Shown here: positions 1 through 64,000 of the stretch, piece by piece
How the letters are laid out: each line of letters starts with the position of its first letter
How positions within the stretch are numbered: position 1 is the first letter of the stretch
Origin: a virus
Lineage: Duplodnaviria; Heunggongvirae; Uroviricota; Caudoviricetes
Reading direction: 5' to 3' (one strand)
IMG/VR virus record: IMGVR_UViG_3300028534_000514
Span: 1 to 64,000 of that record
DNA: 64,000 bases
Notes under the pieces: model-generated
The model's input: the letters and a program-made list of their open reading frames with translations, nothing else
The model's database searches: none
What the model was told of the DNA's origin: nothing
Made by a program: the position numbers and the translations under genes

Positions 1-644
1 AAAGGGTGTCTCTTTTCCGTAGATGACATCGACACACGCTTTTGCCGAGGGGATAACTGCATCGAGAATCTCCTGTGGTGCAGGAAGACTTTCATCTTCG
101 AGTCCTGCAGAGGTCATGTTGATGATCAGATCGTAAGCTTCAGGTTTGAATGTATCGAATGTGGCTGTTTGAAACCCTTCCTGTACAAACCTCTCCAACC
201 TTCCGGCACTACGGTTGAGGATGGTCACTGCATAGCCTGCCTCTTTGAGAATGACAGAGGTGGACTGTGCCGTACCGCCAGCACCCAGAAAGAGAACCTT
301 TTTCCCTTCCAATTCATTTACTGCCTTGAGAAAACCAGGTGCATCGGTATTGTACCCGTAGAGTTTACCGTCTCTTTCAACAATGGTATTGACTGCACCG
401 ACCTTCTGTGCAAACGGGCCAAGCACATCACACGCTTCAAATGCTGCCTCTTTGTGCGGTACGGTGATGTTGATACCTTTGAGCTTCAGATTGAAAAAGG
501 TCTCTTTGAGTCTTTCCCCGTCTTCAAGCTTGTAGCGGTTGTAGCAGCCGTCAAACCTAAGCCCTTTAAAGGCAAGGTTGTGCATGAGCGGTGATTTGGA
601 GTGGGATACGGGGTTTCCGAAGATCGAAAAGAGGTATTTTGGTT
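1..644 (-). CDS. aroE: shikimate dehydrogenase (AroE), 3'-truncated by window edge
   Basis: Reverse-strand translation from ATG at 642-644 gives MGLQPKYLFSIFGNPVSHSKSPLMHNLAFKGL...NTIVERDGKLYGYNTDAPGF...LFLGAGGTAQS, the classic AroE SxS/K..N..D and GAGG NADP motifs. ~47% GC versus ~30% for the rest of the window. Not in the ORF track because it runs off the window end. Confidence 0.8.
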
Positions 645-657
645 GTAACCCCATTTT

Positions 658-903
658 TTATCCTTTTTTTAATTTTTTCCAAGAGATAAATCTTATTTTC
701 GGATCATCGATTTCTGGACCATTAAATAAAATTCCGTCTTCGATAATTTGAAAAGAATTATATTCCTTTAGACTTTCGCGCGACTGTTTATACGTTTCGA
801 TCATCTGAAATAACGCATTTTCTTTTTCAGAAAGGGTAGCTGTTAACTCTTGGATACCAGCTTTCGTTTCTTCGATTTCTCTATATAGACGCTTAGGATT
901 CAT
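658..903 (-). CDS. hypothetical protein (81 aa)
   Basis: ORF track. Tightly spaced after aroE. No recognisable motif. Confidence 0.4.
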   Translation of the reverse strand: MNPKRLYREIEETKAGIQELTATLSEKENALFQMIETYKQSRESLKEYNSFQIIEDGILFNGPEIDDPKIRFISWKKLKKG

Positions 904-920
904 TTTTTATCCTTTTATAT

Positions 921-1868
921 TTATTTTTTAGTGACCGTTGGTATTGTAACCAAAGGTTGAGCATCACCGGTCATCATAACTTTTGGTTTTACACCATCCC
1001 ATCGATCGATTTCCGCTTTATCGTTTTCAAGTTTTTTATAAGCAAGAACCTCTGGTGTTAGTGACTCAGAAATTTTGCGGTTAGCTGTTGCAATAGCAGT
1101 CGCTTCAATAATACGGGCATCAGCAATACCCTGTGCATTTACACGTTTGGCTTCCGCCTCACCTTTCTCTTTTGCAACACGCTGTTTAGCCTCAGCCTCT
1201 GTCTTTTTAATCTCTAGCTCTTTACGAGCAACTTCTTCATTCATTTGCTGTTTCTTCATGATCGATTGTTTTAACTGATGAGGAATATAAATTGCTTGGA
1301 TACTCGCAGTGGTAACGTTTACACAACCTTCGCCGAAAATATTACTAAATTGCTGATTAAGATGTTCTTTAATCTTTGCACCATACATATCCCGTTTTTC
1401 ATTAAGATCATACACTGTAGCCGTTCCAATAACTCCACGTGCAACCGAACGAACTTTAGGAACTACAATTTTTTCATCCCAAATCATATCAAGACCGTAT
1501 TTTTTACGCATATCTGGTGCACAACTTCTCGCAAGGCTATAGTTAAGAACCATATCGAGTGGCACTTCCATGCTTTCTTTTGTAAGGATAGTAAGGTGCG
1601 TATCATAGATAATTTCATTACTATCTTCTAGCCTCGCAGTTTTATTATTCATAATTAGTGCGCGAACTTTGATATTATAGATATCCAAGTCTGCCAAAGG
1701 ATTAACACTAAAATGAAATCCTTCTGCAAGTGGCTCACTGGCTACCGAACCGTTTACTACTTCAACCCCGGCTTCTCCACTATCGACAGTGTTCATATAA
1801 CACCCCTGCATTGCGAATGTTGCGACCAGACCCACGATTACCATTTTCATTGTTTTCATTGCTTTCAT
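921..1868 (-). CDS. SPFH/band-7 (prohibitin/HflC-like) domain protein, probable lipoprotein
   Basis: 315 aa. N-terminal signal ending AMQGC. Central SPFH-like region followed by a long charged coiled coil (EEVARKELEIKKTEAEAKQRVAKEKGEAEAKRV), the typical band-7 architecture. Confidence 0.7.
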   Translation of the reverse strand: MKAMKTMKMVIVGLVATFAMQGCYMNTVDSGEAGVEVVNGSVASEPLAEGFHFSVNPLADLDIYNIKVRALIMNNKTARLEDSNEIIYDTHLTILTKESMEVPLDMVLNYSLARSCAPDMRKKYGLDMIWDEKIVVPKVRSVARGVIGTATVYDLNEKRDMYGAKIKEHLNQQFSNIFGEGCVNVTTASIQAIYIPHQLKQSIMKKQQMNEEVARKELEIKKTEAEAKQRVAKEKGEAEAKRVNAQGIADARIIEATAIATANRKISESLTPEVLAYKKLENDKAEIDRWDGVKPKVMMTGDAQPLVTIPTVTKK

Positions 1869-1903
1869 TGTTTTTCCTTTATATTTTTAATTTTTATTTT
1901 GCT

Positions 1904-2125
1904 TTAGTTACTTTTATTGTTTCCGCCGAAACGAAAAAACCACTGTTTTGTCTTTACCCACACGTGTTTTTGTACATTGAACATTGCATCCGCCAGCTGA
2001 TTTAGATTCAGCTGTTGAGCAATAAATCCGATAATAAATGTTGCGAAAACTATCATCATCATTGCACTGAAAAGCATCACTATCCCTAGCATTATCGCTG
2101 CTATCAATTTATATAAAATTTGCAT
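1904..2125 (-). CDS. small membrane protein (73 aa, 2 TM)
   Basis: ORF track. Two hydrophobic helices. Confidence 0.4.
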   Translation of the reverse strand: MQILYKLIAAIMLGIVMLFSAMMMIVFATFIIGFIAQQLNLNQLADAMFNVQKHVWVKTKQWFFRFGGNNKSN

Positions 2126-2163
2126 TATTGTTCCTTTTTGAGTTTTTGATTTTTATAATAAAA

Positions 2164-2550
2164 TCACCAATCTATATCAATACCATATTCTCCTTTTTCG
2201 AGAAGTCCTCGTTTATATAAATTATCTAGGATCATAGAAACGTCTGGATAAAAATTTCTATGCCAGAATAGTTTTGTCTTCCAACTAGTATTAAAATTCT
2301 CGTCGAATTTATTGGATGGAGTGTTTCTCCAAGTTTCGAAAGAAACACCCATAATATTACCATTGAGCTCTACTGGTATTTCTGTTCTATCTATATCTTC
2401 GAGATCAGTAACCGGAATTGTAAAATAGAAAATCCCTCTATCCTTACAACCATCTTGTTGCTGGAAGGAATATGGTTTACCATACGTTTCCTTCACCAAT
2501 TTATCAAATTCTTGAACATCTACTATTGAAACCTGTTTTTTTCTCATCAT
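2164..2550 (-). CDS. hypothetical protein (128 aa)
   Basis: ORF track. Upstream context aataatgatgagaaaa. No motif. Confidence 0.45.
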   Translation of the reverse strand: MMRKKQVSIVDVQEFDKLVKETYGKPYSFQQQDGCKDRGIFYFTIPVTDLEDIDRTEIPVELNGNIMGVSFETWRNTPSNKFDENFNTSWKTKLFWHRNFYPDVSMILDNLYKRGLLEKGEYGIDIDW

Positions 2551-2557
2551 TATCCTT

Positions 2558-2695
2558 TTATTTGAAAAGCATAATAATAATTAGGAGCAACAACGATATC
2601 GCGCCGAACTGAACCATAGTTTCCTGGAATGGCGACAATGATTCTGGATCCAAATTAGTAAAGGTTTCGATTGTCCATCTTGCAAAATCGGTCAT
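2558..2695 (-). CDS. small protein with C-terminal TM helix (45 aa), not in ORF track
   Basis: Hand translation MTDFARWTIETFTNLDPESLSPFQETMVQFGAISLLLLIIIMLFK. Fills the gap between flanking genes. Below the track's 60-aa cutoff. Confidence 0.3.
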   Translation of the reverse strand: MTDFARWTIETFTNLDPESLSPFQETMVQFGAISLLLLIIIMLFK

Positions 2696-2737
2696 TTTTC
2701 ACCCGCTTTGTATTTACTTTCATCCATTTTTTATCCT

Positions 2738-2974
2738 TTATTCTAAGCTCTTCAAGCTTTCGATATATACTTTACAATTCTTAACCCAGATTGTTTGAAT
2801 TGATAATGAGCCAGGTCTAACAGGGCATTCTTCAAGGCCAGCCCTCGCTTTCTCGATATCCGCTTTTTCTTCATACGATGAAACTACCGCAACAGCACCA
2901 AAAGTGCATATCATAAAAAGCCCCAACCCTATGGAAATTAATCCTTTTTCATTTTTAGCAATTTTTTCAAACAT
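2738..2974 (-). CDS. small secreted/membrane protein (78 aa)
   Basis: N-terminal hydrophobic segment MFEKIAKNEKGLISIGLGLFMICTFGAVAVV. Confidence 0.35.
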   Translation of the reverse strand: MFEKIAKNEKGLISIGLGLFMICTFGAVAVVSSYEEKADIEKARAGLEECPVRPGSLSIQTIWVKNCKVYIESLKSLE

Positions 2975-2998
2975 TTTTTCTCCTTGTTGGTTTGGTTA

Positions 2999-3109
2999 TT
3001 AATCACGAAATAAAACCTGGATTAAGAAACCTATGAAAATTGAGGTTGCTACTCCATCTAACCCATTTGCAATCGCAGTTGCAATTATTTTTGCACTTTC
3101 CACCTCCAT
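2999..3109 (-). CDS. very small membrane peptide (36 aa), not in ORF track
   Basis: SD aaggataaataATG. Translation MEVESAKIIATAIANGLDGVATSIFIGFLIQVLFRD, a single hydrophobic hairpin. Confidence 0.3.
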   Translation of the reverse strand: MEVESAKIIATAIANGLDGVATSIFIGFLIQVLFRD

Positions 3110-3120
3110 TATTTATCCTT

Positions 3121-3354
3121 CTAAATTTTTTCTATTGAGTATGAACTCCATACAATCTTTTTTTGTCCGAGATGAAAGGTAATGCCTCCATAATTACTTT
3201 CAAAGTATTTATCGTCTTGCAAAATATGGCATTCGCCCGTGTTTACATTGCATATCTCGTAAGATGCTTCTATTTTTTTGGTATGGCGCTCATTATCATA
3301 ATATATAAATGAACCCAGTATTACAATTATCATTAAGAAAAAGATGTGTCTCAT
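3121..3354 (-). CDS. small membrane-anchored protein (77 aa)
   Basis: ORF track. N-terminal TM MRHIFFLMIIVILGSFIYY. Confidence 0.4.
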   Translation of the reverse strand: MRHIFFLMIIVILGSFIYYDNERHTKKIEASYEICNVNTGECHILQDDKYFESNYGGITFHLGQKKIVWSSYSIEKI

Positions 3355-3356
3355 TT

Positions 3357-3785
3357 TTACTCCTCGTTTTCTTCGATAAATGTTTGAAGATTTGCTACAA
3401 TATACTTTGCTTCTTTTACCGAGATTTGAATCCCAGTATCTTCATATCCCGTATCTCCTGCGATTAAAGCATAGAATTTACCATCAGATCCGATTGTAAA
3501 TCCATATCCTTTCTTAAGAGCTTCACAGTTAATACCATTGATTTTTTCGACTTCGATCCAACCGCGGCCTCCTCCATCATCCCATCGATCAGCCCATGGT
3601 TTTTTGATTTCTTCGACGATTTCAGGGATCGTAATTCCTCTTTCAAATAAATCTTCAGGATATTCCACCTCCCATTCGTCAAGAGTCTCTTTGATCTGCA
3701 TTTCATTGGTGACCGTTTCTGTTTGGGTACCATCTCGCAGTAGCTCATAACCACCAATATGATTCATTTTGATTCTGTATTCCAT
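3357..3785 (-). CDS. hypothetical protein (142 aa)
   Basis: ORF track. Stop/start juxtaposed with neighbours (operon-like). Confidence 0.5.
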   Translation of the reverse strand: MEYRIKMNHIGGYELLRDGTQTETVTNEMQIKETLDEWEVEYPEDLFERGITIPEIVEEIKKPWADRWDDGGGRGWIEVEKINGINCEALKKGYGFTIGSDGKFYALIAGDTGYEDTGIQISVKEAKYIVANLQTFIEENEE

Positions 3786-3804
3786 TTCTAATTTCCTTTA
3801 TTTT

Positions 3805-4155
3805 TTAAAGTTTAAATTGTTTAATTATAGTTCCTTTCGGAATTTCTAAAATTCTTTTGGGTTCATTCTCCAAACATTCTTTTGCCTTTGGGTTCGACTT
3901 CAAGAATTTTTCCATAAAGAAGGATTGCGTACTGCATAATTGTTCCCAAAAAATTGCATGGTCTATATCCTTTTCAATTTTAATAGTATCCTCTGCAGGT
4001 ACAATATATTGTACATAACCACCATCTTTTTTTACTTCCCCTATATATACCCTATTAGTTTTAATCATCCCGGTACCAAGATAGAACTCACCACTAATGT
4101 CAGCTGAATGGCCGTTAAGAGCGTAGAGATGAGTCTGGGAATATTCCTTCATCAC
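3805..4155 (-). CDS. hypothetical protein (116 aa)
   Basis: ORF track. The start codon is likely GTG. Confidence 0.4.
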   Translation of the reverse strand: MMKEYSQTHLYALNGHSADISGEFYLGTGMIKTNRVYIGEVKKDGGYVQYIVPAEDTIKIEKDIDHAIFWEQLCSTQSFFMEKFLKSNPKAKECLENEPKRILEIPKGTIIKQFKL

Positions 4156-4258
4156 CTAAAGTTGTAAAAATGACGATCGCTATTATGCCAATAAGTATTA
4201 ACCCTGCGACCATAAAGTCCGAATAACCTAACATTTTTTCTCCTTAATATTAAAAGAT

Positions 4259-4531
4259 TTATTTGAATCTAATAGTTGTCGATCCAACTAATGTCTCACA
4301 AACCACACCCTTAACACGACTTCCGTTCTGACCATTCGCTATGAATTGTATTTGATAGAATTCGCCTTTATGACAAGTAAACCAATCTCGTTCGGGATTG
4401 GTTTCTATATTTTTATAGCCATTTGCCTCTAGAATTCTGAGTGCTTTGTCTTTTGACATTTGATAATTGAAAAATATGGTATATACCATAAAGCCCACTA
4501 ATCCCATCAATATTATATTTATAATACGCAT
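4259..4531 (-). CDS. small membrane-anchored protein (90 aa)
   Basis: N-terminal TM. Preceded by the conserved leader ATTAAAAACAGTAAAGG. Confidence 0.5.
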   Translation of the reverse strand: MRIINIILMGLVGFMVYTIFFNYQMSKDKALRILEANGYKNIETNPERDWFTCHKGEFYQIQFIANGQNGSRVKGVVCETLVGSTTIRFK

Positions 4532-4673
4532 TATTTAACCTTTACTGTTTTTAATTTTTAATATATGAACCGAGCAGCGGTATAATTGTGTGGTGCATCA
4601 GGCTTTCACCTCCCACAACAATAAGTTTCTTAAACTCTGTCGTCCGCCAACCGCCCAGTTCTAAGTTTAGTCC

Positions 4674-5174
4674 TTAATCCATTGTGTTATAGACAACCTC
4701 ACCATATTCTTCATCATCTCCTGCTTCATCTGAAACATAGATAATTTTGATTTTGGCGTTGAATGCTTCTGCGACATCTGTAACCAAACTAAGATGAGCA
4801 TCATAGTTATCATTAAAATAGGGATTACTGATAACTAAACCTTCTTTCTCTTCCGAATATTTAAAATCAAGATTTGACCCTTCATGCCCGGGAATAAAAG
4901 CAGTCTTTCTAAAGAGATCGACATACAATGCAGCCTCCTCGTCATACAAGGATTTTGTCGTAATTGTTACACCGTTGAAATCGATGGTTTTTTCTTTTGC
5001 ACCTTTTCTGAGAGCTTCAAGCTCTCGCAATTGTGCAACAGTCATTGTTTCATCATCTAGAATCTCAAGCTCTTTAATTCTAGCCTGCTCCTCTGGAGTA
5101 GTCGTTAAACGACTTAGTACAGAACCATCAATGATAATATCACCCTTGACTTTATAGGTTACCACGTAACTCAT
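4674..5174 (-). CDS. hypothetical protein (166 aa)
   Basis: ORF track. Confidence 0.5.
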   Translation of the reverse strand: MSYVVTYKVKGDIIIDGSVLSRLTTTPEEQARIKELEILDDETMTVAQLRELEALRKGAKEKTIDFNGVTITTKSLYDEEAALYVDLFRKTAFIPGHEGSNLDFKYSEEKEGLVISNPYFNDNYDAHLSLVTDVAEAFNAKIKIIYVSDEAGDDEEYGEVVYNTMD

Positions 5175-5473
5175 AGGAAAACCTCTCTTTTATTACCATC
5201 TTCATCGATAATATAGATATCTTCGATCCAGATTGTATGCAATTCGGCATTATCTGGATACCCAGAAGGTAAATCACAACTGTCGTAATTTTCATCACGA
5301 AGTTGCTCAATCAGTTCATCAGTGATATCCTCAGTTAAAAAGGTCGTCGTACTATAGACATAATCACCATCGTTCCAATCGCCTCCAATTTCTACATAAA
5401 GACCAACTTCCAAATGCTCAGCATTTTCACCAATCTTTACGTCGAGTTGTGCCATTTTTTCTTCGATTTTCAT
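5171..5473 (-). CDS. acidic hypothetical protein (100 aa)
   Basis: ORF track. 4-nt overlap with downstream gene. Confidence 0.45.
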   Translation of the reverse strand: MKIEEKMAQLDVKIGENAEHLEVGLYVEIGGDWNDGDYVYSTTTFLTEDITDELIEQLRDENYDSCDLPSGYPDNAELHTIWIEDIYIIDEDGNKREVFL

Positions 5474-5730
5474 AGTTTATCCTTTAATTGTTTTAGGGAT
5501 TCGGGTTCATCAATTTGCTTGATAATTTCAAATGGAAGATGTGGTTCGTAGTTATCGATCACATTAACCTTTCCATTACTTTTATACGGAATTTTCTCGG
5601 TGCTAGATATTTCCATAATGTGTCCATGTAAAATATGGACATTATTCGCAGCTAGCACCTTCTCCTGAGGTGGAAAATAAACGATATATCCACCTCTGGT
5701 TTCATACCACGAATTTTCCTGGATAGTCAT
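5470..5730 (-). CDS. hypothetical protein (86 aa)
   Basis: ORF track. Overlapping stop/start. Confidence 0.45.
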   Translation of the reverse strand: MTIQENSWYETRGGYIVYFPPQEKVLAANNVHILHGHIMEISSTEKIPYKSNGKVNVIDNYEPHLPFEIIKQIDEPESLKQLKDKL

Positions 5731-5978
5731 TATTGTCCTCCTTTCGTATCTTTGGTTTCTTTCAATTCGTAGTATGACACTTCGCCATACATATCCTCCA
5801 TTTTTTTGCTACTTGGAACAACAGATATTTCTCTAATATCCAAACTTCCCGGCATATTAATTTTACCGATGAGTTCGTGCCATCTTTTCATAGCATCTGC
5901 ACGATCTTCGTAGAACCCGAATTCGGCCACTTCATGACCGAGGGCATCTAAAAATCGGACTTTATAAATTTTTTTCAT
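5730..5978 (-). CDS. hypothetical protein (82 aa)
   Basis: ORF track. Confidence 0.45.
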   Translation of the reverse strand: MKKIYKVRFLDALGHEVAEFGFYEDRADAMKRWHELIGKINMPGSLDIREISVVPSSKKMEDMYGEVSYYELKETKDTKGGQ

Positions 5979-6339
5979 CTATATCTCCTTTACGATTTTT
6001 AACTTTTAAATATCTCTTAGCAATTTCATGAGCTTTATAGAAGTCATCCGTCGCGAATCTTTCAATCACATCTTCGAAGTTTTCCCCGCTATTCTTATAC
6101 CCTTTATCATAAACAACCAGGAGATATTTTTTGAAATCTTCTGAAGTTTGACCAATAATTGCTTCTATTCCTTCTTTAGGAAGAGTCCACTCAACCCAAT
6201 CGGCTCGGCTTTCAATTAAAAGAGGCCGGCCGCGTATAACCCATCTTTCGCCTTCCGGTGATTTATAGGTCACCTCATACAGTCGATCATTACAATCAAC
6301 TATGTCGCCGATCTTAATTTTATAGTAATTAACCACCAC
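5962..6339 (-). CDS. hypothetical protein (125 aa)
   Basis: ORF track. Confidence 0.45.
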   Translation of the reverse strand: MVVNYYKIKIGDIVDCNDRLYEVTYKSPEGERWVIRGRPLLIESRADWVEWTLPKEGIEAIIGQTSEDFKKYLLVVYDKGYKNSGENFEDVIERFATDDFYKAHEIAKRYLKVKNRKGDIDEKNL

Positions 6340-6353
6340 TGATCCTTTAATAC

Positions 6354-6611
6354 TTAATTACTATTAGCGGCAATCTCAACACCTTTGCCTTCATCCAATT
6401 TCCGCAGAATTTCGTCTATCATACCTGAAGATAGTCCAAGGCTGGTTAGACGCTCTTTTGAAAAAGTATAAGTTAAATGATTTGAAAATCTCTCAAGCGA
6501 GTGTTTTAGTTTAACGTAGGGTTTTTTGTAAGAATCCAGTGCTCCTATTACGATTCGTGAATCCTCTAAAACAAGCACATAGTCCCCTGTATTTAATTGA
6601 TCTAGTTCCAT
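6354..6611 (-). CDS. hypothetical protein (85 aa)
   Basis: Preceded by conserved leader ATTAAAAACAGTAAAGGaaaaaatATG. Confidence 0.5.
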   Translation of the reverse strand: MELDQLNTGDYVLVLEDSRIVIGALDSYKKPYVKLKHSLERFSNHLTYTFSKERLTSLGLSSGMIDEILRKLDEGKGVEIAANSN

Positions 6612-6639
6612 ATTTTTTCCTTTACTGTTTTTAATGTTT

Positions 6640-7101
6640 TTAAACTTTTAGAGTCGAAACAGATCTTATAAAATAAATCTTTTCGTCGTACTCCCAAACT
6701 GATTTGCCATTATTTGGAAACGAACCTCGCTCCAACCCATCTGGAGTCGCTGTCCAAATTTCATCTTCTGTGACCCCTTCAATTATATGGAAGGAATCTC
6801 TTGTCATTTTTTGATCATTTTTTAGCAAACATCCCAAAATAAATCCAATTTTATTTATGGAATCCTTTTCAAATTTAGGTATATCTCCTATATCAAGTTG
6901 TTCTACATCGAAGTCGATATCGATTTGATCCTTGCCCAAAAACCAACCCTCGGTTGAAGGTATATCCTCCATATAAAAATGAAGAGGGATTTCTTCTCCA
7001 ACCATCTCGTGCTGAGGGTGCTTTCTAATTGCTCTTGAAAAGCATACTTTTTGTGTGTCCTTATCCGTAATTTTATAAATGCTACCTACTACAACTTTCA
7101 T
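6640..7101 (-). CDS. hypothetical protein (153 aa)
   Basis: ORF track. Confidence 0.5.
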   Translation of the reverse strand: MKVVVGSIYKITDKDTQKVCFSRAIRKHPQHEMVGEEIPLHFYMEDIPSTEGWFLGKDQIDIDFDVEQLDIGDIPKFEKDSINKIGFILGCLLKNDQKMTRDSFHIIEGVTEDEIWTATPDGLERGSFPNNGKSVWEYDEKIYFIRSVSTLKV

Positions 7102-7121
7102 AATTTCTCCTTATCTAATTT

Positions 7122-7694
7122 TTACCATGAATTCCATACACGAACCCAATTCTTTTTTTTATCGTGAGATAAATGTATAAAAATATTCCTCCAAATTCTC
7201 TGGAGAACTTTTTCGAAAGGGGTTGGTTTTCTACCGATCTTTTTTTCTATATATTCCCAATCAAGGCCAATATAAATACTATTACCCTGATCATTACACA
7301 TTTGGTGGCGGAATAGTTTATATTGAAATTCTGACCAAAAGTCATCGTGAACTACTGCCGTAATTTGTACACCGTCGTAAAGCATAGGCACTGAACATTC
7401 TTTAAAGTTTTCGAATGCCTCCGAATAGTGTCGGCGATCACACGCCAGTATTCGATCAAAAAGTTTAGACATTTCACCGAAATCATAGCGGGTTAAATTA
7501 TCACTTACACGCCTTGACCAAATACGATTATTTTTGTCATATTTGCTTATTGATTTATATGAAAGATCTAATTTGGTTATTAGATCTGGCTGTTGGAAAA
7601 CTCCATTCATATCATGATAACCGGGGCGCAACTTATTGGCGTACGCCAACTGATGAATCCTACTGATCGGTTTCATCTTCGCTATAATTTTCAT
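7122..7694 (-). CDS. hypothetical protein (~190 aa; start revised to MKIIAKMKP)
   Basis: The track ORF extends to 7748. The conserved leader ATTAAAAACAGTAAAGGagattaatATG places the real start at 7694. Confidence 0.5.
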   Translation of the reverse strand: MKIIAKMKPISRIHQLAYANKLRPGYHDMNGVFQQPDLITKLDLSYKSISKYDKNNRIWSRRVSDNLTRYDFGEMSKLFDRILACDRRHYSEAFENFKECSVPMLYDGVQITAVVHDDFWSEFQYKLFRHQMCNDQGNSIYIGLDWEYIEKKIGRKPTPFEKVLQRIWRNIFIHLSHDKKKNWVRVWNSW

Positions 7695-7749
7695 ATTAAT
7701 CTCCTTTACTGTTTTTAATCTGACACAGAGACGTAAAATAATTTCCACA

Positions 7750-8076
7750 GGAAATTACCCATGAACCTTTGGTTCATGGGTTGCTAAAAGCAATTTTACG
7801 TGAGGAAAATATGTCGCTCAACTATCCTTAGATAATTCAGTGACATATTTTGGTTTGTGTTTCTGTTTTCTAGAGTATATTTTTTTACTCTTGATTGTTT
7901 TAGTCTTTAACGATATTTCACGCTTAATAGACAACTCTATGTTTCTGTCTCTAGCTTTTGGCTTTTGTTTTCGTTTGCGTGCCATTGTTCGCTCCTGTAA
8001 TTAATATCGCGGGAGTAATCCCGCGTCAGCTCCGTATCGATAATCATTTCCTTAAAGTTGTTAACTGACCATGTCT
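7750..8076. other. structured non-coding region downstream of the GIY-YIG gene
   Basis: No credible ORF. GC-richer than surroundings. Several stable hairpins (cccatgaacctttggttcatggg; cgcgggagtaatcccgcg; tttccacaggaaa). Confidence 0.35.
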
Positions 8077-8733
8077 TTAAGGCGCATTGGTTTCCTTTTT
8101 TAAAATTCGTCCTCGTTTCCAACCTTTTGGGATTGATGTATCTTTTTTTATTTTTCTATTTTCGGAGCCGTTTGTTATCCATATTGTGCCATATTGAGAA
8201 TTTTTGGGACCTTTAGAGTGATTTATTTTTTTAAAAGTTTCTTTTTGTTTCCGCAACGATTCTTCAGAATGCTTCCAATTTGGATGAAGTTCTTGCTTTC
8301 TTCTTTGACCTTTTTGTCCATTTTTTCTTAATTCCTTTTTGGACAGTCCGATTACACCCAATTTCTTTTCAACACAAATTAACCCACCCTTACGAGATTT
8401 TTCTCGATATTCTTCAGTAATAGTCGGTTTCCAAGTTCGCTTTAAAGAATTAATAAAATCAAAACCCCCATGTCCTCCCAGTTTTATATTATAATTATTT
8501 TTATCTTTGATATGATCCTCGTCAACCAACATACGTTCAATCCAATACGTTATCTCTTTTGAGCGTCCTACAAAAATAGGTAATTTATAGAAATTTTCTC
8601 TTCCATATTTATTTAAGGCCCTTTGAAAATAAGTACCTGAACCCAAGTACTCATCGTCAAAAGACCCTTTATGCACACCTATGTATGTTTTATTATTAAC
8701 TAAATTAGTTGTCTCATAAACATACCAATGCAT
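8077..8733 (-). CDS. GIY-YIG homing endonuclease (T4 Seg-like) with C-terminal NUMOD-like DNA-binding region
   Basis: N-terminus HWYVYETTNLVNNKTYIGVHKGS...YLGSG is a textbook GIY-(10-11)-YIG motif. C-terminus is basic (KKDTSIPKGWKRGR). Confidence 0.8.
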   Translation of the reverse strand: MHWYVYETTNLVNNKTYIGVHKGSFDDEYLGSGTYFQRALNKYGRENFYKLPIFVGRSKEITYWIERMLVDEDHIKDKNNYNIKLGGHGGFDFINSLKRTWKPTITEEYREKSRKGGLICVEKKLGVIGLSKKELRKNGQKGQRRKQELHPNWKHSEESLRKQKETFKKINHSKGPKNSQYGTIWITNGSENRKIKKDTSIPKGWKRGRILKKETNAP

Positions 8734-8755
8734 AATTAATTCCTTTATTTTTTGG

Positions 8756-8841
8756 TGGTCTCGCGAGGGGGATTTGAACCCCCAATCCCTTACGGGCGAA
8801 AGATTTTAAATCTTTTGTGTATACCGTTCCACCACCGCGAG
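8756..8841 (-). tRNA. tRNA-Leu (anticodon UAA), type II, CCA encoded
   Basis: Reverse strand reads CTCGCGG...anticodon loop cuUUAAaau...variable arm...GGGGGTTCAAATCCCCC-TCGCGAG-A-CCA. Acceptor stem pairs with one G-U. Confidence 0.7.
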
Positions 8842-8864
8842 TTTTAATAAAAAATTTATATAAT

Positions 8865-8914
8865 TCCTAAATATTAAACTGTTTGTTAAGTGTCTACCAT
8901 TCCACCACCGCGGC
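8865..8914 (-). pseudogene. tRNA 5'-half remnant (diverged duplicate of the tRNA-Leu 5' half)
   Basis: Reverse strand GCCGCGGTGGTGGAATGGTAGACAC matches acceptor + D-arm of the adjacent tRNA-Leu (CTCGCGGTGGTGGAACGGTATACAC). No intact anticodon or T arm follows. Confidence 0.4.
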
Positions 8915-8920
8915 TTAAAT

Positions 8921-9036
8921 CCAGGTCTTTAAGGCGCCTCGGTTTCCTTAATTACATTTTTAATGATAGTTCACAATTCCATGTCTTTAAGGCGCATTGG
9001 TTTCCTTAATTGCATTTTTAATGATTATTCACATCC
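8921..9036. repeat. tandem 58-nt direct repeat (2 copies, ~85% identical)
   Basis: caggtctttaaggcgcctcggtttccttaattacatttttaatgatagttcaca / ccatgtctttaaggcgcattggtttccttaattgcatttttaatgattattcaca. Confidence 0.7.
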
Positions 9037-9339
9037 ATCGATATGTACTTCGATGGCTTTTTTTGGCGACACGTATATGAAAGTCGCCGATACATTGAGA
9101 AGCTGCAAAGCTTCTCTTAGGTTCTTGTCTTCGCACGTCCCTTTATAAAGGGTGTCTCTCAACGCGTTTACGTCGAAACCCTCGAGATCGTCAACATAAT
9201 AAATGTTGACGATCTCTTTGCCAGTCATAAATTGGCCGGCTTTTGTTGGTCCACTCTTTGTCAACTTTGTTTGATAAAGAGTAGGCGAAGCAACGAGCAA
9301 CGCTCCTGCGGCTAAAAAAAATAAAAGTATTCTTCTCAT
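9025..9339 (-). CDS. small secreted protein (~104 aa; start revised to MRRILLFF)
   Basis: The track ORF (to 9408) overlaps tRNA-Ser. The internal start has SD aaaaggaagagaaATG and a signal peptide MRRILLFFLAAGALLVASPTLY. Confidence 0.5.
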   Translation of the reverse strand: MRRILLFFLAAGALLVASPTLYQTKLTKSGPTKAGQFMTGKEIVNIYYVDDLEGFDVNALRDTLYKGTCEDKNLREALQLLNVSATFIYVSPKKAIEVHIDGCE

Positions 9340-9384
9340 TTCTCTTCCTTTTTTCTCAATTTTTTTAATAGGGAATATCTTCTT

Positions 9385-9471
9385 CCGAGGATGTTGGATT
9401 CGAACCAACGGTAAGCTTACGCCTACTCTCAGTTAGCAACCGAGTGGATTAAACCTCTCTCCCAATCCTCG
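9385..9471 (-). tRNA. tRNA-Ser (anticodon GCU), type II
   Basis: Reverse strand CGAGGAT...cggTTGCTAActgag (anticodon GCT)...long variable arm...GGTTCGAATCC...ATCCTCG-G. 87 nt. Confidence 0.7.
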
Positions 9472-9489
9472 ATATAAAATAAACAATTG

Positions 9490-9566
9490 TGGTGGGTGCG
9501 GAGGGACTCGAACCCCCGACCATTCGGTTATGAGCCGAATGCTCTAACCAGCTGAGCTACACACCC
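9490..9566 (-). tRNA. tRNA-Met (anticodon CAU; initiator, elongator or Ile-lysidine not resolved), CCA encoded
   Basis: Reverse strand GGGTGTGTAGCTCAGCTGGTTAGAGC...ggCTCATAAcc...GGTTCGAGTCC...CGCACCC-A-CCA. Confidence 0.75.
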
Positions 9567-9571
9567 TTGAT

Positions 9572-9646
9572 TGGCTTCGGAGGCAGGATTCGAACCTGCG
9601 ACAACCTGATTAACAGTCAGGGATTCTACCACTGAACTACTCCGAA
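9572..9646 (-). tRNA. tRNA-Asn (anticodon GUU), CCA encoded
   Basis: Reverse strand TTCGGAGTAGTTCAGTGGTAGAAT...ctgaCTGTTAAtcagg...GGTTCGAATCC...CTCCGAA-G-CCA. Confidence 0.75.
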
Positions 9647-9681
9647 AAAATGATATATATTGTATAATCTAGTAATATATA

Positions 9682-9760
9682 AGGGACAACAACCTTTAGT
9701 TGTCCCTTCAATGTTAATATATTTATAGTTTTTTACTTTATTCTAAAGTAAAAAATATCG
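9682..9760. promoter_or_regulatory. hairpin + conserved 45-nt element (copy 1), containing TATAAATA on the minus strand
   Basis: agggacaacaacctttagttgtccct hairpin then caatgttaatatatttatagttttttactttattctaaa. Near-identical copy at 45028-45070. Lies upstream (minus sense) of the tRNA cluster. Confidence 0.4.
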
Positions 9761-9769
9761 ATGTTATAT

Positions 9770-10774
9770 TTAAAATACAAAGGTATATACAATAGCATAT
9801 ATTAATATTAATAGTTGCCATAAAATAATCACGTTAAAGTAATCATTAATTGGTGTATTAAAATACATTCTGCCTATATGTATACATTTATGGGTTGGGC
9901 TAAGATTATAAGCAATGAATTCAATTGTTAGAAACCATACCAAATAATGTATACCAAAGATTGAAATTATTATTGAAGCTAACCCGGCATATTTTCCGCT
10001 TGAACCCATAAGCCAACTAGCAGTAAAAGAAAAAAAACTAGCATAAACTAGGCTATGATTATTTTTGAGCAATTGCTCGAAAAGAGCAAAATGTTCTTTT
10101 ATAAAGAGTGAAACTATTAAAATAATAAATAATAATAAAACCAATTTCCAGTTTATGTATTTAAATATTTTTTTAATAGAGGAGTTACTTATTAATATAT
10201 AATACCCAGCGATTGGTATAAAGGTCAAAGCTGGAGAGTACCCAAAGCCTAATAGGATAATACCAAAAAATAATGGAAATGCTTTTAAAAAAAAAGATTT
10301 CAATGAAAATTTTTTCGTGGAAATCTTTAATTCAATATCCTCCTCTTTTATTATAAAAAAAATATATCCAAAAATAAAAAGAAAGGATATCACAATTACT
10401 GGCCACATATATTCAAAATATTCCTGGTAGGTTATACTAAGTACGGCCATTGGTAATATTACGGTTTTTTCAAGAGGACTCCAGAGATAATAATGATGAC
10501 TACTTAAATAATCAATTATTCCGAATTTTTTTCTTGATTTACCAGGTTTTGCCATAGAGTCTAATATACTAGCACTTACTGTTACCCTGCCTGGAATAGG
10601 AAGAATCCCCCCAATTAAAGACACCAAAAAAAGCTGCAGTCTCTTACTGCTAATTCTTGAAAGAACTATAAATATATCACTCAAAAATCCATAAGTTTTA
10701 ACGATTCCTGATATAATCATTATAGCGATCAAAAAGATAATATATTGAAATGGTAATATGTAATTTAATTCCAT
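9770..10774 (-). CDS. polytopic integral membrane protein (334 aa, ~9-10 TM)
   Basis: Extremely hydrophobic throughout. No catalytic motif recognised. Contains an in-frame copy of the GAGCAATTGCTC element. Confidence 0.55.
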   Translation of the reverse strand: MELNYILPFQYIIFLIAIMIISGIVKTYGFLSDIFIVLSRISSKRLQLFLVSLIGGILPIPGRVTVSASILDSMAKPGKSRKKFGIIDYLSSHHYYLWSPLEKTVILPMAVLSITYQEYFEYMWPVIVISFLFIFGYIFFIIKEEDIELKISTKKFSLKSFFLKAFPLFFGIILLGFGYSPALTFIPIAGYYILISNSSIKKIFKYINWKLVLLLFIILIVSLFIKEHFALFEQLLKNNHSLVYASFFSFTASWLMGSSGKYAGLASIIISIFGIHYLVWFLTIEFIAYNLSPTHKCIHIGRMYFNTPINDYFNVIILWQLLILIYAIVYTFVF

Positions 10775-10779
10775 CTAAT

Positions 10780-11172
10780 TTAGAATCCTTTCGCTTTAAT
10801 TGCTCCTGTATCTAAACTTGAGGTTGAACACCAGATTATGTCTTGGCCCGGATATTTTGGTGAATAAGGGGGACATTGATCAAAATACGGGTTTCTTGTC
10901 ATGGTTTGACTTGATCGCAAGGAAGCAACCTCCAACCTCAATCTAATTAGTTCAATATCATTTTCTCTAGCCTCTTTACGAAGTTCTTCAATCTCTTTAC
11001 GAAGTTCTGCATTCTCTTCTTTGAATTTTTCCCCTCTGCGAAGTTCCTCCAATTCAAAAAGTTTCTGTTGAAGAACGGTAATCGAATCATAGTCCCCTTT
11101 TACAAAAAGATTTCCACTGCCGTCACCAACACCCATTATAAGTTCACCAGGTTCTAGTTTAAAATTAGACAT
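10780..11172 (-). CDS. coiled-coil protein (130 aa)
   Basis: ELEELRRGEKFKEENAELRKEIEELRKEARENDIELIRLRLE heptads. Confidence 0.5.
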   Translation of the reverse strand: MSNFKLEPGELIMGVGDGSGNLFVKGDYDSITVLQQKLFELEELRRGEKFKEENAELRKEIEELRKEARENDIELIRLRLEVASLRSSQTMTRNPYFDQCPPYSPKYPGQDIIWCSTSSLDTGAIKAKGF

Positions 11173-11253
11173 TACATCTCCTTTATTATTTGAATATGTG
11201 TGTCTTGGGAATTAACTTTATCTTTTAAAGATTTAATTTTATTCCCAAGTTCT

Positions 11254-11508
11254 TCATTTTAATTCTTTATTCTTAATCTTATGCCAATCACTTTTATATA
11301 TCTCTTCTGGAATATCAGGATATACCCTTCGTACTTTTAAAGTTATCTTCCCAAATTTTTTATAGGTTGATGGCATTTCATCTATCAATATCTTAGCCCA
11401 TTCTATAATACTATTAATATTTTGATATTTTGAATCAGTATAATATGTTTTAAAAAAATTTTCCCCCAATTTAACCCGAAGTTTGCCTTCAATATAACTA
11501 CTACTCAT
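11254..11508 (-). CDS. hypothetical protein (84 aa)
   Basis: ORF track. Confidence 0.45.
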   Translation of the reverse strand: MSSSYIEGKLRVKLGENFFKTYYTDSKYQNINSIIEWAKILIDEMPSTYKKFGKITLKVRRVYPDIPEEIYKSDWHKIKNKELK

Positions 11509-11764
11509 TATATAATCTTTTATGAATTAATTTTACTGCTTCTAATATAATTTTATCTTCTCTGGTCGCTTTCCTGACTTCTTCATCACTATACCAACTA
11601 TGACTTGTAACATATTCAACTTCTTCCATTAATTTACCATTTTTAATCCACATATGGGGATGAATTCCAAAAGTATTTTTAATATGAGCGATTGCTATTT
11701 CCGCTGATTGGTCATCCGTAAGATTTATTTTTCTTTTTTTGGTTTCAGTAATTGTAATTTCCAT
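11501..11764 (-). CDS. hypothetical protein (87 aa)
   Basis: ORF track. Overlaps neighbours by a few nt. Confidence 0.45.
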   Translation of the reverse strand: MEITITETKKRKINLTDDQSAEIAIAHIKNTFGIHPHMWIKNGKLMEEVEYVTSHSWYSDEEVRKATREDKIILEAVKLIHKRLYNE

Positions 11765-11765
11765 A

Positions 11766-12119
11766 TTATGTCTCCATTAATAACTTTAATTTTTCATCAA
11801 TTGATAATAATTTCTGTTTAAGTTCATTGATTTCCTCTTTAGCCATATTTAATTCTGTTTTTGTTTTAATTAGATCCATCTCTAAGCTATTGAGGCCCGA
11901 AGATATTTCTCGATGTCTATCTACATCTGTGCTTCCAAATGCATTTACATTTCCAACATCCCCAAACACAGAATCAAAATCAACATTAGGAACAGAGGCT
12001 GTTCTCTCCATAGCAGCTGTTATATCTTCAATAGTAATTGTTCTACCTATAGTACTCGGTCTTTCGAAAGTTGTTCTTTCTTCCGTAATATATATTGCTC
12101 TAGTATTATTTTCTTCCAT
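11766..12119 (-). CDS. hypothetical protein with C-terminal coiled coil (117 aa)
   Basis: ORF track. Confidence 0.5.
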   Translation of the reverse strand: MEENNTRAIYITEERTTFERPSTIGRTITIEDITAAMERTASVPNVDFDSVFGDVGNVNAFGSTDVDRHREISSGLNSLEMDLIKTKTELNMAKEEINELKQKLLSIDEKLKLLMET

Positions 12120-12121
12120 AT

Positions 12122-13765
12122 TTAATTCCTTATATTATCAATTTTTTCAAAGGCCTCAGCCATTAGTTTTATATTTTCACCACCTTTATAATCATCTTTA
12201 TCAATTGTGAAATACACTTTATACTTTTGACCTTTTTCAGGAACGTTTGTTTCAAAGAATTTTACACCATCAAATTTAACTAGTCCTTTTTCATCCGTAA
12301 TTACAAACCTAAGATGGTTTCTATTTTTACCCATAAGACTTGCTGATTTAAGAATTCCTTCTGTGAGAAAAACTGGTTTACGAAAACGATGACCAAATGG
12401 CTCAAATTCTCGAATAACCTCAAAAAAATCCCAGTTAATTTTATTAATTGGGATTTTTCCCATAACTTTACGTTTTGGCTTAAGAATTTCCGGAGGTACT
12501 TTTTGTATATCAGATTGTAGTTGGAGGTAAAAATCTTCGAATTTTTCCTCCTCGATTGTTATACCAAGTGCCTGCTTATGACCACCAACCTGTTTTATAT
12601 AGGGATTATCACGTAAAACATCCAAAATATTTAAGTCACCAATTGATCTCCCGCTCCCACTATATTCTTTGGTTTCGGGATTATAATTTAAAACTATACA
12701 TGGTTTATTATTTGATTGAGCCAAATTGCCCGAGATAACACCAAGAACTCCTTTAAATTCTTTTTGAAATTTGCCAGGAATTACTATAAAAGGTGCATTT
12801 ATATACTCTTTATAGTATTTTTCAATATATGATAATAGATTTTGCTGCTTTTCTTTCCGTGCTTCATTTAAACTTTTAAGATATTCAAACCATTGTTTGC
12901 TATTTTCTTTGGTGTTTGAAATAAGAAACATTGCTCCATGATCTGCTTTTGTCATTCTTTGAGTTGCGTTAATCATAGGCACTAAACCAAAGCTGAAAGA
13001 TTCGGCTGTTGGATTAGCATTAACTTCTTCCCTGAATATATTTAAATATTCTCTATGACAACTATCACTCGAACAAAATTTATCTACAAAATCTTTTACA
13101 ACATATCTATTAATATGTTTATTAATTGGCATAACATCACTTATCGTTGTTAAAGCAATTTCTGGAAGAAATTCGTCGTATACGTCGATCGGCACCTGAT
13201 ATTTTTCGACGAGCGCTTTAATAAAAAACCATAAAACGAAGGTACCACTAATATCTTTATAGGGGAAGGTATCCTCTGGATGATATGGATCGACAATTGC
13301 GTCCGCCTCAGGTAGCCCCATATCTAAATCTGGTTGATGATGATCGCATATAATTACCTTCGCTCCTTTTTTATGAGCAGCTTCTGTTGCAGGTATTGAA
13401 GTAATTCCATTATCTGATGTTATGTATAGTTTTGTATCATCATCGATGTATTCTGGTATAAATCCGTACCCTTTTTTGCGGTCTGTGATAAGCAATTCAA
13501 TATTACTATAAGGAAAATGGATAAAAAAATTATACCAAAGAGTATATGTACCCAAACCATCCATATCACTATCGCAAACCAATTTAATTTTTTCATTATT
13601 AGCAACCGCCTTTGTAAAAATATCTACAGCTTTGTCCATATCATGCAACTCATATGGATTTGGAAATTCTTTATAGGAATATACCTGAGGATACTGTTCC
13701 AATTCTTTTTCCAGAAGTTCCTTAAGGTCATCCGGCTCATTAAATACACGTATATTATCTTGCAT
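12122..13765 (-). CDS. DHH-DHHA1 family phosphoesterase (RecJ-like exonuclease or NrnA-like oligo/cyclic-nucleotide phosphodiesterase)
   Basis: DHH motifs VCDSDMDGLGT and ICDHHQP. DHHA1 motif VGGHKQALG near the C-terminus. 547 aa. Confidence 0.7.
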   Translation of the reverse strand: MQDNIRVFNEPDDLKELLEKELEQYPQVYSYKEFPNPYELHDMDKAVDIFTKAVANNEKIKLVCDSDMDGLGTYTLWYNFFIHFPYSNIELLITDRKKGYGFIPEYIDDDTKLYITSDNGITSIPATEAAHKKGAKVIICDHHQPDLDMGLPEADAIVDPYHPEDTFPYKDISGTFVLWFFIKALVEKYQVPIDVYDEFLPEIALTTISDVMPINKHINRYVVKDFVDKFCSSDSCHREYLNIFREEVNANPTAESFSFGLVPMINATQRMTKADHGAMFLISNTKENSKQWFEYLKSLNEARKEKQQNLLSYIEKYYKEYINAPFIVIPGKFQKEFKGVLGVISGNLAQSNNKPCIVLNYNPETKEYSGSGRSIGDLNILDVLRDNPYIKQVGGHKQALGITIEEEKFEDFYLQLQSDIQKVPPEILKPKRKVMGKIPINKINWDFFEVIREFEPFGHRFRKPVFLTEGILKSASLMGKNRNHLRFVITDEKGLVKFDGVKFFETNVPEKGQKYKVYFTIDKDDYKGGENIKLMAEAFEKIDNIRN

Positions 13766-13850
13766 TTATAAATCCTTATATTATTCTGCGTTAGAATTAT
13801 AATTTCTATATTTGCTCTAAAAAAATTAGCACAGGAAAATACCCTGCCAA

Positions 13851-14438
13851 TTAAGGCAAGGTATTTCCAACTTCGTCAAAATACTGATAACTTCTGCATT
13901 CGGGACAAAAAATTCTTCCTGTCGGATTTCCATTTGAATCCATCTCACAAGCCTTAAAAATAATTTTTGTAAGAGTTTTTGAACCTCTATCCGTTGGGTC
14001 ATCACCATCTGTATCTGTTAGCTCGGTACAATTTCCTTCGAAAATATCTCCAAAAGTAAACCCTGGTTCATAGTAATAAGGAACATCTTTTGAAACTTCA
14101 AATCCACATTTTGAATTTGTACAAAAGATATATTGATCAGCATCAATTTTAGTTACTGAGTCTAATTTATCAATACCCATATTATCACCATATCTTCTAG
14201 ATCTACCATCCAACGTTGTTTGTATTTTGATACCACTTCCCGGACGTTCTGGGTCTTCAATAACTAAAGTAGTATTAAATACCTTCCGATGCGGCTCATA
14301 AGCAGCAAGAATTGTTTCTTTACCAGCAATTTTTTTTAGAAAGGATTCAAACTCCTGGTCCATTTCACCATTATTTTCATCATAACCATAGGCCTCTTTT
14401 AGACCATCGATATCTTTAAAAATACCTCTTAATTCCAT
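13851..14438 (-). CDS. zinc-ribbon protein (195 aa)
   Basis: CTNSKC ... CPEC Cys4 arrangement in the C-terminal half. Preceded by an AACAAAGAT motif ~30 nt upstream. Confidence 0.5.
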   Translation of the reverse strand: MELRGIFKDIDGLKEAYGYDENNGEMDQEFESFLKKIAGKETILAAYEPHRKVFNTTLVIEDPERPGSGIKIQTTLDGRSRRYGDNMGIDKLDSVTKIDADQYIFCTNSKCGFEVSKDVPYYYEPGFTFGDIFEGNCTELTDTDGDDPTDRGSKTLTKIIFKACEMDSNGNPTGRIFCPECRSYQYFDEVGNTLP

Positions 14439-14522
14439 ATAGTATCCTTTATATAAATGTATTGAATCTTTGTTATCATAATCTAACCCGCGCAGGAAAA
14501 ACTATTGGCCAAAGCCAATAGT

Positions 14523-15215
14523 TTATAGAATATTTTTAGCGTCTTTAGCTGCCATTTTTATAATAAGATCTCTAAATTTTTCCATATCCGTTTCTTGGAT
14601 AATATTTTTAAATATTTCTAAAAATAGATTTTGTTTTTTAACATGTTCATCAAGAAGTTCGATATTTTCTTCTACCAAATTCTTTTTGGCCACCTTTTCA
14701 AAATGTAACAGTGTTTTTACAAAATCGTCAAATTGTGTCATATTATGATCTAATTCCTCTATAACTAATTCCCTTAGATTTATGAGATTTAAATCATCAC
14801 TTAGAAAATTATTTAAATTTTCAGGGGTATCTATTCCTTGATTTTTAAATATATTTCTAAGTATTTGATAAGGTAATAAAAACATAATAAAATTTACAAT
14901 TTTAAGAAGAAAAACTCTTTTTTCATCCTGATTATTAAATTTATAATAAATATTTTCAAAATCTATATCTAAATAGTTTTCATCCACATCTCTAAGCCAT
15001 GGTTCAAAAGTCTCTTCATACCACCATTCGAATTCAGTCGAGCTCATGTCTGTAATATCATGCTCGAAACTAAAATAATTAAAATTCTTAAAGTCATAAT
15101 CCCTAAGAAATTCAAATTCCGGGGCAAGAAGAATTGCTTCATTATAATCTGGCTTTAATGGTAAAACCGTTAAGGAATCCTGTTGATCCCCTCCGGTATC
15201 CTTATAATATATCAT
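14523..15215 (-). CDS. acidic hypothetical protein (230 aa)
   Basis: ORF track. Confidence 0.5.
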   Translation of the reverse strand: MIYYKDTGGDQQDSLTVLPLKPDYNEAILLAPEFEFLRDYDFKNFNYFSFEHDITDMSSTEFEWWYEETFEPWLRDVDENYLDIDFENIYYKFNNQDEKRVFLLKIVNFIMFLLPYQILRNIFKNQGIDTPENLNNFLSDDLNLINLRELVIEELDHNMTQFDDFVKTLLHFEKVAKKNLVEENIELLDEHVKKQNLFLEIFKNIIQETDMEKFRDLIIKMAAKDAKNIL

Positions 15216-15277
15216 TTACTTCCTTTTCACTTTATATTCTTTATATTCTTTATATTATAAAAATATATAGATTGTTG

Positions 15278-15556
15278 CTATGTTTGAGCATGACGTTTAT
15301 GTACGATCTCTTTAGCACGATTTACTTTCGCCCTAATCTCTGGAGGTATATTTTTTCCTCCACGATTTAAAAAGAAGTTTAATCTAGCCATCGTTGTTTT
15401 AAGGCTGGCTTTACCGTGCTGGGAAATTATATTCGCGATTTCTTCAGCAGATTTCTCTTTAAATGTTCCAGCTGGCGGATGAAATTTTTCACGGACTTTA
15501 TTTGCCCATTTTTCTTCAGCTTCCTCAATAAGTCTTTCAATTTTTTGCTCTAGCAT
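15278..15556 (-). CDS. small basic protein (92 aa)
   Basis: ORF track. Overlaps the upstream gene by 20 nt. Confidence 0.45.
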   Translation of the reverse strand: MLEQKIERLIEEAEEKWANKVREKFHPPAGTFKEKSAEEIANIISQHGKASLKTTMARLNFFLNRGGKNIPPEIRAKVNRAKEIVHKRHAQT

Positions 15557-16655
15557 TTTTTATCCTTTTATTTTTCTTAGTATTTTTTATCCTTTGCTGT
15601 TCTTCGATATAATCATCAATGGTACGTTTTAAATCGAGCCATGCTTCTGTAACATACTTTGGTTTTTTAGGAAGAGTTCTGCGATTCGGAAAAACTTTAA
15701 AGTAATATTTCTTTACTTTATTCCACTCTCTTAATCCAACTTTTTTTCTTTTAGGTATTTCTATTGGATGAATAATGTCTTTTTGGTCCTCGAGATAATC
15801 AGCCATTCTTCTAAGTACATCAGGCAATTCTTCGTTTGAGATGCCATGACGAGCAGCGTTGTTTTCCGAACGAGCTAAAAATGTGTTACACATACTACAG
15901 ACTGCCCCACGAATACGCCCGGTACCTTTAACTCGCTTTTGATGCATATGATCCAAAGTTGGATCTTTTACGGGTTTACCACAAATTGTACATTTACCTT
16001 TCTGTTTATGTAAAAGAGCATCTCTTAAAGGTTTAACAGCTTTTGATTTACAAACCCACATAAAATGAGGCAAATAAGTTTTATTAATATTGAACCCCAA
16101 GTCGTTAGGAACTGTAATTTTATTTTTTGTATTTCGCTGTTGGTAAAGAGCTTCAATAGTATGTGCTTCTAAAAGAGCGCATTCGATTTTATCGATTGGT
16201 TCTATTTTAAAAGATTTCCATTTATGAGGATTCCATAACTTATCGAAATCTTCTAGAAAATTTCCCTCTGATTTTTCATCGAGATTTGACAATATCCCTA
16301 TTTTCTCAAACATCATGCCTGTCTCTTTATGAGTAACAAGAATACGATAATAGAGAGCTCGAGTCTCAAAGATTTCAGGTTGATCTTTATTTTTCTTGAA
16401 GAAATCTAACCAGAAATCTCCGCCAGAGTATTTCAATTCATCTTTAATTGTTTTTTGAGCTTCTTCTAAAATATTCATCATACGAGACGATTTTAAGAAT
16501 TGACACCGAGGACAATCACCGTTCCCCCGTTTTACTTCCTTAACTTTTTTATAATATAAGCCATGCTCTTCACAGGTAATCGAAATAAAATCTTCATCAG
16601 AATTTATCTCTTTAGGAATGAAGTGCATGCTTTCTGGAAGTTGTAATACGTTCAT
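15537..16655 (-). CDS. HNH endonuclease of the endonuclease VII type, with N-terminal Zn-ribbon region
   Basis: C-terminal half KGKCTICGKPVKDPTLDHMHQKRVKGTGRIRGAVCSMCNTFLARSENN matches the T4 endo VII DHxH...G.IRG.LC..CN signature. Confidence 0.65.
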   Translation of the reverse strand: MNVLQLPESMHFIPKEINSDEDFISITCEEHGLYYKKVKEVKRGNGDCPRCQFLKSSRMMNILEEAQKTIKDELKYSGGDFWLDFFKKNKDQPEIFETRALYYRILVTHKETGMMFEKIGILSNLDEKSEGNFLEDFDKLWNPHKWKSFKIEPIDKIECALLEAHTIEALYQQRNTKNKITVPNDLGFNINKTYLPHFMWVCKSKAVKPLRDALLHKQKGKCTICGKPVKDPTLDHMHQKRVKGTGRIRGAVCSMCNTFLARSENNAARHGISNEELPDVLRRMADYLEDQKDIIHPIEIPKRKKVGLREWNKVKKYYFKVFPNRRTLPKKPKYVTEAWLDLKRTIDDYIEEQQRIKNTKKNKRIKNARAKN

Positions 16656-16743
16656 TTATTTCCTTTATAAAAATGTAAGATTATTTTCGAGCAATTGCTC
16701 AGAAATAATCTTTTAGATTATTTCTTCTCAAAGGGAGCAAACC

Positions 16744-19700
16744 TTATAGATCTGGATCTAATATAGCTCCCCTGAAAAAGGTTTCAACCAATTTCTTAGT
16801 TTTTCCCTCTGCCGAATCGACATGTAAATCAAATATTTTTGGCATTTTACCAGTTTTAAGAACTTCTTTTTGGAATTTTCTTTTTGCCTCTTTATTATCA
16901 GAATGTAGTCCGTGAACTTCTTTTATAAGTAGACCAGGTTCTTTATAAGACATTCCAAATAAATCATATAATCCTAGCTTAATTGCTCCGGCTCCTACTC
17001 TAGTTCCGGAGCGTCCTTGTCCTGTAGTAAACTGACTTTTGACAGATAACGACCCCCGCGCACCAGCCATTGCCTTAGGAAAATGTTCCAAATAATTTAC
17101 AGGCATTATTCCAACAGGAACCTCTTTCTCTGTAAGAATATCTTCCTCTGGTACATATACCTTTTCATTAAGCGGAATACCCAAAACATTAGCAGCTTTC
17201 TGTATATTTTCAATAGTTATTTTATTTTTATGCGGAGGTACTAATAAAGGAAATGCCGGTCTTGATAGAGGATCACTTCCTAAAATATATTTCTTAATTT
17301 CTTGTGAAGAGCGGCTATCAAAGAAACCCATTACTTCATTTATTAAGAATTTATCTTTTGATTCATCCATATGGGTAAATACTTCTAGGATAAGTTCTCT
17401 AGCTTTTGATATTTGATCAGCTTTCGCTAATTCTTGAAGCTTCTTATTTAAGAAGTAAATAACTTTTCCACTATACATTAATAGAAGAATACTTACGTTT
17501 TTTCTTGATACAATCGAAAGTGGAGTTGGTATAAATTCAATCTTCATATTGGTTTTTTCCGAAACGGGTTCTTTACCTTTTGGTATGATGTATTGAACTG
17601 TTCCTTTACCACCGGTTGCTGCTAACGTAAACTTAGATCCATTTGCTATTTTATTTGGTTTTTCTATATAAATTTCGACAACTGCTCCATCGAATTCTGA
17701 GCCATTTACCGAATGCCCTCCGATTTTTATAATCTCTGTATTTGGGATATCAGAAATACAATCAACGTATTCCTTATGATTATGTTTTAAAAGTTGACAT
17801 TCTTGTTGTCTAGCTTCAACATCCTTTGCCATTTTTTTCCACTCTTTAAAAACTGTACTATCAACATTTTTATTATTTATTTTAATAACAATATCCGTAA
17901 TTTTTCCTCCGGGAGAACGGTAGTTTGTCTGCTGGCCGCTAAATTCAACTCCGGTTAAAACATCGTCTGATGTTGACTCGTCATCCTCTTCCTCGACAAT
18001 AAATCTATCAAGATTATTGCTTCCGGAAAAAGAAATTAAAATATCACCAGGATCAGTCTCTTTGCCAGATAAAAGATTCCAATCAACTATTTTTGCATCA
18101 ACTGGTATAACAACTATAACTTTTTCAAGAATTTTTTGCTCGTATTTATCCTGAACGCTTTCAGTGACTACCCAACCATCTTCATAATTCATTCCTCTAT
18201 ACGACATTTCAGCAACTACCAGGTTTTTACCACTAGCCAATTTTCCAGTTTTTAGACTCGAAGTTGTTGCTAATAAATCACCTTCTTTTACTCTTTGTCC
18301 GTCTTTAGCAATTACGTGGTATTTCATTGGGATATAAATACCACGTTTAGTTCTAGCTCTGGTTGGTTTAATACTATACTTAGATTGGGTTCCATCTCTA
18401 TTCTTAATAATAATTGTTTCATCAGTTATACTTGAAATAATTCCATCTTTTTTAGCTTTAATAGCAAATCTATCAGAAACAAGATGAGGTATAATACTTT
18501 CAAAAGAGGTTTGAACAAGAGGTTCATCTGGATTATCTAATTGAACGAATTGTCCAAATTGTTGGTTACCCATAACCCTTCTGGTAGTATCATCATATTC
18601 GTAGAATGGTTGAAGTGATTCACTCGCGGATAATAAATCGAACGGGTTAATATCATCAGTAAATTCTCTCTGCATAATAGATCCAAATCGATCAGTAATG
18701 GTTGCTTTATTAGTTAGTGTTTGGGTACTACCAACATTTCCATACTCATTTGTAGATACTGGAGCGATTACACCATAATATGAAGGATTCAAATCCCTTT
18801 TCTTTAGGGTAACTTGATCGGCCTTCATATTATTAACACCTGTTTTTGTAATCTTAGAACTAAAGTTAATCTCTTCAAGTGGATTTGTAGTTTGAGTATA
18901 TTGTAACATACCGCTTGCTTGCAATCGCTTAACGATCGCCAATGGATCTAAAATAAGTTTAAGATCATAAGCGTTTCCGGACTGTTTAAGATTTCTAACT
19001 CTACCTAAAGCTTCTCCAAATACGTTATACGCACTATTAGAAATCGCCTCAGCCATACGAATACGTTGGGTATTCAAATCGTTAAAATCTTCTTCTTTAG
19101 CATTCATTAAATATTTTGGAATATATTTACCAAGAACATCCATCATATTCGATGGAATATTATACATTTTTAAAATTTTAGCTGTTGTTTGGTCAATAAA
19201 TTGCCTATTTAATGTCTCTAAATTTTTACCAAAGGATTCACCTTTCATTTTAAAAAAAGGATTCCATAAATCTTTAGAAGACAATTCTTTCTTTTCAACT
19301 GGAAAAATTAACTTCATACCATCGAGAAGTCCATTAATCATATATTCTTCGATAACGCTGGTTGCGAAAATAGAAAGATAATTATCTTTATCGTCTATTA
19401 ATTTAAGATGTAGGTGAGCCCCAGGAGCTTTTTTCTCTCCAAATTGATAACGAAATCCAAAAAATTTAAGAGTATCCATTAATCCAAGATTTGCTATAAA
19501 AAAATGAATAAGATTAATAGTTTTACCCTGTATCTTTAATCCAAATCGAGGTTTTGAACTCTTGGCCTTTAAATCTATTCTTTCGCCAAATACTTCTTTT
19601 GAAATATTTGTATATAAATTTATAAGAAATGAAACAATTTCTTCTTTTGGCCATTTTTTAAAGTCACCTTCTTCTGTATGAAAATGAATATCAGGATCAT

Positions 19701-19800
19701 CTGGTGTTATATAAGCATATTCGACAACCTTAGAACCATTTAATTTTTCATAAAAATATAGTTTATCTTTTTTTTCATTTTCAAAATTAATTCGATACAT
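16744..19800 (-). CDS. multisubunit RNA polymerase beta-subunit homologue, C-terminal part (Rif-region to C-terminus), highly diverged
   Basis: TTNPLEEINFSSKIT ~ QNNPLSEITHKRRIS. PSYYGVIAPVSTNEYGNVG ~ THYGRVCPIETPEGPNIGL. GKNLVVAEMSYRGMNYEDGWVVTES ~ [25 protein letters not shown]. 1018 aa. Own AACAAAGTAT promoter-like motif. Confidence 0.7.
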   Translation of the reverse strand: MYRINFENEKKDKLYFYEKLNGSKVVEYAYITPDDPDIHFHTEEGDFKKWPKEEIVSFLINLYTNISKEVFGERIDLKAKSSKPRFGLKIQGKTINLIHFFIANLGLMDTLKFFGFRYQFGEKKAPGAHLHLKLIDDKDNYLSIFATSVIEEYMINGLLDGMKLIFPVEKKELSSKDLWNPFFKMKGESFGKNLETLNRQFIDQTTAKILKMYNIPSNMMDVLGKYIPKYLMNAKEEDFNDLNTQRIRMAEAISNSAYNVFGEALGRVRNLKQSGNAYDLKLILDPLAIVKRLQASGMLQYTQTTNPLEEINFSSKITKTGVNNMKADQVTLKKRDLNPSYYGVIAPVSTNEYGNVGSTQTLTNKATITDRFGSIMQREFTDDINPFDLLSASESLQPFYEYDDTTRRVMGNQQFGQFVQLDNPDEPLVQTSFESIIPHLVSDRFAIKAKKDGIISSITDETIIIKNRDGTQSKYSIKPTRARTKRGIYIPMKYHVIAKDGQRVKEGDLLATTSSLKTGKLASGKNLVVAEMSYRGMNYEDGWVVTESVQDKYEQKILEKVIVVIPVDAKIVDWNLLSGKETDPGDILISFSGSNNLDRFIVEEEDDESTSDDVLTGVEFSGQQTNYRSPGGKITDIVIKINNKNVDSTVFKEWKKMAKDVEARQQECQLLKHNHKEYVDCISDIPNTEIIKIGGHSVNGSEFDGAVVEIYIEKPNKIANGSKFTLAATGGKGTVQYIIPKGKEPVSEKTNMKIEFIPTPLSIVSRKNVSILLLMYSGKVIYFLNKKLQELAKADQISKARELILEVFTHMDESKDKFLINEVMGFFDSRSSQEIKKYILGSDPLSRPAFPLLVPPHKNKITIENIQKAANVLGIPLNEKVYVPEEDILTEKEVPVGIMPVNYLEHFPKAMAGARGSLSVKSQFTTGQGRSGTRVGAGAIKLGLYDLFGMSYKEPGLLIKEVHGLHSDNKEAKRKFQKEVLKTGKMPKIFDLHVDSAEGKTKKLVETFFRGAILDPDL

Positions 19801-19825
19801 TATTATTCCTTTTAATATTAATAAT

Positions 19826-19837
19826 ACTTTGTTGAAT
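19826..19837 (-). promoter_or_regulatory. late-promoter-like motif TTCAACAAAGTA (minus strand) upstream of beta-C
   Basis: Same AACAAAG core as the other 10 copies, ~30 nt before the ATG. Confidence 0.45.
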
Positions 19838-19857
19838 GCTTAGATTTTGGGACAGGA

Positions 19858-19885
19858 AATCATAAGCCCGTAGGCTTATGATTTA
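19858..19885 (-). terminator. hairpin (aaatcataagcc-cgta-ggcttatgattt) followed by TTCCTGTCCC
   Basis: Perfect 12-bp stem. Follows the 92-aa gene. Part of the recurrent hairpin+TCCTGT architecture. Confidence 0.5.
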
Positions 19886-19963
19886 TTTTTTGGTTGCCCA
19901 ATCAGCGACGGCCTTCTGGATATCCATTTCCTTTTTACACTAAGGTATCTATTTTCATTTTAT

Positions 19964-20242
19964 TTAAAGAGTTTTCGCCGATTGTCTCATAACCTCAGCA
20001 TGATTTTTACCATAGAGTTTTTCACCCTCTTTTGCAAACTTTTTTATTTCATCCGGGGTCATTTTTTGCATCGATTTTAAATTTGCATAAATCCCAAGAC
20101 CACTACCAAGACCAAGACCAGTTCCCATGGTAGTGGCACCGAGAGCAGCCCCAACAGGACCTGCTGCTAGTCCGCCTCCAAGAGCCCCACCAAGAGCCCC
20201 GAAAGCACCAGCTTTTAAACCCTGTTTACCAGCAATTTTCAT
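19964..20242 (-). CDS. glycine-zipper small membrane protein (92 aa)
   Basis: GAFGALGGALGGGLAAGPVGAALGATTMGTGLGLGSGLG. An in-frame upstream 34-codon ORF is separated from it only by a TAG codon. Confidence 0.4.
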   Translation of the reverse strand: MKIAGKQGLKAGAFGALGGALGGGLAAGPVGAALGATTMGTGLGLGSGLGIYANLKSMQKMTPDEIKKFAKEGEKLYGKNHAEVMRQSAKTL

Positions 20243-20436
20243 CTTCCCAATTGTAGTTTGTAACTCAGCAATCTATTCTGGAGACATTCCTTGAAGCTGC
20301 AAAGCCATATTTCTATTACGCATATCATCCCAAGCTTCCTCAATTAATGAAGCAATTTTATTTTCAACAATATTCATCTATTTTTCCTTTTTTTTCATGG
20401 TATTTTTTTATCCTTATTTTGTTCAAAACTATCAAA

Positions 20437-21282
20437 TTATATTTTATTTAATTTAAGAATATCTTCTTTAAAGAATTCTGTCCGCCCACCTTTAGTTTCA
20501 GGCCAGCTTGGGTTCTCGCAACGTATATAATTAAAAGCTTCTAATATTTCTTGCTCTGCTAGATATGCATCCTGTCCATTTTCATAAGTTTGCTCAAACA
20601 GAGCAATTGCTCGTTTAGAGCAAAATTCCTTACCAAAACGTTCTTCTATACTATTGTTAGTAATACCTATTTTATATAGATCTTCTTGTGGATCCCAAAT
20701 ATAATATAAGATAGCAGGCTTATCTGGATTAAAGCCATTTTTAGAACATCTTGGGCAACCAGCACCCTTATAAAGATGATTCATCGCAAAAACCTCGAAA
20801 TTACCATGAATTTCACAATTTAATTTAATTTTATCAAAAATATTATTATAATTTATATCGCTATAATTATATTTATCTCCATGAATAGCTTTCGATTCTC
20901 TAATAAACTCATTTCTTCTTTTATTCAGATCGCATGATGGACACCCACTTCCTTTTAAATGTAAACGTGCAGTTGTTTTAAAAACTCCACATTCGCATAC
21001 AATACTAAGAGTTCTATTCCACAGGCGGTCATAACCAATTAAATCATAGTTATATTTATCTCCATGAATATCTTTAAATCTTATTATTAATTTATCTCGT
21101 TTTTCTTCTTTTTTACAATGTGGACATCCACTTCCTTTTAAATGATCAGAAGGAGTTTTTTTAAATATACCGTGCTTTTCACACTCTATATTTATAGGAG
21201 AATGAGCTCCGAAATATTCGCTATAACTATATTTATTATTATGAATTCCATTTGCTCGCTCCACAAAATCATTTAAAGTCAT
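20437..21282 (-). CDS. homing-endonuclease-like protein: three Zn-ribbon repeats + C-terminal T5orf172/GIY-YIG-like domain
   Basis: Three repeats of H(G/N)DKYNY...C..HG.F......HLKGSGCP.C. C-terminus ILYYIWDPQEDLYKIGITNNSIEERF. Start codon overlaps the beta-N stop (TAATG). Confidence 0.6.
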   Translation of the reverse strand: MTLNDFVERANGIHNNKYSYSEYFGAHSPINIECEKHGIFKKTPSDHLKGSGCPHCKKEEKRDKLIIRFKDIHGDKYNYDLIGYDRLWNRTLSIVCECGVFKTTARLHLKGSGCPSCDLNKRRNEFIRESKAIHGDKYNYSDINYNNIFDKIKLNCEIHGNFEVFAMNHLYKGAGCPRCSKNGFNPDKPAILYYIWDPQEDLYKIGITNNSIEERFGKEFCSKRAIALFEQTYENGQDAYLAEQEILEAFNYIRCENPSWPETKGGRTEFFKEDILKLNKI

Positions 21283-22931
21283 TATTTTATCTCAATATTA
21301 GTAAAAATATCTGAGTTTATAAATTCAGGAAGATTATATTTTTCTTTAATATTATTAATCTTTTCCTCGGATATTTTTTCTGGAGCCTTCTTAAGTTTTT
21401 TAGTTCGTTTAAGACTTTGCTCAAAATTATTAAGTAAATCTTTTACACCTTCATTTTCATTAAATACATGTGTTTTAAGTATTACAGCCGCTGTACCATA
21501 ATGGGTGTAAAGTCTAACTGTTTGTGGAGCAACCTTAATAACAGGTTTAGGAAAAAACTGATTAATCATGATCCAGTCGTTGCCACCAAGCTTAAGATAT
21601 TTACCCTTGGACGGGATGGGAACATGAAAAGAAACAGTATATGGTTTACTATGACCAAAATCTTTATGTTGCAATTTAATTTTATATGTTTTGTATCTGT
21701 CGCGATTAGTGTCCGTAATTTCAGTTCTAATATTTAATACTTTAATACCAACCTCTTTATCTGCCTCAATCGATTTAATTAAATCAAAGATAGCCTGATC
21801 AAGATTTTCCCCAAATTCGGTATCCTGTTTATTATAAGCATTAAACGTTTTAAACCCAATGATATTAAATGGATTATAAAATGTTTTTGTATTTTTTAAT
21901 ACTGTCGACTCATTTAATTCAATTGCACCATTATATTGTTTTTGTAGCTTCTCGAGTTCTTCAGATATTTCAGAAACTATTTTCACTTCTTTTGATTTTT
22001 TATCCGGCCCAGATTGGTCAGTTTTTTCATTAAATAAATTACTTAATTTCTCTTCAAAGGATTTGCCTTTTATATGCGGATTCCTAATAACTTCATTTTT
22101 AATAAGCTCTAACGGATTTTCTTCTATATTATCTGATTTTTTTGTGATCCCTGAGATATCGTTTACTGCAGATCTAAGCTGTTCTTTATGCAATTCATAT
22201 AGAGCTTTAACCGTGTTTTTTGTATCTTCAATCGCCTCTTCCGGGGTCTGCTCCTCTTCTATTTCTGAATTATGGACTTCCTTCATAAACCGTGTAAATA
22301 TACTCATATTTATTTTAAAGAAGGTTCCCTCTTTATCTTCATCTTTAATGGTTAGGGGCCAAAATCTTTTTGCACCGTATAAAGCAATTCCTTCTATACC
22401 ATTAATTCTTAATTTATTACCATTTAATCTAGAATAATAATGAATTGCCTCGGCCATTTCTGATTCGTCACCAATAGAAGAATCTATTACAAGATATGTA
22501 TCTTTTCCAGTAGCTTTACTATCCTCAGCAAATTTCTGAATGAGCTCAAAAAAAGCTTCCATTGTCATTTTTTTAGATCTACTTTTACTAAACGCCGTAA
22601 AATTCTCACTTAGAGGAGTTAAATCAATAACAGTTGATTTTGACTCGTTACTATTTTTCATAAAACGTCTCTGTATTCTTATCATCGGTATAGCTTTTTT
22701 AAAGCTTTTATAATAATTATTGGTATATATTTTATGAAACAGAAAGGTAAATGTCATTGGAATTATAACATAATCCCAATAATTTTTTTTGCGATATTTA
22801 TTAATAAAATTAATACCGGAATTCCCGAGCTCTGGGTAATATATTACATTAACCCCTTTATTTTCAGCATCTCTAAAAATAAGATTGGTAGTAACCACCC
22901 TATTTTTAAAAAAAGTTGTTATTTTTAACAT
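21282..22931 (-). CDS. multisubunit RNA polymerase beta-subunit homologue, N-terminal part
   Basis: PIPSKGKYLKLGGNDWIMINQFFPKPVIKV aligns with beta [24 protein letters not shown]. 549 aa. Lies directly upstream of the HEG and beta-C. Confidence 0.55.
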   Translation of the reverse strand: MLKITTFFKNRVVTTNLIFRDAENKGVNVIYYPELGNSGINFINKYRKKNYWDYVIIPMTFTFLFHKIYTNNYYKSFKKAIPMIRIQRRFMKNSNESKSTVIDLTPLSENFTAFSKSRSKKMTMEAFFELIQKFAEDSKATGKDTYLVIDSSIGDESEMAEAIHYYSRLNGNKLRINGIEGIALYGAKRFWPLTIKDEDKEGTFFKINMSIFTRFMKEVHNSEIEEEQTPEEAIEDTKNTVKALYELHKEQLRSAVNDISGITKKSDNIEENPLELIKNEVIRNPHIKGKSFEEKLSNLFNEKTDQSGPDKKSKEVKIVSEISEELEKLQKQYNGAIELNESTVLKNTKTFYNPFNIIGFKTFNAYNKQDTEFGENLDQAIFDLIKSIEADKEVGIKVLNIRTEITDTNRDRYKTYKIKLQHKDFGHSKPYTVSFHVPIPSKGKYLKLGGNDWIMINQFFPKPVIKVAPQTVRLYTHYGTAAVILKTHVFNENEGVKDLLNNFEQSLKRTKKLKKAPEKISEEKINNIKEKYNLPEFINSDIFTNIEIK

Positions 22932-22950
22932 TATTTTTTCCTTTAAACTT

Positions 22951-22988
22951 ATTGTTAATTGAGCCGTTGCTCAAAAGTAGCAATTGCT
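22951..22988. repeat. GAGCAATTGCTC palindromic element copy (reverse orientation), intergenic upstream of beta-N
   Basis: gagccgttgctcaaaagtagcaattgctctaaaataat. Confidence 0.7.
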
Positions 22989-23097
22989 CTAAAATAATCT
23001 ATATTATTTTTACAAAGATCAATTGCAGTTGATCTTTAGTTTTATACATTTTTTGAAGCCAAAGAAACTTCCCAAAATTCTCGTATTTACCTATGAA

Positions 23098-23847
23098 TTA
23101 ATTTAAGAAAAATATAAAATCATCTGGTGGTAGATTTTTCATAGATTCAATTGTATCTCGTCTTAATTGATTTCCTTCGTCTATCCAAGATCTACTTGCG
23201 ACTTGAACTTCTCCATAAGGACTTGAAAAATTTTCAAATTTAGAACGAATTCTACCAATATATATCATTATATCCGCCAGAGCTAAATCTCTTAAATATA
23301 CATATAAATCTGGATTTACCGTTGTTGGGTCAGGATGTATACACGCAACATCAACAATAAAATCTTGAGAAAATGTAATACTATCTGTTGTTCTGGTTAT
23401 TTCGATTTTGTCTGGGGCAAAAAATCTCCAAGTATGAGGAGCAACCGCTATATTCGACATATGTAAATAATTCATATTCATTAGCATTTCTGTAACATCC
23501 TGCATATTTGTACGCAAGGCTTGCGAATAAAACATATTTAAATCTTCAACTGAAGAGGTCGGGATTATGTTATTAATCTTCATTATTTGATAACAGAAAT
23601 TTTTAAATTGGTAAATATAGGTCGGATTTTCGGTTATACAATTTTCAGAGTATGTCATACGATAATATCTAATTAATGGGTTATATTTGCTAAAAAGAGG
23701 CAGCGTATGTTCTTTTATAATATCAGTCATTTCCTCATCAGTGAATTCGAAGGTATTAGTGCTCGCTCCTAAATTTAACTTAATGTAATCAATTAAGTTA
23801 GCAAAGTTTTGCCAACTACATGTTGATGTTCCACAGGTATCTGCCAT
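23098..23847 (-). CDS. hypothetical protein (249 aa)
   Basis: ORF track. Lies between the beta' and beta genes. No motif recognised. Could be an additional RNAP-associated subunit. Confidence 0.45.
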   Translation of the reverse strand: MADTCGTSTCSWQNFANLIDYIKLNLGASTNTFEFTDEEMTDIIKEHTLPLFSKYNPLIRYYRMTYSENCITENPTYIYQFKNFCYQIMKINNIIPTSSVEDLNMFYSQALRTNMQDVTEMLMNMNYLHMSNIAVAPHTWRFFAPDKIEITRTTDSITFSQDFIVDVACIHPDPTTVNPDLYVYLRDLALADIMIYIGRIRSKFENFSSPYGEVQVASRSWIDEGNQLRRDTIESMKNLPPDDFIFFLN

Positions 23848-23965
23848 AAAATATCCTTTTTATCTTTTTTATTTTTATATTACAATTTGTTGCTAGAGGC
23901 AATATGTTCAGGTATTCTTCAATTTTTTGGCACAGGAAAAAATTAGAGACTTCTGTCTCTAATTT

Positions 23966-24547
23966 TTATGGACGATAAAATACACCGATTGAAGAGCGAA
24001 CTGTCGTATCTTTTTTTCTTTCAATGGGTTTTACTGTTTTTTCTTTTCTTGGATGTACTGGAAGATCATCTTCTGGTAAAACAATTTCCATTGGTTTAGG
24101 ATTTCTTTTTGGTTTTTTATTTCCAACAGCAGAGGTATTATTTTTTTTGGCGACTGGTCTTACGCTCCTCTCGGCGTGCACGGATTCGTTCAACTCTTTT
24201 GTCTTCTCCTGTGCTGTTTCCTGATTTGTCTTTGGTGTCGACTGGTTCGGGCTTTCTTGCTCGGATTCTTCCAAATCTTTCTTTGGCTTCTCTGATTCTT
24301 TTTTGGAAGCCTTCTTTTTTTCTTGTTGCCCTGTTGGTTCCTGCAGATTTTCCTCGCATTTTTCTTCACCTTTTTCTTCTAGTATTTCAAGGGAGGAATC
24401 CTCCTCGATTCTTGACTCGACCTCTGTAACTTCGATTTCTTTAAGTTCATTTTCTTCGATATCAGGTATACCAATATCTGTTAGATCTTTTAATTCACTA
24501 TTTTCAATTTCGTTGTCTACAATTTCTTCTTTCTTTTTTCTTGCCAT
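23966..24547 (-). CDS. highly charged, low-complexity protein (193 aa)
   Basis: E/K-rich disordered sequence. Confidence 0.45.
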   Translation of the reverse strand: MARKKKEEIVDNEIENSELKDLTDIGIPDIEENELKEIEVTEVESRIEEDSSLEILEEKGEEKCEENLQEPTGQQEKKKASKKESEKPKKDLEESEQESPNQSTPKTNQETAQEKTKELNESVHAERSVRPVAKKNNTSAVGNKKPKRNPKPMEIVLPEDDLPVHPRKEKTVKPIERKKDTTVRSSIGVFYRP

Positions 24548-24578
24548 AGTATTCCTTTATTAATTTAATACCGATTTG

Positions 24579-24842
24579 TTAATCTAATTCTAGGGACATG
24601 ATCCCAACAGCATTTCTTCTAATATCTTTTATAATATGGTTTGTTTCTTTTAAAAAATTTCCATTTATATCATAATACATAACTTTTATTTTATAATTTT
24701 CAAAACCTTTTAATTTTTCAAAAAATTCTTCATTTGGATGTAGTTTTGAGTTAAAAGAATACTTATAAACCTTATCATCGATAATAAGTTCGATCGGTTT
24801 TTGAGTTCCATCCTGATGTTTTTCCATTTTTAAAATAATCAT
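24579..24842 (-). CDS. hypothetical protein (87 aa)
   Basis: ORF track. Confidence 0.4.
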   Translation of the reverse strand: MIILKMEKHQDGTQKPIELIIDDKVYKYSFNSKLHPNEEFFEKLKGFENYKIKVMYYDINGNFLKETNHIIKDIRRNAVGIMSLELD

Positions 24843-24870
24843 CTTATTTCCTTATCCATATGTTTAAATT

Positions 24871-26043
24871 CTATTCGCTAAATTCAAAAATATCTGTAGT
24901 TAAATCAACTTCTGTTTTATCGAGACTTAACCCAGTATGTGCCGCTTTAAGAGTCATCGCTGTCAACATATTTGCTTGGGCAGTACTCGACAAAAGACCA
25001 ATACCAGCATTTTCTGTAAGATTCATACGCTCTATAAAATCAGGGTTATAACAGGTATGACAAATACCATCTCTTGTTTTACAATATAAAGGACTTCTTA
25101 ATTTAATAGTTTTACCAATTAATTCTGTTCTATCCGGACCAATAATTCCTTGATCAGATACTTTTCCTTTCATCGAGACCAACATATCCTTGTTTAGAAT
25201 TTTTACGCCCAACCTGCCTGATGTTTTACAATCAATTGTTTTTGATAACTTAACTCCGGCCATAATTGTATTAAGCTGCCTAATCAAATATCCTGGAGCA
25301 GCTGTTTCTCTTGATTTTTTATATTGTGAGACAATAGCTTGGGAGGTATAATTAAAAAATTGAGTCGGTGTTAATCCTTCTGCTCCGGAGCGTGGAATAA
25401 CGTCATTAATTTCACCCTTTGCATTAATAGATAAACCAATCGCTACTAAAAGTTTACGTAGATCGTCTGGAGAACCTTTTGCACCGGAATCAAAGCTATC
25501 AATGATCGGATAATCATCCTTGTGTTCGCGAAAATACTCAAGAACCTCTTTCGTTAATTTTTTAAATTGATTATCAACCCATAAAATTGCTGCTTCTTTC
25601 TGATTCTCGGTATTGGCTTCATCTACTTTAGTCTGATATTCATCGATTATTTTTTGGCGCTTAATTCTGAATTCTTTCGGAAGAACTAATGATTCTGGAG
25701 TAAATGAACTAGCAGTATAAGTGCTAAGAAAAAATCCAACTTTATATACCAGCATGTATCTCCACTGAAATTCTTCGTCTGTAAATACATTATACATTTT
25801 ATCCAATAAAATACTTACATTTTTTTTATTTAATGGATAGGGAGGTGAAATTTTATTATCAAGAATAATTTCTTTAAAAAGTTTTCTAATAAGAGAGGTA
25901 TTGATATTTCCTGATGTATCATAATTTCTTTTTACTTCTTTTTGAAATTTGGCGAAAGTTTCTTCGACCCAATCCGGTTGTTTAAATGCTTCTGGGATAA
26001 TAACACCGGGTAGCGTTGTTGTATCAGCATTGGAATATGTCAT
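24871..26043 (-). CDS. multisubunit RNA polymerase beta'-subunit homologue, middle/C-terminal part (bridge helix through trigger loop)
   Basis: [20 protein letters not shown] ~ [29 protein letters not shown] ~ [32 protein letters not shown] ~ [42 protein letters not shown] ~ GEPGTQLTMRTFHIGG. C-terminus ...DIFEFSE ~ DLFEAR. Confidence 0.7.
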   Translation of the reverse strand: [390 protein letters not shown]

Positions 26044-26102
26044 AGGTTAATCCTTTTTTACTTTTTACTTTTTTATTTTTTAAAATCTGACTTACAGGAA
26101 AA

Positions 26103-26134
26103 TCCCGAGTAATAAATATTAACTTTCTACTCGG
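26103..26134 (-). terminator. hairpin between the beta'-N and beta'-middle genes, followed by TTTTCCTGTAAG
   Basis: cccgagta-(16 nt)-tactcggg inverted repeat in a 110-nt spacer. The next gene has its own SD aaaaggattaacctATG. Confidence 0.5.
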
Positions 26135-26153
26135 GATTTGAGAAGCAAAATTG

Positions 26154-35741: not shown

Positions 35742-36104
35742 ATGCTAGAAGCTAAAATCGAAAAACTATTAGAAGAAACTTTTCAAGAACTACAGGAGGG
35801 GAGAGATACCTCTAATGTTATTGCTGCTGTGACCGGACTTCCTGGTCTTTATACGGGTATGTATAATGGTATGTACAATAAACATAAGGAATCTTTAGTA
35901 AAAGCAGATCTCCAAGCTTTAAATGGAGAACCCGGAGCATTAACTAAAAATGATAATATGCTTGGTAAAATAGGTTATAGTCTTGCCGGAGCTATTCCGG
36001 TTGTTGGTTCTATTACAAATACTATGGCTGCAAATCAGCGATGGGATGCTGTCGACAAGCTTAATGCCGCTAGAGCCAAAAAAGGATTACCTCCTATTGA
36101 TTAA
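35742..36104 (+). CDS. hypothetical protein (~120 aa; start revised to MLEAKIEKL)
   Basis: The track ORF starts at 35703 inside the terminator hairpin. The internal start has SD aaaaggatttacaATG. Confidence 0.5.
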   Translation: MLEAKIEKLLEETFQELQEGRDTSNVIAAVTGLPGLYTGMYNGMYNKHKESLVKADLQALNGEPGALTKNDNMLGKIGYSLAGAIPVVGSITNTMAANQRWDAVDKLNAARAKKGLPPID

Positions 36105-36114
36105 GGATTAATAA

Positions 36115-36423
36115 ATGAATTATGACATTGAAAGAAAAATTGAAAGTCTAATAGAAGAGAGCCTATGGCAGGCTGTTAAAGCGAATCCTGGTAAATCAGC
36201 GGCCGCTGGTGGTGCTATGGGATTACTTGGACATAGAATCGGATCTGGTAAGATTTCTGGAGATATCGATTATCTTAAGAATACACCAGTCAAAGAAATG
36301 GGCAATGATTTAATGGATAATATTAGTAAAGGCACTGATAAAGTATTGAATACAACAGCAGGTGAAGCTGTTGATAGTGCGAGTAGCAGTTTATCGGATA
36401 TTTATCATTCAGTAGCAGGTTAA
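36115..36423 (+). CDS. glycine-zipper protein (102 aa)
   Basis: KSAAAGGAMGLLGHRIGSG. Confidence 0.5.
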   Translation: MNYDIERKIESLIEESLWQAVKANPGKSAAAGGAMGLLGHRIGSGKISGDIDYLKNTPVKEMGNDLMDNISKGTDKVLNTTAGEAVDSASSSLSDIYHSVAG

Positions 36424-36449
36424 AGATTTCTGGGTTCGCCCAGAAATCT
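36424..36449 (+). terminator. hairpin agatttctggg-ttcg-cccagaaatct followed by TTCTGTCTTTT
   Basis: Perfect 11-bp stem with a UUCG tetraloop directly after the stop codon. Confidence 0.6.
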
Positions 36450-36463
36450 TTCTGTCTTTTATT

Positions 36464-36480
36464 TTTTAACAAAGGTATAA
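36464..36480 (+). promoter_or_regulatory. late-promoter-like motif TTTTAACAAAGGTATAA
   Basis: AACAAAG core, 24 nt upstream of the ATG at 36504. Confidence 0.45.
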
Positions 36481-36503
36481 TTTAGACTAAAAAAGGAATT
36501 TGT

Positions 36504-36824
36504 ATGGGATTTAAAGAAAGATATTTGGAAGAGGCTGACGTTGAGAGCACGCAGAGCACAATTAATGGTCCATCGGACGCAATGAATTTTATTCAAAATG
36601 AAGTCCAAAAATTGGATATTCCGGATCAAAATAATACTCAGGTTGGATTATCCCAATTTCCATCCGCCCAATCTCAAAAAGAATTACAACCTAAGGGATT
36701 AATAGACAATTTACAAACAATTAAAAGCGAGCAAGAGGCGCCGGAAGGGAATCCACCTACAGATAATGATATTATTAAAAAGCAGGATGCTATTGATAAC
36801 TTTAGAAGACGTCTTGGACATTAA
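36504..36824 (+). CDS. hypothetical protein (106 aa)
   Basis: ORF track. SD aaaaaggaatttgtATG. Confidence 0.5.
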   Translation: MGFKERYLEEADVESTQSTINGPSDAMNFIQNEVQKLDIPDQNNTQVGLSQFPSAQSQKELQPKGLIDNLQTIKSEQEAPEGNPPTDNDIIKKQDAIDNFRRRLGH

Positions 36825-36855
36825 ATGTAAAATATAAAGAGAAAAAAGGATTAGC

Positions 36856-37557
36856 ATGAATAAAGAAGAACGTTCAAATATAGCATTACCTCCAAAAATG
36901 ATAAAAAGTATTGGTCACCGAAAATTTCAACTCGGGCTATCAAAAGTTAATTCCGGTATGAATGCCGTCACCAATTCAATGAAAAAACAAGAGTCAAATA
37001 CTGCAAAAAGAGGATTGGGGTTAATGCCAGGCCAAAAGGAAAAATCATTGGAAACAGATACCAAAGAGATCAAAAAATCTATCGGTATTACAGAAAATGC
37101 AATTAATATGATTGATAAGATTCTCGAAGAATCTAATATCCCAAAAAATATTGTTAACCAGGAGTTTGCTATTTTAGAGCAATTGCTACAAGAGAGCAAA
37201 GCTTTTATATTGCATGAAAATAATTCAAGTTCCAGTCATATCGGTTCGGCTCCATCTGCTGGAGGTAGAATATATCAAGAGCCTAGACAAAGATATACGG
37301 TTAATGATCTTAATAGAAATATTCGTAAGAAAATAGAATTAGATGAAAAGCAAACTAAAGATGCGCAAAAAATAGCTTCGAAAATTGAACCGGGTACAGA
37401 AATGACAGCTAGAGAAAATGTTATTGGAATTACACAAGGAGCTACTAATAAATATTCGGCAGGCCGTTTACTTGGTGCTCAAAATAGAGCACGTTATCTG
37501 GATCTAAAAGAAAAAGAAATGCAGCAAGAAGCAGGCAGAGAGCAGGGAGGAAATTAA
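36856..37557 (+). CDS. hypothetical protein (233 aa)
   Basis: ORF track. Carries an in-frame copy of the palindromic element (FAILEQLLQESKAFIL). Confidence 0.5.
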   Translation: MNKEERSNIALPPKMIKSIGHRKFQLGLSKVNSGMNAVTNSMKKQESNTAKRGLGLMPGQKEKSLETDTKEIKKSIGITENAINMIDKILEESNIPKNIVNQEFAILEQLLQESKAFILHENNSSSSHIGSAPSAGGRIYQEPRQRYTVNDLNRNIRKKIELDEKQTKDAQKIASKIEPGTEMTARENVIGITQGATNKYSAGRLLGAQNRARYLDLKEKEMQQEAGREQGGN

Positions 37558-37559
37558 TT

Positions 37560-37946
37560 ATGGCTTTAGCACAATCATTTACCGTAAATGAAAATCCTCT
37601 ATATAAAGATACTCAAATAATAGATATGTATATCGAACCACATATTTTTATGAATAAAATGATAACACAGAGAGCTGAATTAATCGCTAGTTCCATAATT
37701 ACAGAAATTGATTCGCGTTATGATTATCGGCCAGATAGATTAGCCTATGATCTTTACGGGCAGGATTTTTGGTATCCAGCAATATTAATTGCAAATAATA
37801 TGGGGAGTTTACTTCAATTTAAAGCGGAAACCTTAAATTTTAAATGCAAAGTACCAAGTATAGAAGCTATACAAAATATAATTGCTGCTCCAGCAGCTGA
37901 ACATATAAATATAGATGAAATGGTAGAAGAAATTTTTAAACCATAA
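37560..37946 (+). CDS. hypothetical protein (128 aa)
   Basis: ORF track. TAATTATG junction with the upstream gene. Confidence 0.5.
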   Translation: MALAQSFTVNENPLYKDTQIIDMYIEPHIFMNKMITQRAELIASSIITEIDSRYDYRPDRLAYDLYGQDFWYPAILIANNMGSLLQFKAETLNFKCKVPSIEAIQNIIAAPAAEHINIDEMVEEIFKP

Positions 37947-37979
37947 TCAATATCAATATAAACATAAAAAGGAAATAAA

Positions 37980-39014
37980 ATGAAAAGATTGGAAAGAGTT
38001 CCAAAAAATTCTGGTATCATAGCAGTTGACCTAACACAGGAGGTGTATGATGAATTCAAGAAAAAGTTATTTACTGCTTTAAGAAAATTTGGCTCGGGTA
38101 AAAAAACAAGAGCAGTTCATAAAATTATTGATAAAAACGTTGTAATGCCAGGTCTATTTTCAGGGGAGGCCGCCGAGGCATTAGTTGCACCAGGCGTTAA
38201 AGATAATGCATTAAGATATATTCTTATGAATTTAACATTTTTCGATGATTCGGTATCCGGACAGGGTTCGGTTAAATTGGGTACCGAATTAGAGCATATT
38301 AAAAAGAAAATATCAAAAGAAGAAACTTTTGTAAATGAAGCGCGTTTAAATAATATCGAAAAGCTTCAGGAAAAACAGAAAGAAACTTATGAAAAATTCT
38401 TAAAATCATTAGATTATATAAAAATGGTTGATGGTATTTACTTTGCTTGGTTGCTTACATTATCTAGACATTCTATAACAGAAAATAGTGCCGGCAAACC
38501 AAAAATAATTACGGTAGCCGCCGACATTTTAGCGGATATTCTTAAAAAATTATATTTATCCATTAAAAATAATATGGATAAAGATATTCATCAATTAATA
38601 GAAGCGATAGCAATTTACTTTATACGCATGTATTATTATGGCGAATCATCAACATATGCTTTGAACCTACTAAAAAAAGCGTTTAGTGATGAAATCATTG
38701 ATGCTATCAAACGAGCAAAAATCAATAAAATTGATAAATTTAATGATTTAGCGAGATTATTATCTGAAACGGAATTGCTTCCAATTACACCGAATACCTT
38801 TGATCTACAAATGGCGAGAATGTTTGGTAAATATGGATATGAAGAGTATATACAACCATCTCTAGTTGATTATTTAGCGTTTATGGCTAATTTAGCGCAT
38901 CCAAATCAGTTATTTAAAGATAGTTACCCAGTTGATGAAAAACTTCATGAGAGACTAGAGGAGCTTCTTCTCAATGAGCAAAAACAAATGATAATTAGAG
39001 AGCGAGAGCTCTAA
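37980..39014 (+). CDS. hypothetical protein (344 aa)
   Basis: ORF track. SD aaaaggaaataaaATG. Confidence 0.5.
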   Translation: MKRLERVPKNSGIIAVDLTQEVYDEFKKKLFTALRKFGSGKKTRAVHKIIDKNVVMPGLFSGEAAEALVAPGVKDNALRYILMNLTFFDDSVSGQGSVKLGTELEHIKKKISKEETFVNEARLNNIEKLQEKQKETYEKFLKSLDYIKMVDGIYFAWLLTLSRHSITENSAGKPKIITVAADILADILKKLYLSIKNNMDKDIHQLIEAIAIYFIRMYYYGESSTYALNLLKKAFSDEIIDAIKRAKINKIDKFNDLARLLSETELLPITPNTFDLQMARMFGKYGYEEYIQPSLVDYLAFMANLAHPNQLFKDSYPVDEKLHERLEELLLNEQKQMIIREREL

Positions 39015-39027
39015 AAAAGGATAAATA

Positions 39028-40086
39028 ATGACATTCGTAAAACGATTTTTGGAAGAAGGAAAGATTGCCAAAACCCTTGGTGGGCTTGGTACCATTGGGG
39101 CTCTTGGGGCTGGGGCATATTTAATGTCTCGTGGGGATGATAATGGAGAGGGCACCTCAAAGGTTGCTACCGAGGTAGCCCCTGAAGCAACCAACACGAC
39201 TACCCAGGTGATTGAACCGGTATCCAAAGTGGCTGATCAAATAAAGATTCCAACAGGTATTTCATCAATAGGTAATGAGGACTTCTCTACTAATTTAAAT
39301 CCAAAAGAATTAGAAAGATTAAATTATCTTAATAAATTCATCGGGGATGTACCCGAGGAGGATCCAGCGGCAGCAGGAACTCCATCAGACGAAAATCAGT
39401 TAGATATTAATGCAGAAGAATTTAAAGACCAAACTGCTAATAAAATGATCGGTATACCAGAAGCTGGGGATTTTACACCGGCAGAGGAGAAATCATTTGA
39501 TAAAGGTTTTAATATTGATAGATTAAACGCACTTCAAAAAGCTAAAGAAATTCAACAGCAAGGTATTTTTGACCCACAAATTAATGAACTAAAAGAAAAA
39601 GTCGGTGGTATAATTGATCAAGCGAAAGGGGCAGGTAAATATCTAGTTAATGATATTACAAATACTGTTAAAGAAGGGCCTATCGGACAAGCATATAGTG
39701 AAGTTAAAAATGGTGTTCATCAAATTGCAGATAAGTTTGATGCTTATCAGCAGCAGCTTGCTGCTCAAGAAGCGGCAAAGGCTCAAGCTGAGGAGGCTGC
39801 TAGACAGGCGGAAGAAGCAGCTAAAGCACAAGCGGAAGAGATTGCCAGACAAAAAGCAGAGGTACTTGCTGCAGATAAAGCAGAAGTACAATCAGCTGAG
39901 CAATCACTTAGAAATCAAGGAATTATACAAGGAATGCTGGATAGAAGAGATTTTGAGGCAGTTAGAGAACTTGTTAAATCTGGGGATCCAGAAGCAACTA
40001 AGCTCTGGGCAGATTGGCAACAGAACCTTATTCTTCCTAAAGAAATGGGTGGCGAGATTAGAGGATTCCAGGATAGATATCGATAA
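39028..40086 (+). CDS. glycine-zipper N-terminal anchor + Ala/Glu/Gln-rich repeat protein (352 aa)
   Basis: TLGGLGTIGALGAGAYL near the N-terminus. AAQEAAKAQAEEAARQAEEAAKAQAEEIARQKAEV low-complexity repeats. Confidence 0.5.
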   Translation: MTFVKRFLEEGKIAKTLGGLGTIGALGAGAYLMSRGDDNGEGTSKVATEVAPEATNTTTQVIEPVSKVADQIKIPTGISSIGNEDFSTNLNPKELERLNYLNKFIGDVPEEDPAAAGTPSDENQLDINAEEFKDQTANKMIGIPEAGDFTPAEEKSFDKGFNIDRLNALQKAKEIQQQGIFDPQINELKEKVGGIIDQAKGAGKYLVNDITNTVKEGPIGQAYSEVKNGVHQIADKFDAYQQQLAAQEAAKAQAEEAARQAEEAAKAQAEEIARQKAEVLAADKAEVQSAEQSLRNQGIIQGMLDRRDFEAVRELVKSGDPEATKLWADWQQNLILPKEMGGEIRGFQDRYR

Positions 40087-40088
40087 AA

Positions 40089-40112
40089 TTTGTAGGCCTT
40101 CGGGCCTGCAAA
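40089..40112 (+). terminator. hairpin tttgtaggcc-ttcg-ggcctgcaaa followed by TCCTGTCTTTT
   Basis: 10-bp stem with a UUCG loop after the 39028 gene. Confidence 0.6.
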
Positions 40113-40136
40113 TCCTGTCTTTTAAAAAACCGAAGA

Positions 40137-40171
40137 TTATTTTTGAGCAATTGCTACTTCTGAGCAAAAGC
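40137..40171. repeat. GAGCAATTGCTC palindromic element copy, intergenic upstream of nrdA
   Basis: attatttttgagcaattgctacttctgagcaaaagc. Confidence 0.7.
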
Positions 40172-40285
40172 AATGTTAAAAGATAGCAACAACATATATA
40201 ATTGATACTTAATAAAATTTAGTATGATAAAATGATAAAATGATAAAAATAACGACTTTAATACCTAATAATACAAAGGATAAAA

Positions 40286-42553
40286 ATGATTGAGCTAGTT
40301 GAAGGGCGACGACACAACGTAATTAAAAGAGATGGGAATATTGAAAAATATGATCCTGATAAAATGTTTAGAGTATTAATGTGGGCATGTGATGGGAAAG
40401 CAGTTCTTGCCTCGGAATTACTTAAAGATATTGATATTAAAGTATTTGACAAAATATCAATTAATAAATTATTTGATGAGGTCATTGAAACCGCTGCTAA
40501 TAAAATTAGTGATATGTTTCCAGTTTGGGACTCAGTTGCACGGAATCTTTTTCTCCAAAAGATTTATAAAGAAGTTTGGGGAATAAAGAGAAATGAATAT
40601 CCGGATTATGGTGATGTTCTTAAAAAAGGTGTCCAGTATGGCATCTATGATAGAGAAGTTATTGAAAGCTTTAGTGAAAGAGAAATTAAAGAGATTGGTA
40701 ATTATATTCGCCCATCCAGAGATTTTAATTTATCTTATTTAGGATTGCGTGTATTTATGGATAAATACAGTATGCATTATACGACTACTAAAAATCTTGA
40801 GCTTCCCCAGCATGGTTTTATGCGTCTAGCATTATACGCTTTTTGGAAAGAAGATAAGTCCATTCGTCTTGAACTTATTAAAAAACGATATGATCATATG
40901 AGCCAATTGATATATTCGGAAGCAACCCCAAAATGGTTAAATTCATTGACTCCGAATGCACAGATGGCATCATGTGTGGTAACTAAACTTCCTGACGATA
41001 GTTGGGGTATTAATAAAACTATGTCGAACCTTGGGTTATTTTCGAAATATGGAGGCGGACTGGCTACTGATGTATCATCCTTGAGAGCTACCGGTTCTAA
41101 GATTAGAAAAGCTGGAGAGAGTTCAGGGCCGATTCCATTTATTAGAATGATTGAATCAGTTGTTAGCGCTTATAACCAGCTTGGCAAAAGAAATGGTGCT
41201 TGTGCTGTGTATTTCCCTTGGTGGCATTTCGATGCTCCAGAAATGATTGAACTTAAAGAGGAGGGTGGTACCGAAGATAGACGAGCCCGTAAATTGCAAT
41301 ACGGAGTTAAATGGAATAAATTATTTACTGAAAGAATTACAAATAATGAAGAGATTACTCTCTTTGATCCAAAGGATACCCCGGAACTTTTGGAAACTTG
41401 GGGTGAAGAATTTGAAAAATGGTATTTATACTACGAAGAGAAAAAAGGAATTAAGAAAAAAAGAATGCCTGCGTTGGATCTTGCATATCAAATTGCTAAA
41501 CACCGAATTGAAACAGGCAATATTTATTTATTCTTTGAAGAAAATGTTCAAAGTCAGAATAATTTCGATCTGAAGATTAACTCAAGTAATCTTTGTAATG
41601 AGATCTTTCTCCCGACAATTGAGCCGAAGCTTAAGAAAGCGGAATTAAATCAAAACATTATGTCAAAAGATATTGAATTGATTGAAAAAACAGAGCCGGG
41701 CCAAATTGCGTTATGCAACCTATCTAGTATTAATTTAATGGCTTGGGATAATCTAAGACCTGAGGAAAAGGATGAAGTCGCTTATAATCTTCTTCGGGCG
41801 AGTGACAATCTTTTAGATTATGCTTATTATCCAGCACTTGAAGGCGGATTGTTTAATGAGAGATTTCGCGCGATTGGAGTCGGTATTACCAACTTAGCCC
41901 AAATCCTAGCGGTTAAAGGTTATAGTTGGGGATCAGAAGAAGCGTTGAAATTCATGCATAAAATCATGGAAGATATCTACTGGTATCTTATGAATGCAAG
42001 TATTAATTTAGCCAAGGAGAGAGGTAGATTTGATGAATTTCAAAATACTAAATACGCCCAAGGATTGTTTAGTTTTGATCTTTATAAAGGACCATTTGAT
42101 TATGATTTAGAATATGATTGGAATGGTCTAAGAAAAGATCTAGTCTCATGCGGTACAAGATTTTCGACAGTAATGGCTATAGCTCCTACTGCTACAAGTG
42201 GACTTTTGCTCGATAGTACAGAAGGTATCGAGCCAATACGCCAACTTATTTCTGTTAAAACGGGAACATACAGTTGCGCTCAGCTGGCTCCGCAATTAAC
42301 TAAACTACGTAGCGCATATGAACTTGCTTGGAATTTAGAACCAGAAGATATGATGAATTTGGCAAGTATCCGCCAGAAGTTCGTTGACCAAGGACAAAGT
42401 TTCAGTTTATATTATAAAGACAGAAATGACAGCGCTTATGAAGTTCTTCGTGATATTATGTACGCAGAAACAGTTGGACTTAAAGGATTATACTATGCAC
42501 ATTCTTTTAAAGAAGGTGAAGACGAAGAGAAATGTGAAAGTTGCGCATCATGA
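40286..42553 (+). CDS. nrdA: ribonucleoside-diphosphate reductase large subunit (class I, NrdA-like) with N-terminal ATP-cone
   Basis: ATP-cone VIKRDGNIEKYDPDKMFRVL. Catalytic-site motifs SNLCNEIFLPT and ALCNLSSINL. C-terminal Cys pair CESCAS. 755 aa. Confidence 0.85.
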   Translation: MIELVEGRRHNVIKRDGNIEKYDPDKMFRVLMWACDGKAVLASELLKDIDIKVFDKISINKLFDEVIETAANKISDMFPVWDSVARNLFLQKIYKEVWGIKRNEYPDYGDVLKKGVQYGIYDREVIESFSEREIKEIGNYIRPSRDFNLSYLGLRVFMDKYSMHYTTTKNLELPQHGFMRLALYAFWKEDKSIRLELIKKRYDHMSQLIYSEATPKWLNSLTPNAQMASCVVTKLPDDSWGINKTMSNLGLFSKYGGGLATDVSSLRATGSKIRKAGESSGPIPFIRMIESVVSAYNQLGKRNGACAVYFPWWHFDAPEMIELKEEGGTEDRRARKLQYGVKWNKLFTERITNNEEITLFDPKDTPELLETWGEEFEKWYLYYEEKKGIKKKRMPALDLAYQIAKHRIETGNIYLFFEENVQSQNNFDLKINSSNLCNEIFLPTIEPKLKKAELNQNIMSKDIELIEKTEPGQIALCNLSSINLMAWDNLRPEEKDEVAYNLLRASDNLLDYAYYPALEGGLFNERFRAIGVGITNLAQILAVKGYSWGSEEALKFMHKIMEDIYWYLMNASINLAKERGRFDEFQNTKYAQGLFSFDLYKGPFDYDLEYDWNGLRKDLVSCGTRFSTVMAIAPTATSGLLLDSTEGIEPIRQLISVKTGTYSCAQLAPQLTKLRSAYELAWNLEPEDMMNLASIRQKFVDQGQSFSLYYKDRNDSAYEVLRDIMYAETVGLKGLYYAHSFKEGEDEEKCESCAS

Positions 42554-42700
42554 CGTCTATGGAGATCACATTATGTTTGATATTTTTATATCCGACTATC
42601 TCCATAATATATAGTATTTTCGATCCACATGAATATGAAGAAAATACAGAAGTTCTTCTTAAAATTTTTGAGGAAGCTAGTAAAATTAATAAGGAATTAA

Positions 42701-43786
42701 ATGAAACAGATTATTGAATTAAATCAACCAACTCAAGAAACATATAAGTTATTCTTTGGGGATCACGGGGGCATGCTCCGTGTTGATCAAGTGGATTATC
42801 CGGTTATTATGAATACATTCAAAAAAATGTTTAGTGATGTCTGGTCTTGGACAGTCGTTGATTTTAAAGCCGATATTATCGGATGGGGAAAAATTGATGA
42901 ACAAGGACAGAGAATATTTTTATTGAATAACGGCTATCAGACCGTTATGGATTCAGGTGTTGTAAATATTTATAATTATTTAGCAATGATTGCGACAAAT
43001 ACGGAAACCAAACTAGGCTATCAATATATCGCTCAGAATGAAAGTATTCACGCCGGTTCATATAGTTATGGTTTAAGTCAGATGTTTGGCTCGGAAGCCG
43101 AAGCTAAAATTAATATTGTTTACGAAGATGAATTCATTCAAAATCGTATGACCAATGAAATTGATTTCAGTGACGAGCTTATTAATAGTGTAATTATTCA
43201 GGGGGAAGAGAATAGAGAAGCCGTATTTAAAGCAATTGTGGCAACATATGTTCTGGAGCATATTAAATTCCCTTTCAGCTTCTTTACAACATGGACAATC
43301 AATAGAATTTATGATAATGCAATTAATGGTTTTAGTCAATTATTGAAATTGATTGCTCAGGACGAACTCGATGGACATGTTCCTATGAATAAAAATGTTC
43401 TGCGTATCCTTAAGAGAGAAGCACGCCAAGGATTTAATGATGTTTGGGATGAGCAATTCGTTTATGATTATGTTCGTAAAGTAGCAGAAGATGAAAAGAA
43501 ATGGAGCGCCTATTTATTGAAAGAAGGTGAATTACCCGGATATAACACCAATATAAATAATAATTTTATAGAGTATCAAGCGGATAAAGCTCTTATTGAT
43601 CTTGGTCTTAAACCGATTTATAAAGCAGAAAAAACAGATACAATTGATTGGTTTAATTCCTACCGCAGGATTAAAAACCAGAATTCAGCTTTACAAGAAG
43701 TGTCAAATATCAGTTATAATAAAGGAATTGTCCAGAATGATATTCTGGCAAATTTAGATAAACTTAAAAAGGTTGCTAACCTATGA
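42701..43786 (+). CDS. nrdB: ribonucleoside-diphosphate reductase small subunit (NrdB-like, ferritin fold)
   Basis: 361 aa. Di-iron/tyrosyl radical region NNGYQTVMDSGVVNIYNYLAMIATNTETKLGYQYIAQNESIHAGSYSY and further E..H pairs. Immediately downstream of nrdA. Confidence 0.8.
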   Translation: MKQIIELNQPTQETYKLFFGDHGGMLRVDQVDYPVIMNTFKKMFSDVWSWTVVDFKADIIGWGKIDEQGQRIFLLNNGYQTVMDSGVVNIYNYLAMIATNTETKLGYQYIAQNESIHAGSYSYGLSQMFGSEAEAKINIVYEDEFIQNRMTNEIDFSDELINSVIIQGEENREAVFKAIVATYVLEHIKFPFSFFTTWTINRIYDNAINGFSQLLKLIAQDELDGHVPMNKNVLRILKREARQGFNDVWDEQFVYDYVRKVAEDEKKWSAYLLKEGELPGYNTNINNNFIEYQADKALIDLGLKPIYKAEKTDTIDWFNSYRRIKNQNSALQEVSNISYNKGIVQNDILANLDKLKKVANL

Positions 43787-44109
43787 ATAAAAAAGTATCA
43801 AAAAAAGAAAAAAAGCTGTTAAAAGCTGCTAAAAGATTGGAGAAGGCTACCGCAAAATATATGGAAGAACTCGCTGAGATTGATGAAATATTCGAGAATC
43901 TTCCCACTAAAGTAACACGAAAATATTCTTTAGATGATAAATATTTTCGTATTGTACCAACAGTTGCCTCTGCCGCAGTTAAATTCGAATTACTATATAG
44001 TTATATTTTATCTGAAATTGGTGACCTGCAAAAAGAAATACCTATCTGGGATTTGGAAGAACATTCAGTAACCTCAACAAAAGGAAAGAAAAATAAAAAA
44101 AGAAGTTGA
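43783..44109 (+). CDS. basic hypothetical protein (108 aa)
   Basis: ORF track. ATGA overlap with nrdB. Confidence 0.45.
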   Translation: MNKKVSKKEKKLLKAAKRLEKATAKYMEELAEIDEIFENLPTKVTRKYSLDDKYFRIVPTVASAAVKFELLYSYILSEIGDLQKEIPIWDLEEHSVTSTKGKKNKKRS

Positions 44110-44118
44110 GGGATATTT

Positions 44119-44352
44119 ATGGAAAGAATGAAACATTACCTAGAATATTGTGAATTGATGGAGTATTGGAGTCACGAAGAACTTGCTTTTGCTTGGGAAG
44201 CCCTCCATAATCATGAGATACAAGAAGAATTATATGAAAAGGAAAGTCCATTATTAGTATTTTTAATAGACAGTAGCCTCCAGGAACAACTATTTCTATA
44301 TTTTGAAGATATAGAGAGAGATAAAAATTTACCAAATATTTATGATTGGTAA
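44119..44352 (+). CDS. hypothetical protein (77 aa)
   Basis: ORF track. Confidence 0.4.
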   Translation: MERMKHYLEYCELMEYWSHEELAFAWEALHNHEIQEELYEKESPLLVFLIDSSLQEQLFLYFEDIERDKNLPNIYDW

Positions 44353-44370
44353 TAAAATAATAAAATAAAA

Positions 44371-44402
44371 AAGGTAAAGAGGATGATGAGGGCTAGCCCT
44401 CA
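44371..44402. terminator. bidirectional hairpin gaggatgatgagggc-ta-gccctcatcatcctc between convergent genes
   Basis: 15-bp perfect stem. Sits between the + gene ending at 44352 and the - gene ending at 44393. Confidence 0.6.
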
Positions 44403-44923
44403 TCATCCTCCTGTGATTTTCTAGAAACGCTAGCCTCTATTACGAGACCAGTAAGGTGCTTCATAAGCACCTCATCAATAGCCGTTTCTATTTCTTCCTC
44501 TGATAGTTTTTCACCGGGAATTATACGAATGGTAACCACTCGCGTTTTCCCGGTGAAATTAACAGGGATTTTCTTCTCGTACGCCTCCCCGTTTTTAATA
44601 GTTTTCGAGGGAGTACTTTCCATCTCAGAAAGCACTTCCTTTGCAATATTTTGAAGATCTTCCAAAGGAAGATCTTTAATAGCGTTTAGGGTTTTTTTCA
44701 TTTTAACCCATCGGTATATCGCGAGCATCATAATAGCGATTACGCTTGATACCAGCACCTCGCCTGGTGCCAAGTATACTACACCTAGATTTTCCATTAT
44801 ATAGGCAAACCCAGAACCCACGATAAAGACTAATCCGGTTGCCCAGATTAGCCCGACTATAAGCCATTGTATTTGAGTAGATCTTGATCTACTCATAATA
44901 TCTTTTGGTAATTTTGGTAACAT
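44393..44923 (-). CDS. membrane protein (176 aa, N-terminal 2-3 TM + soluble C-domain)
   Basis: ORF track. SD aaggagataaaATG. Upstream (minus sense) of it lie the conserved 45-nt element and a TATAAT-like box. Confidence 0.45.
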   Translation of the reverse strand: MLPKLPKDIMSRSRSTQIQWLIVGLIWATGLVFIVGSGFAYIMENLGVVYLAPGEVLVSSVIAIMMLAIYRWVKMKKTLNAIKDLPLEDLQNIAKEVLSEMESTPSKTIKNGEAYEKKIPVNFTGKTRVVTIRIIPGEKLSEEEIETAIDEVLMKHLTGLVIEASVSRKSQEDDEG

Positions 44924-44992
44924 TTTATCTCCTTATATAATTTAGATTAAAGACTGTGACCAGCCTGAGTATTATAACTCAAAGCATTACGA

Positions 44993-45070
44993 GGCGCTTA
45001 AGCGCCGGAAACAAAACTGTTGTTTCCTACTAATGTTAATATATTTATAGTTTTATGCTTTATTCTAAAA
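44993..45070. promoter_or_regulatory. two hairpins + conserved 45-nt element (copy 2)
   Basis: ggcgcttaagcgcc and ggaaacaaaactgttgtttcc hairpins, then ctaatgttaatatatttatagttttatgctttattctaaa. Matches 9711-9760. Confidence 0.4.
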
Positions 45071-45097
45071 TTTTTAATACTACTATTTAATGTAATT

Positions 45098-45114
45098 CTA
45101 AACAAAGATTTACA
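45098..45114 (+). promoter_or_regulatory. late-promoter-like motif CTAAACAAAGATTTACA
   Basis: ~25 nt upstream of the fibre gene ATG at 45134. Confidence 0.5.
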
Positions 45115-45133
45115 ATAAAATTAGGAGAAAATA

Positions 45134-48100
45134 ATGAGACGAAATCCAATATACGTATTCGAAGATTTACAGTCAATTGGAATTTACAATGTTCCTGTTG
45201 GTTCAACTGTTCAAATTAACGATGCGGATGACTTAACCCCAGGTAGCCAGCCATTGCTGGTACAAGTAGTTTCAAAGAATGGTTTAAGTACCGGTTCTAC
45301 GGTTGCTGAATTTTTAAGCAATTCTGATAATTATTCAAATGCAAGTGATTCAACTGAGATACCATCAGAGCTTGAAAAAATTGAGCAGAATGGCAAAATT
45401 GGTTGGAGAATTCTTGGTGCAGATAATACTAAATATGGTGAAATTGGTTTAAAAGCTATTGATCTAACCCAGGTTAATACTGGTGCTTCTGGTGTTGCCA
45501 GTTTCGGGGCTACTGGCGATTATGCCTTTACCGCTGGTTTCGAAACTCAGGCTTCAGGAGAGAAATCTACTGCTTTAGGGAGAGGGACTAAAACCCAAAC
45601 TCTTGGAAAAACGGTTATTGGTTCATATAATACAGATTTAAATAATACAGCATTGGTTGAATTCGGTATTGGACAGGCTGATTCCGAAAGAAAAGATGGA
45701 TTGGTTCTTTATGCTGACGGTTCTGTCGAAGCACCAAACTCCACAATGACAGCCATTGATAATAGAGGCCAATATGCCTTGATTACAAAAGAGTACCTTG
45801 ATACTATCGATGCTAAAAAAGTAAATAGATCAGGTGACCATATGGTAGGCGATTTATTCATAGATGGCGCTAGTCTTTTTGTAAGAAAAGATAATAATAT
45901 TGGTGGAGACATTTCCCTTGATGGAAGTCTAACTGTGGGTAATGGTTCTAATGGTTATAGTTATGTATATTTTAACGCTGGTAATGCGAATATAGTATAT
46001 AATACTGTTTCCAATGAATTTCAATTAGAAGGACCATCTACTTCTGGCGCACAAAGAATTTGGCATAGCGGCAATATGGGAACACAATCGGGACTTGATG
46101 CAGATTTATTAGATGGACTGCAGCCTAATGAGTTACCAATCTCGGATGCAACTTCTGCTGAACTTGATTTAAAATATGATAAAGCCGGTGGGACTATTAG
46201 TGGAAGTGTTGCTATTGAAGGAGAATTAGGCGTTACTTCAACCGCGAGATTTGGTGGTAACGTTGAGCTTGGAACGGTTACAACAGAGGTTACCTTTATT
46301 AATGATATTACAATTAATGGTGGGCTAACCGTAGGTCAATATATTTCTGGACTTGCACTGGAATTAGGTCTAGACCAAAATCAATCAAAAATTATTTTTA
46401 CAGATACAGCATCAGCTGACCCTGCTTTTTATTGGGATGCTAATAATGGATATAAAGATTTCTTTGTAGATACAGATGTTTCTGTTGGTAATGTTGTATG
46501 GCATGCTGGAAATTTCTTACCAAATGATAAATATGATAAGACCGGTGGACCTATTTCTGGAGATGTTTCAGTAAGTGGTAATATTGATGTAACCCAGAAT
46601 ATTAATGCTGATGGTGATTTAACTATTGGTGGAACGGCTATTATTTCTGGTGATTTAAGAGGAAATGCAAATCTAAATATTCTTAATAACATCACATCCG
46701 ATACTCTAAATACAACAACAGCCTCAGTTGATGGAGAATTTAATCTTGGCGGAAGCGCCCATGTTTCTGGTACAGGTATTTTTGGTAGTGGATTAAATAT
46801 TACAGGCGATAGTTCTTTCGCTAATAACCTAAATGTCGATGGTATATCAACATTTAATAATGATGTTGTAATTACAGGAAATCTTGATATAGATAAATAC
46901 TTAAGAGTTGTTGGAGATGCTTATTTCGATAAAACCGTTAGTATTGGTTATGACGCCGATAATAATTCAACAATATATTTTACAGATATTTCTGGTCGCG
47001 TTCCAGCTTTATATTGGGATAAAGACACTGCCGATTTCTTCGTAAATATAGATACTGCTACTACTACTGGTACTAAAATTTGGCACGCAGGAAATCTAGA
47101 TCCAAATGATGAAACTATATTTCCTAAACATTTTGATACCTTAGCCGATACACCGGCAAGTAAAACGAATGCTGCTGGGAAATACTTAAGAGTTTCAACT
47201 GATGAAACTAAAATAGAGTATGTTGATGTTCCTGATAATAGCGCTCTATGGGGTAATATTACTGGAGATATAAATAATCAAACAGATTTAATTGATAAAT
47301 TAAATCTTAAATTTGATAAGTCAGGCGGCACAATTAGTGGTACTTTACAAGTCGATGGTACCTCTGTATTTAATGATTTAGTAACCTTTAATAAAAAATT
47401 AACTGCTCGTGATATTGCTGAATTCGAGCAAAGTGTAACTTTTGATTTAGATATAACTGTTCAGGGCGAATCAACATTTAATGAAGATAGTACATTTGGG
47501 GCTAAAGTAAATATTTTGGGAGACATTGACGTTTCCGCTGATAGTTATTTCCGTGGGGATACTTGGATTACCGGCGACCTCGGGGTACAGGGTAGCTCGA
47601 CTCTTCAAGGAAATGTTGCTGTGCAAAATGATCTCCTTGTTCAAAATAACTTAAATGTTATGTTATCAACACAATTAACAGGTAGTACTTCTATAGGTAG
47701 CACACTTACTGTTAGTGATGAAACAACATTAAATGATAAATTATCAGCGAATGGTGATGTTGATATCCAGGGTCTTACCAGAATCTATAATGATATCCAA
47801 ATTCAAGGAGATATTTATGGTTATAGTGATGCTAGTCTTACAGGAGATTTGCGTGTAAGCGGAACTAGTTCTCTAACTGGAGACGTTGTAGCTGGGGCTA
47901 ATGTAACAGTTACTGATAACTTAACAGTTAATAAGCAGACAAATCTAATTGAAGCAGCTCACCTTCAAGACACATTAGACGTAGCCGGAACAACTTCACT
48001 AGTTGGCGATGTTAGCATGTCTAATTCTTTAACCGTTGGTACAACCTTGGATATAGGCACAAACACTACAATCGGAGGAGATTTAACGGTCAATGGTGCA

Positions 48101-49834
48101 TCTACCCTTACTGGTAATGTTTCTCTTGCAAATAATCTTTCTGTTGGTGGAGACCTAGATGTAACTGGGATTAGCACCTTTGGTGATAATATTAATATTA
48201 CAGGAAGCGGAAGCTTCACCGGGGATATTATTGTCGCTGGTACTAGTACACTTACAGGTTTGGTTACAGCAAATGATAATGTAGTTATTGATAAAAATCT
48301 TAATGTTAAAACTGACACTGATATCGATGGATTATTAAATGTTGATAGTGATGCAACCTTTGGTAATAATATAGACGTTAATTCAAATGTTTATGTTCAC
48401 CAAAATTTAATTGTTGATTATAACTCGACAGTTGATGGACTAACTGTTGGTCGTGGAGCTGCCTCATTTGAGGATACTCTAACAGTTTCCGGTTTAATTA
48501 CCGCTAATGATGGCTTGCAGGTTAATGGTGATACCACCCTAAATGGAAAGTTAGACGTATCTTTTGATACAACTATTGGTGGTAATCTTAGTGTAACAGG
48601 TGACATTACTGAAAATGGTGATAGAGTAGCAACCCTTGATAGCTCAACAGGTAAACTCAAAACCTCTCAGTTACCTGCATTGGCGATTACTTCTGTATAT
48701 GTAAAAAATACTATCTCAGAAAGAGATCAATTAGTAACAGATGGCGTTGTTGAAGAAGGGGATGTTTGTAAAGTAATTGATAGTGATGGTAACGGTAATC
48801 CTCAAACTTATATTTTGGATTCAACTGATACCTGGATTGATATTCAAGAAACATCTAATGTGATTTCTGTAAATGGACAGACTGGAGCAGTAGTTCTTTC
48901 AACAGATGATATTGCAGAAGGAACAACCAATCTTTATTATACAGATGCCAGAGCAGATGCACGCGTTCAAGCAGCTATTGACGATAACGCATGGACTGGA
49001 GACACTGATAAGATTCTTTCGGCAGATAAAATTTCAACAGAATTTACTGGAATAGATAATAGAGTATCAACAAACGAAGTAGATATTTCTAATCTTTCAA
49101 ATGAGGTTGACGCTACCCAGGCTGGTGCTGGTTTAGGAAGCGATGGTAGTTATACAGCTGATAGTACCACAAACTATATCTCTGGAGCGACTGATTTATT
49201 TAATGCTGATACGTTATTGGATTCCGCTATTAAAACTAATAGTGATAATATTACTACAAATAGTAACGATATTTCTACCTTACAAACAGATAAGCTTGAT
49301 AAAACAGGTGGTTTAGTTACTGGTGATTTAAATATTGATAATGAATATCACTTGTTAGTTAATCCATGGACATCCGGAGGCAATGTTTCTGCTCAAATTC
49401 TTGGTGATAGATTCGAATTTATCGATGGTGATAATAATATTACCGCTGGTATAATCTATGATATAACCAATAAACATGTTGATATTAAAGTAAATGATAT
49501 TACATCTATAAGTCTTGTTGAAAATGAGGCACCAAGCACTCAATTCCAACCTACGGCTACTAATCACTTAACTCGTAAAGACTATGTTGACAGTGAAATA
49601 GCTTCTATTCCTACACGTCATACTCAAGATGAGGATGGTGATGGAACAACAGTCGAGTATACAATCTCTGGAATTATACTTACAAATTCAGATATTGATG
49701 TATTTATCGATGGGGTAATGCAGCGCCCAGATGGGTCAATTTATACTGTTTCTGATAATGGTACAGATACAAAAGTATCATTTAATACCGCGCCTGCAAA
49801 CGGTGCATGGATTAGATTTAATTATTATAATTAA
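45134..49834 (+). CDS. large tail-fibre / tail-spike-like protein (1566 aa) with beta-helical repeats
   Basis: Conserved N-terminal domain MRRNPIYVFEDLQSIGIYNVPVGSTVQINDADD shared with 3 downstream paralogues. Long runs of degenerate G/N/T/D/V-rich repeats (NLNVDGISTFNNDVVITGNLDID...) typical of fibre shafts. Confidence 0.7.
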   Translation: MRRNPIYVFEDLQSIGIYNVPVGSTVQINDADDLTPGSQPLLVQVVSKNGLSTGSTVAEFLSNSDNYSNASDSTEIPSELEKIEQNGKIGWRILGADNTKYGEIGLKAIDLTQVNTGASGVASFGATGDYAFTAGFETQASGEKSTALGRGTKTQTLGKTVIGSYNTDLNNTALVEFGIGQADSERKDGLVLYADGSVEAPNSTMTAIDNRGQYALITKEYLDTIDAKKVNRSGDHMVGDLFIDGASLFVRKDNNIGGDISLDGSLTVGNGSNGYSYVYFNAGNANIVYNTVSNEFQLEGPSTSGAQRIWHSGNMGTQSGLDADLLDGLQPNELPISDATSAELDLKYDKAGGTISGSVAIEGELGVTSTARFGGNVELGTVTTEVTFINDITINGGLTVGQYISGLALELGLDQNQSKIIFTDTASADPAFYWDANNGYKDFFVDTDVSVGNVVWHAGNFLPNDKYDKTGGPISGDVSVSGNIDVTQNINADGDLTIGGTAIISGDLRGNANLNILNNITSDTLNTTTASVDGEFNLGGSAHVSGTGIFGSGLNITGDSSFANNLNVDGISTFNNDVVITGNLDIDKYLRVVGDAYFDKTVSIGYDADNNSTIYFTDISGRVPALYWDKDTADFFVNIDTATTTGTKIWHAGNLDPNDETIFPKHFDTLADTPASKTNAAGKYLRVSTDETKIEYVDVPDNSALWGNITGDINNQTDLIDKLNLKFDKSGGTISGTLQVDGTSVFNDLVTFNKKLTARDIAEFEQSVTFDLDITVQGESTFNEDSTFGAKVNILGDIDVSADSYFRGDTWITGDLGVQGSSTLQGNVAVQNDLLVQNNLNVMLSTQLTGSTSIGSTLTVSDETTLNDKLSANGDVDIQGLTRIYNDIQIQGDIYGYSDASLTGDLRVSGTSSLTGDVVAGANVTVTDNLTVNKQTNLIEAAHLQDTLDVAGTTSLVGDVSMSNSLTVGTTLDIGTNTTIGGDLTVNGASTLTGNVSLANNLSVGGDLDVTGISTFGDNINITGSGSFTGDIIVAGTSTLTGLVTANDNVVIDKNLNVKTDTDIDGLLNVDSDATFGNNIDVNSNVYVHQNLIVDYNSTVDGLTVGRGAASFEDTLTVSGLITANDGLQVNGDTTLNGKLDVSFDTTIGGNLSVTGDITENGDRVATLDSSTGKLKTSQLPALAITSVYVKNTISERDQLVTDGVVEEGDVCKVIDSDGNGNPQTYILDSTDTWIDIQETSNVISVNGQTGAVVLSTDDIAEGTTNLYYTDARADARVQAAIDDNAWTGDTDKILSADKISTEFTGIDNRVSTNEVDISNLSNEVDATQAGAGLGSDGSYTADSTTNYISGATDLFNADTLLDSAIKTNSDNITTNSNDISTLQTDKLDKTGGLVTGDLNIDNEYHLLVNPWTSGGNVSAQILGDRFEFIDGDNNITAGIIYDITNKHVDIKVNDITSISLVENEAPSTQFQPTATNHLTRKDYVDSEIASIPTRHTQDEDGDGTTVEYTISGIILTNSDIDVFIDGVMQRPDGSIYTVSDNGTDTKVSFNTAPANGAWIRFNYYN

Positions 49835-49851
49835 TCATATAATTCTGTTTT

Positions 49852-49879
49852 AAACCATTGAGCTCGAGCTCAATGGTTT
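49852..49879 (+). terminator. perfect 28-nt palindrome aaaccattgagctc|gagctcaatggttt followed by TTTCCTGTCC and AACAAAGAT
   Basis: Directly after the fibre gene stop. Confidence 0.55.
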
Positions 49880-49919
49880 TTCCTGTCCAAACAAAGATAC
49901 ATAATAAAAAGGAGAAATA

Positions 49920-51158
49920 ATGAGACGAAATCCATTATATGTTTTTGATAATCTGGATTCTAAAGGAATCTATAATGTTCCTCTTGAATCAACTGTCCAA
50001 ATTAATGATGCGGATGGAAACGGATCAACATTGATTGTCCAAGTTAGTTCTAAAGATAATATGGATGTGAATACGACCATCCGAGATTTTTTACAGCTTG
50101 AGGACAATTATGAAAGACCTGGCACTATAGGAATGCTTACTGATGATGCAAAAGGGCAACCAGATGGTGTAGCACCTCTCGATGAGAATGGTTTAATTCC
50201 TGGACGTTATATCCCAACGATGGATATTAATAATGCTTACGTTGTAAATACTGTACAGGATATGTTAGATATATCAAATACTAGCCAGGCTAATATAGGG
50301 GATGTTTGTATTGTCACGGATACAAATGAGACTTATATTTACAATGGCGATCATACAGGTACTGTTGCAGACTGGACAAAACTTATTATTAATATAGGAG
50401 ATGTTCAATCTGTAAATGGGAAAACGGGTGTTGTTGTATTAAATGCTGATGATATTGATGAAGGCGCAATTAATCGTTATATGAATCCAACGTCTTTTAA
50501 AGATTATTTTAGACAGGAGCCCATTCAAAATTTATCGAATGTAATTGATGGTCCTGCTAATGTTGGAGACGCCTTAACTTTTGATGGAACGAATTGGGGA
50601 GCTGCCCAGATCCCACAAAAAGTAGTTTCTGTTAATGGATTTGATGGGGTTGTTAATCTAACCACTTCTGAAATTTCTGAAAATGGAAATCTTTATTATA
50701 CAGATGATAGAGTAGATAGCCGTATTCAAACTGAATGGATCGACCCAATTTCTGGTATAGGTGATTATAATAAAATATGGTCAGCTGACAAGATTGCTAC
50801 TGAATTATCATATTTAACTACTAAAGATTATGTTGATAATGGACTAGAATTGAAATTTGATAAAGTTGGTGGGACAATTACAGGGGATGTTTTAATCGAT
50901 GGACAATTGACATTATCAAATGGCGATATTAAAATTGGCGATAGTAATGGTATTTCTTTATATCCAGATGCTGCCCCAACGACAGACTGGGAACCAACCG
51001 AACCAGATAGTTTAGTAAGAAAAGACTATGTTGATGGGGAAATTGCATCAAGAGTTGCAGTTGATCCTGGAGATTCAATAGCTACTGATATTGAACAGTT
51101 AGTATCAGATTATAATGACCTTCTTTCTAATTTAAGAAATGCTGGTATTATAGCATAA
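49920..51158 (+). CDS. tail-fibre paralogue (412 aa)
   Basis: N-terminus MRRNPLYVFDNLDSKGIYNVPLESTVQINDADGNG. SD aaaaaggagaaataATG. Shares SVNGQTG.VVL..DDI.EG..NLYYTD motif with the 1566-aa protein. Confidence 0.6.
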   Translation: MRRNPLYVFDNLDSKGIYNVPLESTVQINDADGNGSTLIVQVSSKDNMDVNTTIRDFLQLEDNYERPGTIGMLTDDAKGQPDGVAPLDENGLIPGRYIPTMDINNAYVVNTVQDMLDISNTSQANIGDVCIVTDTNETYIYNGDHTGTVADWTKLIINIGDVQSVNGKTGVVVLNADDIDEGAINRYMNPTSFKDYFRQEPIQNLSNVIDGPANVGDALTFDGTNWGAAQIPQKVVSVNGFDGVVNLTTSEISENGNLYYTDDRVDSRIQTEWIDPISGIGDYNKIWSADKIATELSYLTTKDYVDNGLELKFDKVGGTITGDVLIDGQLTLSNGDIKIGDSNGISLYPDAAPTTDWEPTEPDSLVRKDYVDGEIASRVAVDPGDSIATDIEQLVSDYNDLLSNLRNAGIIA

Positions 51159-51171
51159 AAAAAGAAAGATT

Positions 51172-51212
51172 ATTTTCGAGCAATTGCTACTTTTGAGCAA
51201 AAGCTCGAAAAT
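51172..51212. repeat. GAGCAATTGCTA palindromic element copy with palindromic flanks, intergenic
   Basis: attttcgagcaattgctacttttgagcaaaagctcgaaaat. Confidence 0.7.
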
Positions 51213-51230
51213 CTTCCTGTGCTTTATATT

Positions 51231-51246
51231 TCAACAAAGATATATT
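51231..51246 (+). promoter_or_regulatory. late-promoter-like motif TCAACAAAGATATATT
   Basis: ~25 nt upstream of the ATG at 51269. Confidence 0.5.
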
Positions 51247-51268
51247 ATTTAAAACTTAGGAGATTCAA

Positions 51269-54067
51269 ATGAAACGAAATCCGTTATACGTCTTTGATAA
51301 TTTACAATCGACCGGTATATATAATGTACCAGTCGATTCTACTATACAAATCAATGACGTAGATTCGCAAGGTACCCCAAAAATTATTCAGTTAACTTCC
51401 AAAGAAGGATTGACTCCTGATTCAACTATAGCACACTTTTTATCATTAAATGATAATTATGTTGATCTCAACGAAGCTACTGAGATACCATCAGAGCTTG
51501 AAAAAATTGAGCAGAATGGCAAAATTGGTTGGAGAATTCTCGGTAGAGAAGAAACAGATTATGGTCCAATAGGAAAAGAGGCTTTTGATTTTAGTAAAGC
51601 TTTTAATATCACAGATCCCTCTGCTAATTATGGAGCCACTGGCGATTACTCCTTCGCTGAAGGATACAGAACTAAAGCCGTTGGCTGGGCTTCGCACGCC
51701 GAAGGGTTAGGCACGATTGCTTTGGGAAAGGCAAGCCATGCCATGGGATTATATAATGTTGGTCAAAATCCAAATAATATTCTCGAGATTGGTTGTGGGC
51801 TTGGTATCGGTACACGAGAGAACGCTCTTGAGATAACAACCGACGGGGAAATAACAGCACCAAATTTATCAATTAATAAAATTAATAATAAAGGACAACA
51901 ATCCCTTGTTACAAAAGAATACAGTGACCAAAATTTAAATTCTAAAGTTAATAAAGCTGGAGATACAATAACAGGAAATCTTTATGTTATAGGAGACAAT
52001 CCGAGTTTTGATTACTCGTTCACCAATGAAGGGTTAGCCCTATTTAAAAATGGGGTAACCCTTGAAAAAACTATCAAGATTGGTTTAAATAGTTCTTTTA
52101 ATTCCGAAATTATCTTTACTGATAATAATCAAAATTTAAATCCTTCTATTTATTGGTCAGATACATACAAAGATTTTTATATTAAAAATAGTATTCGGCC
52201 GGATAATAAGATATGGCATAGTGGTAACGATGGTGAAAACTCTGAACTAAGTGCAGGATATTTAGGGACTTATCGTTGGGATGAAATTGCTCCAAAGACA
52301 TACGTTGATAATGGATTAGAATCGAAATTTGATAAAATTGGCGGTCAAATAACAGGAGATGTATCTATAGATGGTGATTTACTTGTTTTTGGAAGAACCC
52401 AAACTCAAAGTCTTCGTATATTAGATAATGTTGTAGTTGACGGAACAAGTACGTTTAGACAACAGGTAATATGTGATACCAATTTTATTTCGAATTCAAG
52501 AGTATATTTAAACGAGTTATATGCCGCCTCCGGTACTATAAAAACAATATCTGATATTGAATTTAATAAATCGTATTTTAATGATATTCCTGAATTTGCT
52601 TTTGGTTTATTTATTAAATCAAATAATGGGAAATCATCTGTTGATTTTGAAAACCCAAATACTGGAAATAATACTTCCATCTTTTGGAGCACGACCGATA
52701 ATGCATTCATGGTAACTGATTCCGATGGTAATGATTATAAATTATATCATGGAGGGGAACTTCCACCGTCTTCCGGGGTTTCGGAATTTGACCAATTAAC
52801 AGATACACCCTCATCAAAAGTTGGTAATAGTCAAAAATATCTAAGAGTATCTACAGATGAATCAACTCTTTATTATGATGAGTTAGATGCAACACAAATA
52901 ATTGATGATACTGCTGGGAATAATATTACTGATAAAACCTGGTCAGCAAATAAGATATATGATGAATTACTTACAAAACTTAATATAAATGGTGGTAGCA
53001 TTTCTGGTTCACTTGCTATCTCGAATAATCTGACCGTAAATGTTGATGCGTATATCGCGAATTCATTACAGGTAGATGGTGGTTTAGCTGCAGATACCTT
53101 TACTTCGAATGAAGTTGACTTTTTAGGAAAAGTTGTTATATCTAATGATTTAAATGTAAATTCTATAACTAGAACACAAGGGTTATTTATATATGCCGAT
53201 TCAAATAATAATGATCGTTCAAGTATAGCTTTCGAAGAACTTGCTAACCCTGTTGGTGTAAAGCCAGCTTTATATTGGGATAATACAGATGAACTTTTTA
53301 AAATAGATGATAATTATGGAATTGGGCAAGAGCTTTGGCATAATGGTAATCTAAATTTAGATGGTTTTGTGCGTACTGATCAACAAAATTCATTTGCCGA
53401 GCTAAATTACTTTAATGGTGGGTTAGATGTTACACAATATCCATTAACTACTGACGAATTAGAAGTAAAACTTGGGAGAATTTTCATAGGCCCTGATGGA
53501 AATTATGAATCAGGTATAGAATGTGATGATTATGACACAAGCACTACCCCACCAACAGCAACTGGAGATATTCCAAGATTTTATTGGGATCCTAATGCTA
53601 AACAATGGGCAGTAAATGCATGGGACTTTTTAAATCAGGATGCGAATGGAGATCCAGATCCAGTATTTAGTCAAAATTTACGTGTTTGGCATATGGGGAA
53701 TTTTAATCCTGATACAAAATTTGAGGTTATCGGTGGGGATATTTTTGGTGATGTTCATATTCAAGCTAGTCCAACTAACAATGGTAATGGCGATTTAACT
53801 GTTGATGGTGATTTAACTGTTGGTGGCGCGGTTGTTTATGATGATATTGGTACTGTAAATCTTACAGTTTCCGGTAATGTTTCTTTCGATGGAACGGAAA
53901 CTGGAGATCAAGATTTTTCTATCGCAGGAGATGTTAGAATTACAATTGATTCAGACGAGGTTAATTTTAATGGGACACAAATCTTTATGAATAATTTACC
54001 AACAAGTGATCCTGGAAATTCTGGTCAATTATGGAATGATGCTGGGACTCTAAAGATTTCATTATAG
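51269..54067 (+). CDS. tail-fibre paralogue (932 aa)
   Basis: N-terminus MKRNPLYVFDNLQSTGIYNVPVDSTIQINDVDSQG. Contains a 62-nt stretch identical to 45353-45414 (TEIPSELEKIEQNGKIGWRIL). Confidence 0.65.
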   Translation: MKRNPLYVFDNLQSTGIYNVPVDSTIQINDVDSQGTPKIIQLTSKEGLTPDSTIAHFLSLNDNYVDLNEATEIPSELEKIEQNGKIGWRILGREETDYGPIGKEAFDFSKAFNITDPSANYGATGDYSFAEGYRTKAVGWASHAEGLGTIALGKASHAMGLYNVGQNPNNILEIGCGLGIGTRENALEITTDGEITAPNLSINKINNKGQQSLVTKEYSDQNLNSKVNKAGDTITGNLYVIGDNPSFDYSFTNEGLALFKNGVTLEKTIKIGLNSSFNSEIIFTDNNQNLNPSIYWSDTYKDFYIKNSIRPDNKIWHSGNDGENSELSAGYLGTYRWDEIAPKTYVDNGLESKFDKIGGQITGDVSIDGDLLVFGRTQTQSLRILDNVVVDGTSTFRQQVICDTNFISNSRVYLNELYAASGTIKTISDIEFNKSYFNDIPEFAFGLFIKSNNGKSSVDFENPNTGNNTSIFWSTTDNAFMVTDSDGNDYKLYHGGELPPSSGVSEFDQLTDTPSSKVGNSQKYLRVSTDESTLYYDELDATQIIDDTAGNNITDKTWSANKIYDELLTKLNINGGSISGSLAISNNLTVNVDAYIANSLQVDGGLAADTFTSNEVDFLGKVVISNDLNVNSITRTQGLFIYADSNNNDRSSIAFEELANPVGVKPALYWDNTDELFKIDDNYGIGQELWHNGNLNLDGFVRTDQQNSFAELNYFNGGLDVTQYPLTTDELEVKLGRIFIGPDGNYESGIECDDYDTSTTPPTATGDIPRFYWDPNAKQWAVNAWDFLNQDANGDPDPVFSQNLRVWHMGNFNPDTKFEVIGGDIFGDVHIQASPTNNGNGDLTVDGDLTVGGAVVYDDIGTVNLTVSGNVSFDGTETGDQDFSIAGDVRITIDSDEVNFNGTQIFMNNLPTSDPGNSGQLWNDAGTLKISL

Positions 54068-54203
54068 CAAATATAAATATTAATTAAAGACTCGAGATAG
54101 AGTCGGTGGGAAAATTCGGGCAATAGGCTCGGGGCACCCCACCACCCTTTCTTGTTCCCAATTTTTTTACTCAATTGGGTGGTTTTGCTCTAAAGTAGCA
54201 GAA
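54068..54203. other. GC-rich structured non-coding region
   Basis: Nested inverted repeats (gactcgagatagagtc; ggtggg...cccacc; ccaccc...gggtgg) in an otherwise AT-rich genome. No ORF. Confidence 0.35.
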
Positions 54204-54206
54204 ATG

Positions 54207-54243
54207 ATTATTTTCGAGCAATTGCTCAAAAAGAGCAAAGCCC
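54207..54243. repeat. GAGCAATTGCTC palindromic element copy, upstream of the sulfotransferase-like gene
   Basis: attattttcgagcaattgctcaaaaagagcaaagcc. Confidence 0.7.
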
Positions 54244-54263
54244 TATTTTTAAAAGGAATACTA

Positions 54264-55025
54264 ATGTATACAATCGAATCGAATAATGAAATAAAGACTT
54301 TTATGCACCCAGTTAAATCCGCTGGAATTTCTGTTCATACCGGAATTATTAGTGCAAGCAATAACTATAATTATAGAGTCCATGTTAATCAACGACATGC
54401 ACATATTAGAAATTTACCGGAAATTTATAGAGACTATCCAAAATATACTGTATTACGCGAACCACATAAATGGTACAAGAGTTTCCAATCTTTTTTCACA
54501 GGGGTTGAGGGGTATCTTTCTTGGGCGTTGACGGACCCAAAAGAAGATGGTTATATCTATCCAATTAAGCCAGATGAGTTCATAAGACGCATGATGAATA
54601 TGAAAAATACTCTGATCGAATTTCCGAATAAAGCTAGAGTCTTTCGTAATCTTCTTCGCAGTCAAGGGAATATGCACTTTATTACGGGATATTTTGAAAG
54701 CGATTTTCATCCTGAAGATGAGCAATCAATGGAACAATTTGATATGTCATTATATAGATGGTTTACGAATCCGATGGGAGAAGATACTATTTTCATACCA
54801 ATGAATCGTCTTGATATTATAGAAAAAGTATTCAATATAAAGATTCCACATGTTAATAGAACTGACCCTAATAAACAGAATTTTGAATATTCAGAAGAAT
54901 CCATTGAATTAATTAAAAGGGTTGATGTTGAATACTATAAAATGATTGAAACTTTTGATGAAAATAATCTATTGACCTTTAAAGAATGGAGGGAAAAATA
55001 TGGCGAGGTGTTTAACGACCGATGA
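54264..55025 (+). CDS. possible sulfotransferase-fold protein (253 aa; start revised to MYTIES)
   Basis: The track ORF starts at 54204 inside the repeat element. The internal start has SD aaaaggaatactaATG. Weak PAPS-binding-like motifs: HPVKSAGIS (5'-PSB PKxGTT-like) and TVLREPHKWYKSF (3'-PB R.P....S-like). Weak call. Confidence 0.35.
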   Translation: MYTIESNNEIKTFMHPVKSAGISVHTGIISASNNYNYRVHVNQRHAHIRNLPEIYRDYPKYTVLREPHKWYKSFQSFFTGVEGYLSWALTDPKEDGYIYPIKPDEFIRRMMNMKNTLIEFPNKARVFRNLLRSQGNMHFITGYFESDFHPEDEQSMEQFDMSLYRWFTNPMGEDTIFIPMNRLDIIEKVFNIKIPHVNRTDPNKQNFEYSEESIELIKRVDVEYYKMIETFDENNLLTFKEWREKYGEVFNDR

Positions 55026-55097
55026 ATTCATAAAAAAAGCTAGGAAAACAGAATTCTTTAAAGAAGATATTCTTCAATTAAATAAAAAAGGAAATAA

Positions 55098-55958
55098 ATG
55101 ATAGTTGCATTATTGGGTAAAGCTGGAGCTGGTAAAACTACGATCGCCGAAGCCCTTGAAAGAATTACACCAGATAGTTTTATTATTGATGGGGATGATC
55201 TAAGAGCCGAGACAAATAACAATGATATTGGTATTGATGGCCGAGAAAAGAATATGCATTTGGGATATAGTAGAGCGCACTGGCTTTCTGATCTCGGATT
55301 TACGGTTTTTGTCGCAATGCAGGCACCAATTAAAGAAATTCGTGAAAAATATCTAGATGAAAATGATATTCAAATAGTAATTAATAATAGCGGACCGAAC
55401 CCAAAAGATGATAAAGGGTATAATAAAAATTTCTCCGCCGATTATAGTGACGTTGATATGGAAATCGAATTTGTAGATTTCAATGCCGAGGAACTATACA
55501 ATAAAATTTTTCCAAAAGTGTTGGTAATTGCACGATTTCAAGGCATTCATAAAGGACATAAAATTGTTATGGAGGTCGCGAAAAGATTATCTCCAAATAT
55601 TACTCTTGCCTTAAGAGTAGATGAAGATGATGAAATTGATCTCGAAAAAAATATACTACTTGCCTCAGAAGTATTTCCATTTGCTGATGTTATCAAATCT
55701 CCTGATCTTGATGATCCTAATGAAGAATGGGAAAATTTTGTATCTCAATATGATATCGTTGTTCAAGGCAACCCCATGGTAATTGAAAAATTTCAAAAAG
55801 CTATTGATGATAATAAGATTAAACTAAAGTTTGTCCCGAGAGTCGGGCATGTTTCAGCAACCAAAATTAGGGAAGCTGTTAAAAATGGGGACGAAGAATT
55901 TGCAAGAAGAAATATAGCAGATCCAAAAGTTCTAGAATTATTAAAGGAAATTAAATGA
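55098..55958 (+). CDS. fusion protein: APS-kinase-like P-loop kinase + HxGH (cytidylyltransferase-like) nucleotidyltransferase
   Basis: N-domain LLGKAGAGKTTIA ... IIDGDDLRAETNNNDIGIDGREKNMHLGYSRAHWLSDLGFTVFVAMQAP matches the APS kinase (CysC) LDGDN.R...dLgF...dR.ENiRR....ISP signature. C-domain ARFQGIHKGH (HxGH) and VSATKIRE (ISSTxIR-like). Confidence 0.55.
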   Translation: MIVALLGKAGAGKTTIAEALERITPDSFIIDGDDLRAETNNNDIGIDGREKNMHLGYSRAHWLSDLGFTVFVAMQAPIKEIREKYLDENDIQIVINNSGPNPKDDKGYNKNFSADYSDVDMEIEFVDFNAEELYNKIFPKVLVIARFQGIHKGHKIVMEVAKRLSPNITLALRVDEDDEIDLEKNILLASEVFPFADVIKSPDLDDPNEEWENFVSQYDIVVQGNPMVIEKFQKAIDDNKIKLKFVPRVGHVSATKIREAVKNGDEEFARRNIADPKVLELLKEIK

Positions 55959-56161
55959 CAAATATAAATGAAGAGACCAGATTTTATACAGCAACTGCTG
56001 AATATTTTAATGAGGTTGAGGATAAATTGGATACCATTACCTGTGGTATCTTTGCAAAAAGTGCGATAGATGCAGAAACTCAAATTAGAGAGGATTTTGG
56101 AAATCATTTTTCAAGAATTAAAACAATTGAGGTTATTGACCACATTACCCCAATCTTTTAG
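55955..56161 (+). CDS. hypothetical protein (68 aa)
   Basis: ORF track. ATGA overlap. Confidence 0.35.
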   Translation: MTNINEETRFYTATAEYFNEVEDKLDTITCGIFAKSAIDAETQIREDFGNHFSRIKTIEVIDHITPIF

Positions 56162-56170
56162 GACTCGGAA

Positions 56171-56416
56171 ATGCAATCATGTGAACCACCTTCTTTATTA
56201 TGGTTGAAAGCTATAATTTATAGAATAGTTAGAATATGTATAGTATTTATTTCCGGTTATTTTATTCTCGGAGATACATCAACTGCGATGGAAATAGCTG
56301 GGGTTGACCTAATTGCGGCCACTTTATTCTATTATTATTTTGATAAGTGGTGGTGTCATCTAGAAAGAAAAATAAGACAATTATATTTAAAATGGAAATA
56401 TAGAAAACTTGGTTAG
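56171..56416 (+). CDS. small membrane protein (81 aa)
   Basis: Two hydrophobic helices. Confidence 0.35.
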   Translation: MQSCEPPSLLWLKAIIYRIVRICIVFISGYFILGDTSTAMEIAGVDLIAATLFYYYFDKWWCHLERKIRQLYLKWKYRKLG

Positions 56417-56424
56417 TAACTAAA

Positions 56425-56444
56425 CGAGAGGGAAATTCCTCTCG
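56425..56444 (+). terminator. hairpin cgagaggg-aaat-tcctctcg followed by TTTTCCTGTGCC
   Basis: Directly after the stop at 56416. The AACAAAGAT motif follows at 56461-56477. Confidence 0.55.
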
Positions 56445-56504
56445 TTTTCCTGTGCCTGGGATTTCAACAAAGATAAGAAAGAATAAAGATAAAAGGAATA
56501 TAAA

Positions 56505-57368
56505 ATGCCTAAAATTCTAATGAAGAGAAATGATATATCAGGCGTGGCTCCAGATGTGTCAGAAATAGAGCTTGGCGAAATAACTATTAATACCTATGAC
56601 GGAAAATTATATACAAAAATAAATAATGGTACGGAAGCGATTATTGAAATTGGTGGTTCTGGTGGTACCCCAACGGGTTTAGAATTAATAGATGAAGGAA
56701 GAGGTCCGGGTTGGCGTTTGATTGGGCGAGACCCAGATAACTACGGAGAGATGGCTCGAGATGCAGTTGATGTTTCATCAAGTTATTCTCATAGCTTGGC
56801 TAATGGCGCCACAGGGCAGGCTTCATTCGCCGCAAATATTAATACGAAAGCAATGGGACTTGGTTCAGCCGCTTTTAATAATGAAAATTATGCTATTGGG
56901 GACTATTCCTTTGCTATAGGGACAAAAACCAAAGCGACAGGTATGGCCTCTTTTGCTGCTGGTTTCGCATCAGAGGCTTCTGGATACTGCGCAATTTCTA
57001 TGGGGTACGGTGCAACAGCAAGCGCGAAAGCTTCGTTTAGTTGTGGTAGAAACACAAATGCTAAAAATGAAAATAGTGTTGCAATGGGCTCTTATAATCT
57101 TGGTAGTTCTGATGATACACTATTTGAATTTGGTATTGGTTATTTTGATAGTTCTACAGGCGCACATAAAAAGAATGCTTTCGAGATATATAATGATGGA
57201 AAATTAACTGCCCCTGAATTAACACCGGATATTGTCGATACTGATCTTAATAATTTAGTTCCGGTTAGTTATCTACTTAGTCCAGAATTTGGTAATAGAT
57301 TGCCAACTATACCTGGAGATCCAGGAACATTATATAAAGATGAAAATGGTTTTGTAAAGGTCTCTTAA
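56505..57368 (+). CDS. tail-fibre-like protein (287 aa), second paralogue family
   Basis: N-terminal domain MPKILMKRNDISGVAPDVSEIELGEITINTYDGKLYTKINNGT, then a G/A/S-rich region with YSFA.G repeats. Confidence 0.55.
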   Translation: MPKILMKRNDISGVAPDVSEIELGEITINTYDGKLYTKINNGTEAIIEIGGSGGTPTGLELIDEGRGPGWRLIGRDPDNYGEMARDAVDVSSSYSHSLANGATGQASFAANINTKAMGLGSAAFNNENYAIGDYSFAIGTKTKATGMASFAAGFASEASGYCAISMGYGATASAKASFSCGRNTNAKNENSVAMGSYNLGSSDDTLFEFGIGYFDSSTGAHKKNAFEIYNDGKLTAPELTPDIVDTDLNNLVPVSYLLSPEFGNRLPTIPGDPGTLYKDENGFVKVS

Positions 57369-57370
57369 GT

Positions 57371-57388
57371 TTTTAACAAAGATTTATA
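57371..57388 (+). promoter_or_regulatory. late-promoter-like motif TTTTAACAAAGATTTATA
   Basis: ~30 nt upstream of the ATG at 57418. Confidence 0.5.
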
Positions 57389-57417
57389 GTAGAAAAAGAT
57401 AAAGATAAAGGATAAAT

Positions 57418-59826
57418 ATGCCTCGCATTATACTTAAAAAGAATTCAAGTGCTGGTAGTGTCCCATTAAATTCTGAATTGGAATTGGGTGAATTAGCAAT
57501 AAATACAAATGATGGTAAATTATTTACTAAAAAATTTGATGGTGTTCGTGAGTCGGTCGTTGAGATCGGTGGCGGAGGAACCCCTACTGGATTGGAGGCT
57601 CTAGATGAAGGTAATGGAATCGGTTGGCGTTTAATCGGTCGAGATCCAAATGTTTATGGCGATATCGGATTCCAAGCAGTCGATTTTAGTTATAAAGATC
57701 CGACAAATGAAGTGTCTACTTTAAGGGGAGCAACCGGTCAAGGATCAACGGCATTTGGTTATGATACTATAGCCAGTAATAATGATTCATTTGCTGTTGG
57801 TTATAAAACTAATGCTAATGGCGATCATTCCTTCGCTGAAGGAAATTTTACATCAGCAGATGGCATTGGTTCACATGCCGAAGGGTTAGGTACAAAAGCC
57901 ACTGGTAATTATAGTCACGCAGAAGGACGCAATACTTATGCTGCAGCTTATTATAGTCACGCCTCTGGTTCGTACACAACTGCGGGTTATATTAACCAAT
58001 TTGTAATTGGTACAAATAACCTTAATAAATCAACTACTTATTTTGAGGTCGGTAACGGTACAGGTGGTTCGGGCGGCGATGATAGCAATGCCTTCGAGGT
58101 TTATAGAACAGGTGAGATTTTTGCACCGGTGTTAACACCTTCTTTAATTGATAATGCTGACAATAAAGTTCTTGTTACTAAAGAATGGGTTCAAGCTAAT
58201 GCTGGGTCCGGTGGGAATCTAATTAATATTGATAATGGTTATGGAATTCCAGAAGCTGTTGATAATACAGGTACCGTTGGAACAAGAGCTATTGATTTTT
58301 CTGTTAACGGTGACGGCGCTACAGGAACAGGAAGTTTAGCCGTCGGAGAATATAATGAAGCTTCAGGAAATTACGCAGTAGCGTTTGGAGGATACGCAAC
58401 AGCAAGTGGAAATTATTCCTTCGCCGTTGGTTATGGTATAAAGGCAAGTGAAAGTTGCTCAATAGCCACTGGGTATAATACAACTGCCTCAGGTAGCTAT
58501 TCAAGTGCTTCTGGGTATTATACAACGGCTAGTGGTGATTATTCAACAGCTTTTGGATATTATGCAACAGCAAGTGGTGATTATTCAACAGCTTTTGGTG
58601 TGAATACGAGCGCATCCGGGACAAACTCATTTGCTATTGGTTATAGAACAGTAGCTAATAAAGAAAGTATGGTTGCTGTTGGTAAATATAATGCAGCCTT
58701 CGAAGATAATCAAATATTTGTAGTTGGTATTGGTACCGCTATGGAAGATTATAGGAATGGACTTGAGGTATTTACTGATGGGCGTGTTCAGGCACCGGAA
58801 CTATCTATTGCTTTAATTGATGATGCTAATACAAGCGATAGAGTTCTCGTTACACGAGAATGGGTTCAAGCTAATGCTGGTGGAGGAAATCCAACTGGAT
58901 TGGAAGCTCTGGATGAAGGTAATGGAATCGGTTGGAGATTAATTGGCCGAGATCCAGATAACTATGGTGACATCGGACTGAACGCTATTGATTTAAGTTA
59001 TTATGATCAATCTAGCACAGATCGTGGAGCAACAGGTACCGGATCATTTACTGTTGGCTACGCTGTTCGTGCACAAGCTGATTATTCAGCAGCTTTTGGT
59101 TATTCGACCACAGCTAAAGGTAATTATACAATTACTCAAGGTTATCATACTACAGCTTACGCTACAGGATCACATTCTGAAGGTAAAGGAACAGCTACTT
59201 ATGCAGATTATTCCCACGCTGAGGGTGTAAATACATATACTTATAATACCGGTGCTCACTCTGAGGGTTATCAGACAAACGCCGCGGCTGAATACAGTCA
59301 CGCTGAAGGTGTCCATACCCAAGCTAGTGGCTATGCTTCGCACGCTGAGGGATTCTATACACAGACAAGTAATGACTACTGTCATGTTATGGGTACCTAT
59401 AACGTAGATACTGATTATACAGTTATGCAAGTTGGTATCGGTGATAGCTCAACACGAAAAAATGCTTTTGAAGTATTTACAGACGGAACATTATATGCAC
59501 CTGAACTATCAACGACTGTTATAAATAATGCTGATCCACGAGTTCTTATCACAAAAGAATACGCTGATGCGAACTACGGTGGTTCTGGCGGAGTTGCTTC
59601 TCTTAACGACATCGGGGATGTCGACGTTGCAGGTGTAACCGATGGTCAAATTATTCAATGGAGTGCTGGTTCAAGCACTTGGTTAGCAACTGATCTTCCG
59701 GGTGGTGGAAACCTTCTATCAGATGGTAGTGTTCCGATGGATACAGGTTATACACCAGTAAATGATCAGGATATTGCTACAAAATATTATGTAGATAATC
59801 ATGATGTTGATGGAGGAACGTTCTAG
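57418..59826 (+). CDS. tail-fibre protein (802 aa) with YadA/Hep_Hag-like 14-residue repeats
   Basis: N-terminus MPRIILKKNSSAGSVPLNSELELGELAINTNDGKLFTKKFDG. Dozens of (S/Y)SHAEG..T.A.G.YSHA repeats. Internal duplication of GTPTGLEALDEGNGIGWRLIGRDP. Confidence 0.6.
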   Translation: MPRIILKKNSSAGSVPLNSELELGELAINTNDGKLFTKKFDGVRESVVEIGGGGTPTGLEALDEGNGIGWRLIGRDPNVYGDIGFQAVDFSYKDPTNEVSTLRGATGQGSTAFGYDTIASNNDSFAVGYKTNANGDHSFAEGNFTSADGIGSHAEGLGTKATGNYSHAEGRNTYAAAYYSHASGSYTTAGYINQFVIGTNNLNKSTTYFEVGNGTGGSGGDDSNAFEVYRTGEIFAPVLTPSLIDNADNKVLVTKEWVQANAGSGGNLINIDNGYGIPEAVDNTGTVGTRAIDFSVNGDGATGTGSLAVGEYNEASGNYAVAFGGYATASGNYSFAVGYGIKASESCSIATGYNTTASGSYSSASGYYTTASGDYSTAFGYYATASGDYSTAFGVNTSASGTNSFAIGYRTVANKESMVAVGKYNAAFEDNQIFVVGIGTAMEDYRNGLEVFTDGRVQAPELSIALIDDANTSDRVLVTREWVQANAGGGNPTGLEALDEGNGIGWRLIGRDPDNYGDIGLNAIDLSYYDQSSTDRGATGTGSFTVGYAVRAQADYSAAFGYSTTAKGNYTITQGYHTTAYATGSHSEGKGTATYADYSHAEGVNTYTYNTGAHSEGYQTNAAAEYSHAEGVHTQASGYASHAEGFYTQTSNDYCHVMGTYNVDTDYTVMQVGIGDSSTRKNAFEVFTDGTLYAPELSTTVINNADPRVLITKEYADANYGGSGGVASLNDIGDVDVAGVTDGQIIQWSAGSSTWLATDLPGGGNLLSDGSVPMDTGYTPVNDQDIATKYYVDNHDVDGGTF

Positions 59827-59828
59827 TT

Positions 59829-60524
59829 ATGTCTGATAAACTATTCGGTCCGTGGATTCGGACTAAACCAAAATATATTTTTGATATTTTTGAGGATAAT
59901 AGTTCCGTTGCGTTATACCCTTTTGATAATAGTTTAGTAGACTATGGAAATGTTCATCATCTTCATGTTCATGCCGGTATAAATCAATTCGGTTCAGGAG
60001 TATTATCCACTTCAGAGATATCGTCAGGAGTAGTTCTAAGAACTGCCCCAAATGATTATTTATTCCAAAATAATCATTATACAGTTTCCTTTTGGATTCG
60101 AGGACATTCGGAGATGAGTACAGATAATTGGCCAGGTATTTTTGCACAAGGACCAGATGGTCCTTATGGCACACAATTAATTATAAATGACAGTTTAGAG
60201 TTAAGAATATCGTATGGACACGCCGTAACCTATTTAACTGGTGCTTTTATCGTCGAAGGAGAGTGGCATCATGTTATTATATCATCGGATGGAGCCAATG
60301 GTGCTGATGTATATTACGATGGTAGCGCCATTAAACATCTTGATGAATTAGAAAGTAATACTGATAGTAATAATAACATTGGGTGTACATCAATAAAAAG
60401 TTATTATAATGCCTATTATGATACAGAATATATGATAGACGCAGATATTGATCATTTTAGAATTTTTAACAGAGGAATATCCTCAGAAGAAGCTCTTGCT
60501 CTTTACCAAGAAAAAAAATTATAA
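59829..60524 (+). CDS. concanavalin A-like lectin / LamG-like domain protein (231 aa)
   Basis: EGEWHHVIISSDGANGADVYYDGSAI is the LamG-type W.HV..T.DG....LYVDG pattern. ATGA-type coupling to the upstream fibre gene. Confidence 0.5.
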   Translation: MSDKLFGPWIRTKPKYIFDIFEDNSSVALYPFDNSLVDYGNVHHLHVHAGINQFGSGVLSTSEISSGVVLRTAPNDYLFQNNHYTVSFWIRGHSEMSTDNWPGIFAQGPDGPYGTQLIINDSLELRISYGHAVTYLTGAFIVEGEWHHVIISSDGANGADVYYDGSAIKHLDELESNTDSNNNIGCTSIKSYYNAYYDTEYMIDADIDHFRIFNRGISSEEALALYQEKKL

Positions 60525-60535
60525 TAATTATTAGA

Positions 60536-60552
60536 ATAACAAAATATTACAA
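60536..60552 (+). promoter_or_regulatory. late-promoter-like variant AATAACAAAATATTACA
   Basis: ~22 nt upstream of the ATG at 60574. Confidence 0.35.
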
Positions 60553-60573
60553 TTAAATATAAAAGGATTTTAA

Positions 60574-62061
60574 ATGGCTATTAGCATTCAATTAAAAAGA
60601 GGACCAAGTACTAATCTTGGAAATATTACTGCGAAAGATGGAGAACTCGTTTGGTTAACGGACGAAAAACGTTTTAGAGTCGGTTCAGACGATGGTACTA
60701 CTCAATCTTGGCAAACCCTTAGTTATGCACAGATTGATTCAAATGGTTTAGTTCCATCAACTCAGCTGCCAATTGACGATACAGCTGGTGTTGGAGATAC
60801 TGGAAAATTACTTTCTGCTGATGAAATTGCAAATAGATTAACTTCTGGTGCTACTTATCTTGGATTATGGAATCCAGACGGTTCAGGTGGACCAGGTACA
60901 CCAGCCCTTAGTGATGGAACTGGGGATAATGGAGACTTCTATATTGTTGAAACTGGTGGCGACGCTGATTTCGGTAGCGGAACAATTACCTTCATCGAAG
61001 GTGATAGAGTTATGTATCAAACAAGTGATAATACTTGGAAAAGAATTGTTTCTGCAAATAGTGTTGACTCAGTAAATGGTCAAACAGGTGTAGTTATTCT
61101 TGGAATGAATGATATTAATGATGTCATCATTGATAGCGGAACATTGGCTGCTGATGACTATATTAAATGGGATCCAACAGCTGATGGTGGTAATGGAGCT
61201 TGGGTAAATGCAGCACCACAATCAGTTGCTATTGATGACTTGAGTGATGTTGATACAACTACTGTTGCCCCAACTGTAGGTCAAACACTTAAATGGGACG
61301 GAACAAACTGGACTCCACAAGATGACAACAACTCAATTGCTAGTCTTGATGATATCGGCGATGTTAATGTTACTGGTGTAACTGATGGACAGATTATTGT
61401 TTGGGACGATGCTTCCGGCGAATGGCAGGCAAGTGATCTTCCAACTGGTGTTGATGGTACCTTTATTGGATTAACAGATACCCCAAGTGCATACAATAGT
61501 GGTGATGCCGGCAAATTTGTAAAAGTTAATGCTGCAGAAGATGGACTTGAGTTTGTAGAAGTAACTACTGATGGTATTGCTGAAGGTTCTACAAATCTAT
61601 ATTATACAGATGCTCGTGTTGATGGTAGAATTGCCGCTGCTAATATTGAAGACCTAGCTAACGTAACTGTTACTAGTGTTTCAGATAATGAAATTCTTCA
61701 GTGGAATTCAAGTACAAGTCAATGGGAAAATGTAGCAATCTCTAACGTAACTGTTCAAAGCATTGATGATCTTGATGATGTTGATACTTCTACAACTGCA
61801 CCTACTGATGGTCAAACACTTAAATGGGATGCAGCCAACAGTCAGTGGGTACCTGCTGATGATATTGATACAGATACAACTTATACTTCTGGCACAGGAA
61901 TCTTTATCGATGAAGAAGGCGGAAATTCAATTAATCTTGATGCTGGAATTGATCTATTGACTGATGTTGATACAACAACTACTGCTCCGAGTACAGACGA
62001 TGTTCTTTCATGGGATGGTACAAACTGGGTACCAACTGCTATTGATGGTGGACAATTCTAG
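60574..62061 (+). CDS. tail-fibre-like protein (495 aa) with D/T/V-rich repeats
   Basis: Repeats D(D/V)DTTT(V/T)AP(T/S)(V/D)GQTLKWDG(T/A)NW and NLYYTDARVD, also present in the 1566-aa fibre. Confidence 0.55.
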   Translation: MAISIQLKRGPSTNLGNITAKDGELVWLTDEKRFRVGSDDGTTQSWQTLSYAQIDSNGLVPSTQLPIDDTAGVGDTGKLLSADEIANRLTSGATYLGLWNPDGSGGPGTPALSDGTGDNGDFYIVETGGDADFGSGTITFIEGDRVMYQTSDNTWKRIVSANSVDSVNGQTGVVILGMNDINDVIIDSGTLAADDYIKWDPTADGGNGAWVNAAPQSVAIDDLSDVDTTTVAPTVGQTLKWDGTNWTPQDDNNSIASLDDIGDVNVTGVTDGQIIVWDDASGEWQASDLPTGVDGTFIGLTDTPSAYNSGDAGKFVKVNAAEDGLEFVEVTTDGIAEGSTNLYYTDARVDGRIAAANIEDLANVTVTSVSDNEILQWNSSTSQWENVAISNVTVQSIDDLDDVDTSTTAPTDGQTLKWDAANSQWVPADDIDTDTTYTSGTGIFIDEEGGNSINLDAGIDLLTDVDTTTTAPSTDDVLSWDGTNWVPTAIDGGQF

Positions 62062-62072
62062 GAATAAGCTTT

Positions 62073-62086
62073 GCGACTTCGGTCGC
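62073..62086 (+). terminator. hairpin gcgac-ttcg-gtcgc followed by GGGCTTTTTCCTGTGCT
   Basis: After the stop at 62061. The AACAAAAGAT motif follows at 62111-62127. Confidence 0.5.
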
Positions 62087-62252
62087 GGGCTTTTTCCTGT
62101 GCTTAAAAATTTTCAACAAAAGATTACGATATATATCGTATCTAAAGTGAATAAGTCCTCTGGACTTATCTAAAAACCTGCGGTTTTTAGATTGTGAAAA
62201 ATTCACTTTTCAAAATAAAATCAAAAGTTATTTGATTTAAAAAATCAAATGA

Positions 62253-62303
62253 TTATTTTAGAGCAATTGCTCAAAAGGAGCAATTGCTCTATTATAGCAA
62301 AGC
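62253..62303. repeat. double copy of the GAGCAATTGCTC palindrome, intergenic
   Basis: attttagagcaattgctcaaaaggagcaattgctctattatagcaaagcc. Confidence 0.7.
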
Positions 62304-62320
62304 CTAAATAGGAGAGACAT

Positions 62321-63424
62321 ATGGCACAAACAATAAAACTAAAAAGGTCAGCGACTGCTGGTAAAGTACCAGCTACAACAGACTTAGAACTGGGTGAAAT
62401 AGCAATTAATACTTATGATGGAAAAGTGTTTATTAAAAAAGATGATGGTTCTGAATCTATAGTAGAGGTAACATCCGCTTCGGGTGGAGGAGAACTTATT
62501 AAAGACGGTGTTGGGTATCGTATTAATGGTTTATCTAATGATACCTTGGGTACAAATGCGGTTAACTTAGCTGTCGGAGGTATAGCGAGCGATTATGCTT
62601 CTTTTACTGAAGGTTATCAAACTGAAGCGCGTGATGATTACGCGCATGCAGAGGGGAATGCAACCCTTGCTTCTGGAAAAGGTTCACACGCTGAAGGATA
62701 TTATACAGAAGCAAGCGGTAATTACTCGCACGCGGAAGGCTATAAAACAAAGGCAACCAATGATTATGGTTCTCACGCTGAAGGTAATTATACAACGGCT
62801 AGTGGAGTATCGTCTCATGCAGAAGGTTATAAAACTGAATCTGGTGGAATTTATTCACATGCTGAAGGTAATGTAACAACAGCTGAGGGATATGGTTCCC
62901 ATTCAGAAGGTGGGTTAACTAAAGCGAGCGGTTATTACTCTCATGCTGAAGGATATTTTACAATTGCTCAAAATGATCATATGCATGTCGAGGGTAAATA
63001 TAACGTAGGAACAGCCACTGATACAATTCATGAAACAGGTATTGGTGCCGATGGTGATAAGAAAAATGCTTTCGAAATCTATATTGATGGTAAAGTAGTT
63101 GCTCCAGAATTAACAACTACTTTAATTGATGATACCAATACTTCCAATAAAGTTCTTGTTACTAAAGAATGGGTTCAAGCTAATACCGGGGGCGGCGGAG
63201 TCTCTAGAACAGTTGAGAAACTTACAGGTGACGGTTCAACAACAAGCTTTACTTTAACTAACACTTATGTTGTGGGTTCAGAAACCCTAGTAGATGTATA
63301 TGTTGATGGTCTTCTTAAAATAGAAGGTAGTTCTGAAGATTATACATTATCTAACGGGGATACACTGGATTTTACAACTGCACCAAGTAATGGTTCGGCT
63401 ATTATTGTAAAAATTTTAAGTTAA
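62321..63424 (+). CDS. tail-fibre-like protein (367 aa) with Hep_Hag-like repeats
   Basis: N-terminus MAQTIKLKRSATAGKVPATTDLELGEIAINTYDGKVFIKKDDG. Repeats YSHAEGY.T.A. Confidence 0.55.
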   Translation: MAQTIKLKRSATAGKVPATTDLELGEIAINTYDGKVFIKKDDGSESIVEVTSASGGGELIKDGVGYRINGLSNDTLGTNAVNLAVGGIASDYASFTEGYQTEARDDYAHAEGNATLASGKGSHAEGYYTEASGNYSHAEGYKTKATNDYGSHAEGNYTTASGVSSHAEGYKTESGGIYSHAEGNVTTAEGYGSHSEGGLTKASGYYSHAEGYFTIAQNDHMHVEGKYNVGTATDTIHETGIGADGDKKNAFEIYIDGKVVAPELTTTLIDDTNTSNKVLVTKEWVQANTGGGGVSRTVEKLTGDGSTTSFTLTNTYVVGSETLVDVYVDGLLKIEGSSEDYTLSNGDTLDFTTAPSNGSAIIVKILS

Positions 63425-63433
63425 ATAAGTAAC

Positions 63434-63465
63434 TAAAGAATAAAGAATAAAGAATAAAGAATAAG
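63434..63465. repeat. tandem heptamer repeat (aagaata/aataaag x4.5) in the promoter/leader region
   Basis: aaagaataaagaataaagaataaagaataagg. Confidence 0.6.
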
Positions 63466-63473
63466 GATAGAGA

Positions 63474-63713
63474 ATGGATACAAAACCAATATATCATTTT
63501 AATGACGCGACCGAAACAGGTATAGATAAAGTGCCAGCTAACGCAAAGGTCTATATTTTAGATAGCGACGGGAGCGGTACTCCAAAAGAAGTAACTAAAG
63601 TCGCAATGGGAACCTTAGATGGAACAAGTACTATTGCTGATTTTCTTAACGATAGTACTCTTTTTAAAGAAGTAACTGCATCTGTTGGTGATATTTCAGG
63701 AGGAACATACTAA
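63474..63713 (+). CDS. short paralogue of the fibre N-terminal domain (79 aa)
   Basis: MDTKPIYHFNDATETGIDKVPANAKVYILDSDGSGTPKEV parallels MRRNPIYVFEDLQSIGIYNVPVGSTVQINDADD. Confidence 0.4.
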   Translation: MDTKPIYHFNDATETGIDKVPANAKVYILDSDGSGTPKEVTKVAMGTLDGTSTIADFLNDSTLFKEVTASVGDISGGTY

Positions 63714-64000
63714 TGATTGAAAAAAAATTAACAGAAGTAAAAACGGGACATTTTAAAAATGTTCCTGTTTTTAAAGAAGACCAACCTGAGGGTTCAAAAG
63801 CAATTCGTGCCGAAGATTTAAATGGTTTAACTGTAACTATAGATAATGGTAAAGTTTTTGATGCTGATGAAATGTCTCAAAATAGAATTTCCAGAACTAT
63901 TCAAGCATTGGAATTTGCCGGATTGACCTCTACGATTTGGAGATTGGCTGATAATACTGATAGTGAAGTTACTTTAGATGAATTCAAAGAAGCACTTTTA
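63713..64000 (+). CDS. hypothetical protein, 5' part only (runs off window)
   Basis: TAATG overlap with the previous gene. Translation MIEKKLTEVKTGHFKNVPVFKEDQPEGSKAIRAEDLNGLTVTIDNGKVFDADEMSQNRISRT... Possibly a fibre-associated/assembly protein. Confidence 0.35.
   Translation, partial: MIEKKLTEVKTGHFKNVPVFKEDQPEGSKAIRAEDLNGLTVTIDNGKVFDADEMSQNRISRTIQALEFAGLTSTIWRLADNTDSEVTLDEFKEALL

Follow-up and report, generated by a model that had tools for sequence, protein, structure and literature searches.

The window (the whole stretch of DNA analysed here, 64 kb) comes from the genome of an uncultured jumbo phage (~285 kb) with a split multisubunit RNA polymerase (RNAP) of its own. The beta-C, beta-N and beta'-N genes of the window match g189 and g145, virion-RNAP genes of Bacillus phage AR9, better than they match the non-virion genes, and the gene 31528-32709 encodes an intein and the catalytic segment of RNAP beta'. 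Within the window, 64 of ~285 kb, neither a second polymerase set nor a specificity factor was found, and phmmer and blastp found no homologue of AR9 gp226. Two kinds of short elements recur between the genes: a promoter-like word, AACAAAG, and a terminator-like hairpin with a characteristic tail (Table 1). The promoter-like sites serve members of tail-fibre and virion PHROG families; the genes concerned include tail fibres and baseplate-like genes, along with a head-tail adaptor and RNAP pieces closest to the AR9 virion polymerase.

Table 1. Promoter-like sites and terminator-like hairpin-tail units in the window. Starts and leaders of 19-32 nt are predicted.
Feature	Position	Strand	Sequence	Gene or remark
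promoter-like	14463..14474	-	AACAAAGATTCA	start 14463; 25-nt leader, gene 13851-14438
promoter-like	19822..19833	-	AACAAAGTATTA	start 19822; 22-nt leader, RNAP beta-C gene 16744-19800
promoter-like	32735..32746	-	AACAAAGAGGAA	26-nt leader, gene 31528-32709
promoter-like	32750..32761	+	AACAAAGATAGA	31-nt leader, gene 32792-33229; back to back with 32735..32746(-)
promoter-like	36468..36479	+	AACAAAGGTATA	25-nt leader, gene 36504-36824, first of baseplate-like block
promoter-like	45101..45112	+	AACAAAGATTTA	22-nt leader, 1566-aa fibre-like gene 45134-49834
promoter-like	49890..49901	+	AACAAAGATACA	19-nt leader, fibre-like gene 49920-51158
promoter-like	51233..51244	+	AACAAAGATATA	25-nt leader, gene 51269-54067
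promoter-like	56466..56477	+	AACAAAGATAAG	sole site with G at position 12; 28-nt leader, gene 56505-57368
promoter-like	57375..57386	+	AACAAAGATTTA	32-nt leader, YadA-repeat fibre gene 57418-59826
promoter-like, variant	60538..60549	+	AACAAAATATTA	25-nt leader, tail-fibre gene 60574-62061
promoter-like, variant	62115..62126	+	AACAAAAGATTA	195-nt highly structured leader, gene 62321-63424
weaker candidate	27441..27452	-	AACAAATCAAAA	22 nt 5' of RNAP beta'-N gene 26154-27419
weaker candidate	23880..23891	-	AACAAATTGTAA	33 nt 5' of gp13-like virion gene 23098-23847
hairpin + tail	7747..7781	-	AATTTCCTGT	
hairpin + tail	13829..13868	-	TTTTCCTGTGC	
hairpin + tail	14490..14524	-	TTTTTCCTGCGC	variant tail
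hairpin + tail	19850..19884	-	TTTCCTGTCC	
hairpin + tail	23930..23967	-	TTTTTTCCTGTGC	
hairpin + tail	26092..26140	-	TTTTCCTGTAA	tail at 26094
hairpin + tail	35669..35704	+	TTTTCCTGTGT	
hairpin + tail	36422..36458	+	TTTCTGTC	variant tail
hairpin + tail	40088..40120	+	ATCCTGTC	
hairpin + tail	44379..44416	+	CCTCCTGTGA	convergent gene end; no same-strand gene downstream
hairpin + tail	49852..49888	+	TTTTTCCTGTCC	promoter word abuts tail
hairpin + tail	51172..51222	+	TCTTCCTGTGC	hairpin of GAGCAA repeats
hairpin + tail	56422..56455	+	TTTTCCTGTGC	
hairpin + tail	62070..62102	+	TTTTTCCTGTGC	

The occurrence of a promoter-like motif in the intergenic DNA was confirmed and goes far beyond chance. On both strands of the window AACAAAG occurs 12 times, and 10 of these copies are intergenic (binomial P = 7e-10), with 8.1% of the window being intergenic. 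All 10 intergenic copies are followed, in the same orientation, by a start codon 23-36 nt 3' of the word. Exact AACAAAGRT was found 8 times against 2.96 ± 1.66 expected, and the maximum among 100 shuffles was 7. The preliminary description had listed 11 sites of this form; all were found again no more than a few bases from the positions given there, but only those 8 are exact, and the remaining three are variants (AACAAAGTAT at 19827(-), AACAAAATAT at 60538 and AACAAAAGAT at 62115). It had also overlooked an AACAAAG at 32740-32746(-), which lies back to back with the site at 32750(+) in a divergent region. Two weaker sites carry AACAAAT (27441-27452(-) and 23880-23891(-)). The looser form AACAAA-N5-A is intergenic in 13 of 21 cases, at a density 18-fold above that in genes. 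In an unbiased k-mer count of the oriented intergenic DNA, the four strongest signals were AAAGGA (the ribosome-binding site), TTTCCTGT, GAGCAATTGC and AACAAAGA.

We compared the geometry of 29 sites from this phage and six relative loci, chosen on the heptamer alone; many of them are orthologous, so the 29 are not independent. Position 12 of the motif is A in 28 sites and G in one (P = 1e-11), no constraint is seen at positions 9-11 or from 13 onward, and a purine stands exactly 6 nt after AACA in all 29. Across the set no conservation of a -35 or -10 element was detected. The predicted 5' UTRs are 19-33 nt long, except at 62115, where ~200 nt separate the motif from the start codon. Relatives keep the sites ahead of the orthologous genes; the protein by which each locus was found is 87-57% identical and is RNAP beta in L030, L023 and L025 and a baseplate-region protein in L032, L033 and L034. 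The 19822..19833(-) site is kept in the first three loci, and orthologues of the 36468..36479(+) site are present in the other three. In the relative L043, with 45% beta identity, the form is AACAAAT-N3-TA: 8 intergenic AACAAAT sites were found, with TA at positions 11-12 in 7 and TG in 1.

At gene ends, the window carries 14 terminator-like hairpins on the coding strand, each followed by a short T run (1-6 long) and a CCTGT-type tail; in 12 of the 14, CCTGT lies within 7 nt of the hairpin (chance ~5e-26). Three of these units, 7747-7781(-), 44379-44416(+) and 51172-51222(+), had been overlooked previously. All 11 hairpins listed before were confirmed; their stems measure 8-16 bp and their dG ranges from -9 to -21 kcal/mol. 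Their tail had been called invariant CCTGTGC; CCTGT is indeed present in 9 of the 11, but the general form is CCTGT(G/C)C, and variants are found at 14490 (CCTGCGC), 36452 (TTTCTGTC) and 26094 (CCTGTAA). With at most one mismatch, TTTTCCTGTSC gave 10 matches against 2.24 expected, and the canonical pattern of a hairpin plus T run (at least 5 T in 8) was not enriched (12 vs 9.1 ± 3.5). The stem sequence varies freely, and hairpin and tail keep a constant distance. In the window and the six relative loci together, ~37 hairpins bear the tail, which was found on the coding strand only. The tail is also present in L042 and L028, takes the form CTTGT(G/C) in L043, and was not found in 40 kb of AR9. 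It is a clade-specific feature of the putative terminator.

What is observed directly is where the sites lie, how they are oriented and conserved, that their geometry is like that of AR9 and which gene classes they serve. The explanation we consider likely is that AACAAAG-N4-A late promoters and intrinsic terminators of the hairpin/T-run/CCTGT(G/C)C type stand here in side-by-side units. AACAAAG-N4-A would be the core of the late promoter, with AACA at -11 to -8 and AAG, added in this clade, at -7 to -5, and transcription would start at the A eleven bases 3' of the motif's first A. If AR9 is a guide, the most likely reader is a non-virion phage polymerase equipped with a sigma-like specificity subunit, and the motif may be read on the template strand. 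Such a promoter would turn on virion genes, from tail fibres and baseplate-like genes to the head-tail adaptor and the subunits of the virion polymerase. The hairpin with its short T run and CCTGT(G/C)C would serve as the intrinsic terminator of the phage. Because the spacing between tail and promoter varies, the tail appears to belong to the terminator and not to the promoter. It is probably part of the stop signal, compensating for a T run shorter than a canonical terminator needs, and may act at the site of RNA 3'-end formation as a pause or release element. Adjoining terminators and promoters would divide the late region into short insulated units.

The motif might instead be recognised as a late promoter by the core of the host RNA polymerase with a phage-encoded sigma-like factor, as in the late transcription of T4. 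T4 late (gp55) promoters consist of a single -10-type word and have no -35, and the motif here, one short upstream word, likewise lacks a -35. T4 transcription is reviewed in PMC2988021. The window, in which no non-virion polymerase or specificity factor was detected, also suits this explanation. We nevertheless regard it as quite unlikely, as the phage encodes its own multisubunit polymerase, the promoters of the AR9 non-virion polymerase match the word and its spacing to the conserved A base for base, and sigma-70-like sites are at chance level (80 vs 83.3 ± 9.3). That AACAAAG acts in the mRNA leader, in translation or stability, and is not a DNA promoter seems hardly credible. The word does always precede the start codon by 23-36 nt and lies 5' of the AAAGGA ribosome-binding site; however, its distance to either is not fixed and reaches ~200 nt at 62115, two copies stand back to back on opposite strands as divergent promoters do, and the conserved A at a fixed 11 nt resembles a start site.

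For the tail, a minor but real possibility is an RNA-level signal beside the hairpin: either a cleavage site, already suggested as a processing site in the preliminary description, or a site where the 3' end is protected or a phage or host factor binds. The strict strand specificity of the tail and its fixed link to a hairpin of variable stem sequence fit recognition of a structure plus a short single-stranded word; the pyrimidine-rich tail is also complementary to the AGGAAAA-type ribosome-binding sites of the phage. However, a promoter of its own stands before most downstream genes, so the units do not depend on processing to be separate, and no candidate nuclease is linked to the tail. In addition, the T run falls short of what a canonical terminator requires, and an extra stop signal is therefore expected exactly there. 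The preliminary description had considered the tail as an upstream promoter element, in keeping with the hairpin and tail found at most 30 nt upstream of 7 of the 12 good promoter sites. This is very improbable: the other 5 have no tail nearby, the tail-promoter distance ranges over 8-26 nt while the hairpin-tail distance is constant, and six or seven units are not followed by an AACAAA word. Moreover, the unit at 44379-44416 lies at a convergent gene end and faces the 3' end of an opposite-strand gene, as does its L032 counterpart. Finally, the units could mainly be recombination cassettes that shuffle tail-fibre modules in the manner of T4-type PeSLs, a role compatible with our main explanation and, in our estimate, fairly unlikely; it is just as doubtful that they are conserved through spread by recombination and not through function at each site. 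PeSLs have been described with the same composite terminator/promoter architecture (PMC4122927, PMC2839356), the units flank paralogous fibre genes with common N-termini (MRRNPIYV / MKRNPLYV), and the gene content between units varies among the relatives. On the other hand, only short words are shared, with stems, spacers and leaders unlike between units; units also stand 5' of syntenic core genes that are unrelated, the polymerase beta gene among them, and no indel breakpoints were mapped to the units.

The reading as a terminator plus an AR9-like phage-RNAP promoter, already proposed in the preliminary description, is supported by every test that the sequence allows, including the geometry of all 29 sites, the virion genes served and UTR lengths like those of AR9. 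The putative promoter is a variant of the AR9-type late promoter, a kind already known. In AR9 the late consensus is AACA-(6N)-T-A/G, the last base being the start site (PMC5312081, PMC7598289, PMC9209446), and not the ending T(A/T) given previously; these promoters are read by the non-virion RNA polymerase with gp226 (PMC5312081, PMC5449584, PMC9209446). In the 84 AR9 late promoters that Table S3 of PMC5312081 maps, AACA occupies -11 to -8, T is at -1 in 79, and +1 is A in 71 and G in 12; AACAAA is found in 22, AACAAAT in 12 and AACAAAG in 1, and the set includes AACAAAT...TA and even AACAAAGAATTA. The AR9 UTRs have a median of 31 nt, and the AR9 virion-RNAP genes themselves have late promoters 22-27 nt upstream (PMC5312081). 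Common to AR9 and this phage are AACA at -11 to -8, a purine start exactly 6 nt on, no -35, short leaders (start and leaders being predicted here), and virion and virion-polymerase genes as targets. In contrast to AR9, three extra bases are fixed here, AAG (AAT in L043), and T at -1 is found in 14 of 29 sites of this clade against 94% in AR9. The bare consensus AACA-N6-T-R is not enriched in the intergenic DNA of the window (1.9 vs 1.3 per kb) and has no discriminating power here; therefore, specificity must lie in the longer word. The polymerase of this phage is only ~23% identical to those of the AR9 group, and the AR9 enzyme requires dU in DNA, a feature that sequence does not reveal.

Late promoters of Pseudomonas phage phiKZ, T(-3)ATG(+1), are likewise very short, lack a -35 and belong to a jumbo-phage non-virion multisubunit polymerase, but the word is different, overlaps the start site and has no upstream -10-like element (PMC7598289). 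T4-type PeSLs resemble the units in that a small stem-loop terminator adjoins a promoter and is repeated between genes; they differ in having early host sigma-70-type promoters and in lying in hyperplastic regions of small genes (PMC2839356, PMC4122927), whereas a predicted phage-polymerase late-type promoter and a terminator with a conserved tail are combined here. With canonical rho-independent terminators the hairpins share a stable stem right after the stop codon and subsequent T residues, but the T run is just 1-6 and a CCTGT-type tail follows. The class II pause/termination signal of T7 RNAP, (T)ATCTGTT, is also a short sequence-specific stop or pause word with CTGT, and it raises termination when joined to a hairpin; it differs in its single-subunit polymerase, its word and its independence of a hairpin in vitro (PMC9157156). 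The resemblance of the tail to this signal may serve as a lead only.

The preliminary description had listed 11 promoter-like sites built on the word AACAAAG, and all 11 were found in the sequence. The extended form AACAAAGRT occurs in eight exact copies against 3.0 expected, a number reached in none of 100 shuffles. The heptamer AACAAAG is present in 12 copies, counting both strands. Equal frequency inside genes, which the description had named as speaking against its proposal, is not seen: intergenic DNA makes up 8.1% of the window and holds 10 of the 12 copies (P = 7e-10). All ten are directed at a start codon 23–36 nt away. One of them had been overlooked (see the table); in the divergent region it stands back to back with the copy at 32750 (+), and each of the two serves its own gene. 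The relaxed pattern AACAAA-N5-A gives 21 matches in the window, 13 of them intergenic and all 13 co-oriented. This intergenic set takes in the variants at 60538 and 62115, known from the description, and also two weaker AACAAAT sites, one before the beta'-N gene and one before a gp13-like virion gene. Counting k-mers in oriented intergenic DNA with no prior assumptions put the ribosome-binding site, TTTCCTGT, GAGCAATTGC and AACAAAGA at the top. A scan of IMG/VR for the composite TTTCCTGTGC-N(5-25)-AACAAAGAT returned 22 loci with one or two motif copies each and a GC content of up to 49%; about that number is expected by chance, and they were rejected as chance or unrelated matches. A literature search on the bare word AACAAAG gave only noise.

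Features located in the window (further hairpin-tail units are those added to the preliminary description)
Feature	Position	Strand	Remark
Promoter word AACAAAG, overlooked site	32740-32746	-	divergent region
Further hairpin-tail unit	7747-7781	-	
Further hairpin-tail unit	44379-44416	+	convergent gene end
Further hairpin-tail unit	51172-51222	+	
Split beta gene, whole	16744-22931	-	
Beta-C-like RNAP protein	16744-19800	-	Pfam Rpb2 domains 3 and 6
ORF between beta pieces	19964-20242	-	92 aa
HNH endonuclease between beta pieces	20437-21282	-	
Beta-N	21282-22931	-	549 aa
Beta'-C-like RNAP protein	24871-26043	-	
Beta'-N-like RNAP protein	26154-27419	-	
Intein-like protein	31528-32709	-	393 aa
tRNA cluster	8759-9646	-	four genes, ORF-free 1-kb stretch
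17-mer ATTAAAAACAGTAAAGG	4539-4555, 6619-6635, 7703-7719	-	exact copies
12-bp palindrome GAGCAATTGCTC	10067, 16689, 20601, 27516, 30962, 54216, 62261, 62278		exact copies
12-bp palindrome GAGCAATTGCTC	22978, 37177, 40145, 51178		one mismatch
Hairpin-rich leader	62126-62323	+	after promoter site 62115

The GC content of the window is ~33%. Gene direction changes from minus (up to 32709) to plus (from 32792), and the GC skew changes sign at the same point. The window carries genes for parts of a multisubunit RNA polymerase, and also for a primase-helicase, RecJ, ribonucleotide reductase and several homing endonucleases; tail-fibre-like proteins are encoded in a run, and there are four tRNAs. A search of the window against Rfam found only the four tRNAs, which are clustered, and no family covering the hairpin units; Pfam and PHROGs gave no match for the genes within 32792-40086 or for 13851-14438. 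Megablast of 10 kb found no close DNA-level relative in the phage collection. The best cultured matches of the window beta protein, at an identity of only ~23%, are phages of the AR9 group (Listeria LPJP1, Staphylococcus S6, Yersinia phiR1-37 and Fusobacterium phages), and the window proteins matched the genome of the Bacillus phage AR9 only in the polymerase pieces, homing endonucleases and ribonucleotide reductase. The beta protein belongs to a large uncultured family: of the 128 beta-like proteins found by a protein search at E <= 1e-10, at least 116 are members. Contigs of this family reach 290 kb, and the parent contig of the window is 285 kb long. Relatives were obtained through a protein database with contig look-ups and through an alignment-based scan of IMG/VR. 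Protein-guided locus searches yielded no locus in IMG/VR when a single beta protein was the query, one 1.4-kb contig that was not usable in the JGI metagenomes, and nothing, then one bacterial rpoB, in the GTDB genomes. One relative (L028, 47% beta identity) encodes a 490-aa QueC-domain protein at 2289-3761, which hints at 7-deazaguanine DNA modification in part of the family and bears on the question of whether the promoters are read on modified DNA.

Loci were fetched from relatives around the beta gene and around the baseplate-region gene. The protein used to find a locus was 87–57% identical (beta for L030, L023 and L025, the baseplate-region protein for L032, L033 and L034). The word is found at orthologous positions before the beta gene, the baseplate block and the MRRN-type fibre genes, as well as on both sides of the divergent region, and the bases around it drift among relatives. 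We aligned 29 sites from the window and these six loci, selected on the heptamer alone. Counted from the first A of the word, position 12 is A in 28 of them and G in one (P ~1e-11, a value that overstates independence because the sites are partly orthologous). Positions 9–11 and all positions past 12 are free, and upstream there is only T-richness. In a distant relative (L043, a 181-kb IMG/VR contig with 45% beta identity), the enriched intergenic word is AACAAAT. Eight of its 17 copies are intergenic, all eight on the gene strand, and positions 11–12 of these eight read T-A in seven cases and T-G in one.

The late promoter of AR9 is AACA-(6N)-T-A/G with the mapped start at the final base, and of the 118 non-early starts 94 have it (PMC5312081). 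The non-virion polymerase with gp226 reads it on the template strand, and reading requires deoxyuridine at -11 and -10 (PMC5449584, PMC9209446). No marker gene of the dU pathway was seen in the window. For comparison we used the 84 mapped promoters of Table S3 of PMC5312081. In this set AACA stands at -11..-8 in 84/84, A at -7 in 49/84 and T at -1 in 79/84; the +1 base is A in 71 and G in 12. The window sites resemble them in that AACA lies on the non-template strand ~10 nt before the predicted start in all 12 good sites (ten intergenic AACAAAG and the two variants) and in all 29 clade sites, the register being inferred from the conserved A. A purine at the predicted +1, exactly 6 nt after AACA, is likewise common to AR9, the AACAAAG clade and L043. 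Unlike in AR9, T at -1 is weak in the AACAAAG clade (14/29; 5/10 in the window), whereas L043 has it in 8/8. AACAAA begins 22 of the 84 AR9 promoters, AACAAAT 12 and AACAAAG only one, AACAAAGAATTA, and the identical 12-mer is present in L023 and L034. Thus, the window word is one restricted form of the AR9 promoter, and its register is the same. The bare AR9 consensus, in another difference from AR9, is not enriched between genes in the window (1.9 vs 1.3 per kb); therefore, specificity must reside in the added AAG. Within the limits of sequence evidence, an AR9-type promoter with a longer word in a distant uncultured family is supported, and so is the terminator plus AR9-like phage-RNAP promoter proposed in the preliminary description. 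The AR9 grammar of AACA and a start purine would then extend far beyond the AR9 group, which hints at a shared, ancient mode of promoter recognition. According to a 2020 review, middle and late promoters of polymerase-encoding jumbo phages are not predictable from sequence (PMC7598289). In this clade they are predictable because the word is longer, and it marks out the predicted late transcription units across a large family of uncultured phages.

Other readers of the word were considered. Host sigma-70 promoters were rejected: consensus matches number 80 against 83.3 ± 9.3, they do not coincide with the sites, and no -35 and -10 hexamers 16–18 nt apart are conserved in the 29 aligned sites. 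A scheme like that of T4, in which the host core polymerase with a phage sigma-like factor reads the word, seems improbable to us; it draws on the finding of neither a non-virion polymerase nor a gp226 homologue in these 64 kb, 22% of the genome, where the best phmmer match to gp226 (E = 0.006) is to an HNH protein. The word could also act in the mRNA leader. This is unlikely because two copies stand back to back in the divergent region, the distance from the word to the start codon varies, and the conserved A lies at a fixed 11-nt distance.

Under the AR9-type reading, the genes that the word precedes are the tail-fibre or fibre-like genes at 45134, 49920, 51269, 56505, 57418 and 60574, the head of the baseplate-like block (36504), two unknown genes, one on each side of the divergent region, one gene for a 195-aa protein and the beta-C gene. 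They include tail-fibre and virion PHROG families. The word is absent before the primase, RecJ and reductase genes and the small genes at 1-9 kb, and this agrees with a word that would mark a late, structural regulon. The consecutive fibre-like genes 45134, 49920 and 51269 share N-termini (MRRNPIYV, MRRNPLYV and MKRNPLYV), as do 56505 and 57418 (MPKIL and MPRII); each has its own promoter site, and they are paralogous modules that relatives may exchange. In tblastn against the whole AR9 genome, both beta-C and the 549-aa beta-N protein matched g189, the virion-polymerase beta gene. Beta'-N matched virion g145 at 6e-23 and non-virion g270 at 1e-5, and beta'-C was ambiguous. The g189 and g145 matches make it most likely that the polymerase set in the window is the virion polymerase. 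The virion-polymerase genes of AR9 are late products there, with late promoters 22–27 nt upstream. Short leaders before virion and virion-RNAP genes are a common feature of the two phages: with the start put at position 12, the predicted leaders are 19–33 nt (195 nt at 62115) vs a median of 31 nt in the 84-promoter AR9 set.

The polymerase genes themselves are divided. The pieces of the beta gene are separated by an HNH endonuclease gene, a short ORF, a terminator unit and a predicted late promoter; relatives at ~59% identity have the two halves as one 1598-aa protein (P0035, P0036). The beta' catalytic loop is apparently divided between the genes of the intein-like 393-aa protein and beta'-N, ~4 kb apart, and the same apparent division is seen in L028 (20759-21973), L032 and L033. 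Residues 1-335 of the 393-aa protein model as a homing-endonuclease intein (pLDDT 84.7) with Foldseek matches to the VMA, PI-PfuI and PI-SceI inteins (E 1e-8, probability 1.0). Its end, '...AKN|SDGDVLGV...GLYAGTK', can be aligned with the catalytic loop of beta' up to and including the GLYY motif. NSDGD is invariant in 36 homologues; the profile match to beta' (E = 0.28) is not significant on score. The beta'-N gene has no DxDGD; at this point it reads '...SPLGGD|SLNTNF...', a sequence kept in relatives. A join of GGD to SDGD would restore DxDGD, and both junctions resemble intein splice junctions. Two possibilities are a split intein that works by trans-splicing and a cis intein whose N-extein has 11 residues.

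The 11 hairpins of the preliminary description are all real, and three further units were found (see the table). On the coding strand, 14 GC-containing hairpins (dG -9 to -26 kcal/mol) lie directly after genes, as in canonical terminators. The U-rich tract of ~7–8 nt of canonical intrinsic terminators is absent: every strong coding-strand gene-end hairpin is followed by a run of 1–6 T and then CCTGT, usually CCTGT(G/C)C and often an A run. Two of the six units in 44.9-64 kb pass a rule of >=5 T in 8, and the standard terminator pattern is not enriched (12 vs 9.1 ± 3.5). The CCTGTGC described as invariant after each hairpin thus holds as the usual CCTGT(G/C)C, and it also varies, with CCTGCGC, TTTCTGTC and CCTGTAA. 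CCTGT is present in 12 of the 14 hairpin tails (chance ~5e-26) and never on the opposite strand of the same, often symmetric, hairpins. The window and the six relative loci hold ~37 hairpin-tail units. The tail is kept in L042 (59% beta identity) and L028; in L043 it is CTTGT(G/C), beside the changed promoter word. It is absent after terminator-like hairpins in 40 kb of AR9.

An upstream promoter element, the second role suggested earlier for the tail, is not supported, and a -35-like or UP element was rejected. The tail lies at a fixed distance from the hairpin and at 8–26 nt from AACAAA, no promoter word follows six or seven of the units, and five promoter sites have no nearby tail. Moreover, one unit is at a convergent gene end, facing the 3' end of an opposite-strand gene, as is its counterpart in L032. 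Therefore, the tail goes with the hairpin rather than with the promoter. Most simply, it would be part of the stop signal for the phage polymerase or polymerases, an element for pausing or release that sits 7–10 nt past the stem, where the RNA 3' end may form, and that would make up for the short U tract. CCTG would put a pyrimidine-G step at this presumed 3' end, as in the bacterial elemental pause consensus. It is also possible that the tail is a site of RNA processing, protection or factor binding. At the convergent end, the hairpin 44377-44412 (16625-16656 in L032) is common to both strands. Its plus side has the CCTGT tail; its minus side, which ends the lone minus-strand gene 44393-44923, is plain T-rich, with an eight-T run in L032. 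These strand-asymmetric tails may reflect two polymerases with different stop signals.

Other repeats were seen in the window. The palindrome GAGCAATTGCTC is perfect and has 15 matches at <=2 mismatches against 2.0 expected. It is usually flanked by more GAGCAA/TTGCTC half-sites and GATTATTTT...AAAATAATC. Intergenic copies precede the reductase, beta-N, endonuclease VII-like and one fibre gene, intragenic ones include those in two HNH endonuclease genes and in the primase gene, and the palindrome is kept in L030, L023 and L032. Its copies may form an operator array or a second class of promoter, or they may be a small mobile palindromic element. The 195-nt leader folds into a chain of hairpins (MFE -60.3 kcal/mol vs -29.3 ± 3.7 for shuffles, z = -8.4); its last hairpin, formed by GAGCAATTGCTC, directly precedes the ribosome-binding site of gene 62321-63424. 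The leader may be regulatory, or it may be a small RNA. The three copies of ATTAAAAACAGTAAAGG stand directly before small genes, a 3-mismatch copy is at 5987, and further small genes in 1-9 kb have similar ATTAAAAA...AAGG stretches before them. We regard them as candidate cassettes of an early promoter and a ribosome-binding site.

Returning to the reading of the tail as a stop signal, we propose tentatively, at somewhat below even confidence, that hairpin, short T run and C(C/T)TGT(G/C) form a sequence-specific termination code for a non-canonical phage multisubunit RNAP, which would co-evolve with the enzyme across the family, with CCTGT in the AACAAAG clade and CTTGT in the AACAAAT clade. 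If true, jumbo-phage polymerases would have in it their first defined terminator grammar. Termination by these polymerases is wholly absent from a 2026 review of jumbo phages (PMC13282480), and no structural aspects of termination by these enzymes are defined according to PMC9209446. The units offer a clean natural set of non-canonical terminators for studying termination by stripped-down polymerases, and the paired change of both words in the distant relative is a natural specificity-swap experiment. To our knowledge, the class II signal of T7 is the only well-known sequence-specific stop word. This signal, (T)ATCTGTT, strengthens hairpin terminators (PMC9157156) and shares CTGT with the tail. 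However, the phage word is CCTGT(G/C)C or CTTGT and not ATCTGTT, and the T7 signal acts on a single-subunit RNAP, whereas only multisubunit polymerase genes were seen in the window. The terminator tail is clade-specific and without a described counterpart. In seven units the hairpin and tail lie <=30 nt from a promoter word, and such adjoining terminators and promoters would divide late transcription into short insulated units. Among described layouts, the PeSL of T4-type phages is the nearest, a composite terminator/promoter with early host-type promoters that marks indel boundaries between close relatives and promotes module shuffling (PMC4122927, PMC2839356). By analogy, it is possible that the units have a side role in shuffling the paralogous fibre genes. 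Both layouts have a stem-loop terminator that abuts a promoter and recurs between genes; unlike in PeSL, the promoter word of this phage is not of the sigma-70 type.

Follow-up and report, generated by a model that had tools for sequence, protein, structure and literature searches.

A phage RNA polymerase beta subunit encoded by two genes, with a homing-endonuclease gene in the gap between them

The window analyzed here is a 64,000-nucleotide stretch of viral DNA (positions 1 to 64,000 of IMG/VR record IMGVR_UViG_3300028534_000514). A preliminary description, made from the sequence without database searches, had placed the beta subunit of a multisubunit RNA polymerase (RNAP) in two genes of this window, and the open reading frames (ORFs) were recovered exactly as it had described them, all on the minus strand. 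The features of the locus, in the direction of transcription, are as follows.

21282-22931, minus strand: betaN, assigned as the N-terminal piece of the phage RNAP beta, 549 aa (ORF)
21280-21284, minus strand: TAATG, in which the betaN stop (TAA) and the start of the next gene (ATG) share one base (read directly)
20437-21282, minus strand: free-standing homing-endonuclease gene (HEG), 281 aa (Pfam T5orf172, DUF4379, DUF723; phrog_681, phrog_559)
19964-20377, minus strand: decayed small gene, one 137-codon frame with one in-frame TAG (translation)
19857-19884, minus strand: terminator-like 12-bp hairpin, then TTTCCTGT (19852-19859), a signature that recurs in the window
19827-19833, minus strand: AACAAAG promoter-like motif, conserved before betaC in relatives
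16744-19800, minus strand: betaC, assigned as the rest of beta, 1018 aa (Pfam, PHROG, PDB phmmer)

According to Pfam analysis, betaC contains RNA_pol_Rpb2_6 (3.7e-12; 46.5 bits, cut-off 23.4) and Rpb2_3 (2.4e-07; 31.3 bits, cut-off 21) domains, and bacterial beta chains were matched at an E value of 1.8e-31 in a single-sequence phmmer search against the PDB; the profile alignment to RpoB that the preliminary description had proposed as a check thus succeeded for this gene. The RNAP beta motifs already named in betaC (the Rif region, a PIETPEG equivalent and N..VA.M.W.G.N.ED) could be aligned to bacterial beta residue by residue: NPLEE...RDLNPSYYGVIAPVSTNEYGNVG to the Rif/fork region including PIETPEG, PFYEYDDTTRRVMGNQQ to PFLEHDDANRALMG, and GKNLVVAEMSYRGMNYED to GKNLLVAFMPWEGHNYED. 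Both the fork/Rif feature of RpoB (Rpb2_3, PIETPEG-type loop) and the barrel feature of RpoB/Rpb2 (Rpb2_6, ...NYED... and ...GxKG... blocks, represented by GKNLVVAEMSYRGMNYED and GSKFTLAATGGKGTV) are present. By hhalign, the family matched E. coli RpoB 508-585 with a probability of 96.8, and positions 1259-1533 of the family profile aligned to bacterial beta 1063-1330 (i-Evalue 1e-48), which covers the C-terminal clamp part. The betaC gene holds a putative lobe, the fork/Rif region, the catalytic double-psi beta-barrel with the flap, and the C-terminal clamp part. It has 118 homologues and matched phrog_3148 and phrog_14872, both ending at 787-791, and phrog_3233 (799-1015).

The HEG is an uninterrupted ORF. 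Its T5orf172 match scored 23.8 bits (cut-off 20) over residues 192-275, Pfam DUF4379 and DUF723 were also matched, and its matches to PHROG families were phrog_681 "endonuclease" (1e-49) and phrog_559; the reading of this gene as T5orf172/GIY-YIG-like was borne out by the Pfam T5orf172 and phrog_681 matches. The C-terminal nuclease domain (residues 187-278) is separate from a modular DNA-binding region, which is composed of three tandem DUF723/DUF4379 Zn-binding modules (IHG-x-KY-x-Y ... G-x-GCP-x-C) at residues 14-56, 73-117 and 134-179. At least 589 homologues were found, and three paralogues (53-55%) were attributed to a 285,272-bp contig, which is as long as the contig of the window; none is at this site in relatives. 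The HEG is an intact member of a large mobile family, and close relatives differ in whether they carry it at this locus. The overlap of its ATG with the betaN stop was confirmed as a single shared base, and the HEG would most likely be translated by coupling to betaN, its start lying right at the betaN stop. The claim that it sits exactly between the halves had to be dropped, as the decayed small gene and a terminator-promoter cassette separate it from betaC.

The decayed gene consists of a 34-codon ORF, an in-frame TAG (20273-20275) and a 92-aa Gly-rich hydrophobic ORF (19964-20242). L003 has CAG (Gln) at the position of the TAG, but its own copy of the gene is also truncated and has lost the Gly-rich core, and L004 carries a 56-aa homologue of the N-terminus. 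The stretch 19964-20377 is a decaying gene for a putative small membrane protein and belongs to the cargo of the gap, which varies. Neither this gene nor the recurrence of the hairpin/AACAAAG cassette had figured in the preliminary description.

In the cassette, AACAAAG lies 33 nt upstream of the betaC ATG and is followed by the Shine-Dalgarno sequence AAAGGA. In L003, L016, L017, L004 and L007, AACAAAG is kept upstream of betaC, and the position of the hairpin is kept with different or compensated stems. The combination of hairpin and TTTCCTGT was found at other gene boundaries of the window too. All 12 copies of AACAAAG in the window lie on the local coding strand, and 10 of them precede the start of an ORF by 30-43 nt (binomial P ~4e-19). 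betaC had been credited with its own hairpin and a promoter-like AACAAAGTAT; both are present, but the exact 10-mer is not repeated, and the positionally confined motif is the 7-mer AACAAAG. It is assumed that the betaN and betaC genes are separate expression units, in which the unit of betaN, HEG and small gene would end at the hairpin and betaC would be driven by a promoter-like AACAAAG and a ribosome-binding site of its own. Termination is possibly partial, and betaC is possibly also read through from upstream, because the T run of the hairpin on the coding strand is short.

Stand-alone homologues of the same split were found for both genes (approximately 40 for betaN and 80 for betaC), down to 32-45% identity. 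Complete betaN homologues, 528-581 aa in length, accounted for 37 of the 42 found, the other five being shorter fragments, and the approximately 80 betaC homologues begin with Met and 0-20 residues, followed by a conserved YKIDF strand. Dozens of fused homologues (1,480-1,710 aa) are collinear with betaN plus betaC; the betaN profile covers their residues 1 to approximately 570, and the remainder corresponds to betaC. The unsplit homologues P0043 and P0213 share 47% identity with betaN and 58-59% with betaC, and their loci have the same gene order as the window. Sister phages also carry a single unsplit 1,597-aa beta gene in the same synteny. In the tree, split and unsplit forms are interleaved, with the unsplit relatives as a nested minority. 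Since unsplit beta genes are found in the sister phages and on all deep branches, the split is the derived state.

Gene context was read for ten split relatives, and this HEG was absent from all ten, including those at 81% and 68-69% betaN identity. The interval between the halves ranges from -17 nt to 2.5 kb and its sequences are unrelated. At the site occupied by the HEG in the window, the gap holds an SNase gene in L003, a 56-aa ORF in L004, two ORFs in L006, four ORFs in L007, 349 nt and no gene in L009, 126 nt in L016 and a 152-aa ORF in L017; in L019 there is no gap, the halves overlapping by 17 nt in the +1 frame, and in L018 the halves are unlinked. In L003, the closest relative, the empty site continues 16 nt after the betaN stop into sequence found downstream of the HEG in the window. 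Both types of relative that the preliminary description had recommended looking for, uninterrupted (the 1,597-aa sisters) and HEG-free (the ten split loci), were therefore found.

At the junction, P0043 reads AEVV-SDGLT-YKIDF, and the window reads NIEIK* and M-YRINF. Compared with the unsplit homologues, nothing is lost and nothing gained at the cut, save the initiator Met of betaC. When the fragment of P0043 that spans the junction was modelled with AF2 (pLDDT 82), a hairpin was seen at the cut, with a strand at 168-174, a turn at 175-176 and a strand at 177-181 (pLDDT 88-93). According to this model, the break falls within the turn of a beta-hairpin, so that betaN ends with the strand ...NIEIK and betaC opens, after Met, with the partner strand YRINF.... 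The two proteins would most likely reassemble non-covalently via strand pairing within the beta1/lobe region.

The assignment of betaN has to be weighed against the view that this protein is unrelated to beta, an accessory protein whose fusion to beta in some phages is accidental. It begins with a phage-specific alpha/beta domain (residues ~1-220), continues with a helical part and a conserved beta-rich block (~396-484), and finishes with the C-terminal strand; its AF2 model had a pLDDT of 73. It gave no Pfam or PHROG match and no PDB sequence match, even with a profile, hhalign to E. coli RpoB residues 1-350 found nothing, and its P-loop-like domain at 1-220 is unknown in cellular beta; across the protrusion/lobe (beta1/beta2, including G-x-F-x-INGxERV), betaN and the first ~300 residues of betaC cannot be aligned to cellular beta by sequence. 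The "...SPGV-equivalent" motif reported for betaN stood as the most conserved block of the family (KLGGNDWIMINQFFPKPVIKV, residues ~447-470), but not as an alignment to cellular beta. We nevertheless consider an accessory protein very unlikely. The betaN-betaC fusion is universal on the deep branches, collinearity extends over the whole family, phiR1-37 virion RNAP beta and Psa21 gp244 among its members, and the conserved block at 373-478 of betaN matches the annotated "RNA polymerase beta subunit" gene of AR9/PBS1 (tblastn, E 3e-5). The tail of betaN and the head of betaC were modelled by AF2 as one hairpin and one domain. Moreover, the N-terminal part of cellular beta must have its counterpart somewhere, and the alignment of betaC with cellular beta starts only at E. 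coli residue ~508. betaN was thus identified as beta because of its fused homologues, the AR9/PBS1 tblastn match and weak structural matches, not by alignment to cellular beta.

Other explanations concern how the two pieces arose or whether they are rejoined. Group I introns and endonuclease genes are reported to interrupt RNAP genes of AR9/PBS1 (work of Lavysh et al., 2016, summarized in PMC7598289), and colonization of jumbo-phage RNAP subunit genes by HEGs is common to these phages and the window. This precedent, the five group I intron matches in the PBS1 beta locus and a scattered split/unsplit pattern at one site, which is typical of mobile introns, would fit a 1.5-kb interval that is a self-splicing intron carrying the HEG, with a single beta made from spliced mRNA. 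Such an intron is extremely improbable, as Rfam scans found no intron model in the window region 14-26 kb at E<=1, nor in ten related loci at E<=0.1, whereas the PBS1 beta gene used as a positive control gave five group I (RF00028) matches of 31-102 bits, four of them above the 50-bit gathering score. In approximately 80 homologues, the stop codon lies exactly where homology ends and a Met with a Shine-Dalgarno sequence exactly where it resumes; the interval is variable in length and unrelated in sequence, it holds a terminator-promoter cassette that the genome also uses at other places, and in one lineage the halves are unlinked. An intron joining the halves, the outcome that the preliminary description had set against its own reading, was thus not detectable by a scan with a working control. 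An intron-encoded HEG was also rejected, no catalytic intron RNA core flanking the ORF in Rfam. The interruptions in AR9/PBS1 are self-splicing introns, whereas the window lacks an intron and encodes the halves as independent genes. A further reading is a "fractured gene", with split-intein halves around the HEG that would restore one beta chain by trans-splicing; the loci of Dassa et al. (PMC2677866) are similar in that a free-standing GIY-YIG-type HEG separates two gene halves, with a hairpin close by. The chance of this is vanishingly small: no Hint/intein domain was found by Pfam, the betaN C-terminus has no unaccounted residues and the betaC N-terminus adds the initiator Met only, and with no extra residues at the broken ends there is no room for an N-intein of ~100 aa or a C-intein of ~35 aa. 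It is unlikely, too, that an intact beta gene was split by insertion of the HEG or of its direct ancestor at the site, in the way that mobE is held to have split nrdA in Aeromonas phage Aeh1. The split is derived, the HEG adjoins the betaN stop codon, there are documented cases of HEGs that broke genes into pieces (PMC3045599, PMC2677866), and jumbo-phage RNAP splits have been proposed to stem from mobile-element activity (PMC7598289); however, the same cut occurs with other contents or none in the ten split relatives, tblastn found no HEG remnant in related loci, and the 17-nt overlap in another frame in L019 means that a linker frameshift suffices for a split without any insertion. The preliminary description had left two options open; colonization of a pre-existing boundary agrees with the recurrence of the split in ~40 betaN and ~80 betaC homologues and with the HEG in 0 of 10 split relatives, and creation of the split by the HEG is contradicted by those ten loci, on which an origin of the Aeh1 nrdA/mobE type was ruled against. 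An older, since-lost element may have been the maker of the split.

Overall, it is highly probable that the region encodes a genuinely two-piece beta of a jumbo-phage multisubunit RNAP and that the HEG came after the split. The HEG would have arrived once the split already existed, and the gap would act as a landing pad for accessory DNA, the cargo here being the HEG and the decaying small gene. The HEG is expected to spread as other free-standing phage HEGs do: in a co-infection, it would cut the DNA of a relative that lacks it near the locus and be copied in by repair.

Genes in pieces around an HEG include nrdA-a / mobE / nrdA-b of Aeh1 (PMC3045599), gp43 of Aeromonas phage 25 and T4 genes 39/60 with mobA (reviewed in PMC2988022). 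These T4-like cases share with the window an essential enzyme gene in two pieces, a free-standing HEG between them and non-covalent assembly, which is presumed for the window. In the T4-like cases, HEG insertion is held to have caused the split, whereas in the window the split long predates the HEG and has a much wider distribution, and the cargo is interchangeable. The window HEG also resembles the intergenic free-standing HEGs of T-even phages, such as mobE between nrdA and nrdB and the seg genes (PMC2988022, PMC10448857), in occupying a short interval that separates essential, conserved genes, in being present or absent among close relatives, in having several paralogues per genome, and in combining a GIY-YIG-superfamily nuclease with modular DNA-binding repeats. 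Its DNA-binding part consists of the three Zn modules instead of the NUMOD or helix-turn-helix motifs of T-even HEGs, and cleavage and homing are predicted for it.

Two-gene RNAP beta subunits are already known in phages. As presumed for the window, the non-virion RNAPs (nvRNAPs) of AR9 (gp105 / gp089) and phiKZ (gp123 / gp71-73) form their beta homologue from two genes without covalent joining; like these nvRNAPs, the window has no alpha or omega subunits in the neighborhood, and its AACA-containing promoter-like motif recalls the AR9 late promoter. The split had been taken for the hallmark one of phiKZ/AR9, which did not hold when the boundaries were compared as proposed: AR9 betaC starts ~375 residues downstream, virion RNAP (vRNAP)-type beta is uninterrupted at the cut, and the sisters of the window are unsplit. 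The start of AR9 gp089 matches betaC ~370-389 (residue 20 of 7s00_C, the AR9 nvRNAP betaC, falls at profile position 943, equivalent to betaC ~389), where the window protein is continuous, its own break lying ~375 residues upstream; the nvRNAP-type break just upstream of the PF(L/Y)EHDD block is absent. The window protein is no close relative of nvRNAP chains, and no AR9 or phiKZ chains were listed in the single-sequence PDB search with it. In addition, the beta genes are adjacent in the window and dispersed in the AR9/phiKZ nvRNAPs, and the window has close unsplit relatives, unlike the setting of those nvRNAPs.

The best sequence relatives among isolated phages were g099 of Yersinia phage phiR1-37 (1393 aa) and gp244 of Pseudomonas phage Psa21 (1492 aa), and a long phage-specific N-terminal region is common to phiKZ-like vRNAP-type beta, the type to which phrog_3148 and phrog_14872 belong, and the window. 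The single lead to packaging of such a beta in the virion is the phiR1-37 record, which notes g099 as "phage structural protein". Both proteins are unbroken through the window's cut and end at betaC ~790, their C-terminal part being a separate protein (phrog_3233), whereas betaC keeps the corresponding residues 799-1015. The window thus shows the opposite of the phiKZ-like vRNAP-type layout, in which the N-terminal part and the barrel are in one protein with a separate C-terminal extension. By these alignments, the cut position differs from both canonical jumbo-phage beta breaks.

The window is AT-rich, with a G+C content of ~34%, and coding moves from one strand to the other around 32.7 kb. 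Every gene from 16.7 to 23 kb lies on the minus strand.

Features of the RNA polymerase (RNAP) beta region
21282-22931, minus: betaN, N-terminal piece of RNAP beta, 549 aa
20437-21282, minus: HEG, free-standing homing-endonuclease gene, 281 aa; its ATG and the betaN stop share one base (TAATG)
20276-20377, minus: small gene, 34-codon ORF running into an in-frame TAG (20273-20275)
19964-20242, minus: small gene, Gly-rich ORF, 92 aa, in the same frame as the 34-codon ORF beyond the TAG
19857-19884, minus: hairpin with a 12-bp stem, then TTTCCTGT
19827-19833, minus: promoter-like motif AACAAAG, upstream of betaC
Between AACAAAG and betaC, minus: Shine-Dalgarno AAAGGA
16744-19800, minus: betaC, remainder of RNAP beta, 1018 aa

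The preliminary description placed the HEG between the two halves of beta, with its ATG overlapping the betaN stop. The one-base overlap is seen in the sequence and the HEG does lie in the gap, but so does a 137-codon frame that had gone unreported, formed on translation by the two small ORFs and the TAG (19964-20377, minus).

Judged by its sequence, betaC is beyond doubt a homologue of RNAP beta. The Pfam domains Rpb2_6 and Rpb2_3 each exceeded the cut-off, and the protein matched phrog_3148 (2e-54) and bacterial beta chains (E value, 1.8e-31; phmmer). The blocks aligned to bacterial beta by phmmer were fork/Rif, PF-x-E-x-DD, NYED, and GxKG, in agreement with the Rif region and NYED-type motifs first reported for this gene. 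For betaN, no match was obtained in Pfam, PHROG, or PDB sequences; its family profile found nothing in PDB sequences at E ≤ 10, and the isolated model gave no Foldseek match to the PDB below E 0.04. Residues 373-478 of betaN matched an AR9/PBS1 gene annotated as RNAP beta (E value, 3e-5), and a profile built from its 20 closest relatives retrieved 139 cluster representatives. Many of the matches were proteins of 1,480-1,710 aa whose first ~570 residues correspond to betaN and the rest to betaC, in the same order. When the betaN family was compared by hhalign with Escherichia coli RpoB 1-350, and the fused family with RpoB 1-585, the fork region alone aligned, from residue 508 onward, so that sequence comparison does not give the split a position in E. 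coli numbering. The proposed equivalence of betaN KLGGNDWIMINQFFPKPVIKV to the beta motif ending in SPGV is plausible because this block is the most conserved of the family, but it is not demonstrable with an alignment starting at RpoB 508.

The junction was located in an AF2 model of P0043 (residues 395-760; pLDDT 82), an unsplit one-gene beta homologue of a sister phage. It forms a tight hairpin there (strand 168-174, turn 175-176, strand 177-181; pLDDT 88-93), and the cut of the window is predicted to fall inside the turn. The split had been regarded as the phiKZ/AR9-type hallmark, a view that the position of the cut contradicts. AR9 nvRNAP betaC (7s00_C) starts at a point corresponding to betaC ~389 of the window, whereas vRNAP-type beta (phiR1-37 g099, annotated as a structural protein; Psa21 gp244; phrog_3148; phrog_14872) is continuous across the window's cut. 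The vRNAP-type proteins stop at betaC ~790, and their C-terminal protein is separate (phrog_3233). Given the AR9 break at ~389 and the vRNAP-type end at ~790, the window beta represents, on these alignments, a third pattern, cut early and otherwise complete.

Splicing of the two halves would offer another explanation of the interval. An Rfam E-value scan of window 14-26 kb and ten related loci gave zero intron matches. The same scan of the PBS1 beta locus gave five group I intron (RF00028) matches of 31-102 bits, which makes the negative result meaningful and, at the sequence level, speaks against the intron-like joining raised earlier. An intron reading was also rejected on the grounds that stop and start codons coincide exactly with the limits of homology, that the interval holds a putative terminator-promoter cassette, and that its length varies from -17 nt to 2.5 kb and its DNA is unrelated. 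A split intein was likewise set aside, as there are no spare residues relative to unsplit homologues (AEVV-SDGLT-YKIDF in P0043 vs. NIEIK-stop and M-YRINF in the window). The PBS1 matches lie at 4455-6845 of the examined segment (NC_043027.1, 56000-68000), between RNAP beta gp80 and gp78 and around the HNH gene gp79; on this basis, a single PBS1 gene probably contains several introns and small exons, and the two "beta" CDS are among its exons. Metagenome homologues of 850-990 aa may be first exons of the same kind. Other apparent breaks suggested by homologue lengths (betaC ~321-356, ~400-416, ~480-541, and ~720-725) were not counted as true splits, because the PBS1 control indicates that such fragments can be exons of an intron-interrupted gene.

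Stand-alone betaN homologues were complete in 37 of 42 cases (528-581 aa; identity from 81% down to 32%), the other five being shorter fragments. Approximately 80 betaC homologues begin with Met and 0-20 residues ahead of the conserved YKIDF strand. The relatives came from large protein collections only: no match was returned by megablast when the 7.5-kb region was compared with 50,697 phage records, and IMG/VR scans with betaC and with betaN yielded no confirmed relatives. Gap contexts were read in ten split relatives.

Gap between betaN and betaC in related loci
L003 (betaN identity 81%): SNase-like gene
L004 (betaN identity 68%): 56-aa ORF
L006 (betaN identity 64%): two ORFs
L007 (betaN identity 59%): four ORFs
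L009 (betaN identity 36%): 349 nt without a gene
L016 (betaC identity 76%): 126 nt
L017 (betaC identity 75%): 152-aa ORF
L019 (betaC identity 44%): ORFs overlap by 17 nt, +1 frame
L018 (betaC identity 47%): betaC not adjoining betaN

The last two loci show the split in extreme forms: in L019 (4990-5020), a 528-aa betaN overlaps the start of betaC, and in L018 (1-5000), betaC is preceded by genes of the opposite strand, among them a RecJ-like gene flanked by two that encode 232-aa DUF723 proteins. The cargo genes in these gaps are mostly ORFans, the sole named one being the SNase-like nuclease gene of L003 (9854-10398; 135 aa, phrog_452), which lies between the AACAAAG promoter and betaC. Its ORF opens with the same Met-Tyr as betaC, and ~38 nt of promoter-proximal and start region occur on both sides of the insert. 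The arrangement suggests that DNA was inserted into this gap a second time, independently.

In the HEG product of the window, a T5orf172 nuclease domain accompanies three tandem Zn modules; more than 589 proteins make up its family, and the G+C content of the gene is 30%, in line with neighbouring genes. Three paralogues with 53-55% identity are attributed to one 285,272-bp contig, as long as the window's own. It had been left open whether the HEG colonised an existing boundary or created the split. The same split is present in the ten relatives whose context was read, none of which carries the window's HEG, which argues against creation. In L003, the homologue at the DNA level of window 20343-20251, the sequence downstream of the HEG, follows 16 nt past the betaN stop; L003 therefore represents an unoccupied site. 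Taken with the absence of the HEG from split relatives, this identifies the resident HEG, as far as gene contexts tell, as a passenger and late colonist of a pre-existing gap. P0327 and P0342 (422-425 aa) resemble this HEG over only 35% of it, at 72-73% identity, and also contain DUF7487, a gene for which adjoins the primase in L012; both observations suggest module swapping among endonuclease-like genes of this phage group.

The unsplit homologues P0043 (1,597 aa) and P0213 (1,598 aa) share 47% identity with betaN and 58-59% with betaC, and their loci share the window order: primase, two beta'-like genes, gp13-like gene, beta, EndoVII-domain gene, and RecJ. In a bootstrapped NJ tree of cluster representatives (993 betaC columns), the deep branches are all unsplit. 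P0043 and P0213 grouped with the split P0212 (bootstrap 100%) and were nested in clades of 13, 17, and 22 taxa, each at 100%, whose remaining members are all split. The unsplit P0055 (100%) and P0249 (91%) were similarly nested in split lineages, and the betaN tree was in agreement. The beta gene would either have re-fused at least three times or have split many times at one turn; recombination between phages may also lie behind this pattern. The overlapping halves of L019 show that changing the frame of the linker by one base suffices either way. We tentatively propose, with a little less than even confidence, that the hairpin turn is an evolutionary toggle at which beta, within this clade of uncultured jumbo phages, has switched several times between one and two pieces. 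The frame-shifted overlap of L019 would be the minimal state. Once open, the gap would act as a ratchet, collecting cargo (HEG, nuclease, ORFans, and its own promoter) until the halves drift apart, as exemplified by L018.

Split beta and beta' genes are regarded as a defining, possibly ancient trait of jumbo-phage RNAPs. In one view, the splits are what is left of a pre-LUCA enzyme made of several pieces (PMC7824862); a second view holds that mobile introns and subsequent rearrangement produced them (PMC7598289). If the toggle is real, the fragmentation would be a recent, neutral, and reversible gene fission and not a relic of a primordial multi-piece polymerase. Earlier work has documented split RNAP subunits in jumbo phages, the presence of HEGs and introns within RNAP genes of AR9/PBS1, and T4-like phages whose genes in pieces are associated with HEGs (PMC7598289, PMC7824862, PMC3045599, PMC2988022, PMC2677866). 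New here are the cut, a third, undescribed site that maps in the model to a hairpin turn; the co-occurrence in one related family of unsplit, overlapping, adjacent, cargo-filled, and unlinked states; and the finding that the HEG now in the gap is a passenger. The presence of an HEG between the halves of a gene and the origin of their split are easily conflated, but the HEG does not have to have produced the split. With all stages in one family and the cut at a hairpin turn, the origin of RNAP fragmentation becomes testable by comparative genomics and co-expression, and the site is a candidate permissive point for an engineered split RNAP beta.

As first described, betaC is preceded by a promoter-like motif and a hairpin. 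The hairpin, TTTCCTGT, AACAAAG, and Shine-Dalgarno are position-conserved in L003, L016, L017, L004, and L007, with hairpin stems that are different or compensated. The 12 copies of AACAAAG in the window are not above chance in number, but all 12 are on the local coding strand and 10 are followed 30-43 nt downstream by an ORF start (P ~4e-19).

Copies of AACAAAG in the window
Minus: 9265, 14468, 19827, 32740
Plus: 32750, 36468, 45101, 49890, 51233, 56466, 57375, 62746

The context is often TTYAACAAAGAT, and a hairpin with TTTCCTGT stands ahead of several copies. Hairpins followed by TTTCCTGT(G/C), e.g., at 49850-49887, 56420-56453, 35660-35702, 13830-13870, and 7746-7790, look like terminators matching AACAAAG, which is itself a candidate promoter for the phage-encoded polymerase and has an AACA core that recalls the AR9 late promoter. 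Being conserved and recurrent, these putative signals suggest that one copy of the terminator-promoter cassette standard for this phage is dedicated to betaC; they would offer a first grammar of promoters and terminators for this group of uncultured phages. No AACAAAG was found upstream of betaN. The 10-mers AACAAAGTAT (exact) and ATTTCCTGTC (one mismatch allowed) showed no enrichment, the signal emerging only with shorter cores and position relative to start codons, and a sigma-70-type promoter scan was uninformative, with fewer matches than in shuffles. At 32700-32800, copies at 32740-32746 (minus) and 32750-32756 (plus) stand back to back, and coding strand and GC skew both change sign, features of a divergent promoter region and possibly of a replication-related boundary.

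The TAG of the small gene (20273-20275) aligns with CAG (Gln) in L003, and the full product would be 137 aa with a glycine-zipper-like hydrophobic core. Since the L003 copy is truncated with its core deleted and the L004 copy is 56 aa, the gene appears to be in decay; alternatively, the TAG may be read through. TAG recoding was discounted: table 11 leaves the window's long ORFs intact, 5 of 52 of them end in TAG, and the L003 copy is broken independently.

The RNAP genes are clustered beside a primase gene. The adjacent genes 26154-27419 (minus, 421 aa) and 24871-26043 (minus, 390 aa) match phrog_2986 (1.5e-29) and phrog_2962 (2.3e-21), both annotated as RNAP subunits; they are read as beta'-like pieces because the orthologue of the latter contains Pfam RNA_pol_Rpb1_5 in L011 and L012. 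A second endonuclease-like gene (30458-31468, minus, 336 aa), noted as just downstream of the primase gene (27462-30374), matches phrog_3339 "homing endonuclease" (1.5e-105) and phrog_559 "HNH endonuclease," with zero Pfam matches. The gene at 15537-16655 (minus, 372 aa) contains an Endonuclease VII domain (Pfam, 4.9e-12) and is kept 1-4 genes downstream of beta in all relatives examined, split or unsplit (L003, L004, L011, L012, L016, and L017); it is a stable neighbour, not a mobile HEG.

Follow-up and report, generated by a model that had tools for sequence, protein, structure and literature searches.

The DNA analysed here (hereafter the window) comprises 64,000 nucleotides of a phage contig of 285,272 bp. 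It encodes an RNAP beta-like protein, whose closest cultured relatives belong to jumbo phages, together with a primase-helicase, RecJ, Endonuclease VII, nrdA/nrdB, and a tRNA cluster, and the phage probably encodes its own multisubunit RNA polymerase. A fibre cluster comes after nrdA/nrdB, and no baseplate or tail gene adjoining it was found within the window. Between positions 45134 and 64000 we found seven fibre-like genes, a gene for a 79-aa mini-protein, one for a ConA-like lectin, and a DUF4376 gene (Table 1). All open reading frames listed in an earlier sequence-only reading are present where it placed them, but seven of its nine fibre-like genes are fibre-like, the eighth being the mini-protein and the ninth the DUF4376 protein. 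Four non-fibre genes (54264-56416) interrupt the cluster, and the Laminin_G_3 gene at 59829 lies within it. Megablast of 45134-57000 against a cultured-phage collection gave no match, and tblastn of g51269 against cultured phages gave a single marginal one.

Table 1 Genes and sequence features at the fibre cluster, in window coordinates
Feature	Position	Strand	Description
Promoter-like box AACAAAGAT	45101..45109	+	upstream of g45134
g45134	45134..49834	+	1566 aa; N1 adaptor aa 1-~70; junction and YadA-like head/neck aa ~75-230, then repeats; bactofilin-like beta-helix aa ~800-1110 (Pfam Bactofilin 6.4e-12); g49920-like segment aa 1122-1491; T7-fibre-N-like end domain aa 1494-1560
62-nt tract	45353..45414 (= 51479-51540)	+	encodes TEIPSELEKIEQNGKIGWRIL
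g49920	49920..51158	+	412 aa; N1 adaptor, then SVNGxTGxVxL/NLYYTD repeats; phi29 head-fibre-like C-terminal tail (Phage_head_fibr 8.6e-5, sub-threshold)
g51269	51269..54067	+	932 aa; N1 adaptor, one YadA-like head/neck, shaft; PGxxGQLWxDxGxLxI end
g54204	54264..55025 (true start 54264)	+	253 aa; probable sulfotransferase fold, non-fibre
g55098	55098..55958	+	286 aa; APS-kinase-like P-loop (aa 2-85) and adenylyl/cytidylyltransferase-like domain (aa ~140-286)
g55955 and g56171	55955..56416	+	68 aa; 81 aa, DUF2061 membrane protein (Pfam 5.4e-11)
g56505	56505..57368	+	287 aa; N2 adaptor, one head/neck module, PGxPGTLYxDxxGxVxV end
g57418	57418..59826	+	802 aa; N2 adaptor; three tandem YadA-like head/neck cassettes, aa ~55-262, 262-490, 490-722; DVDxxGQxxxW repeat; ...DGGTF end
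40-nt exact match	58161..58200 (= 63145-63184)	+	NKVLVTKEWVQAN
g59829	59829..60524	+	231 aa; concanavalin-A-like lectin/glucanase fold (Laminin_G_3 1.1e-14)
g60574	60574..62061	+	495 aa; Mtd_N-type N-terminus, DVDxxAPxxGQxLxWD-type repeats, ...DGGQF end
g62321	62321..63424	+	367 aa; N2 adaptor, one head (seven 14-residue SHAEG repeats) and neck; T7-fibre-N-like domain aa 296-363 (Phage_T7_tail 3.9e-5, under cut-off)
g63474	63474..63713	+	79 aa; stand-alone N1 domain, conserved ...GDISGGTY end
g63713	63713..64000, 3' end cut by window	+	DUF4376 (Pfam 8.4e-7)

The proteins begin with one of two N-terminal adaptors. N1, a domain of ~68 aa common to Family 1 (g45134, g49920, g51269, and g63474), has no match in Pfam or PHROG. 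The N-terminal similarity proposed for these genes was borne out by pairwise blastp (E 7e-21 to 1e-5) and by a profile that, in 1.84 billion proteins, retrieved 383 cluster representatives with E up to 1e-3, 169 of them with E up to 1e-10. Among the matches listed, N1 lay at residue 1 in 150 of 150 representatives (61 to 1606 aa), head modules were present in 51 of these 150, and recurrent end types reappeared. Scanning IMG/VR with N1 peptide patterns gave 88 pattern matches, none of them confirmed. Guaymas Basin sediment is one of the places where the lineage occurs (one MAG contig).

The second adaptor, N2, appears to be an N-terminus of the T4 gp37/Mtd_N type. As proposed, it unites Family 2 (g56505, g57418, and g62321, whose N-termini are 45-61% identical), but an N2-type N-terminus is also borne by g60574, which had been left outside. 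The three Family 2 proteins match the Mtd_N/gp37 type only via PHROGs and tblastn (E 1e-5 to 1e-13). They share IxLKRxxxxGxxPxxxxLxxGELxxNxxDxKLF at residues 1-55 with T4 gp37 and BPP-1 Mtd (Pfam PF18454; PHROGs 1699, 19966, and 35830, 'long tail fiber protein distal subunit'), and g60574 has a diverged form of this motif. In its best matches, N2 is 41% identical to the N-termini of T-even gp37 and 74% identical to proteins of Vibrio phages, whereas the parts downstream of N2 are unrelated to the gp37 shaft/tip or the Mtd C-type-lectin variable region. g60574 scored 20.7 bits against Pfam Mtd_N, under the cut-off of 26.3, and its orthologue L008:932-2110 scored 32 bits, over the cut-off. g60574 also matched phrog_9627 (2e-33) and phrog_677 (2.8e-23), and has orthologues in the relatives L008/L016 and L009. 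The Mtd_N resemblance raised the idea of a diversity-generating (DGR) target, which was rejected for want of a template/variable repeat pair: the window holds no long near-identical repeat pair, and no RT was found among the ORFs scanned.

Behind the adaptor there would follow an interchangeable body of YadA-like left-handed beta-roll heads with necks, beta-helical shafts, and short repeats. YadA/Hep_Hag repeats had been ascribed to Family 2, and g57418 indeed matched YadA_head (PF05658) in seven stretches with 110 bits (E=4.9e-32; cut-off 25), but the same head module is present in the Family 1 genes g45134 and g51269. g56505 stayed under the cut-off at 23 bits and g62321 had no Pfam YadA_head match; both are 36-44% identical to g57418 over the module. 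The SHAEG repeats are spaced by 14-15 residues, and their sequence matches in PDB are the heads of BpaC, Hep_Hag, YadA, and EibD, while PDB sequence searches with g45134 and g60574 found nothing. Head-bearing proteins carry one to three heads in the window and up to ten in relatives. Furthermore, the first ~660 aa of g45134 have a collinear counterpart in g51269 (34% identity, E 8e-81). The proteins appear to finish in a few recurrent C-terminal types, namely ...DGGx[FY], PGxxGxLWxDxGxLxI, and a T7-fibre-N-like beta domain. The last bears only a resemblance to the T7 tail-fibre N-terminal domain (PF03906), which matched g62321 at its C-terminal side with 23.8 bits against a cut-off of 25.2; this end is 67% identical to the end of a 749-aa fibre of L009. 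By analogy with the relatives of their folds, the fibre proteins are probably trimeric. The two 'families' are not separate lineages: both draw on one head cassette, and the adaptor is the main difference between them. Domain matches and the sharing of modules across both families thus upheld the proposal of a modular paralogous fibre cluster with two adaptor families, and the seven fibre proteins appear to be put together from a common stock of modules.

The two small genes at the end of the window had been taken for a truncated fibre and a 5'-partial fibre, and neither description held. Metagenomes repeatedly contain g63474 homologues, 74-80 aa long and conserved in their ...GGT[YF] end, which are followed by a DUF4376 gene, and the pair is kept in L001 and L009. 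The family is thus conserved, as are its C-terminal motif and its partner gene, and on these grounds we rejected g63474 as a decayed fibre. g63713 loses its 3' end at the edge of the window, its ATG overlaps the stop of g63474 (TAATG), and the DUF4376 protein is ~108-111 aa at full length in relatives. It matches phrog_1141 'tail fiber protein' (5e-8) and, by this homology, is a predicted member of the tail-fibre assembly/fibre-associated family. For DUF4376 (PF14301), an association with Caudo_TAP has been reported. Like DUF4376/tail-fibre assembly proteins elsewhere, this one is small, lies directly after fibre genes, and is translationally coupled to the upstream gene; unlike them, it is paired with a 79-aa stand-alone N1 rather than placed after a full-length fibre, and is a candidate chaperone. 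The pair is probably a stub or adaptor with its assembly factor, and judging from L001 and L009 the cluster would continue past position 64000. The lectin-like g59829, which begins 3 nt past the g57418 stop and is thereby coupled to the triple-head fibre, is a probable accessory adhesin; in L011 its slot is occupied by a Peptidase_C1 gene.

The non-fibre genes include a conserved cassette, which encodes a protein of probable sulfotransferase fold, a fusion of APS-kinase and nucleotidyltransferase domains, and a membrane protein of the DUF2061 family. The fusion, g55098, scored 28.6 bits against APS_kinase (cut-off 21.1) and is a putative miniature PAPS-synthase-like enzyme. Its homologues are syntenic in L008, L009, L011, L014, and L016 at 59-65% identity, and g55955/g56171 are syntenic in L008, L011, L014, and L016. 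The cassette sits between N1 and N2 fibre genes in the window, L009, L011, and L016, and in L014 and L015 its neighbours are fibre genes with YadA heads. Sulfation by its products could act on the fibres or on the host surface that they bind. No description of a phage-encoded sulfotransferase was found in the literature searched, and a GTDB scan for the family gave no clue to the host, its single match being a 3.1-kb contig placed in a Guaymas Thermoplasmata MAG.

Boxes identical to AACAAAGAT also lie at 49890, 51233, 56466, and 57375. The window holds seven copies against 1.7 expected, all seven in sense orientation and 27-45 nt 5' of an ATG. A separate promoter-like box of this type stands before six of the seven fibre genes, the variant of g60574 being AACAAAATAT, and g62321 has a palindromic element in its place. 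AACAAAGA[TA] precedes fibre genes in L009, L011, and L016 as well. The AACAAAGAT box resembles the AR9 late promoter AACA-N6-TA. Hairpins that look like terminators stand between several of the genes, in many cases with a TTTTCCTGTGC box behind them. Given these boxes and hairpins, most genes look like separate expression cassettes. A sigma-70 promoter scan of the region stayed at chance level.

Taken together, we consider it likely that an uncultivated jumbo phage of ~285 kb has its fibre/adhesin cluster at 45.1-64 kb, with modules shuffled on two adaptors. N1 and N2 would most likely fix the docking site of each fibre, either on the virion or on another fibre. The second option leads to a tentative alternative, to which we give less than even weight, that the genes encode serial segments and connecting pieces of a single long fibre or of a few, composite or branched, as in T4 gp34-gp35-gp36-gp37. 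The N-terminus of T4 gp37 connects the distal half-fibre to gp36, and N2 corresponds to this part. Several proteins are also more conserved at both ends than in the middle; for example, g62321 and its L009 counterpart share 67% identity in the end domain and 48% in the N-terminal third, with most of the middle giving no reported match. It is equally tentative that the C-terminal end modules dock the N1/N2 of the next subunit, with mini-proteins of 79-127 aa as joints. Proteins made only of an adaptor and an end module do exist (g63474, a 112-aa protein of L002, and a 127-aa protein of L008/L016), and the order of a fibre with a T7N-like end, a 79-aa N1 protein, and DUF4376 is kept in the window, L001, and L009. 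On the other hand, there are at least three end types, and 102 of the 150 N1 proteins listed have 'other' ends. Moreover, YadA-like heads are adhesive in bacteria, so a head-carrying protein could bind receptors itself. Going further, N1/N2, the recurrent end modules, and the adaptor-only mini-proteins could make up a docking code by which fibres plug together; that the locus goes beyond alternative fibres, combining such a code for a branched network with a conserved cassette for sulfation, seems to us unlikely.

The tail location and receptor binding of the fibre proteins are suggested by annotation-level homology and family names, from which the labels 'tail' and 'host range' derive. PHROG matches of the fibre type include 'tail fiber', 'long tail fiber distal subunit' (on N2), 'minor tail', and 'baseplate wedge tail fiber connector', and tblastn of the fibre proteins matched annotated tail fibre, tail spike, and minor tail genes. 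In a cultured Flavobacterium myophage, a head-bearing homologue is placed among annotated tail fibre/spike genes. Pfam matches of window genes to T7-tail, Mtd_N, and head-fibre families all stayed under the curated cut-offs. That some or all of the proteins are instead capsid, neck, or whisker fibres serving as decoration would fit the resemblance of the g49920 C-terminus to that of the phi29 head fibre, several PHROG matches labelled 'head and packaging / virion structural protein', and the lack of tail genes adjoining the cluster in the window. Nevertheless, the head-fibre match covers 29 residues under the cut-off, most named PHROG and record annotations refer to the tail, and a T4 gp15-like tail gene abuts homologous fibres in L014, which makes a capsid or whisker position quite improbable.

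Relatives hold syntenic clusters of differing composition, so that the comparison of cassettes among related phages that had been called for did reveal differently composed versions. The putative sulfotransferase gene is preceded by three Family 1 genes in the window, likewise three in L011, two in L016, and one in L009. L011, a relative of 274 kb, also has a long, a short, and a mid-length Family 1 gene, arranged as in the window; its fibre orthologues are 30-39% identical to those of the window, and the neighbouring enzymes 57-81%. This synteny led us to reject a recent burst of paralogues, and with it the view of the expansion as recent; to judge from these identities, the paralogues are old and fast-evolving.

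The 62-nt tract shared by g45134 and g51269 is, as had been noticed, 100% identical. It is the longest exact repeat of the region, the longest in three control regions of the window being 20-29 nt, and its flanks are ~60% identical. Within it, 19 of the 20 codons for identical residues are the same, compared with 42% outside (P~1e-7). The tract lies at the 5' boundary of the head cassette directly after the N1 domain, and the 40-nt match is placed where the head/neck cassettes of g57418 and g62321 end on their 3' side. Exact 24-nt matches also mark cassette boundaries within g57418 (57604/58912 and 58182/58857); apart from the 62-nt and 40-nt patches, the longest exact repeats are <=26 nt. The peptides that flank the head cassette, (E/G)LExIxxxxxGWRxxG on the 5' side and VTKE[WY]VxAN on the 3' side, contain the longest exact nucleotide matches between paralogues; they would therefore serve as homology patches at which cassettes are duplicated or exchanged and short gene conversion takes place. 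The recent gene conversion that had been proposed thus survives as at least one short patch, which is statistically well supported, and two patches in all are convincing. Self-comparison revealed no extended nucleotide identity and left the 62-nt match isolated, which the sequence-only reading had named as counting against it, although the N-terminal similarity that it had put at stake alongside is significant. The equivalent junctions in L011 are 53% identical with a longest run of 6, so conversion at the head-boundary site is not general. Recombination at this locus shows as module-level mosaicism with micro-patches at cassette edges, rather than extended recent conversion, and the fibre set would evolve through module shuffling.

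The identity of the 62-nt tract might alternatively be maintained by selection on the nucleotides themselves, as an internal regulatory site or RNA element, with no gene conversion. Both copies contain a sigma-70-like hexamer pair, and the encoded peptide is conserved in other phages. However, promoter-like matches in the region are at chance (81 found, 84.5 expected), and relatives encode nearly the same peptide with other codons (69% nucleotide identity in L004 and 53% in two L011 paralogues), which argues against a constraint at the nucleotide level and leaves this explanation very improbable.

For the distal tail-fibre genes of T-even phages, recombination at conserved motifs was reportedly described by Tetart, Desplats and Krisch in 1998 in J Mol Biol. 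As in that case, short conserved patches flank variable adhesin segments here, the longest exact matches lying at cassette boundaries; the motifs differ, however, and exchange is deduced here from paralogues within one genome and from metagenomic relatives. The heads themselves share with those of trimeric autotransporter adhesins (TAAs; YadA, BpaC, EibD, and Burkholderia Hep_Hag) the 14-residue SxAxG repeats and significant matches to solved left-handed beta-roll heads. Unlike TAA heads, they carry neither a membrane anchor nor an apparent signal peptide, and they sit in phage fibres, bounded by the GWRxxG junction and VTKEW neck peptides and duplicated in tandem. The literature searched gave nothing specific on Hep_Hag/YadA heads in phage fibres. 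That the YadA-repeat proteins are bacterial-type autotransporters, displayed on the host cell as cargo, is scarcely credible, even though the repeats resemble the heads of BpaC, YadA, and EibD in sequence, and we rejected it since Pfam scans found no YadA_anchor beta-barrel domain in any protein of the cluster, and since in our reading the N-termini look like phage adaptor domains rather than signal peptides and the C-termini like phage-fibre-type motifs.

Multi-fibre apparatus is already known in jumbo phages, and the set described here is an elaborate but normal host-recognition kit. Further multi-fibre or branched sets of receptor-binding proteins are those of PhiK64-1 and CBA120 (TSP1-4). 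The Klebsiella jumbo phage phiKp24 has 14 putative fibres (PMC9700779). Sets of the phiKp24 type resemble the present cluster in their grouped paralogous fibre/spike genes, in short conserved N-terminal anchors with variable distal parts, and in a presumed function of broad or flexible host recognition. Their distal parts are depolymerase beta-helix spikes, whereas those found here are YadA-like heads, beta-helical shafts, and short repeats; moreover, N1, unlike their anchors, matches no described family, and the present cluster is known from its genes alone.

Modular fibre-gene clusters with common anchors are an accepted route by which large phages widen or switch their host range, and our main finding fits this pattern. 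N1, an unannotated adaptor whose attached parts range from tails of 10 residues to fibres of 1,600 aa, could serve to recognise fibre genes in this uncultivated jumbo-phage lineage, and the AACAAAGAT box is a candidate promoter motif for its fibre (probably late) genes. YadA-type heads emerge as duplicable cassettes whose boundary sequences, with their recombination patches, can be identified. If the sulfotransferase/APS-kinase cassette is functional, it would link sulfation to phage adsorption.

The N-termini of the four Family 1 genes (g45134, g49920, g51269 and g63474, named by start coordinate) align with 16 invariant columns and pairwise blastp E-values of 7e-21 to 1e-5. A profile of these sequences and seven metagenomic homologues was searched against 1.84 billion proteins and matched 383 cluster representatives (E<=1e-3), 169 of them at E<=1e-10. 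The match begins at or beside residue 1 in all 150 representatives listed (61-1606 aa); 51 of these have head modules, up to 10 per protein, 20 are no longer than 90 aa, and their C-terminal ends include 29 GGx[FY] ends, 13 domains resembling the T7 tail-fibre N-terminal domain (T7N-like) and at least six of GxLWxD type. No Pfam or PHROG model covers this region, N1, which appears to be an undescribed adaptor domain and is new to the finding. The N-termini of Family 2 (g56505, g57418 and g62321) are mutually 45-61% identical, and their residues 1-56 match the PHROGs 'long tail fiber protein distal subunit' and 'tail fiber protein'. By tblastn they match T-even gp37 N-termini at 41% identity and Vibrio phage proteins at 74% over 50 aa, and this adaptor, N2, appears to be of the known gp37/Mtd_N type. 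Both common N-termini proposed by the sequence-only reading are thus borne out, and every ORF it listed exists. It set g60574 outside Family 2; that gene is real, but its N-terminus is a diverged Family 2 copy (Mtd_N match, E 4e-4, below the curated cut-off), and its orthologue in the related locus L008 lies above the Pfam Mtd_N cut-off.

All-against-all protein comparison and motif mapping (see table) show that the two families share their body modules and are set apart by the adaptor. The beta-helix of g45134 was identified by Pfam at 6.4e-12 and YadA_head in g57418 at E=4.9e-32, and the repeats, of the known YadA head type, match the solved heads of BpaC, Hep_Hag, YadA, CbpF and EibD in sequence. 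Such repeats had been assigned to Family 2, where they are real, with three tandem head copies in g57418, but they are not confined to it, as g45134 (aa ~77-230) and g51269 (aa ~74-228) have one copy each. Clear cassette boundaries, marked by the peptides (E/G)LExIxxxxxGWRxxG (5') and [VL]VTKE[WY]VxAN (3'), are a further new piece of the finding.

Features of the fibre locus, the rest of the window and related loci
Feature	Position	Composition or placement
g45134	45134	N1 - head/neck - repeats - bactofilin-like beta-helix - g49920-like segment - T7-fibre-N-like end domain
g49920	49920	N1 - SVNGxTG/NLYYTD repeats - short coiled tail
g51269	51269	N1 - head/neck - shaft - PGxxGQLWxDxGxLxI end
g56505	56505	N2 - head/neck - end type as in g51269
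g57418	57418	N2 - three head/neck cassettes - DVD...GQxxxW repeat - ...DGGTF end
g60574	60574	N2-like - repeats - ...DGGQF end
g62321	62321	N2 - head (seven SHAEG 14-mers)/neck - T7-fibre-N-like end
g63474	63474	N1 - ...SGGTY end
62-nt match	g45134/g51269	5' boundary of head cassette
40-nt match	g57418/g62321	3' boundary of head cassette
Two 24-nt matches	g57418	between cassettes
AACAAAGAT boxes, window	14474(-), 32750, 45101, 49890, 51233, 56466, 57375	
Box, relatives	L009 8353; L011 14265; L016 5316/5645/13526/16380	
GAGCAATTGCTC	10067, 16689, 20601, 22978, 27516, 30962, 37177, 40145, 51178, 54216, 62261, 62278	
52-nt inverted repeat pair AAAACAGAATTCTTTAAAGAAGATATTCTTCAATTAAATAAAA	20442-20493 / 55036-55087	one copy directly upstream of g55098
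TAAAGAA tandem repeat	63434-63475	immediately upstream of g63474 start
tRNA cluster: Leu-TAA, Ser-GCT, Met-CAT, Asn-GTT	8756-9646(-)	
Laminin_G_3 ConA-like lectin	59829-60524	directly after multi-head N2 fibre
Peptidase_C1, papain-like	L011 16829-17779	same slot
RCC1/WD40-like repeat protein, 1058 aa	L009 18883-20750	after 79-aa/DUF4376 pair
Split nrdA	L009 1484-5136	
DUF723 or HNH-type endonuclease genes	L011 10770-11306; L016 298-1212, 15676-15999	within or beside fibre/sulfotransferase locus

The two copies of the 62-nt stretch are fully identical, and no exact direct repeat in 45-64 kb is longer; in three other regions of the window, taken as controls, the longest repeats are 20-29 nt. Of the 20 codons for identical residues inside the tract, 19 are the same, against 42% (41/98) outside it in the aligned N-terminal 260 residues (P about 1e-7). 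Identity is not extended, however: the flanks are ~60% identical, and apart from the 62-nt and 40-nt patches no match exceeds 26 nt. Head-cassette boundaries carry four of the five longest exact matches. Relatives keep the junction peptide with different codons (69% nucleotide identity between the relative L004 and the window; 53% between the two paralogues on the relative contig L011, whose longest shared run is 6 nt), which argues against functional constraint on the tract at the nucleotide level and for recent short-patch conversion in the window genome. The same comparisons show that conversion at this junction is occasional and not universal. The gene conversion read from the match is therefore upheld by the codon comparisons, limited to a short patch in this genome.

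Scanning metagenomes with the N1 profile and looking up the sulfotransferase-like neighbour yielded syntenic loci. The 273.7-kb L011 carries the Family 1 trio in the same order (>1641, 470 and 959 aa) at only 30-39% identity to the window genes, which rules out a recent expansion; its homologues of the neighbouring g54204, g55098 and DUF2061 genes are 57%, 65% and 81% identical. Synteny with variable content is seen elsewhere as well. In L016, L008 and L005 two N1 genes take the Family 1 position and are followed by N2 genes (393, 127 and 514 aa), an HNH-type gene and one for a 1482-aa protein made of N1, several head cassettes and a T7N-like end. On L009, a 290-kb NCBI contig, one N1 gene (484 aa) occupies that position, with N1 minis of 111 and 79 aa, two N2 fibres and an RCC1-repeat protein past the DUF4376 gene. 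Modules are mosaic, with N1 joined to a g57418-type tail in a 112-aa protein of L002 and N2 joined to a T7N-like end in the 127-aa protein of L008. Across these loci adaptors, bodies and ends are freely recombined, and the paralogue set is thus ancient, fast-evolving and combinatorial; of the expanded, recombining cluster first proposed, recombination stands, but the expansion is not recent. Relatives also contain endonuclease genes at the locus, and in L009 nrdA is broken into two ORFs, with ~140 residues added where they meet; mobile nucleases could promote module shuffling there.

The 79-aa g63474 had been taken for a truncated fibre, a reading ruled out by recurrent metagenomic proteins of 74-80 aa with its fold and a conserved ...GGT[YF] end, and by the pairing of the 79-aa and DUF4376 genes, kept in L001 and L009. 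The partner ORF at 63713, previously read as a 5'-partial fibre, is instead 3'-partial, its ATG overlapping the g63474 stop (TAATG) and its frame open at the 3' window end, and encodes a DUF4376 protein (~108-111 aa in relatives), not a fibre. Downstream of this pair L009 has the RCC1/WD40-like gene and L001 another N2 fibre, which suggests that the window's cluster runs on past base 64000. Four non-fibre genes (54264-56416) divide the cluster, and the lectin gene begins 3 nt past the g57418 stop. This slot holds a lectin in the window and a peptidase in L011, so the accessory subunit appears exchangeable.

The non-fibre gene g54204 most likely starts at 54264, because identity to the database protein P0008, which begins there with MYTIESNN, runs from that point, and the mechanical start, the ATG that opens 54204-54263 (ATGATTATTTTC...), falls within the repeated palindromic element. 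Its family is well conserved (75 homologues, 45-78% identity) and has no Pfam domain; in one member, P0080, the protein is fused to an APS-kinase-like domain. Among its conserved motifs, HxVKSAGxS and REPxxWxxS resemble PAPS 5'-phosphosulfate and 3'-phosphate binding motifs. The adjacent g55098 is a fusion of an APS-kinase-like P-loop domain and an NMNAT/cytidylyltransferase-like domain. In the window, L009, L011 and L016 the cassette, usually accompanied by a DUF2061 membrane protein, separates the N1 from the N2 fibre genes; in L014 and L015 it adjoins YadA-head fibre genes. We found no description of a phage-encoded sulfotransferase in the literature, and the putative sulfotransferase/APS-kinase-like cassette is an unexpected, new piece of the finding.

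Promoter-like boxes precede individual genes. The window has seven copies of AACAAAGAT, where 1.7 are expected; each lies in sense orientation 27-45 nt before an ATG, and five of them precede fibre genes. Fibre genes of L009, L011 and L016 are likewise preceded by AACAAAGA[TA]. The box overlaps the AR9 late-promoter consensus, A(-11)ACA-N6-TA/G(+1) (PMC7598289), with a full fit in only three of the five fibre-gene copies. Hairpin terminator-like sites lie between several cluster genes, often followed by a TTTTCCTGTGC box, and AACAAAGAT often comes after this pair. The palindrome GAGCAATTGCTC has 12 copies against 0.08 expected, often within a ~49-nt element, GATTATTTTnGAGCAATTGCTCnnnnnGAGCAAAAGC, built of GAGCAA/TTGCTC half-sites. 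Some copies are just upstream, in sense, of nrdA, g51269, g54204, g62321 and the 22931(-) gene, others are within ORFs, and the palindrome is almost absent from related loci; it may be an operator/promoter array for a phage DNA-binding protein. The TAAAGAA 7-nt repeat has ~6 copies, and g56505 and g57418 are preceded by comparable A-rich leaders, AAAGATAAAG. The 52-nt inverted repeat, 88% complementary, may be another common regulatory element.

The window (G+C ~33%) has no near match among 50,697 cultured-phage records. Database proteins seen on a metagenomic contig of 285,272 bp match g63474 and the 253-aa product starting at 54264 exactly. Elsewhere in the window are genes for a multisubunit-RNAP beta-like protein, a primase/helicase of DnaG type, RecJ, Endonuclease VII and four tRNAs, with nrdA and nrdB directly upstream of the fibre cluster. 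The best cultured relatives of the RNAP beta-like protein (Listeria LPJP1, Fusobacterium JD-Fnp, Bacillus phage Goe21, Yersinia phiR1-37 and Staphylococcus S6) are only 23-27% identical to it. The source is therefore an uncultivated jumbo phage, distant from anything cultured. Phages phiR1-37 and AR9 have uracil DNA (PMC7598289). The affinity of the RNAP beta-like gene to the PBS1/AR9/phiR1-37/S6 group, with the box partly fitting the AR9 late promoter, raises the question of whether the window phage may have it too. PBS1 and S6 are uracil-DNA phages as well.

The fibre-like proteins would form trimeric virion fibres, in which N1 and N2 set the attachment site and the heads, lectin and distal ends bind host surface structures. 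Their assignment to the tail is inferred from the family names, a T4 gp15-like gene beside homologous fibres in L014, and the closest homologue in culture, which lies among genes annotated as tail fibre/spike in a Flavobacterium myophage. The boundary peptides may serve as homology patches for cassette exchange, by analogy with T-even gp37/gp38, in which recombination between conserved motifs was reportedly described by Tetart et al. 1998. As a serious alternative, several of the proteins may make up composite fibres, as serial segments or branches, with the conserved C-terminal modules as sockets for N1 or N2. Adaptor-plus-end mini-proteins, fibre ends more conserved than middles, and the conserved order of T7N-like-ended fibre, 79-aa N1 gene and DUF4376 gene favour it, and it is compatible with separate virion fibres rather than exclusive of them. 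T7-type N-terminal anchors are rejected, as the resemblance is sub-threshold and C-terminal, and so are DGR targets, as the window showed no template/variable repeat pair, and autotransporters, as Pfam scans found no anchor domain in the proteins. Large phages such as phiKp24, with its 14 fibres (PMC9700779), likewise carry many clustered fibre/spike paralogues on common N-terminal anchors. A modular fibre cluster of this kind is ordinary in principle, and the side observations are worth following.

What the first reader, a model, noticed from the sequence alone, without database searches (positions are those of the whole stretch)
54264..55958. Candidate sulfation / nucleotide-activation module inside the tail-fibre cluster
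55098-55958 fuses an APS-kinase-like domain (P-loop plus DGDDLR and REKN motifs) to an HxGH nucleotidyltransferase domain (FQGIHKGH; SATKIRE).

Kinase plus nucleotidyltransferase is the logic of enzymes that make activated donors (PAPS synthase has APS kinase plus ATP sulfurylase; HldE has kinase plus adenylyltransferase).

The adjacent gene 54264-55025 has weak sulfotransferase-like PAPS-binding motifs. A ConA/LamG-like lectin gene (59829-60524) is also embedded in the cluster.

Together they suggest that the phage modifies (sulfates or nucleotidylates) either its own fibres or a host surface glycan. This is uncommon for phages.
Basis: inference. Interest (0 to 1): 0.8.

Follow-up and report, generated by a model that had tools for sequence, protein, structure and literature searches.

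The report
Phage sulfation-type donor-and-transferase gene module
An uncultured giant phage carries a conserved gene set that looks built to make an activated sulfate-type donor and transfer it to an unknown target: a sulfotransferase-like enzyme, a two-domain kinase/nucleotidyltransferase and a tiny membrane protein, a combination found in no cultured phage or cellular genome searched.

Summary

These genes, plus a DUF2061 two-helix membrane protein (56171-56416), form a conserved module. Of 32 metagenomic loci with the fusion, 26 carry a sulfotransferase-like gene and 27 carry DUF2061. The genes often overlap by 4 nt, and once the sulfotransferase is fused in frame to the kinase.

The module is not tied to tail fibres. 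It also sits in glycan operons (GT2, Stealth, SDR) and between terminase genes. The LamG gene is not part of it.

Most likely (about 0.5) it makes PAPS, or a PAPS-like 3'-phosphonucleotide donor, and transfers the group to a glycan or the virion.

The NTase domain's substrate is unresolved. It resembles NMNAT and glycerol-3-phosphate cytidylyltransferase about equally, and not canonical ATP sulfurylase. A NadR/PnuC-like NAD+ salvage role (NARP3 analogue) is the main rival.

I rate it a new variant of a known kind, interest about 0.65.

The parts
54264..55025 (+). Divergent PAPS-type sulfotransferase-like protein (253 aa). The 5'-PSB-like loop is V17-K18-S-A20-G21-I-S23 (nt 54312-54332). The candidate catalytic residues are N42/R44/H45 (H45 at nt 54396-54398). 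The 3'-PB-like motif is R65-E-P67-H-K-W70-Y71-K-S73 (nt 54456-54482).
55098..55502 (+). N-terminal APS-kinase-like P-loop kinase domain of the 286-aa fusion (res 1-135). It carries the P-loop (nt 55116-55139), DGDDLR (nt 55188-55205) and G48-R49-E-K-N52. The lid is shortened, and MQAP replaces the canonical FISP.
   Evidence: Pfam APS_kinase E 1.7e-6, above the gathering score. Profile against PDB gives APS kinases at E 7e-9. Foldseek hits are APS kinases and PAPSS1 at E about 1e-6. hhalign to E. coli CysC gives 94% over res 2-83, against 17% to the NadR kinase domain.
55503..55958 (+). C-terminal small HIGH-motif nucleotidyltransferase domain (res 136-286) plus the stop codon. It carries R146-F-Q-G-I-H151-K-G-H154 (nt 55533-55559) and V-S-A-T255-K-I-R258-E (nt 55851-55874). 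R173, D175, D178, N185, W211 and Q223-G-N-P226 are invariant and specific to the family.
   Evidence: Alignments. The C-domain profile against PDB gives TagD glycerol-3-phosphate cytidylyltransferase at E 2.4e-8, MJ0541 archaeal NMNAT at 7.4e-8, PPAT at about 6e-3 and no ATP sulfurylase. The best Foldseek C-domain hit is PPAT at 1.4e-5.
55955..56161 (+). 68-aa ORF that overlaps the fusion's stop codon by 4 nt. It has no homologue in any other locus, so its membership in the module is doubtful.
   Evidence: phmmer finds it only in L001, which is the same sequence. No Pfam or PHROG hit.
56171..56416 (+). DUF2061 two-helix membrane protein (81 aa), the most constant partner of the fusion.
   Evidence: Pfam DUF2061 E 5.4e-11. 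All 18 phage homologues match DUF2061. It is present in 27 of 32 loci that carry the fusion. That includes the distant L019, where only this pair sits between the terminase genes.
56428..56453 (+). Terminator-like hairpin followed by a T-rich run, 12 nt after the DUF2061 stop codon. It may mark the end of the transcription unit.
   Evidence: It is a consensus match only; the number of such sites in the region (3) is not above the shuffled expectation (1.5).
59829..60524 (+). LamG/ConA-like protein inside the fibre cluster. It is context only and is not conserved with the module.
   Evidence: Pfam Laminin_G_3 E 1.1e-14. It is absent from the conserved neighbour sets.

Best explanation
This is a self-contained group-transfer module of the PAPS type, carried by uncultured phages, many of them jumbo phages.

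Proposed mechanism:
1. The 286-aa protein makes the donor. Its C-terminal HIGH-motif nucleotidyltransferase joins a nucleotide to a small anionic group. The simplest case is ATP + sulfate -> APS + PPi.
2. Its N-terminal APS-kinase-type domain then phosphorylates the 3'-OH of that nucleotide (APS -> PAPS).
3. The adjacent sulfotransferase-fold enzyme binds the 3'-phosphonucleotide donor through its conserved 5'-PSB and 3'-PB motifs. It transfers the group, most likely sulfate, to an acceptor.
4. The DUF2061 two-helix membrane protein either anchors the system at the inner membrane or moves a substrate across it.

The acceptor is probably a glycan (host envelope polysaccharide or a phage-made glycan) or a virion fibre. 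This is suggested because the module lies in fibre clusters or in GT2/Stealth/SDR operons.

Shown here: the domain identities, the sulfotransferase fold and motifs, and the tight genetic coupling of the three genes.

Inferred: the chemistry of each step, that the NTase domain acts on sulfate, the order NTase then kinase, the role of DUF2061, and the acceptor.
For: Kinase domain:
- It is APS-kinase-like by Pfam (above gathering), PDB profile (E 7e-9), Foldseek, and hhalign to CysC (94%).
- DGDxxR, R49 and N52 are invariant. They align to the DGDNVR and DRKEN segments of E. coli CysC.

Neighbour:
- Its remote relatives fall into Pfam Sulfotransfer_1/2.
- K18 is invariant, and R65-x-P-x5-S73 has the 8-residue R-to-S spacing that I recall from cytosolic sulfotransferases. 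That argues for a donor carrying a 3'-phosphate, which is exactly what an APS-type kinase makes.

Coupling:
- A sulfotransferase-like ORF is present in 26 of 32 loci and DUF2061 in 27 of 32.
- Loci carry 1-3 sulfotransferase paralogues each.
- 4-nt overlaps link the genes in L002, L008 and L030, and the ORFs also overlap in L027 and L028.
- P0191 is an in-frame sulfotransferase-kinase fusion.
- The sulfotransferase-like protein has no tblastn match at E <= 5 in 50,697 phage genomes, so the co-occurrence is not background.

Other:
- Extended operons add GT2, Stealth_CR2 and SDR genes.
- Kinase at the N terminus followed by a nucleotidyltransferase-fold domain is the layout of human PAPS synthetase, the top Foldseek hit.
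Against: - The NTase domain has no detectable sequence similarity to canonical ATP sulfurylase. It is equally close to NMNAT and to glycerol-3-phosphate cytidylyltransferase.
- The canonical FISP serine of APS kinases is replaced (MQAP), and the lid is shortened.
- NCBIfam equivalog cut-offs for APS kinase are far from met (28 bits against 138.7).
- Some loci carry the fusion plus DUF2061 with no sulfotransferase in the DNA available (L013, L019).
- Distant cultured-phage relatives with the same architecture (Xylella phage Sano gp35, Stenotrophomonas phage DLP_6 gp227) sit in DNA-metabolism regions. In Sano the gene lies next to a NADAR-domain gene. That hints at nucleotide or NAD+ metabolism for the wider superfamily.
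- No enzyme assay exists.
Confidence: 0.5

Rival explanations
1. PAPS-like but non-sulfate donor, following the logic of the Campylobacter jejuni O-methyl-phosphoramidate pathway. The NTase domain makes a CDP- or ADP-linked small group, such as a phosphoramidate, phosphate ester or phosphonate. The APS-kinase-like domain adds the 3'-phosphate. The sulfotransferase-fold enzyme then transfers that group to a surface glycan.
For: - In C. jejuni, Cj1415-Cj1418 make CDP-phosphoramidate 3'-phosphate as the donor for capsule decoration (PMC11800397). Cj1415 is an APS-kinase homologue (my own knowledge, not tested here).
- The best PDB match of the C-domain profile is a cytidylyltransferase, TagD (E 2.4e-8).
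- The module sits with GT2, Stealth phosphotransferase-like and SDR genes.
- Some homologues were binned with Epsilonproteobacteria MAGs.
Against: - No glutamine-kinase or hydrolase counterparts were seen in any locus.
- All characterised enzymes of the sulfotransferase fold transfer sulfate from PAPS (my own knowledge).
- Nothing here indicates cytidine rather than adenosine specificity.
Confidence: 0.15
2. NAD+ salvage, as a non-homologous analogue of the phage NARP3 system (a PnuC-like transporter plus a NadR-like NMNAT/ribosylnicotinamide kinase). DUF2061 imports a pyridine nucleoside, the kinase makes NMN, and the NMNAT-like domain makes NAD+ to counter NAD+-depleting defences. The sulfotransferase would be an unrelated neighbour.
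For: - NARP3 is a two-gene phage module: a membrane transporter plus a bifunctional kinase/NMNAT (PMC13464706).
- The C-domain carries the RFQxxHxGH and SxTxIR motifs and aligns to archaeal NMNAT at E 7e-8.
- The fusion-DUF2061 pair occurs without a sulfotransferase in L019 and L013.
- Sano gp35, with the same architecture, lies next to a NADAR-domain gene.
- JGI names several family members NMN adenylyltransferase.
Against: - hhalign of the family to E. coli NadR gives only 17% for the kinase part and no hit for the NMNAT part, against 94% to CysC.
- TagD matches the C-domain as well as NMNAT does.
- It does not explain the sulfotransferase in 26 of 32 loci, the 4-nt overlaps or the in-frame fusion P0191.
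- DUF2061 has two helices and no similarity to PnuC.
Confidence: 0.13
3. Only the kinase domain matters for sulfation. The host supplies APS and the phage adds APS kinase so that PAPS exists for its sulfotransferase. Alternatively, the fusion is simply a 'cysC-like' auxiliary metabolic gene that boosts assimilatory sulfate reduction. The NTase domain would have a separate or regulatory role.
For: - Viral cysC genes are widely listed as auxiliary metabolic genes in viromics surveys.
- Kinase-only variants exist in L016/L017, and a decayed version in L020.
- There is no similarity between the C-domain and ATP sulfurylase.
Against: - The NTase catalytic motifs are invariant across 45 homologues and in the distant L019, Sano and DLP_6 versions. 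The domain is therefore under selection together with the kinase.
- pTM 0.87 suggests a fixed two-domain assembly.
- An assimilation gene would not need 1-3 sulfotransferase paralogues beside it.
Confidence: 0.12
4. CoA-synthase-like enzyme: a PPAT-like adenylyltransferase plus a dephospho-CoA-kinase-like 3'-kinase, as in human COASY. It would supply CoA or an analogue.
For: - The best Foldseek match to the C-domain is PPAT/CoaD (E 1.4e-5, TM 0.69).
- PPAT also appears in the sequence search at E about 6e-3.
- Dephospho-CoA kinase also phosphorylates a 3'-OH (my own knowledge).
Against: - The Pfam CoaE hit is weak (E 0.08, P-loop only), whereas the APS-kinase-type motifs (DGDxxR, GRExN) are conserved.
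- No enzyme with a sulfotransferase fold is known to use CoA (my own knowledge).
Confidence: 0.03

Closest known systems
Metazoan bifunctional PAPS synthase (PAPSS1/2)
   Same: It is one polypeptide with an N-terminal APS kinase followed by a nucleotidyltransferase-superfamily domain. It was the top Foldseek hit. Its logic is to activate the group and then 3'-phosphorylate.
   Different: The C-domain here is about 150 aa and resembles NMNAT or glycerol-3-phosphate cytidylyltransferase, not the much larger ATP sulfurylase domain (size from memory). There is no sequence match to any ATP sulfurylase. The kinase lid is shortened and FISP becomes MQAP. It is phage-borne and linked to DUF2061.
PAPS-dependent sulfotransferases (Pfam Sulfotransfer_1/2; cytosolic SULTs, heparan sulfate sulfotransferases, StaL, Stf)
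   Different: No Pfam model hits the window protein directly. Identity to solved structures is about 10%. It is small (about 250 aa), and the acceptor is unknown.
Campylobacter jejuni MeOPN donor pathway (Cj1415-Cj1418)
   Same: An APS-kinase homologue 3'-phosphorylates a nucleotide-activated small group made by a nucleotidyltransferase. The PAPS-like donor decorates a surface polysaccharide (PMC11800397).
   Different: That pathway needs a glutamine kinase and a hydrolase that are absent here. Its enzymes are separate proteins. Whether its transferases resemble the phage sulfotransferase-like protein could not be tested.
Phage NARP3 (PnuC-like transporter plus NadR-like NMNAT/RNK; PMC13464706)
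   Same: It is a compact phage module of a membrane protein plus a bifunctional kinase and HIGH-motif nucleotidyltransferase.
   Different: The domain order is reversed. The kinase here is APS-type, not RNK-type (hhalign 17% to NadR against 94% to CysC). The membrane partner has 2 helices, not a PnuC fold. A sulfotransferase is linked to it.
phrog_10255 'kinase' (Xylella phage Sano gp35; Stenotrophomonas phage DLP_6 AAY80_227)
   Same: It has the same APS_kinase plus CTP_transf_like two-domain architecture. hhalign probability is 98% (full length for DLP_6 gp227; residues 3-205 for Sano gp35).
   Different: Identity is about 25%. The motif is GRYQPxHxGH. The genes lie in DNA-metabolism regions, with no sulfotransferase or DUF2061 beside them, and a NADAR gene sits next to the Sano copy. 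They are uncharacterised.

Membership tests
APS kinase (PF01583 / CysC) | P-loop GxxGxGK(S/T) | tested here: met
   GKAGAGKT at res 7-14. G7, G10, G12 and K13 are invariant.
APS kinase (PF01583 / CysC) | DGDxxR after strand 2, and the R/N of the DRxEN segment (APS and Mg2+ binding) | tested here: met
   D31-G-D33-x-x-R36, R49 and N52 are invariant. hhalign aligns them to DGDNVR and DRKEN of E. coli CysC at 94% probability.
APS kinase (PF01583 / CysC) | FISP motif serine and a full-length lid (profile positions 92-152) | tested here: not met
   MQAP replaces FISP. Pfam and hhalign matches stop at about residue 84-88. The domain is about 135 aa against 201 aa for E. coli CysC.
APS kinase (PF01583 / CysC) | Curated model thresholds | tested here: inconclusive
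   The Pfam gathering score is passed (28.6 against 21.1 bits). NCBIfam equivalog and subfamily cut-offs are far from met (28 against 138.7 bits).
APS kinase (PF01583 / CysC) | Converts APS to PAPS | not testable with these tools
   This needs an enzyme assay or delta-cysC complementation.
HIGH-motif nucleotidyltransferases (PF01467; NMNAT, GCT, PPAT) | HxGH motif after strand 1, and the C-terminal (I/V)S(A/G)TxIR motif | tested here: met
   H151-K-G-H154 and S253-A-T255-K-I-R258. H151, G153, H154, T255 and R258 are invariant. Profile against PDB gives TagD at 2.4e-8 and MJ0541 NMNAT at 7.4e-8. The single-sequence Pfam score is just below gathering (18.7 against 21).
Canonical ATP sulfurylase (Sat, PF01747) | QxRNPxHxxH and GRD motifs; sequence or profile similarity | tested here: not met
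   No ATP sulfurylase chain appears among the PDB profile hits of the C-domain at E <= 1. The histidine motif here follows the FQxxHxGH spacing of NMNAT, not my recollection of the FQxRNPxHxxH spacing of ATP sulfurylase.
NadR (NMNAT plus ribosylnicotinamide kinase) | Profile similarity of both domains to NadR; order NMNAT then RNK | tested here: not met
   hhalign of A1 to E. coli NadR gives 17% probability, kinase P-loop region only. The domain order is reversed.
PAPS-dependent sulfotransferase superfamily (neighbour gene) | 5'-phosphosulfate-binding loop with a catalytic Lys (PKxGTT-like) | tested here: met
   V17-K18-x-A20-G21-x-S23 is invariant in 46 homologues. The consensus of distant relatives is PKxGGxS.
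PAPS-dependent sulfotransferase superfamily (neighbour gene) | 3'-phosphate-binding motif, with R and S eight residues apart at the start of a helix | tested here: met
   R65-E-P67-H-K-W70-Y71-K-S73; R65, P67, W70, Y71 and S73 are invariant. The comparison to the RNPKDxxVS motif of cytosolic SULTs rests on my own knowledge.
PAPS-dependent sulfotransferase superfamily (neighbour gene) | Sulfotransferase fold | tested here: met
PAPS-dependent sulfotransferase superfamily (neighbour gene) | Match to curated family models | tested here: inconclusive
   The window protein has no Pfam hit. 3 of 46 close homologues hit Sulfotransfer_1 weakly (E 0.01). Of 102 distant relatives, 21 hit Sulfotransfer_1 and 16 hit Sulfotransfer_2 (best 3e-14). 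The link is transitive only.
DUF2061 (PF09834) | Pfam model above the gathering score | tested here: met
   43.2 bits against 23.1, E 5.4e-11. All 18 phage homologues match.

The most novel reading that the evidence does not exclude
The roughly 150-aa NMNAT/GCT-like domain is a previously unrecognised third kind of sulfate adenylyltransferase. That would make this 286-aa protein the smallest known complete PAPS synthase. With it, phages would bring a full sulfation system (donor synthesis, transferase and a membrane component) into hosts, to sulfate envelope glycans or their own fibres.
Probability: 0.3. Interest if true: 0.85.

Novelty: new variant of a known kind. Interest (0 to 1): 0.65.

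Why it matters
- Sulfation of bacterial or viral surface molecules by a phage-encoded system appears undescribed. Exact-phrase searches for terms such as "phage-encoded sulfotransferase" found no paper. The sulfotransferase-like protein has no relative in 50,697 sequenced phage genomes.
- If the module works as proposed, phages could rewrite the charge and receptor properties of host envelopes or of their own fibres. That would affect adsorption, superinfection exclusion and immune recognition.
- A 286-aa PAPS synthase would be a useful tool for in vitro sulfation.
- Viromics surveys list such genes as 'cysC' sulfur-assimilation genes. The linkage to sulfotransferases shown here suggests that many of those calls are really about group transfer, not assimilation.
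- If the rival NAD+ reading is right instead, it would be a fourth, non-homologous route of phage NAD+ reconstitution.

Tried and rejected
- INPHARED phages: megablast of 54000-58000 and tblastn of the fusion at E 1e-5 found nothing. At relaxed E only distant relatives appeared. The neighbour and DUF2061 gave no match at all.
- DUF2061 function:
  - A literature search gave only incidental mentions.
  - A homologue search returned only close phage relatives and no domain fusions.
  - hhalign to YgbE, the small membrane protein that follows cysC in E. coli, gave 0.2%.
  - NCBIfam gave a weak PACE/AceI hit in 2 of 18 members (E 0.016), and Pfam gave weak flippase/GtrA hits. I judged these insufficient.
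  - Haloarchaeal plasmid contexts were uninformative.
- Small ORFs beside the Sano and DLP_6 genes are not DUF2061.
- The genome-contig scan found no true family member in 185,579 species genomes, so no host could be inferred.
- The paper on Cj1415 (PMC5938747) is not held. No paper linking MeOPN transferases to sulfotransferases was found.
- P0113, an apparent fusion to an EPSP-synthase-like sequence, looks like an assembly chimera and was ignored.
- The 68-aa ORF 55955-56161 has no homologue elsewhere.
Full report
**1. What is in the sequence**

The region holds four co-directional ORFs:
- 54204/54264-55025
- 55098-55958
- 55955-56161, which overlaps the previous ORF's stop codon by 4 nt
- 56171-56416

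A hairpin followed by a T-rich run lies at 56428-56453, just after the last stop codon. It is a consensus match only.

The genes on both sides are tail-fibre-like. PHROG matches include tail fibre, long-tail-fibre distal subunit N-termini and baseplate-wedge fibre connector. The gene at 59829-60524 is a LamG/ConA-like protein (Pfam Laminin_G_3, E 1.1e-14).

The window belongs to a 285,272-bp contig. It encodes an RNA polymerase beta-like protein, ribonucleotide reductase, a RecJ-like protein, a primase and four tRNAs. It is therefore a jumbo phage. It has no nucleotide relative among 50,697 deposited phage genomes.

**2. The 286-aa fusion protein**

The key residues are invariant across 45 homologues of 54-80% identity: G7, G10, G12, K13, D31, G32, D33, R36, R49, N52, R146, F147, Q148, H151, G153, H154, T255, I257 and R258.

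N-terminal domain (about 135 residues):
- It matches Pfam APS_kinase above the gathering score (E 1.7e-6).
- A family profile finds only APS kinases among solved structures at E < 1e-4 (best 7e-9).
- The AlphaFold model (pLDDT 92.9, pTM 0.87) hits human PAPS synthetase 1 and many APS kinases by Foldseek (E about 1e-6).
- hhalign to E. coli CysC gives 94% over residues 2-83. It aligns DGDDLR with DGDNVR and GREKN with DRKEN.
- The domain is not canonical. MQAP replaces FISP, the lid is short, and NCBIfam equivalog cut-offs are far from met.

C-terminal domain (about 150 residues):
- It is a small HIGH-motif nucleotidyltransferase (NTase).
- A domain-only profile finds TagD glycerol-3-phosphate cytidylyltransferase (2.4e-8) and the archaeal NMNAT MJ0541 (7.4e-8) about equally.
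- It then finds PPAT (about 6e-3), and no ATP sulfurylase.
- Its substrate therefore cannot be read from homology.

**3. The neighbour is a divergent sulfotransferase**

Homologues fix the start at 54264.

Weak direct evidence:
- Direct family scans are empty.
- A PDB sequence-profile search gives only noise.
- Foldseek is not significant, though most of its list is sulfotransferases.

Three independent lines then agree:
- A profile search of 1.84 billion representative proteins finds 185 relatives. Of 102 distant ones, 21 match Pfam Sulfotransfer_1 and 16 match Sulfotransfer_2 (best 3e-14).
- The invariant residues form V17-K18-x-A20-G21-x-S23, N42/R44/H45 and R65-x-P67-x-x-W70-Y71-x-S73. These correspond to the 5'-phosphosulfate-binding loop, a candidate catalytic His and the 3'-phosphate-binding motif. 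R and S are eight residues apart, as in cytosolic sulfotransferases (this last comparison is from my own knowledge).

A conserved 3'-phosphate site matters. It implies a donor with a 3'-phosphate, which is the product of an APS-type kinase.

**4. The genes form a conserved module**

I collected loci by exact-protein look-up, from IMG/VR and from JGI metagenomes. I then scanned all ORFs with HMMs built from the alignments.

Among 32 loci with a full-length fusion:
- 26 carry at least one sulfotransferase-like ORF, and several carry two or three.
- 27 carry a DUF2061 ORF.
- Several of the negatives are contig-end cases.

Signs of co-expression and functional linkage:
- The sulfotransferase and fusion ORFs overlap by 4 nt in L002, L008 and L030, and the ORFs also overlap in L027 and L028.
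- In P0191 the sulfotransferase-like protein is fused in frame to the kinase domain.

An all-against-all comparison of neighbours in the first 16 loci showed further recurrent partners:
- Fibre-like genes in 6 loci.
- Stealth_CR2-like genes in 4, GT2 glycosyltransferases in 4, and a short-chain dehydrogenase (SDR) in 3.
- In L007, L011 and L015 the genes form a six-gene string: fusion, SDR, Stealth, sulfotransferase, GT2, DUF2061.

In the distant L019 (38% identity), only DUF2061 and the fusion are present. They are wedged between the small and large terminase genes.

The module is therefore mobile and is not specifically a fibre accessory. The LamG gene does not travel with it.

No true member was found in one genome each of 185,579 bacterial and archaeal species.

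**5. Mechanism**

The most economical reading is a donor-synthesis plus transfer system of the PAPS type:
1. The NTase domain forms a nucleoside 5'-phospho-X. The simplest case is APS from ATP and sulfate.
2. The kinase domain adds the 3'-phosphate, giving PAPS.
3. The sulfotransferase moves X to an acceptor.

Fusion of APS kinase to the enzyme of the preceding step is common in nature (PAPSS, CysNC, Sat-CysC; my own knowledge, and PDB names). ATP sulfurylase itself belongs to the same HxxH nucleotidyltransferase superfamily (my own knowledge). The chemistry is therefore plausible in this fold.

That this particular domain uses sulfate is inference. It shows no similarity to known ATP sulfurylases.

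The invariant R173, D175, D178 and N185 after strand 2 are specific to this family. They lie where TagD and NMNAT bind their phospho-substrates (my own reading of the alignments). They are the residues to mutate first.

DUF2061 is a two-helix membrane hairpin of unknown function. I could not connect it to any transporter family with confidence.

The acceptor is unknown. The glycan-enzyme neighbours and the fibre-cluster location point to an envelope glycan or a virion component.

**6. Rivals**

(a) A non-sulfate, PAPS-like donor.
- In C. jejuni, Cj1415-Cj1418 make CDP-phosphoramidate 3'-phosphate for capsule decoration (PMC11800397).
- The cytidylyltransferase-like C-domain and the glycan context fit this.
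- The extra enzymes of that pathway are absent here.

(b) NAD+ salvage.
- A paper from August 2026 describes NARP3, a phage PnuC-like transporter plus a NadR-like NMNAT/kinase (PMC13464706). The architectural parallel (membrane protein plus kinase/NTase) is striking.
- The same two-domain architecture occurs at about 25% identity in Xylella phage Sano gp35 and Stenotrophomonas phage DLP_6 gp227. Both lie in DNA-metabolism regions, and the Sano gene is next to a NADAR-domain gene.
- Against it: hhalign to NadR is 17% against 94% to CysC. The sulfotransferase linkage is also left unexplained.

(c) Only the kinase matters (host APS to PAPS), or the gene is a sulfur-assimilation auxiliary gene as viromics papers list 'cysC'. 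The invariant NTase motifs and the sulfotransferase paralogues argue against this.

(d) A CoA-synthase-like enzyme. This is suggested only by PPAT fold hits.

**7. Novelty and verdict**

It needed three corrections:
- The conserved unit is sulfotransferase plus fusion plus DUF2061.
- It is not tied to fibres or to the LamG gene.
- The NTase substrate is open.

The components belong to known superfamilies. The combination has not been described, as far as the searched literature shows: a minimal APS-kinase-like domain fused to an NMNAT/GCT-like domain, coupled to divergent sulfotransferases and a DUF2061 protein, and seen so far only in viral or unassigned metagenomic contigs.

I rate it a new variant of a known kind. 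Interest is 0.65. There is a 0.3 chance that it hides a new type of sulfate adenylyltransferase.

Noticed in passing
window 9770-10774 (-): A phage-encoded permease of the ion-transporter superfamily (Pfam DUF401 E 3.9e-13; CitMHS E 3.6e-6), 334 aa, next to the tRNA cluster. An anion transporter in a phage that also carries a possible sulfate-activating enzyme could be connected, but this is speculation.
   Followed up: partly
window 8756-9646 (-): A cluster of four tRNA genes: Leu(TAA), Ser(GCT), Met(CAT) and Asn(GTT).
   Followed up: no
window 16744-19800 (-): A 1018-aa protein whose residues 318-560 match bacterial RNA polymerase beta subunits (E 1.8e-31). L006, a related 183-kb contig, has a 1413-aa fused beta/beta'-like gene. 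Both point to jumbo phages with their own multisubunit RNA polymerase.
   Followed up: partly
window about 32.7 kb: Gene orientation and GC skew switch sign here. Genes run on the minus strand to the left and on the plus strand to the right, which suggests a divergent transcription point.
   Followed up: no
window 921-1868 (-): An SPFH/Band 7 family protein (Pfam E 1e-19), which is unusual cargo for a phage.
   Followed up: no
window 49920-63424 (+): Several fibre-like paralogues share N-terminal segments (two types: MxRNPLYVFDN... at 49920 and 51269; MPxIxxKR...GExxINTxDGKL at 56505, 57418 and 62321), and three of them carry repeated SHAEG-type units. phrog_25468 repeats are found in 57418-59826 and 62321-63424. 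The phage appears to carry a large, diversified fibre set.
   Followed up: partly
L004 9245-10023: In the 273-kb relative, a DUF723 protein and a 90-aa ORF are inserted between the sulfotransferase and the fusion gene. DUF723 may be homing-endonuclease-like; that is from memory and was not tested. This could be a mobile insertion splitting the operon.
   Followed up: no
L016/L017 (kinase ORF L017 4702-5259), L020 10001-10743, L014 5787-6331: Decayed versions of the module. There is a kinase domain with only about 24 residues of the NTase domain (L016/L017). There is a fragmented kinase plus a sulfotransferase fragment (L020). There is also a sulfotransferase split into two ORFs (L014). These are either real pseudogenes or assembly errors.
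   Followed up: partly
L022 4553-4996 (Xylella phage Sano gp34) and L022 1199-1876 (gp28): The distant cultured-phage relative of the fusion lies directly downstream of a NADAR-domain gene (E 6.4e-26). It is also 3 kb from a gene annotated as cysteine dioxygenase. One neighbour hints at NAD+/ADP-ribose metabolism and the other at sulfur metabolism.
   Followed up: partly
L021 2015-2338 (E. coli K-12 ygbE): In E. coli, cysDNC is followed by a small inner-membrane protein, YgbE (DUF3561). This echoes the phage arrangement of kinase followed by a small membrane protein, but YgbE is not related to DUF2061 (hhalign 0.2%).
   Followed up: yes
P0113 (307 aa, 1.2-kb contig): A family member whose C-terminus switches to an EPSP-synthase-like sequence (PF00275) after the middle of the NTase domain. 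It is probably an assembly chimera.
   Followed up: no
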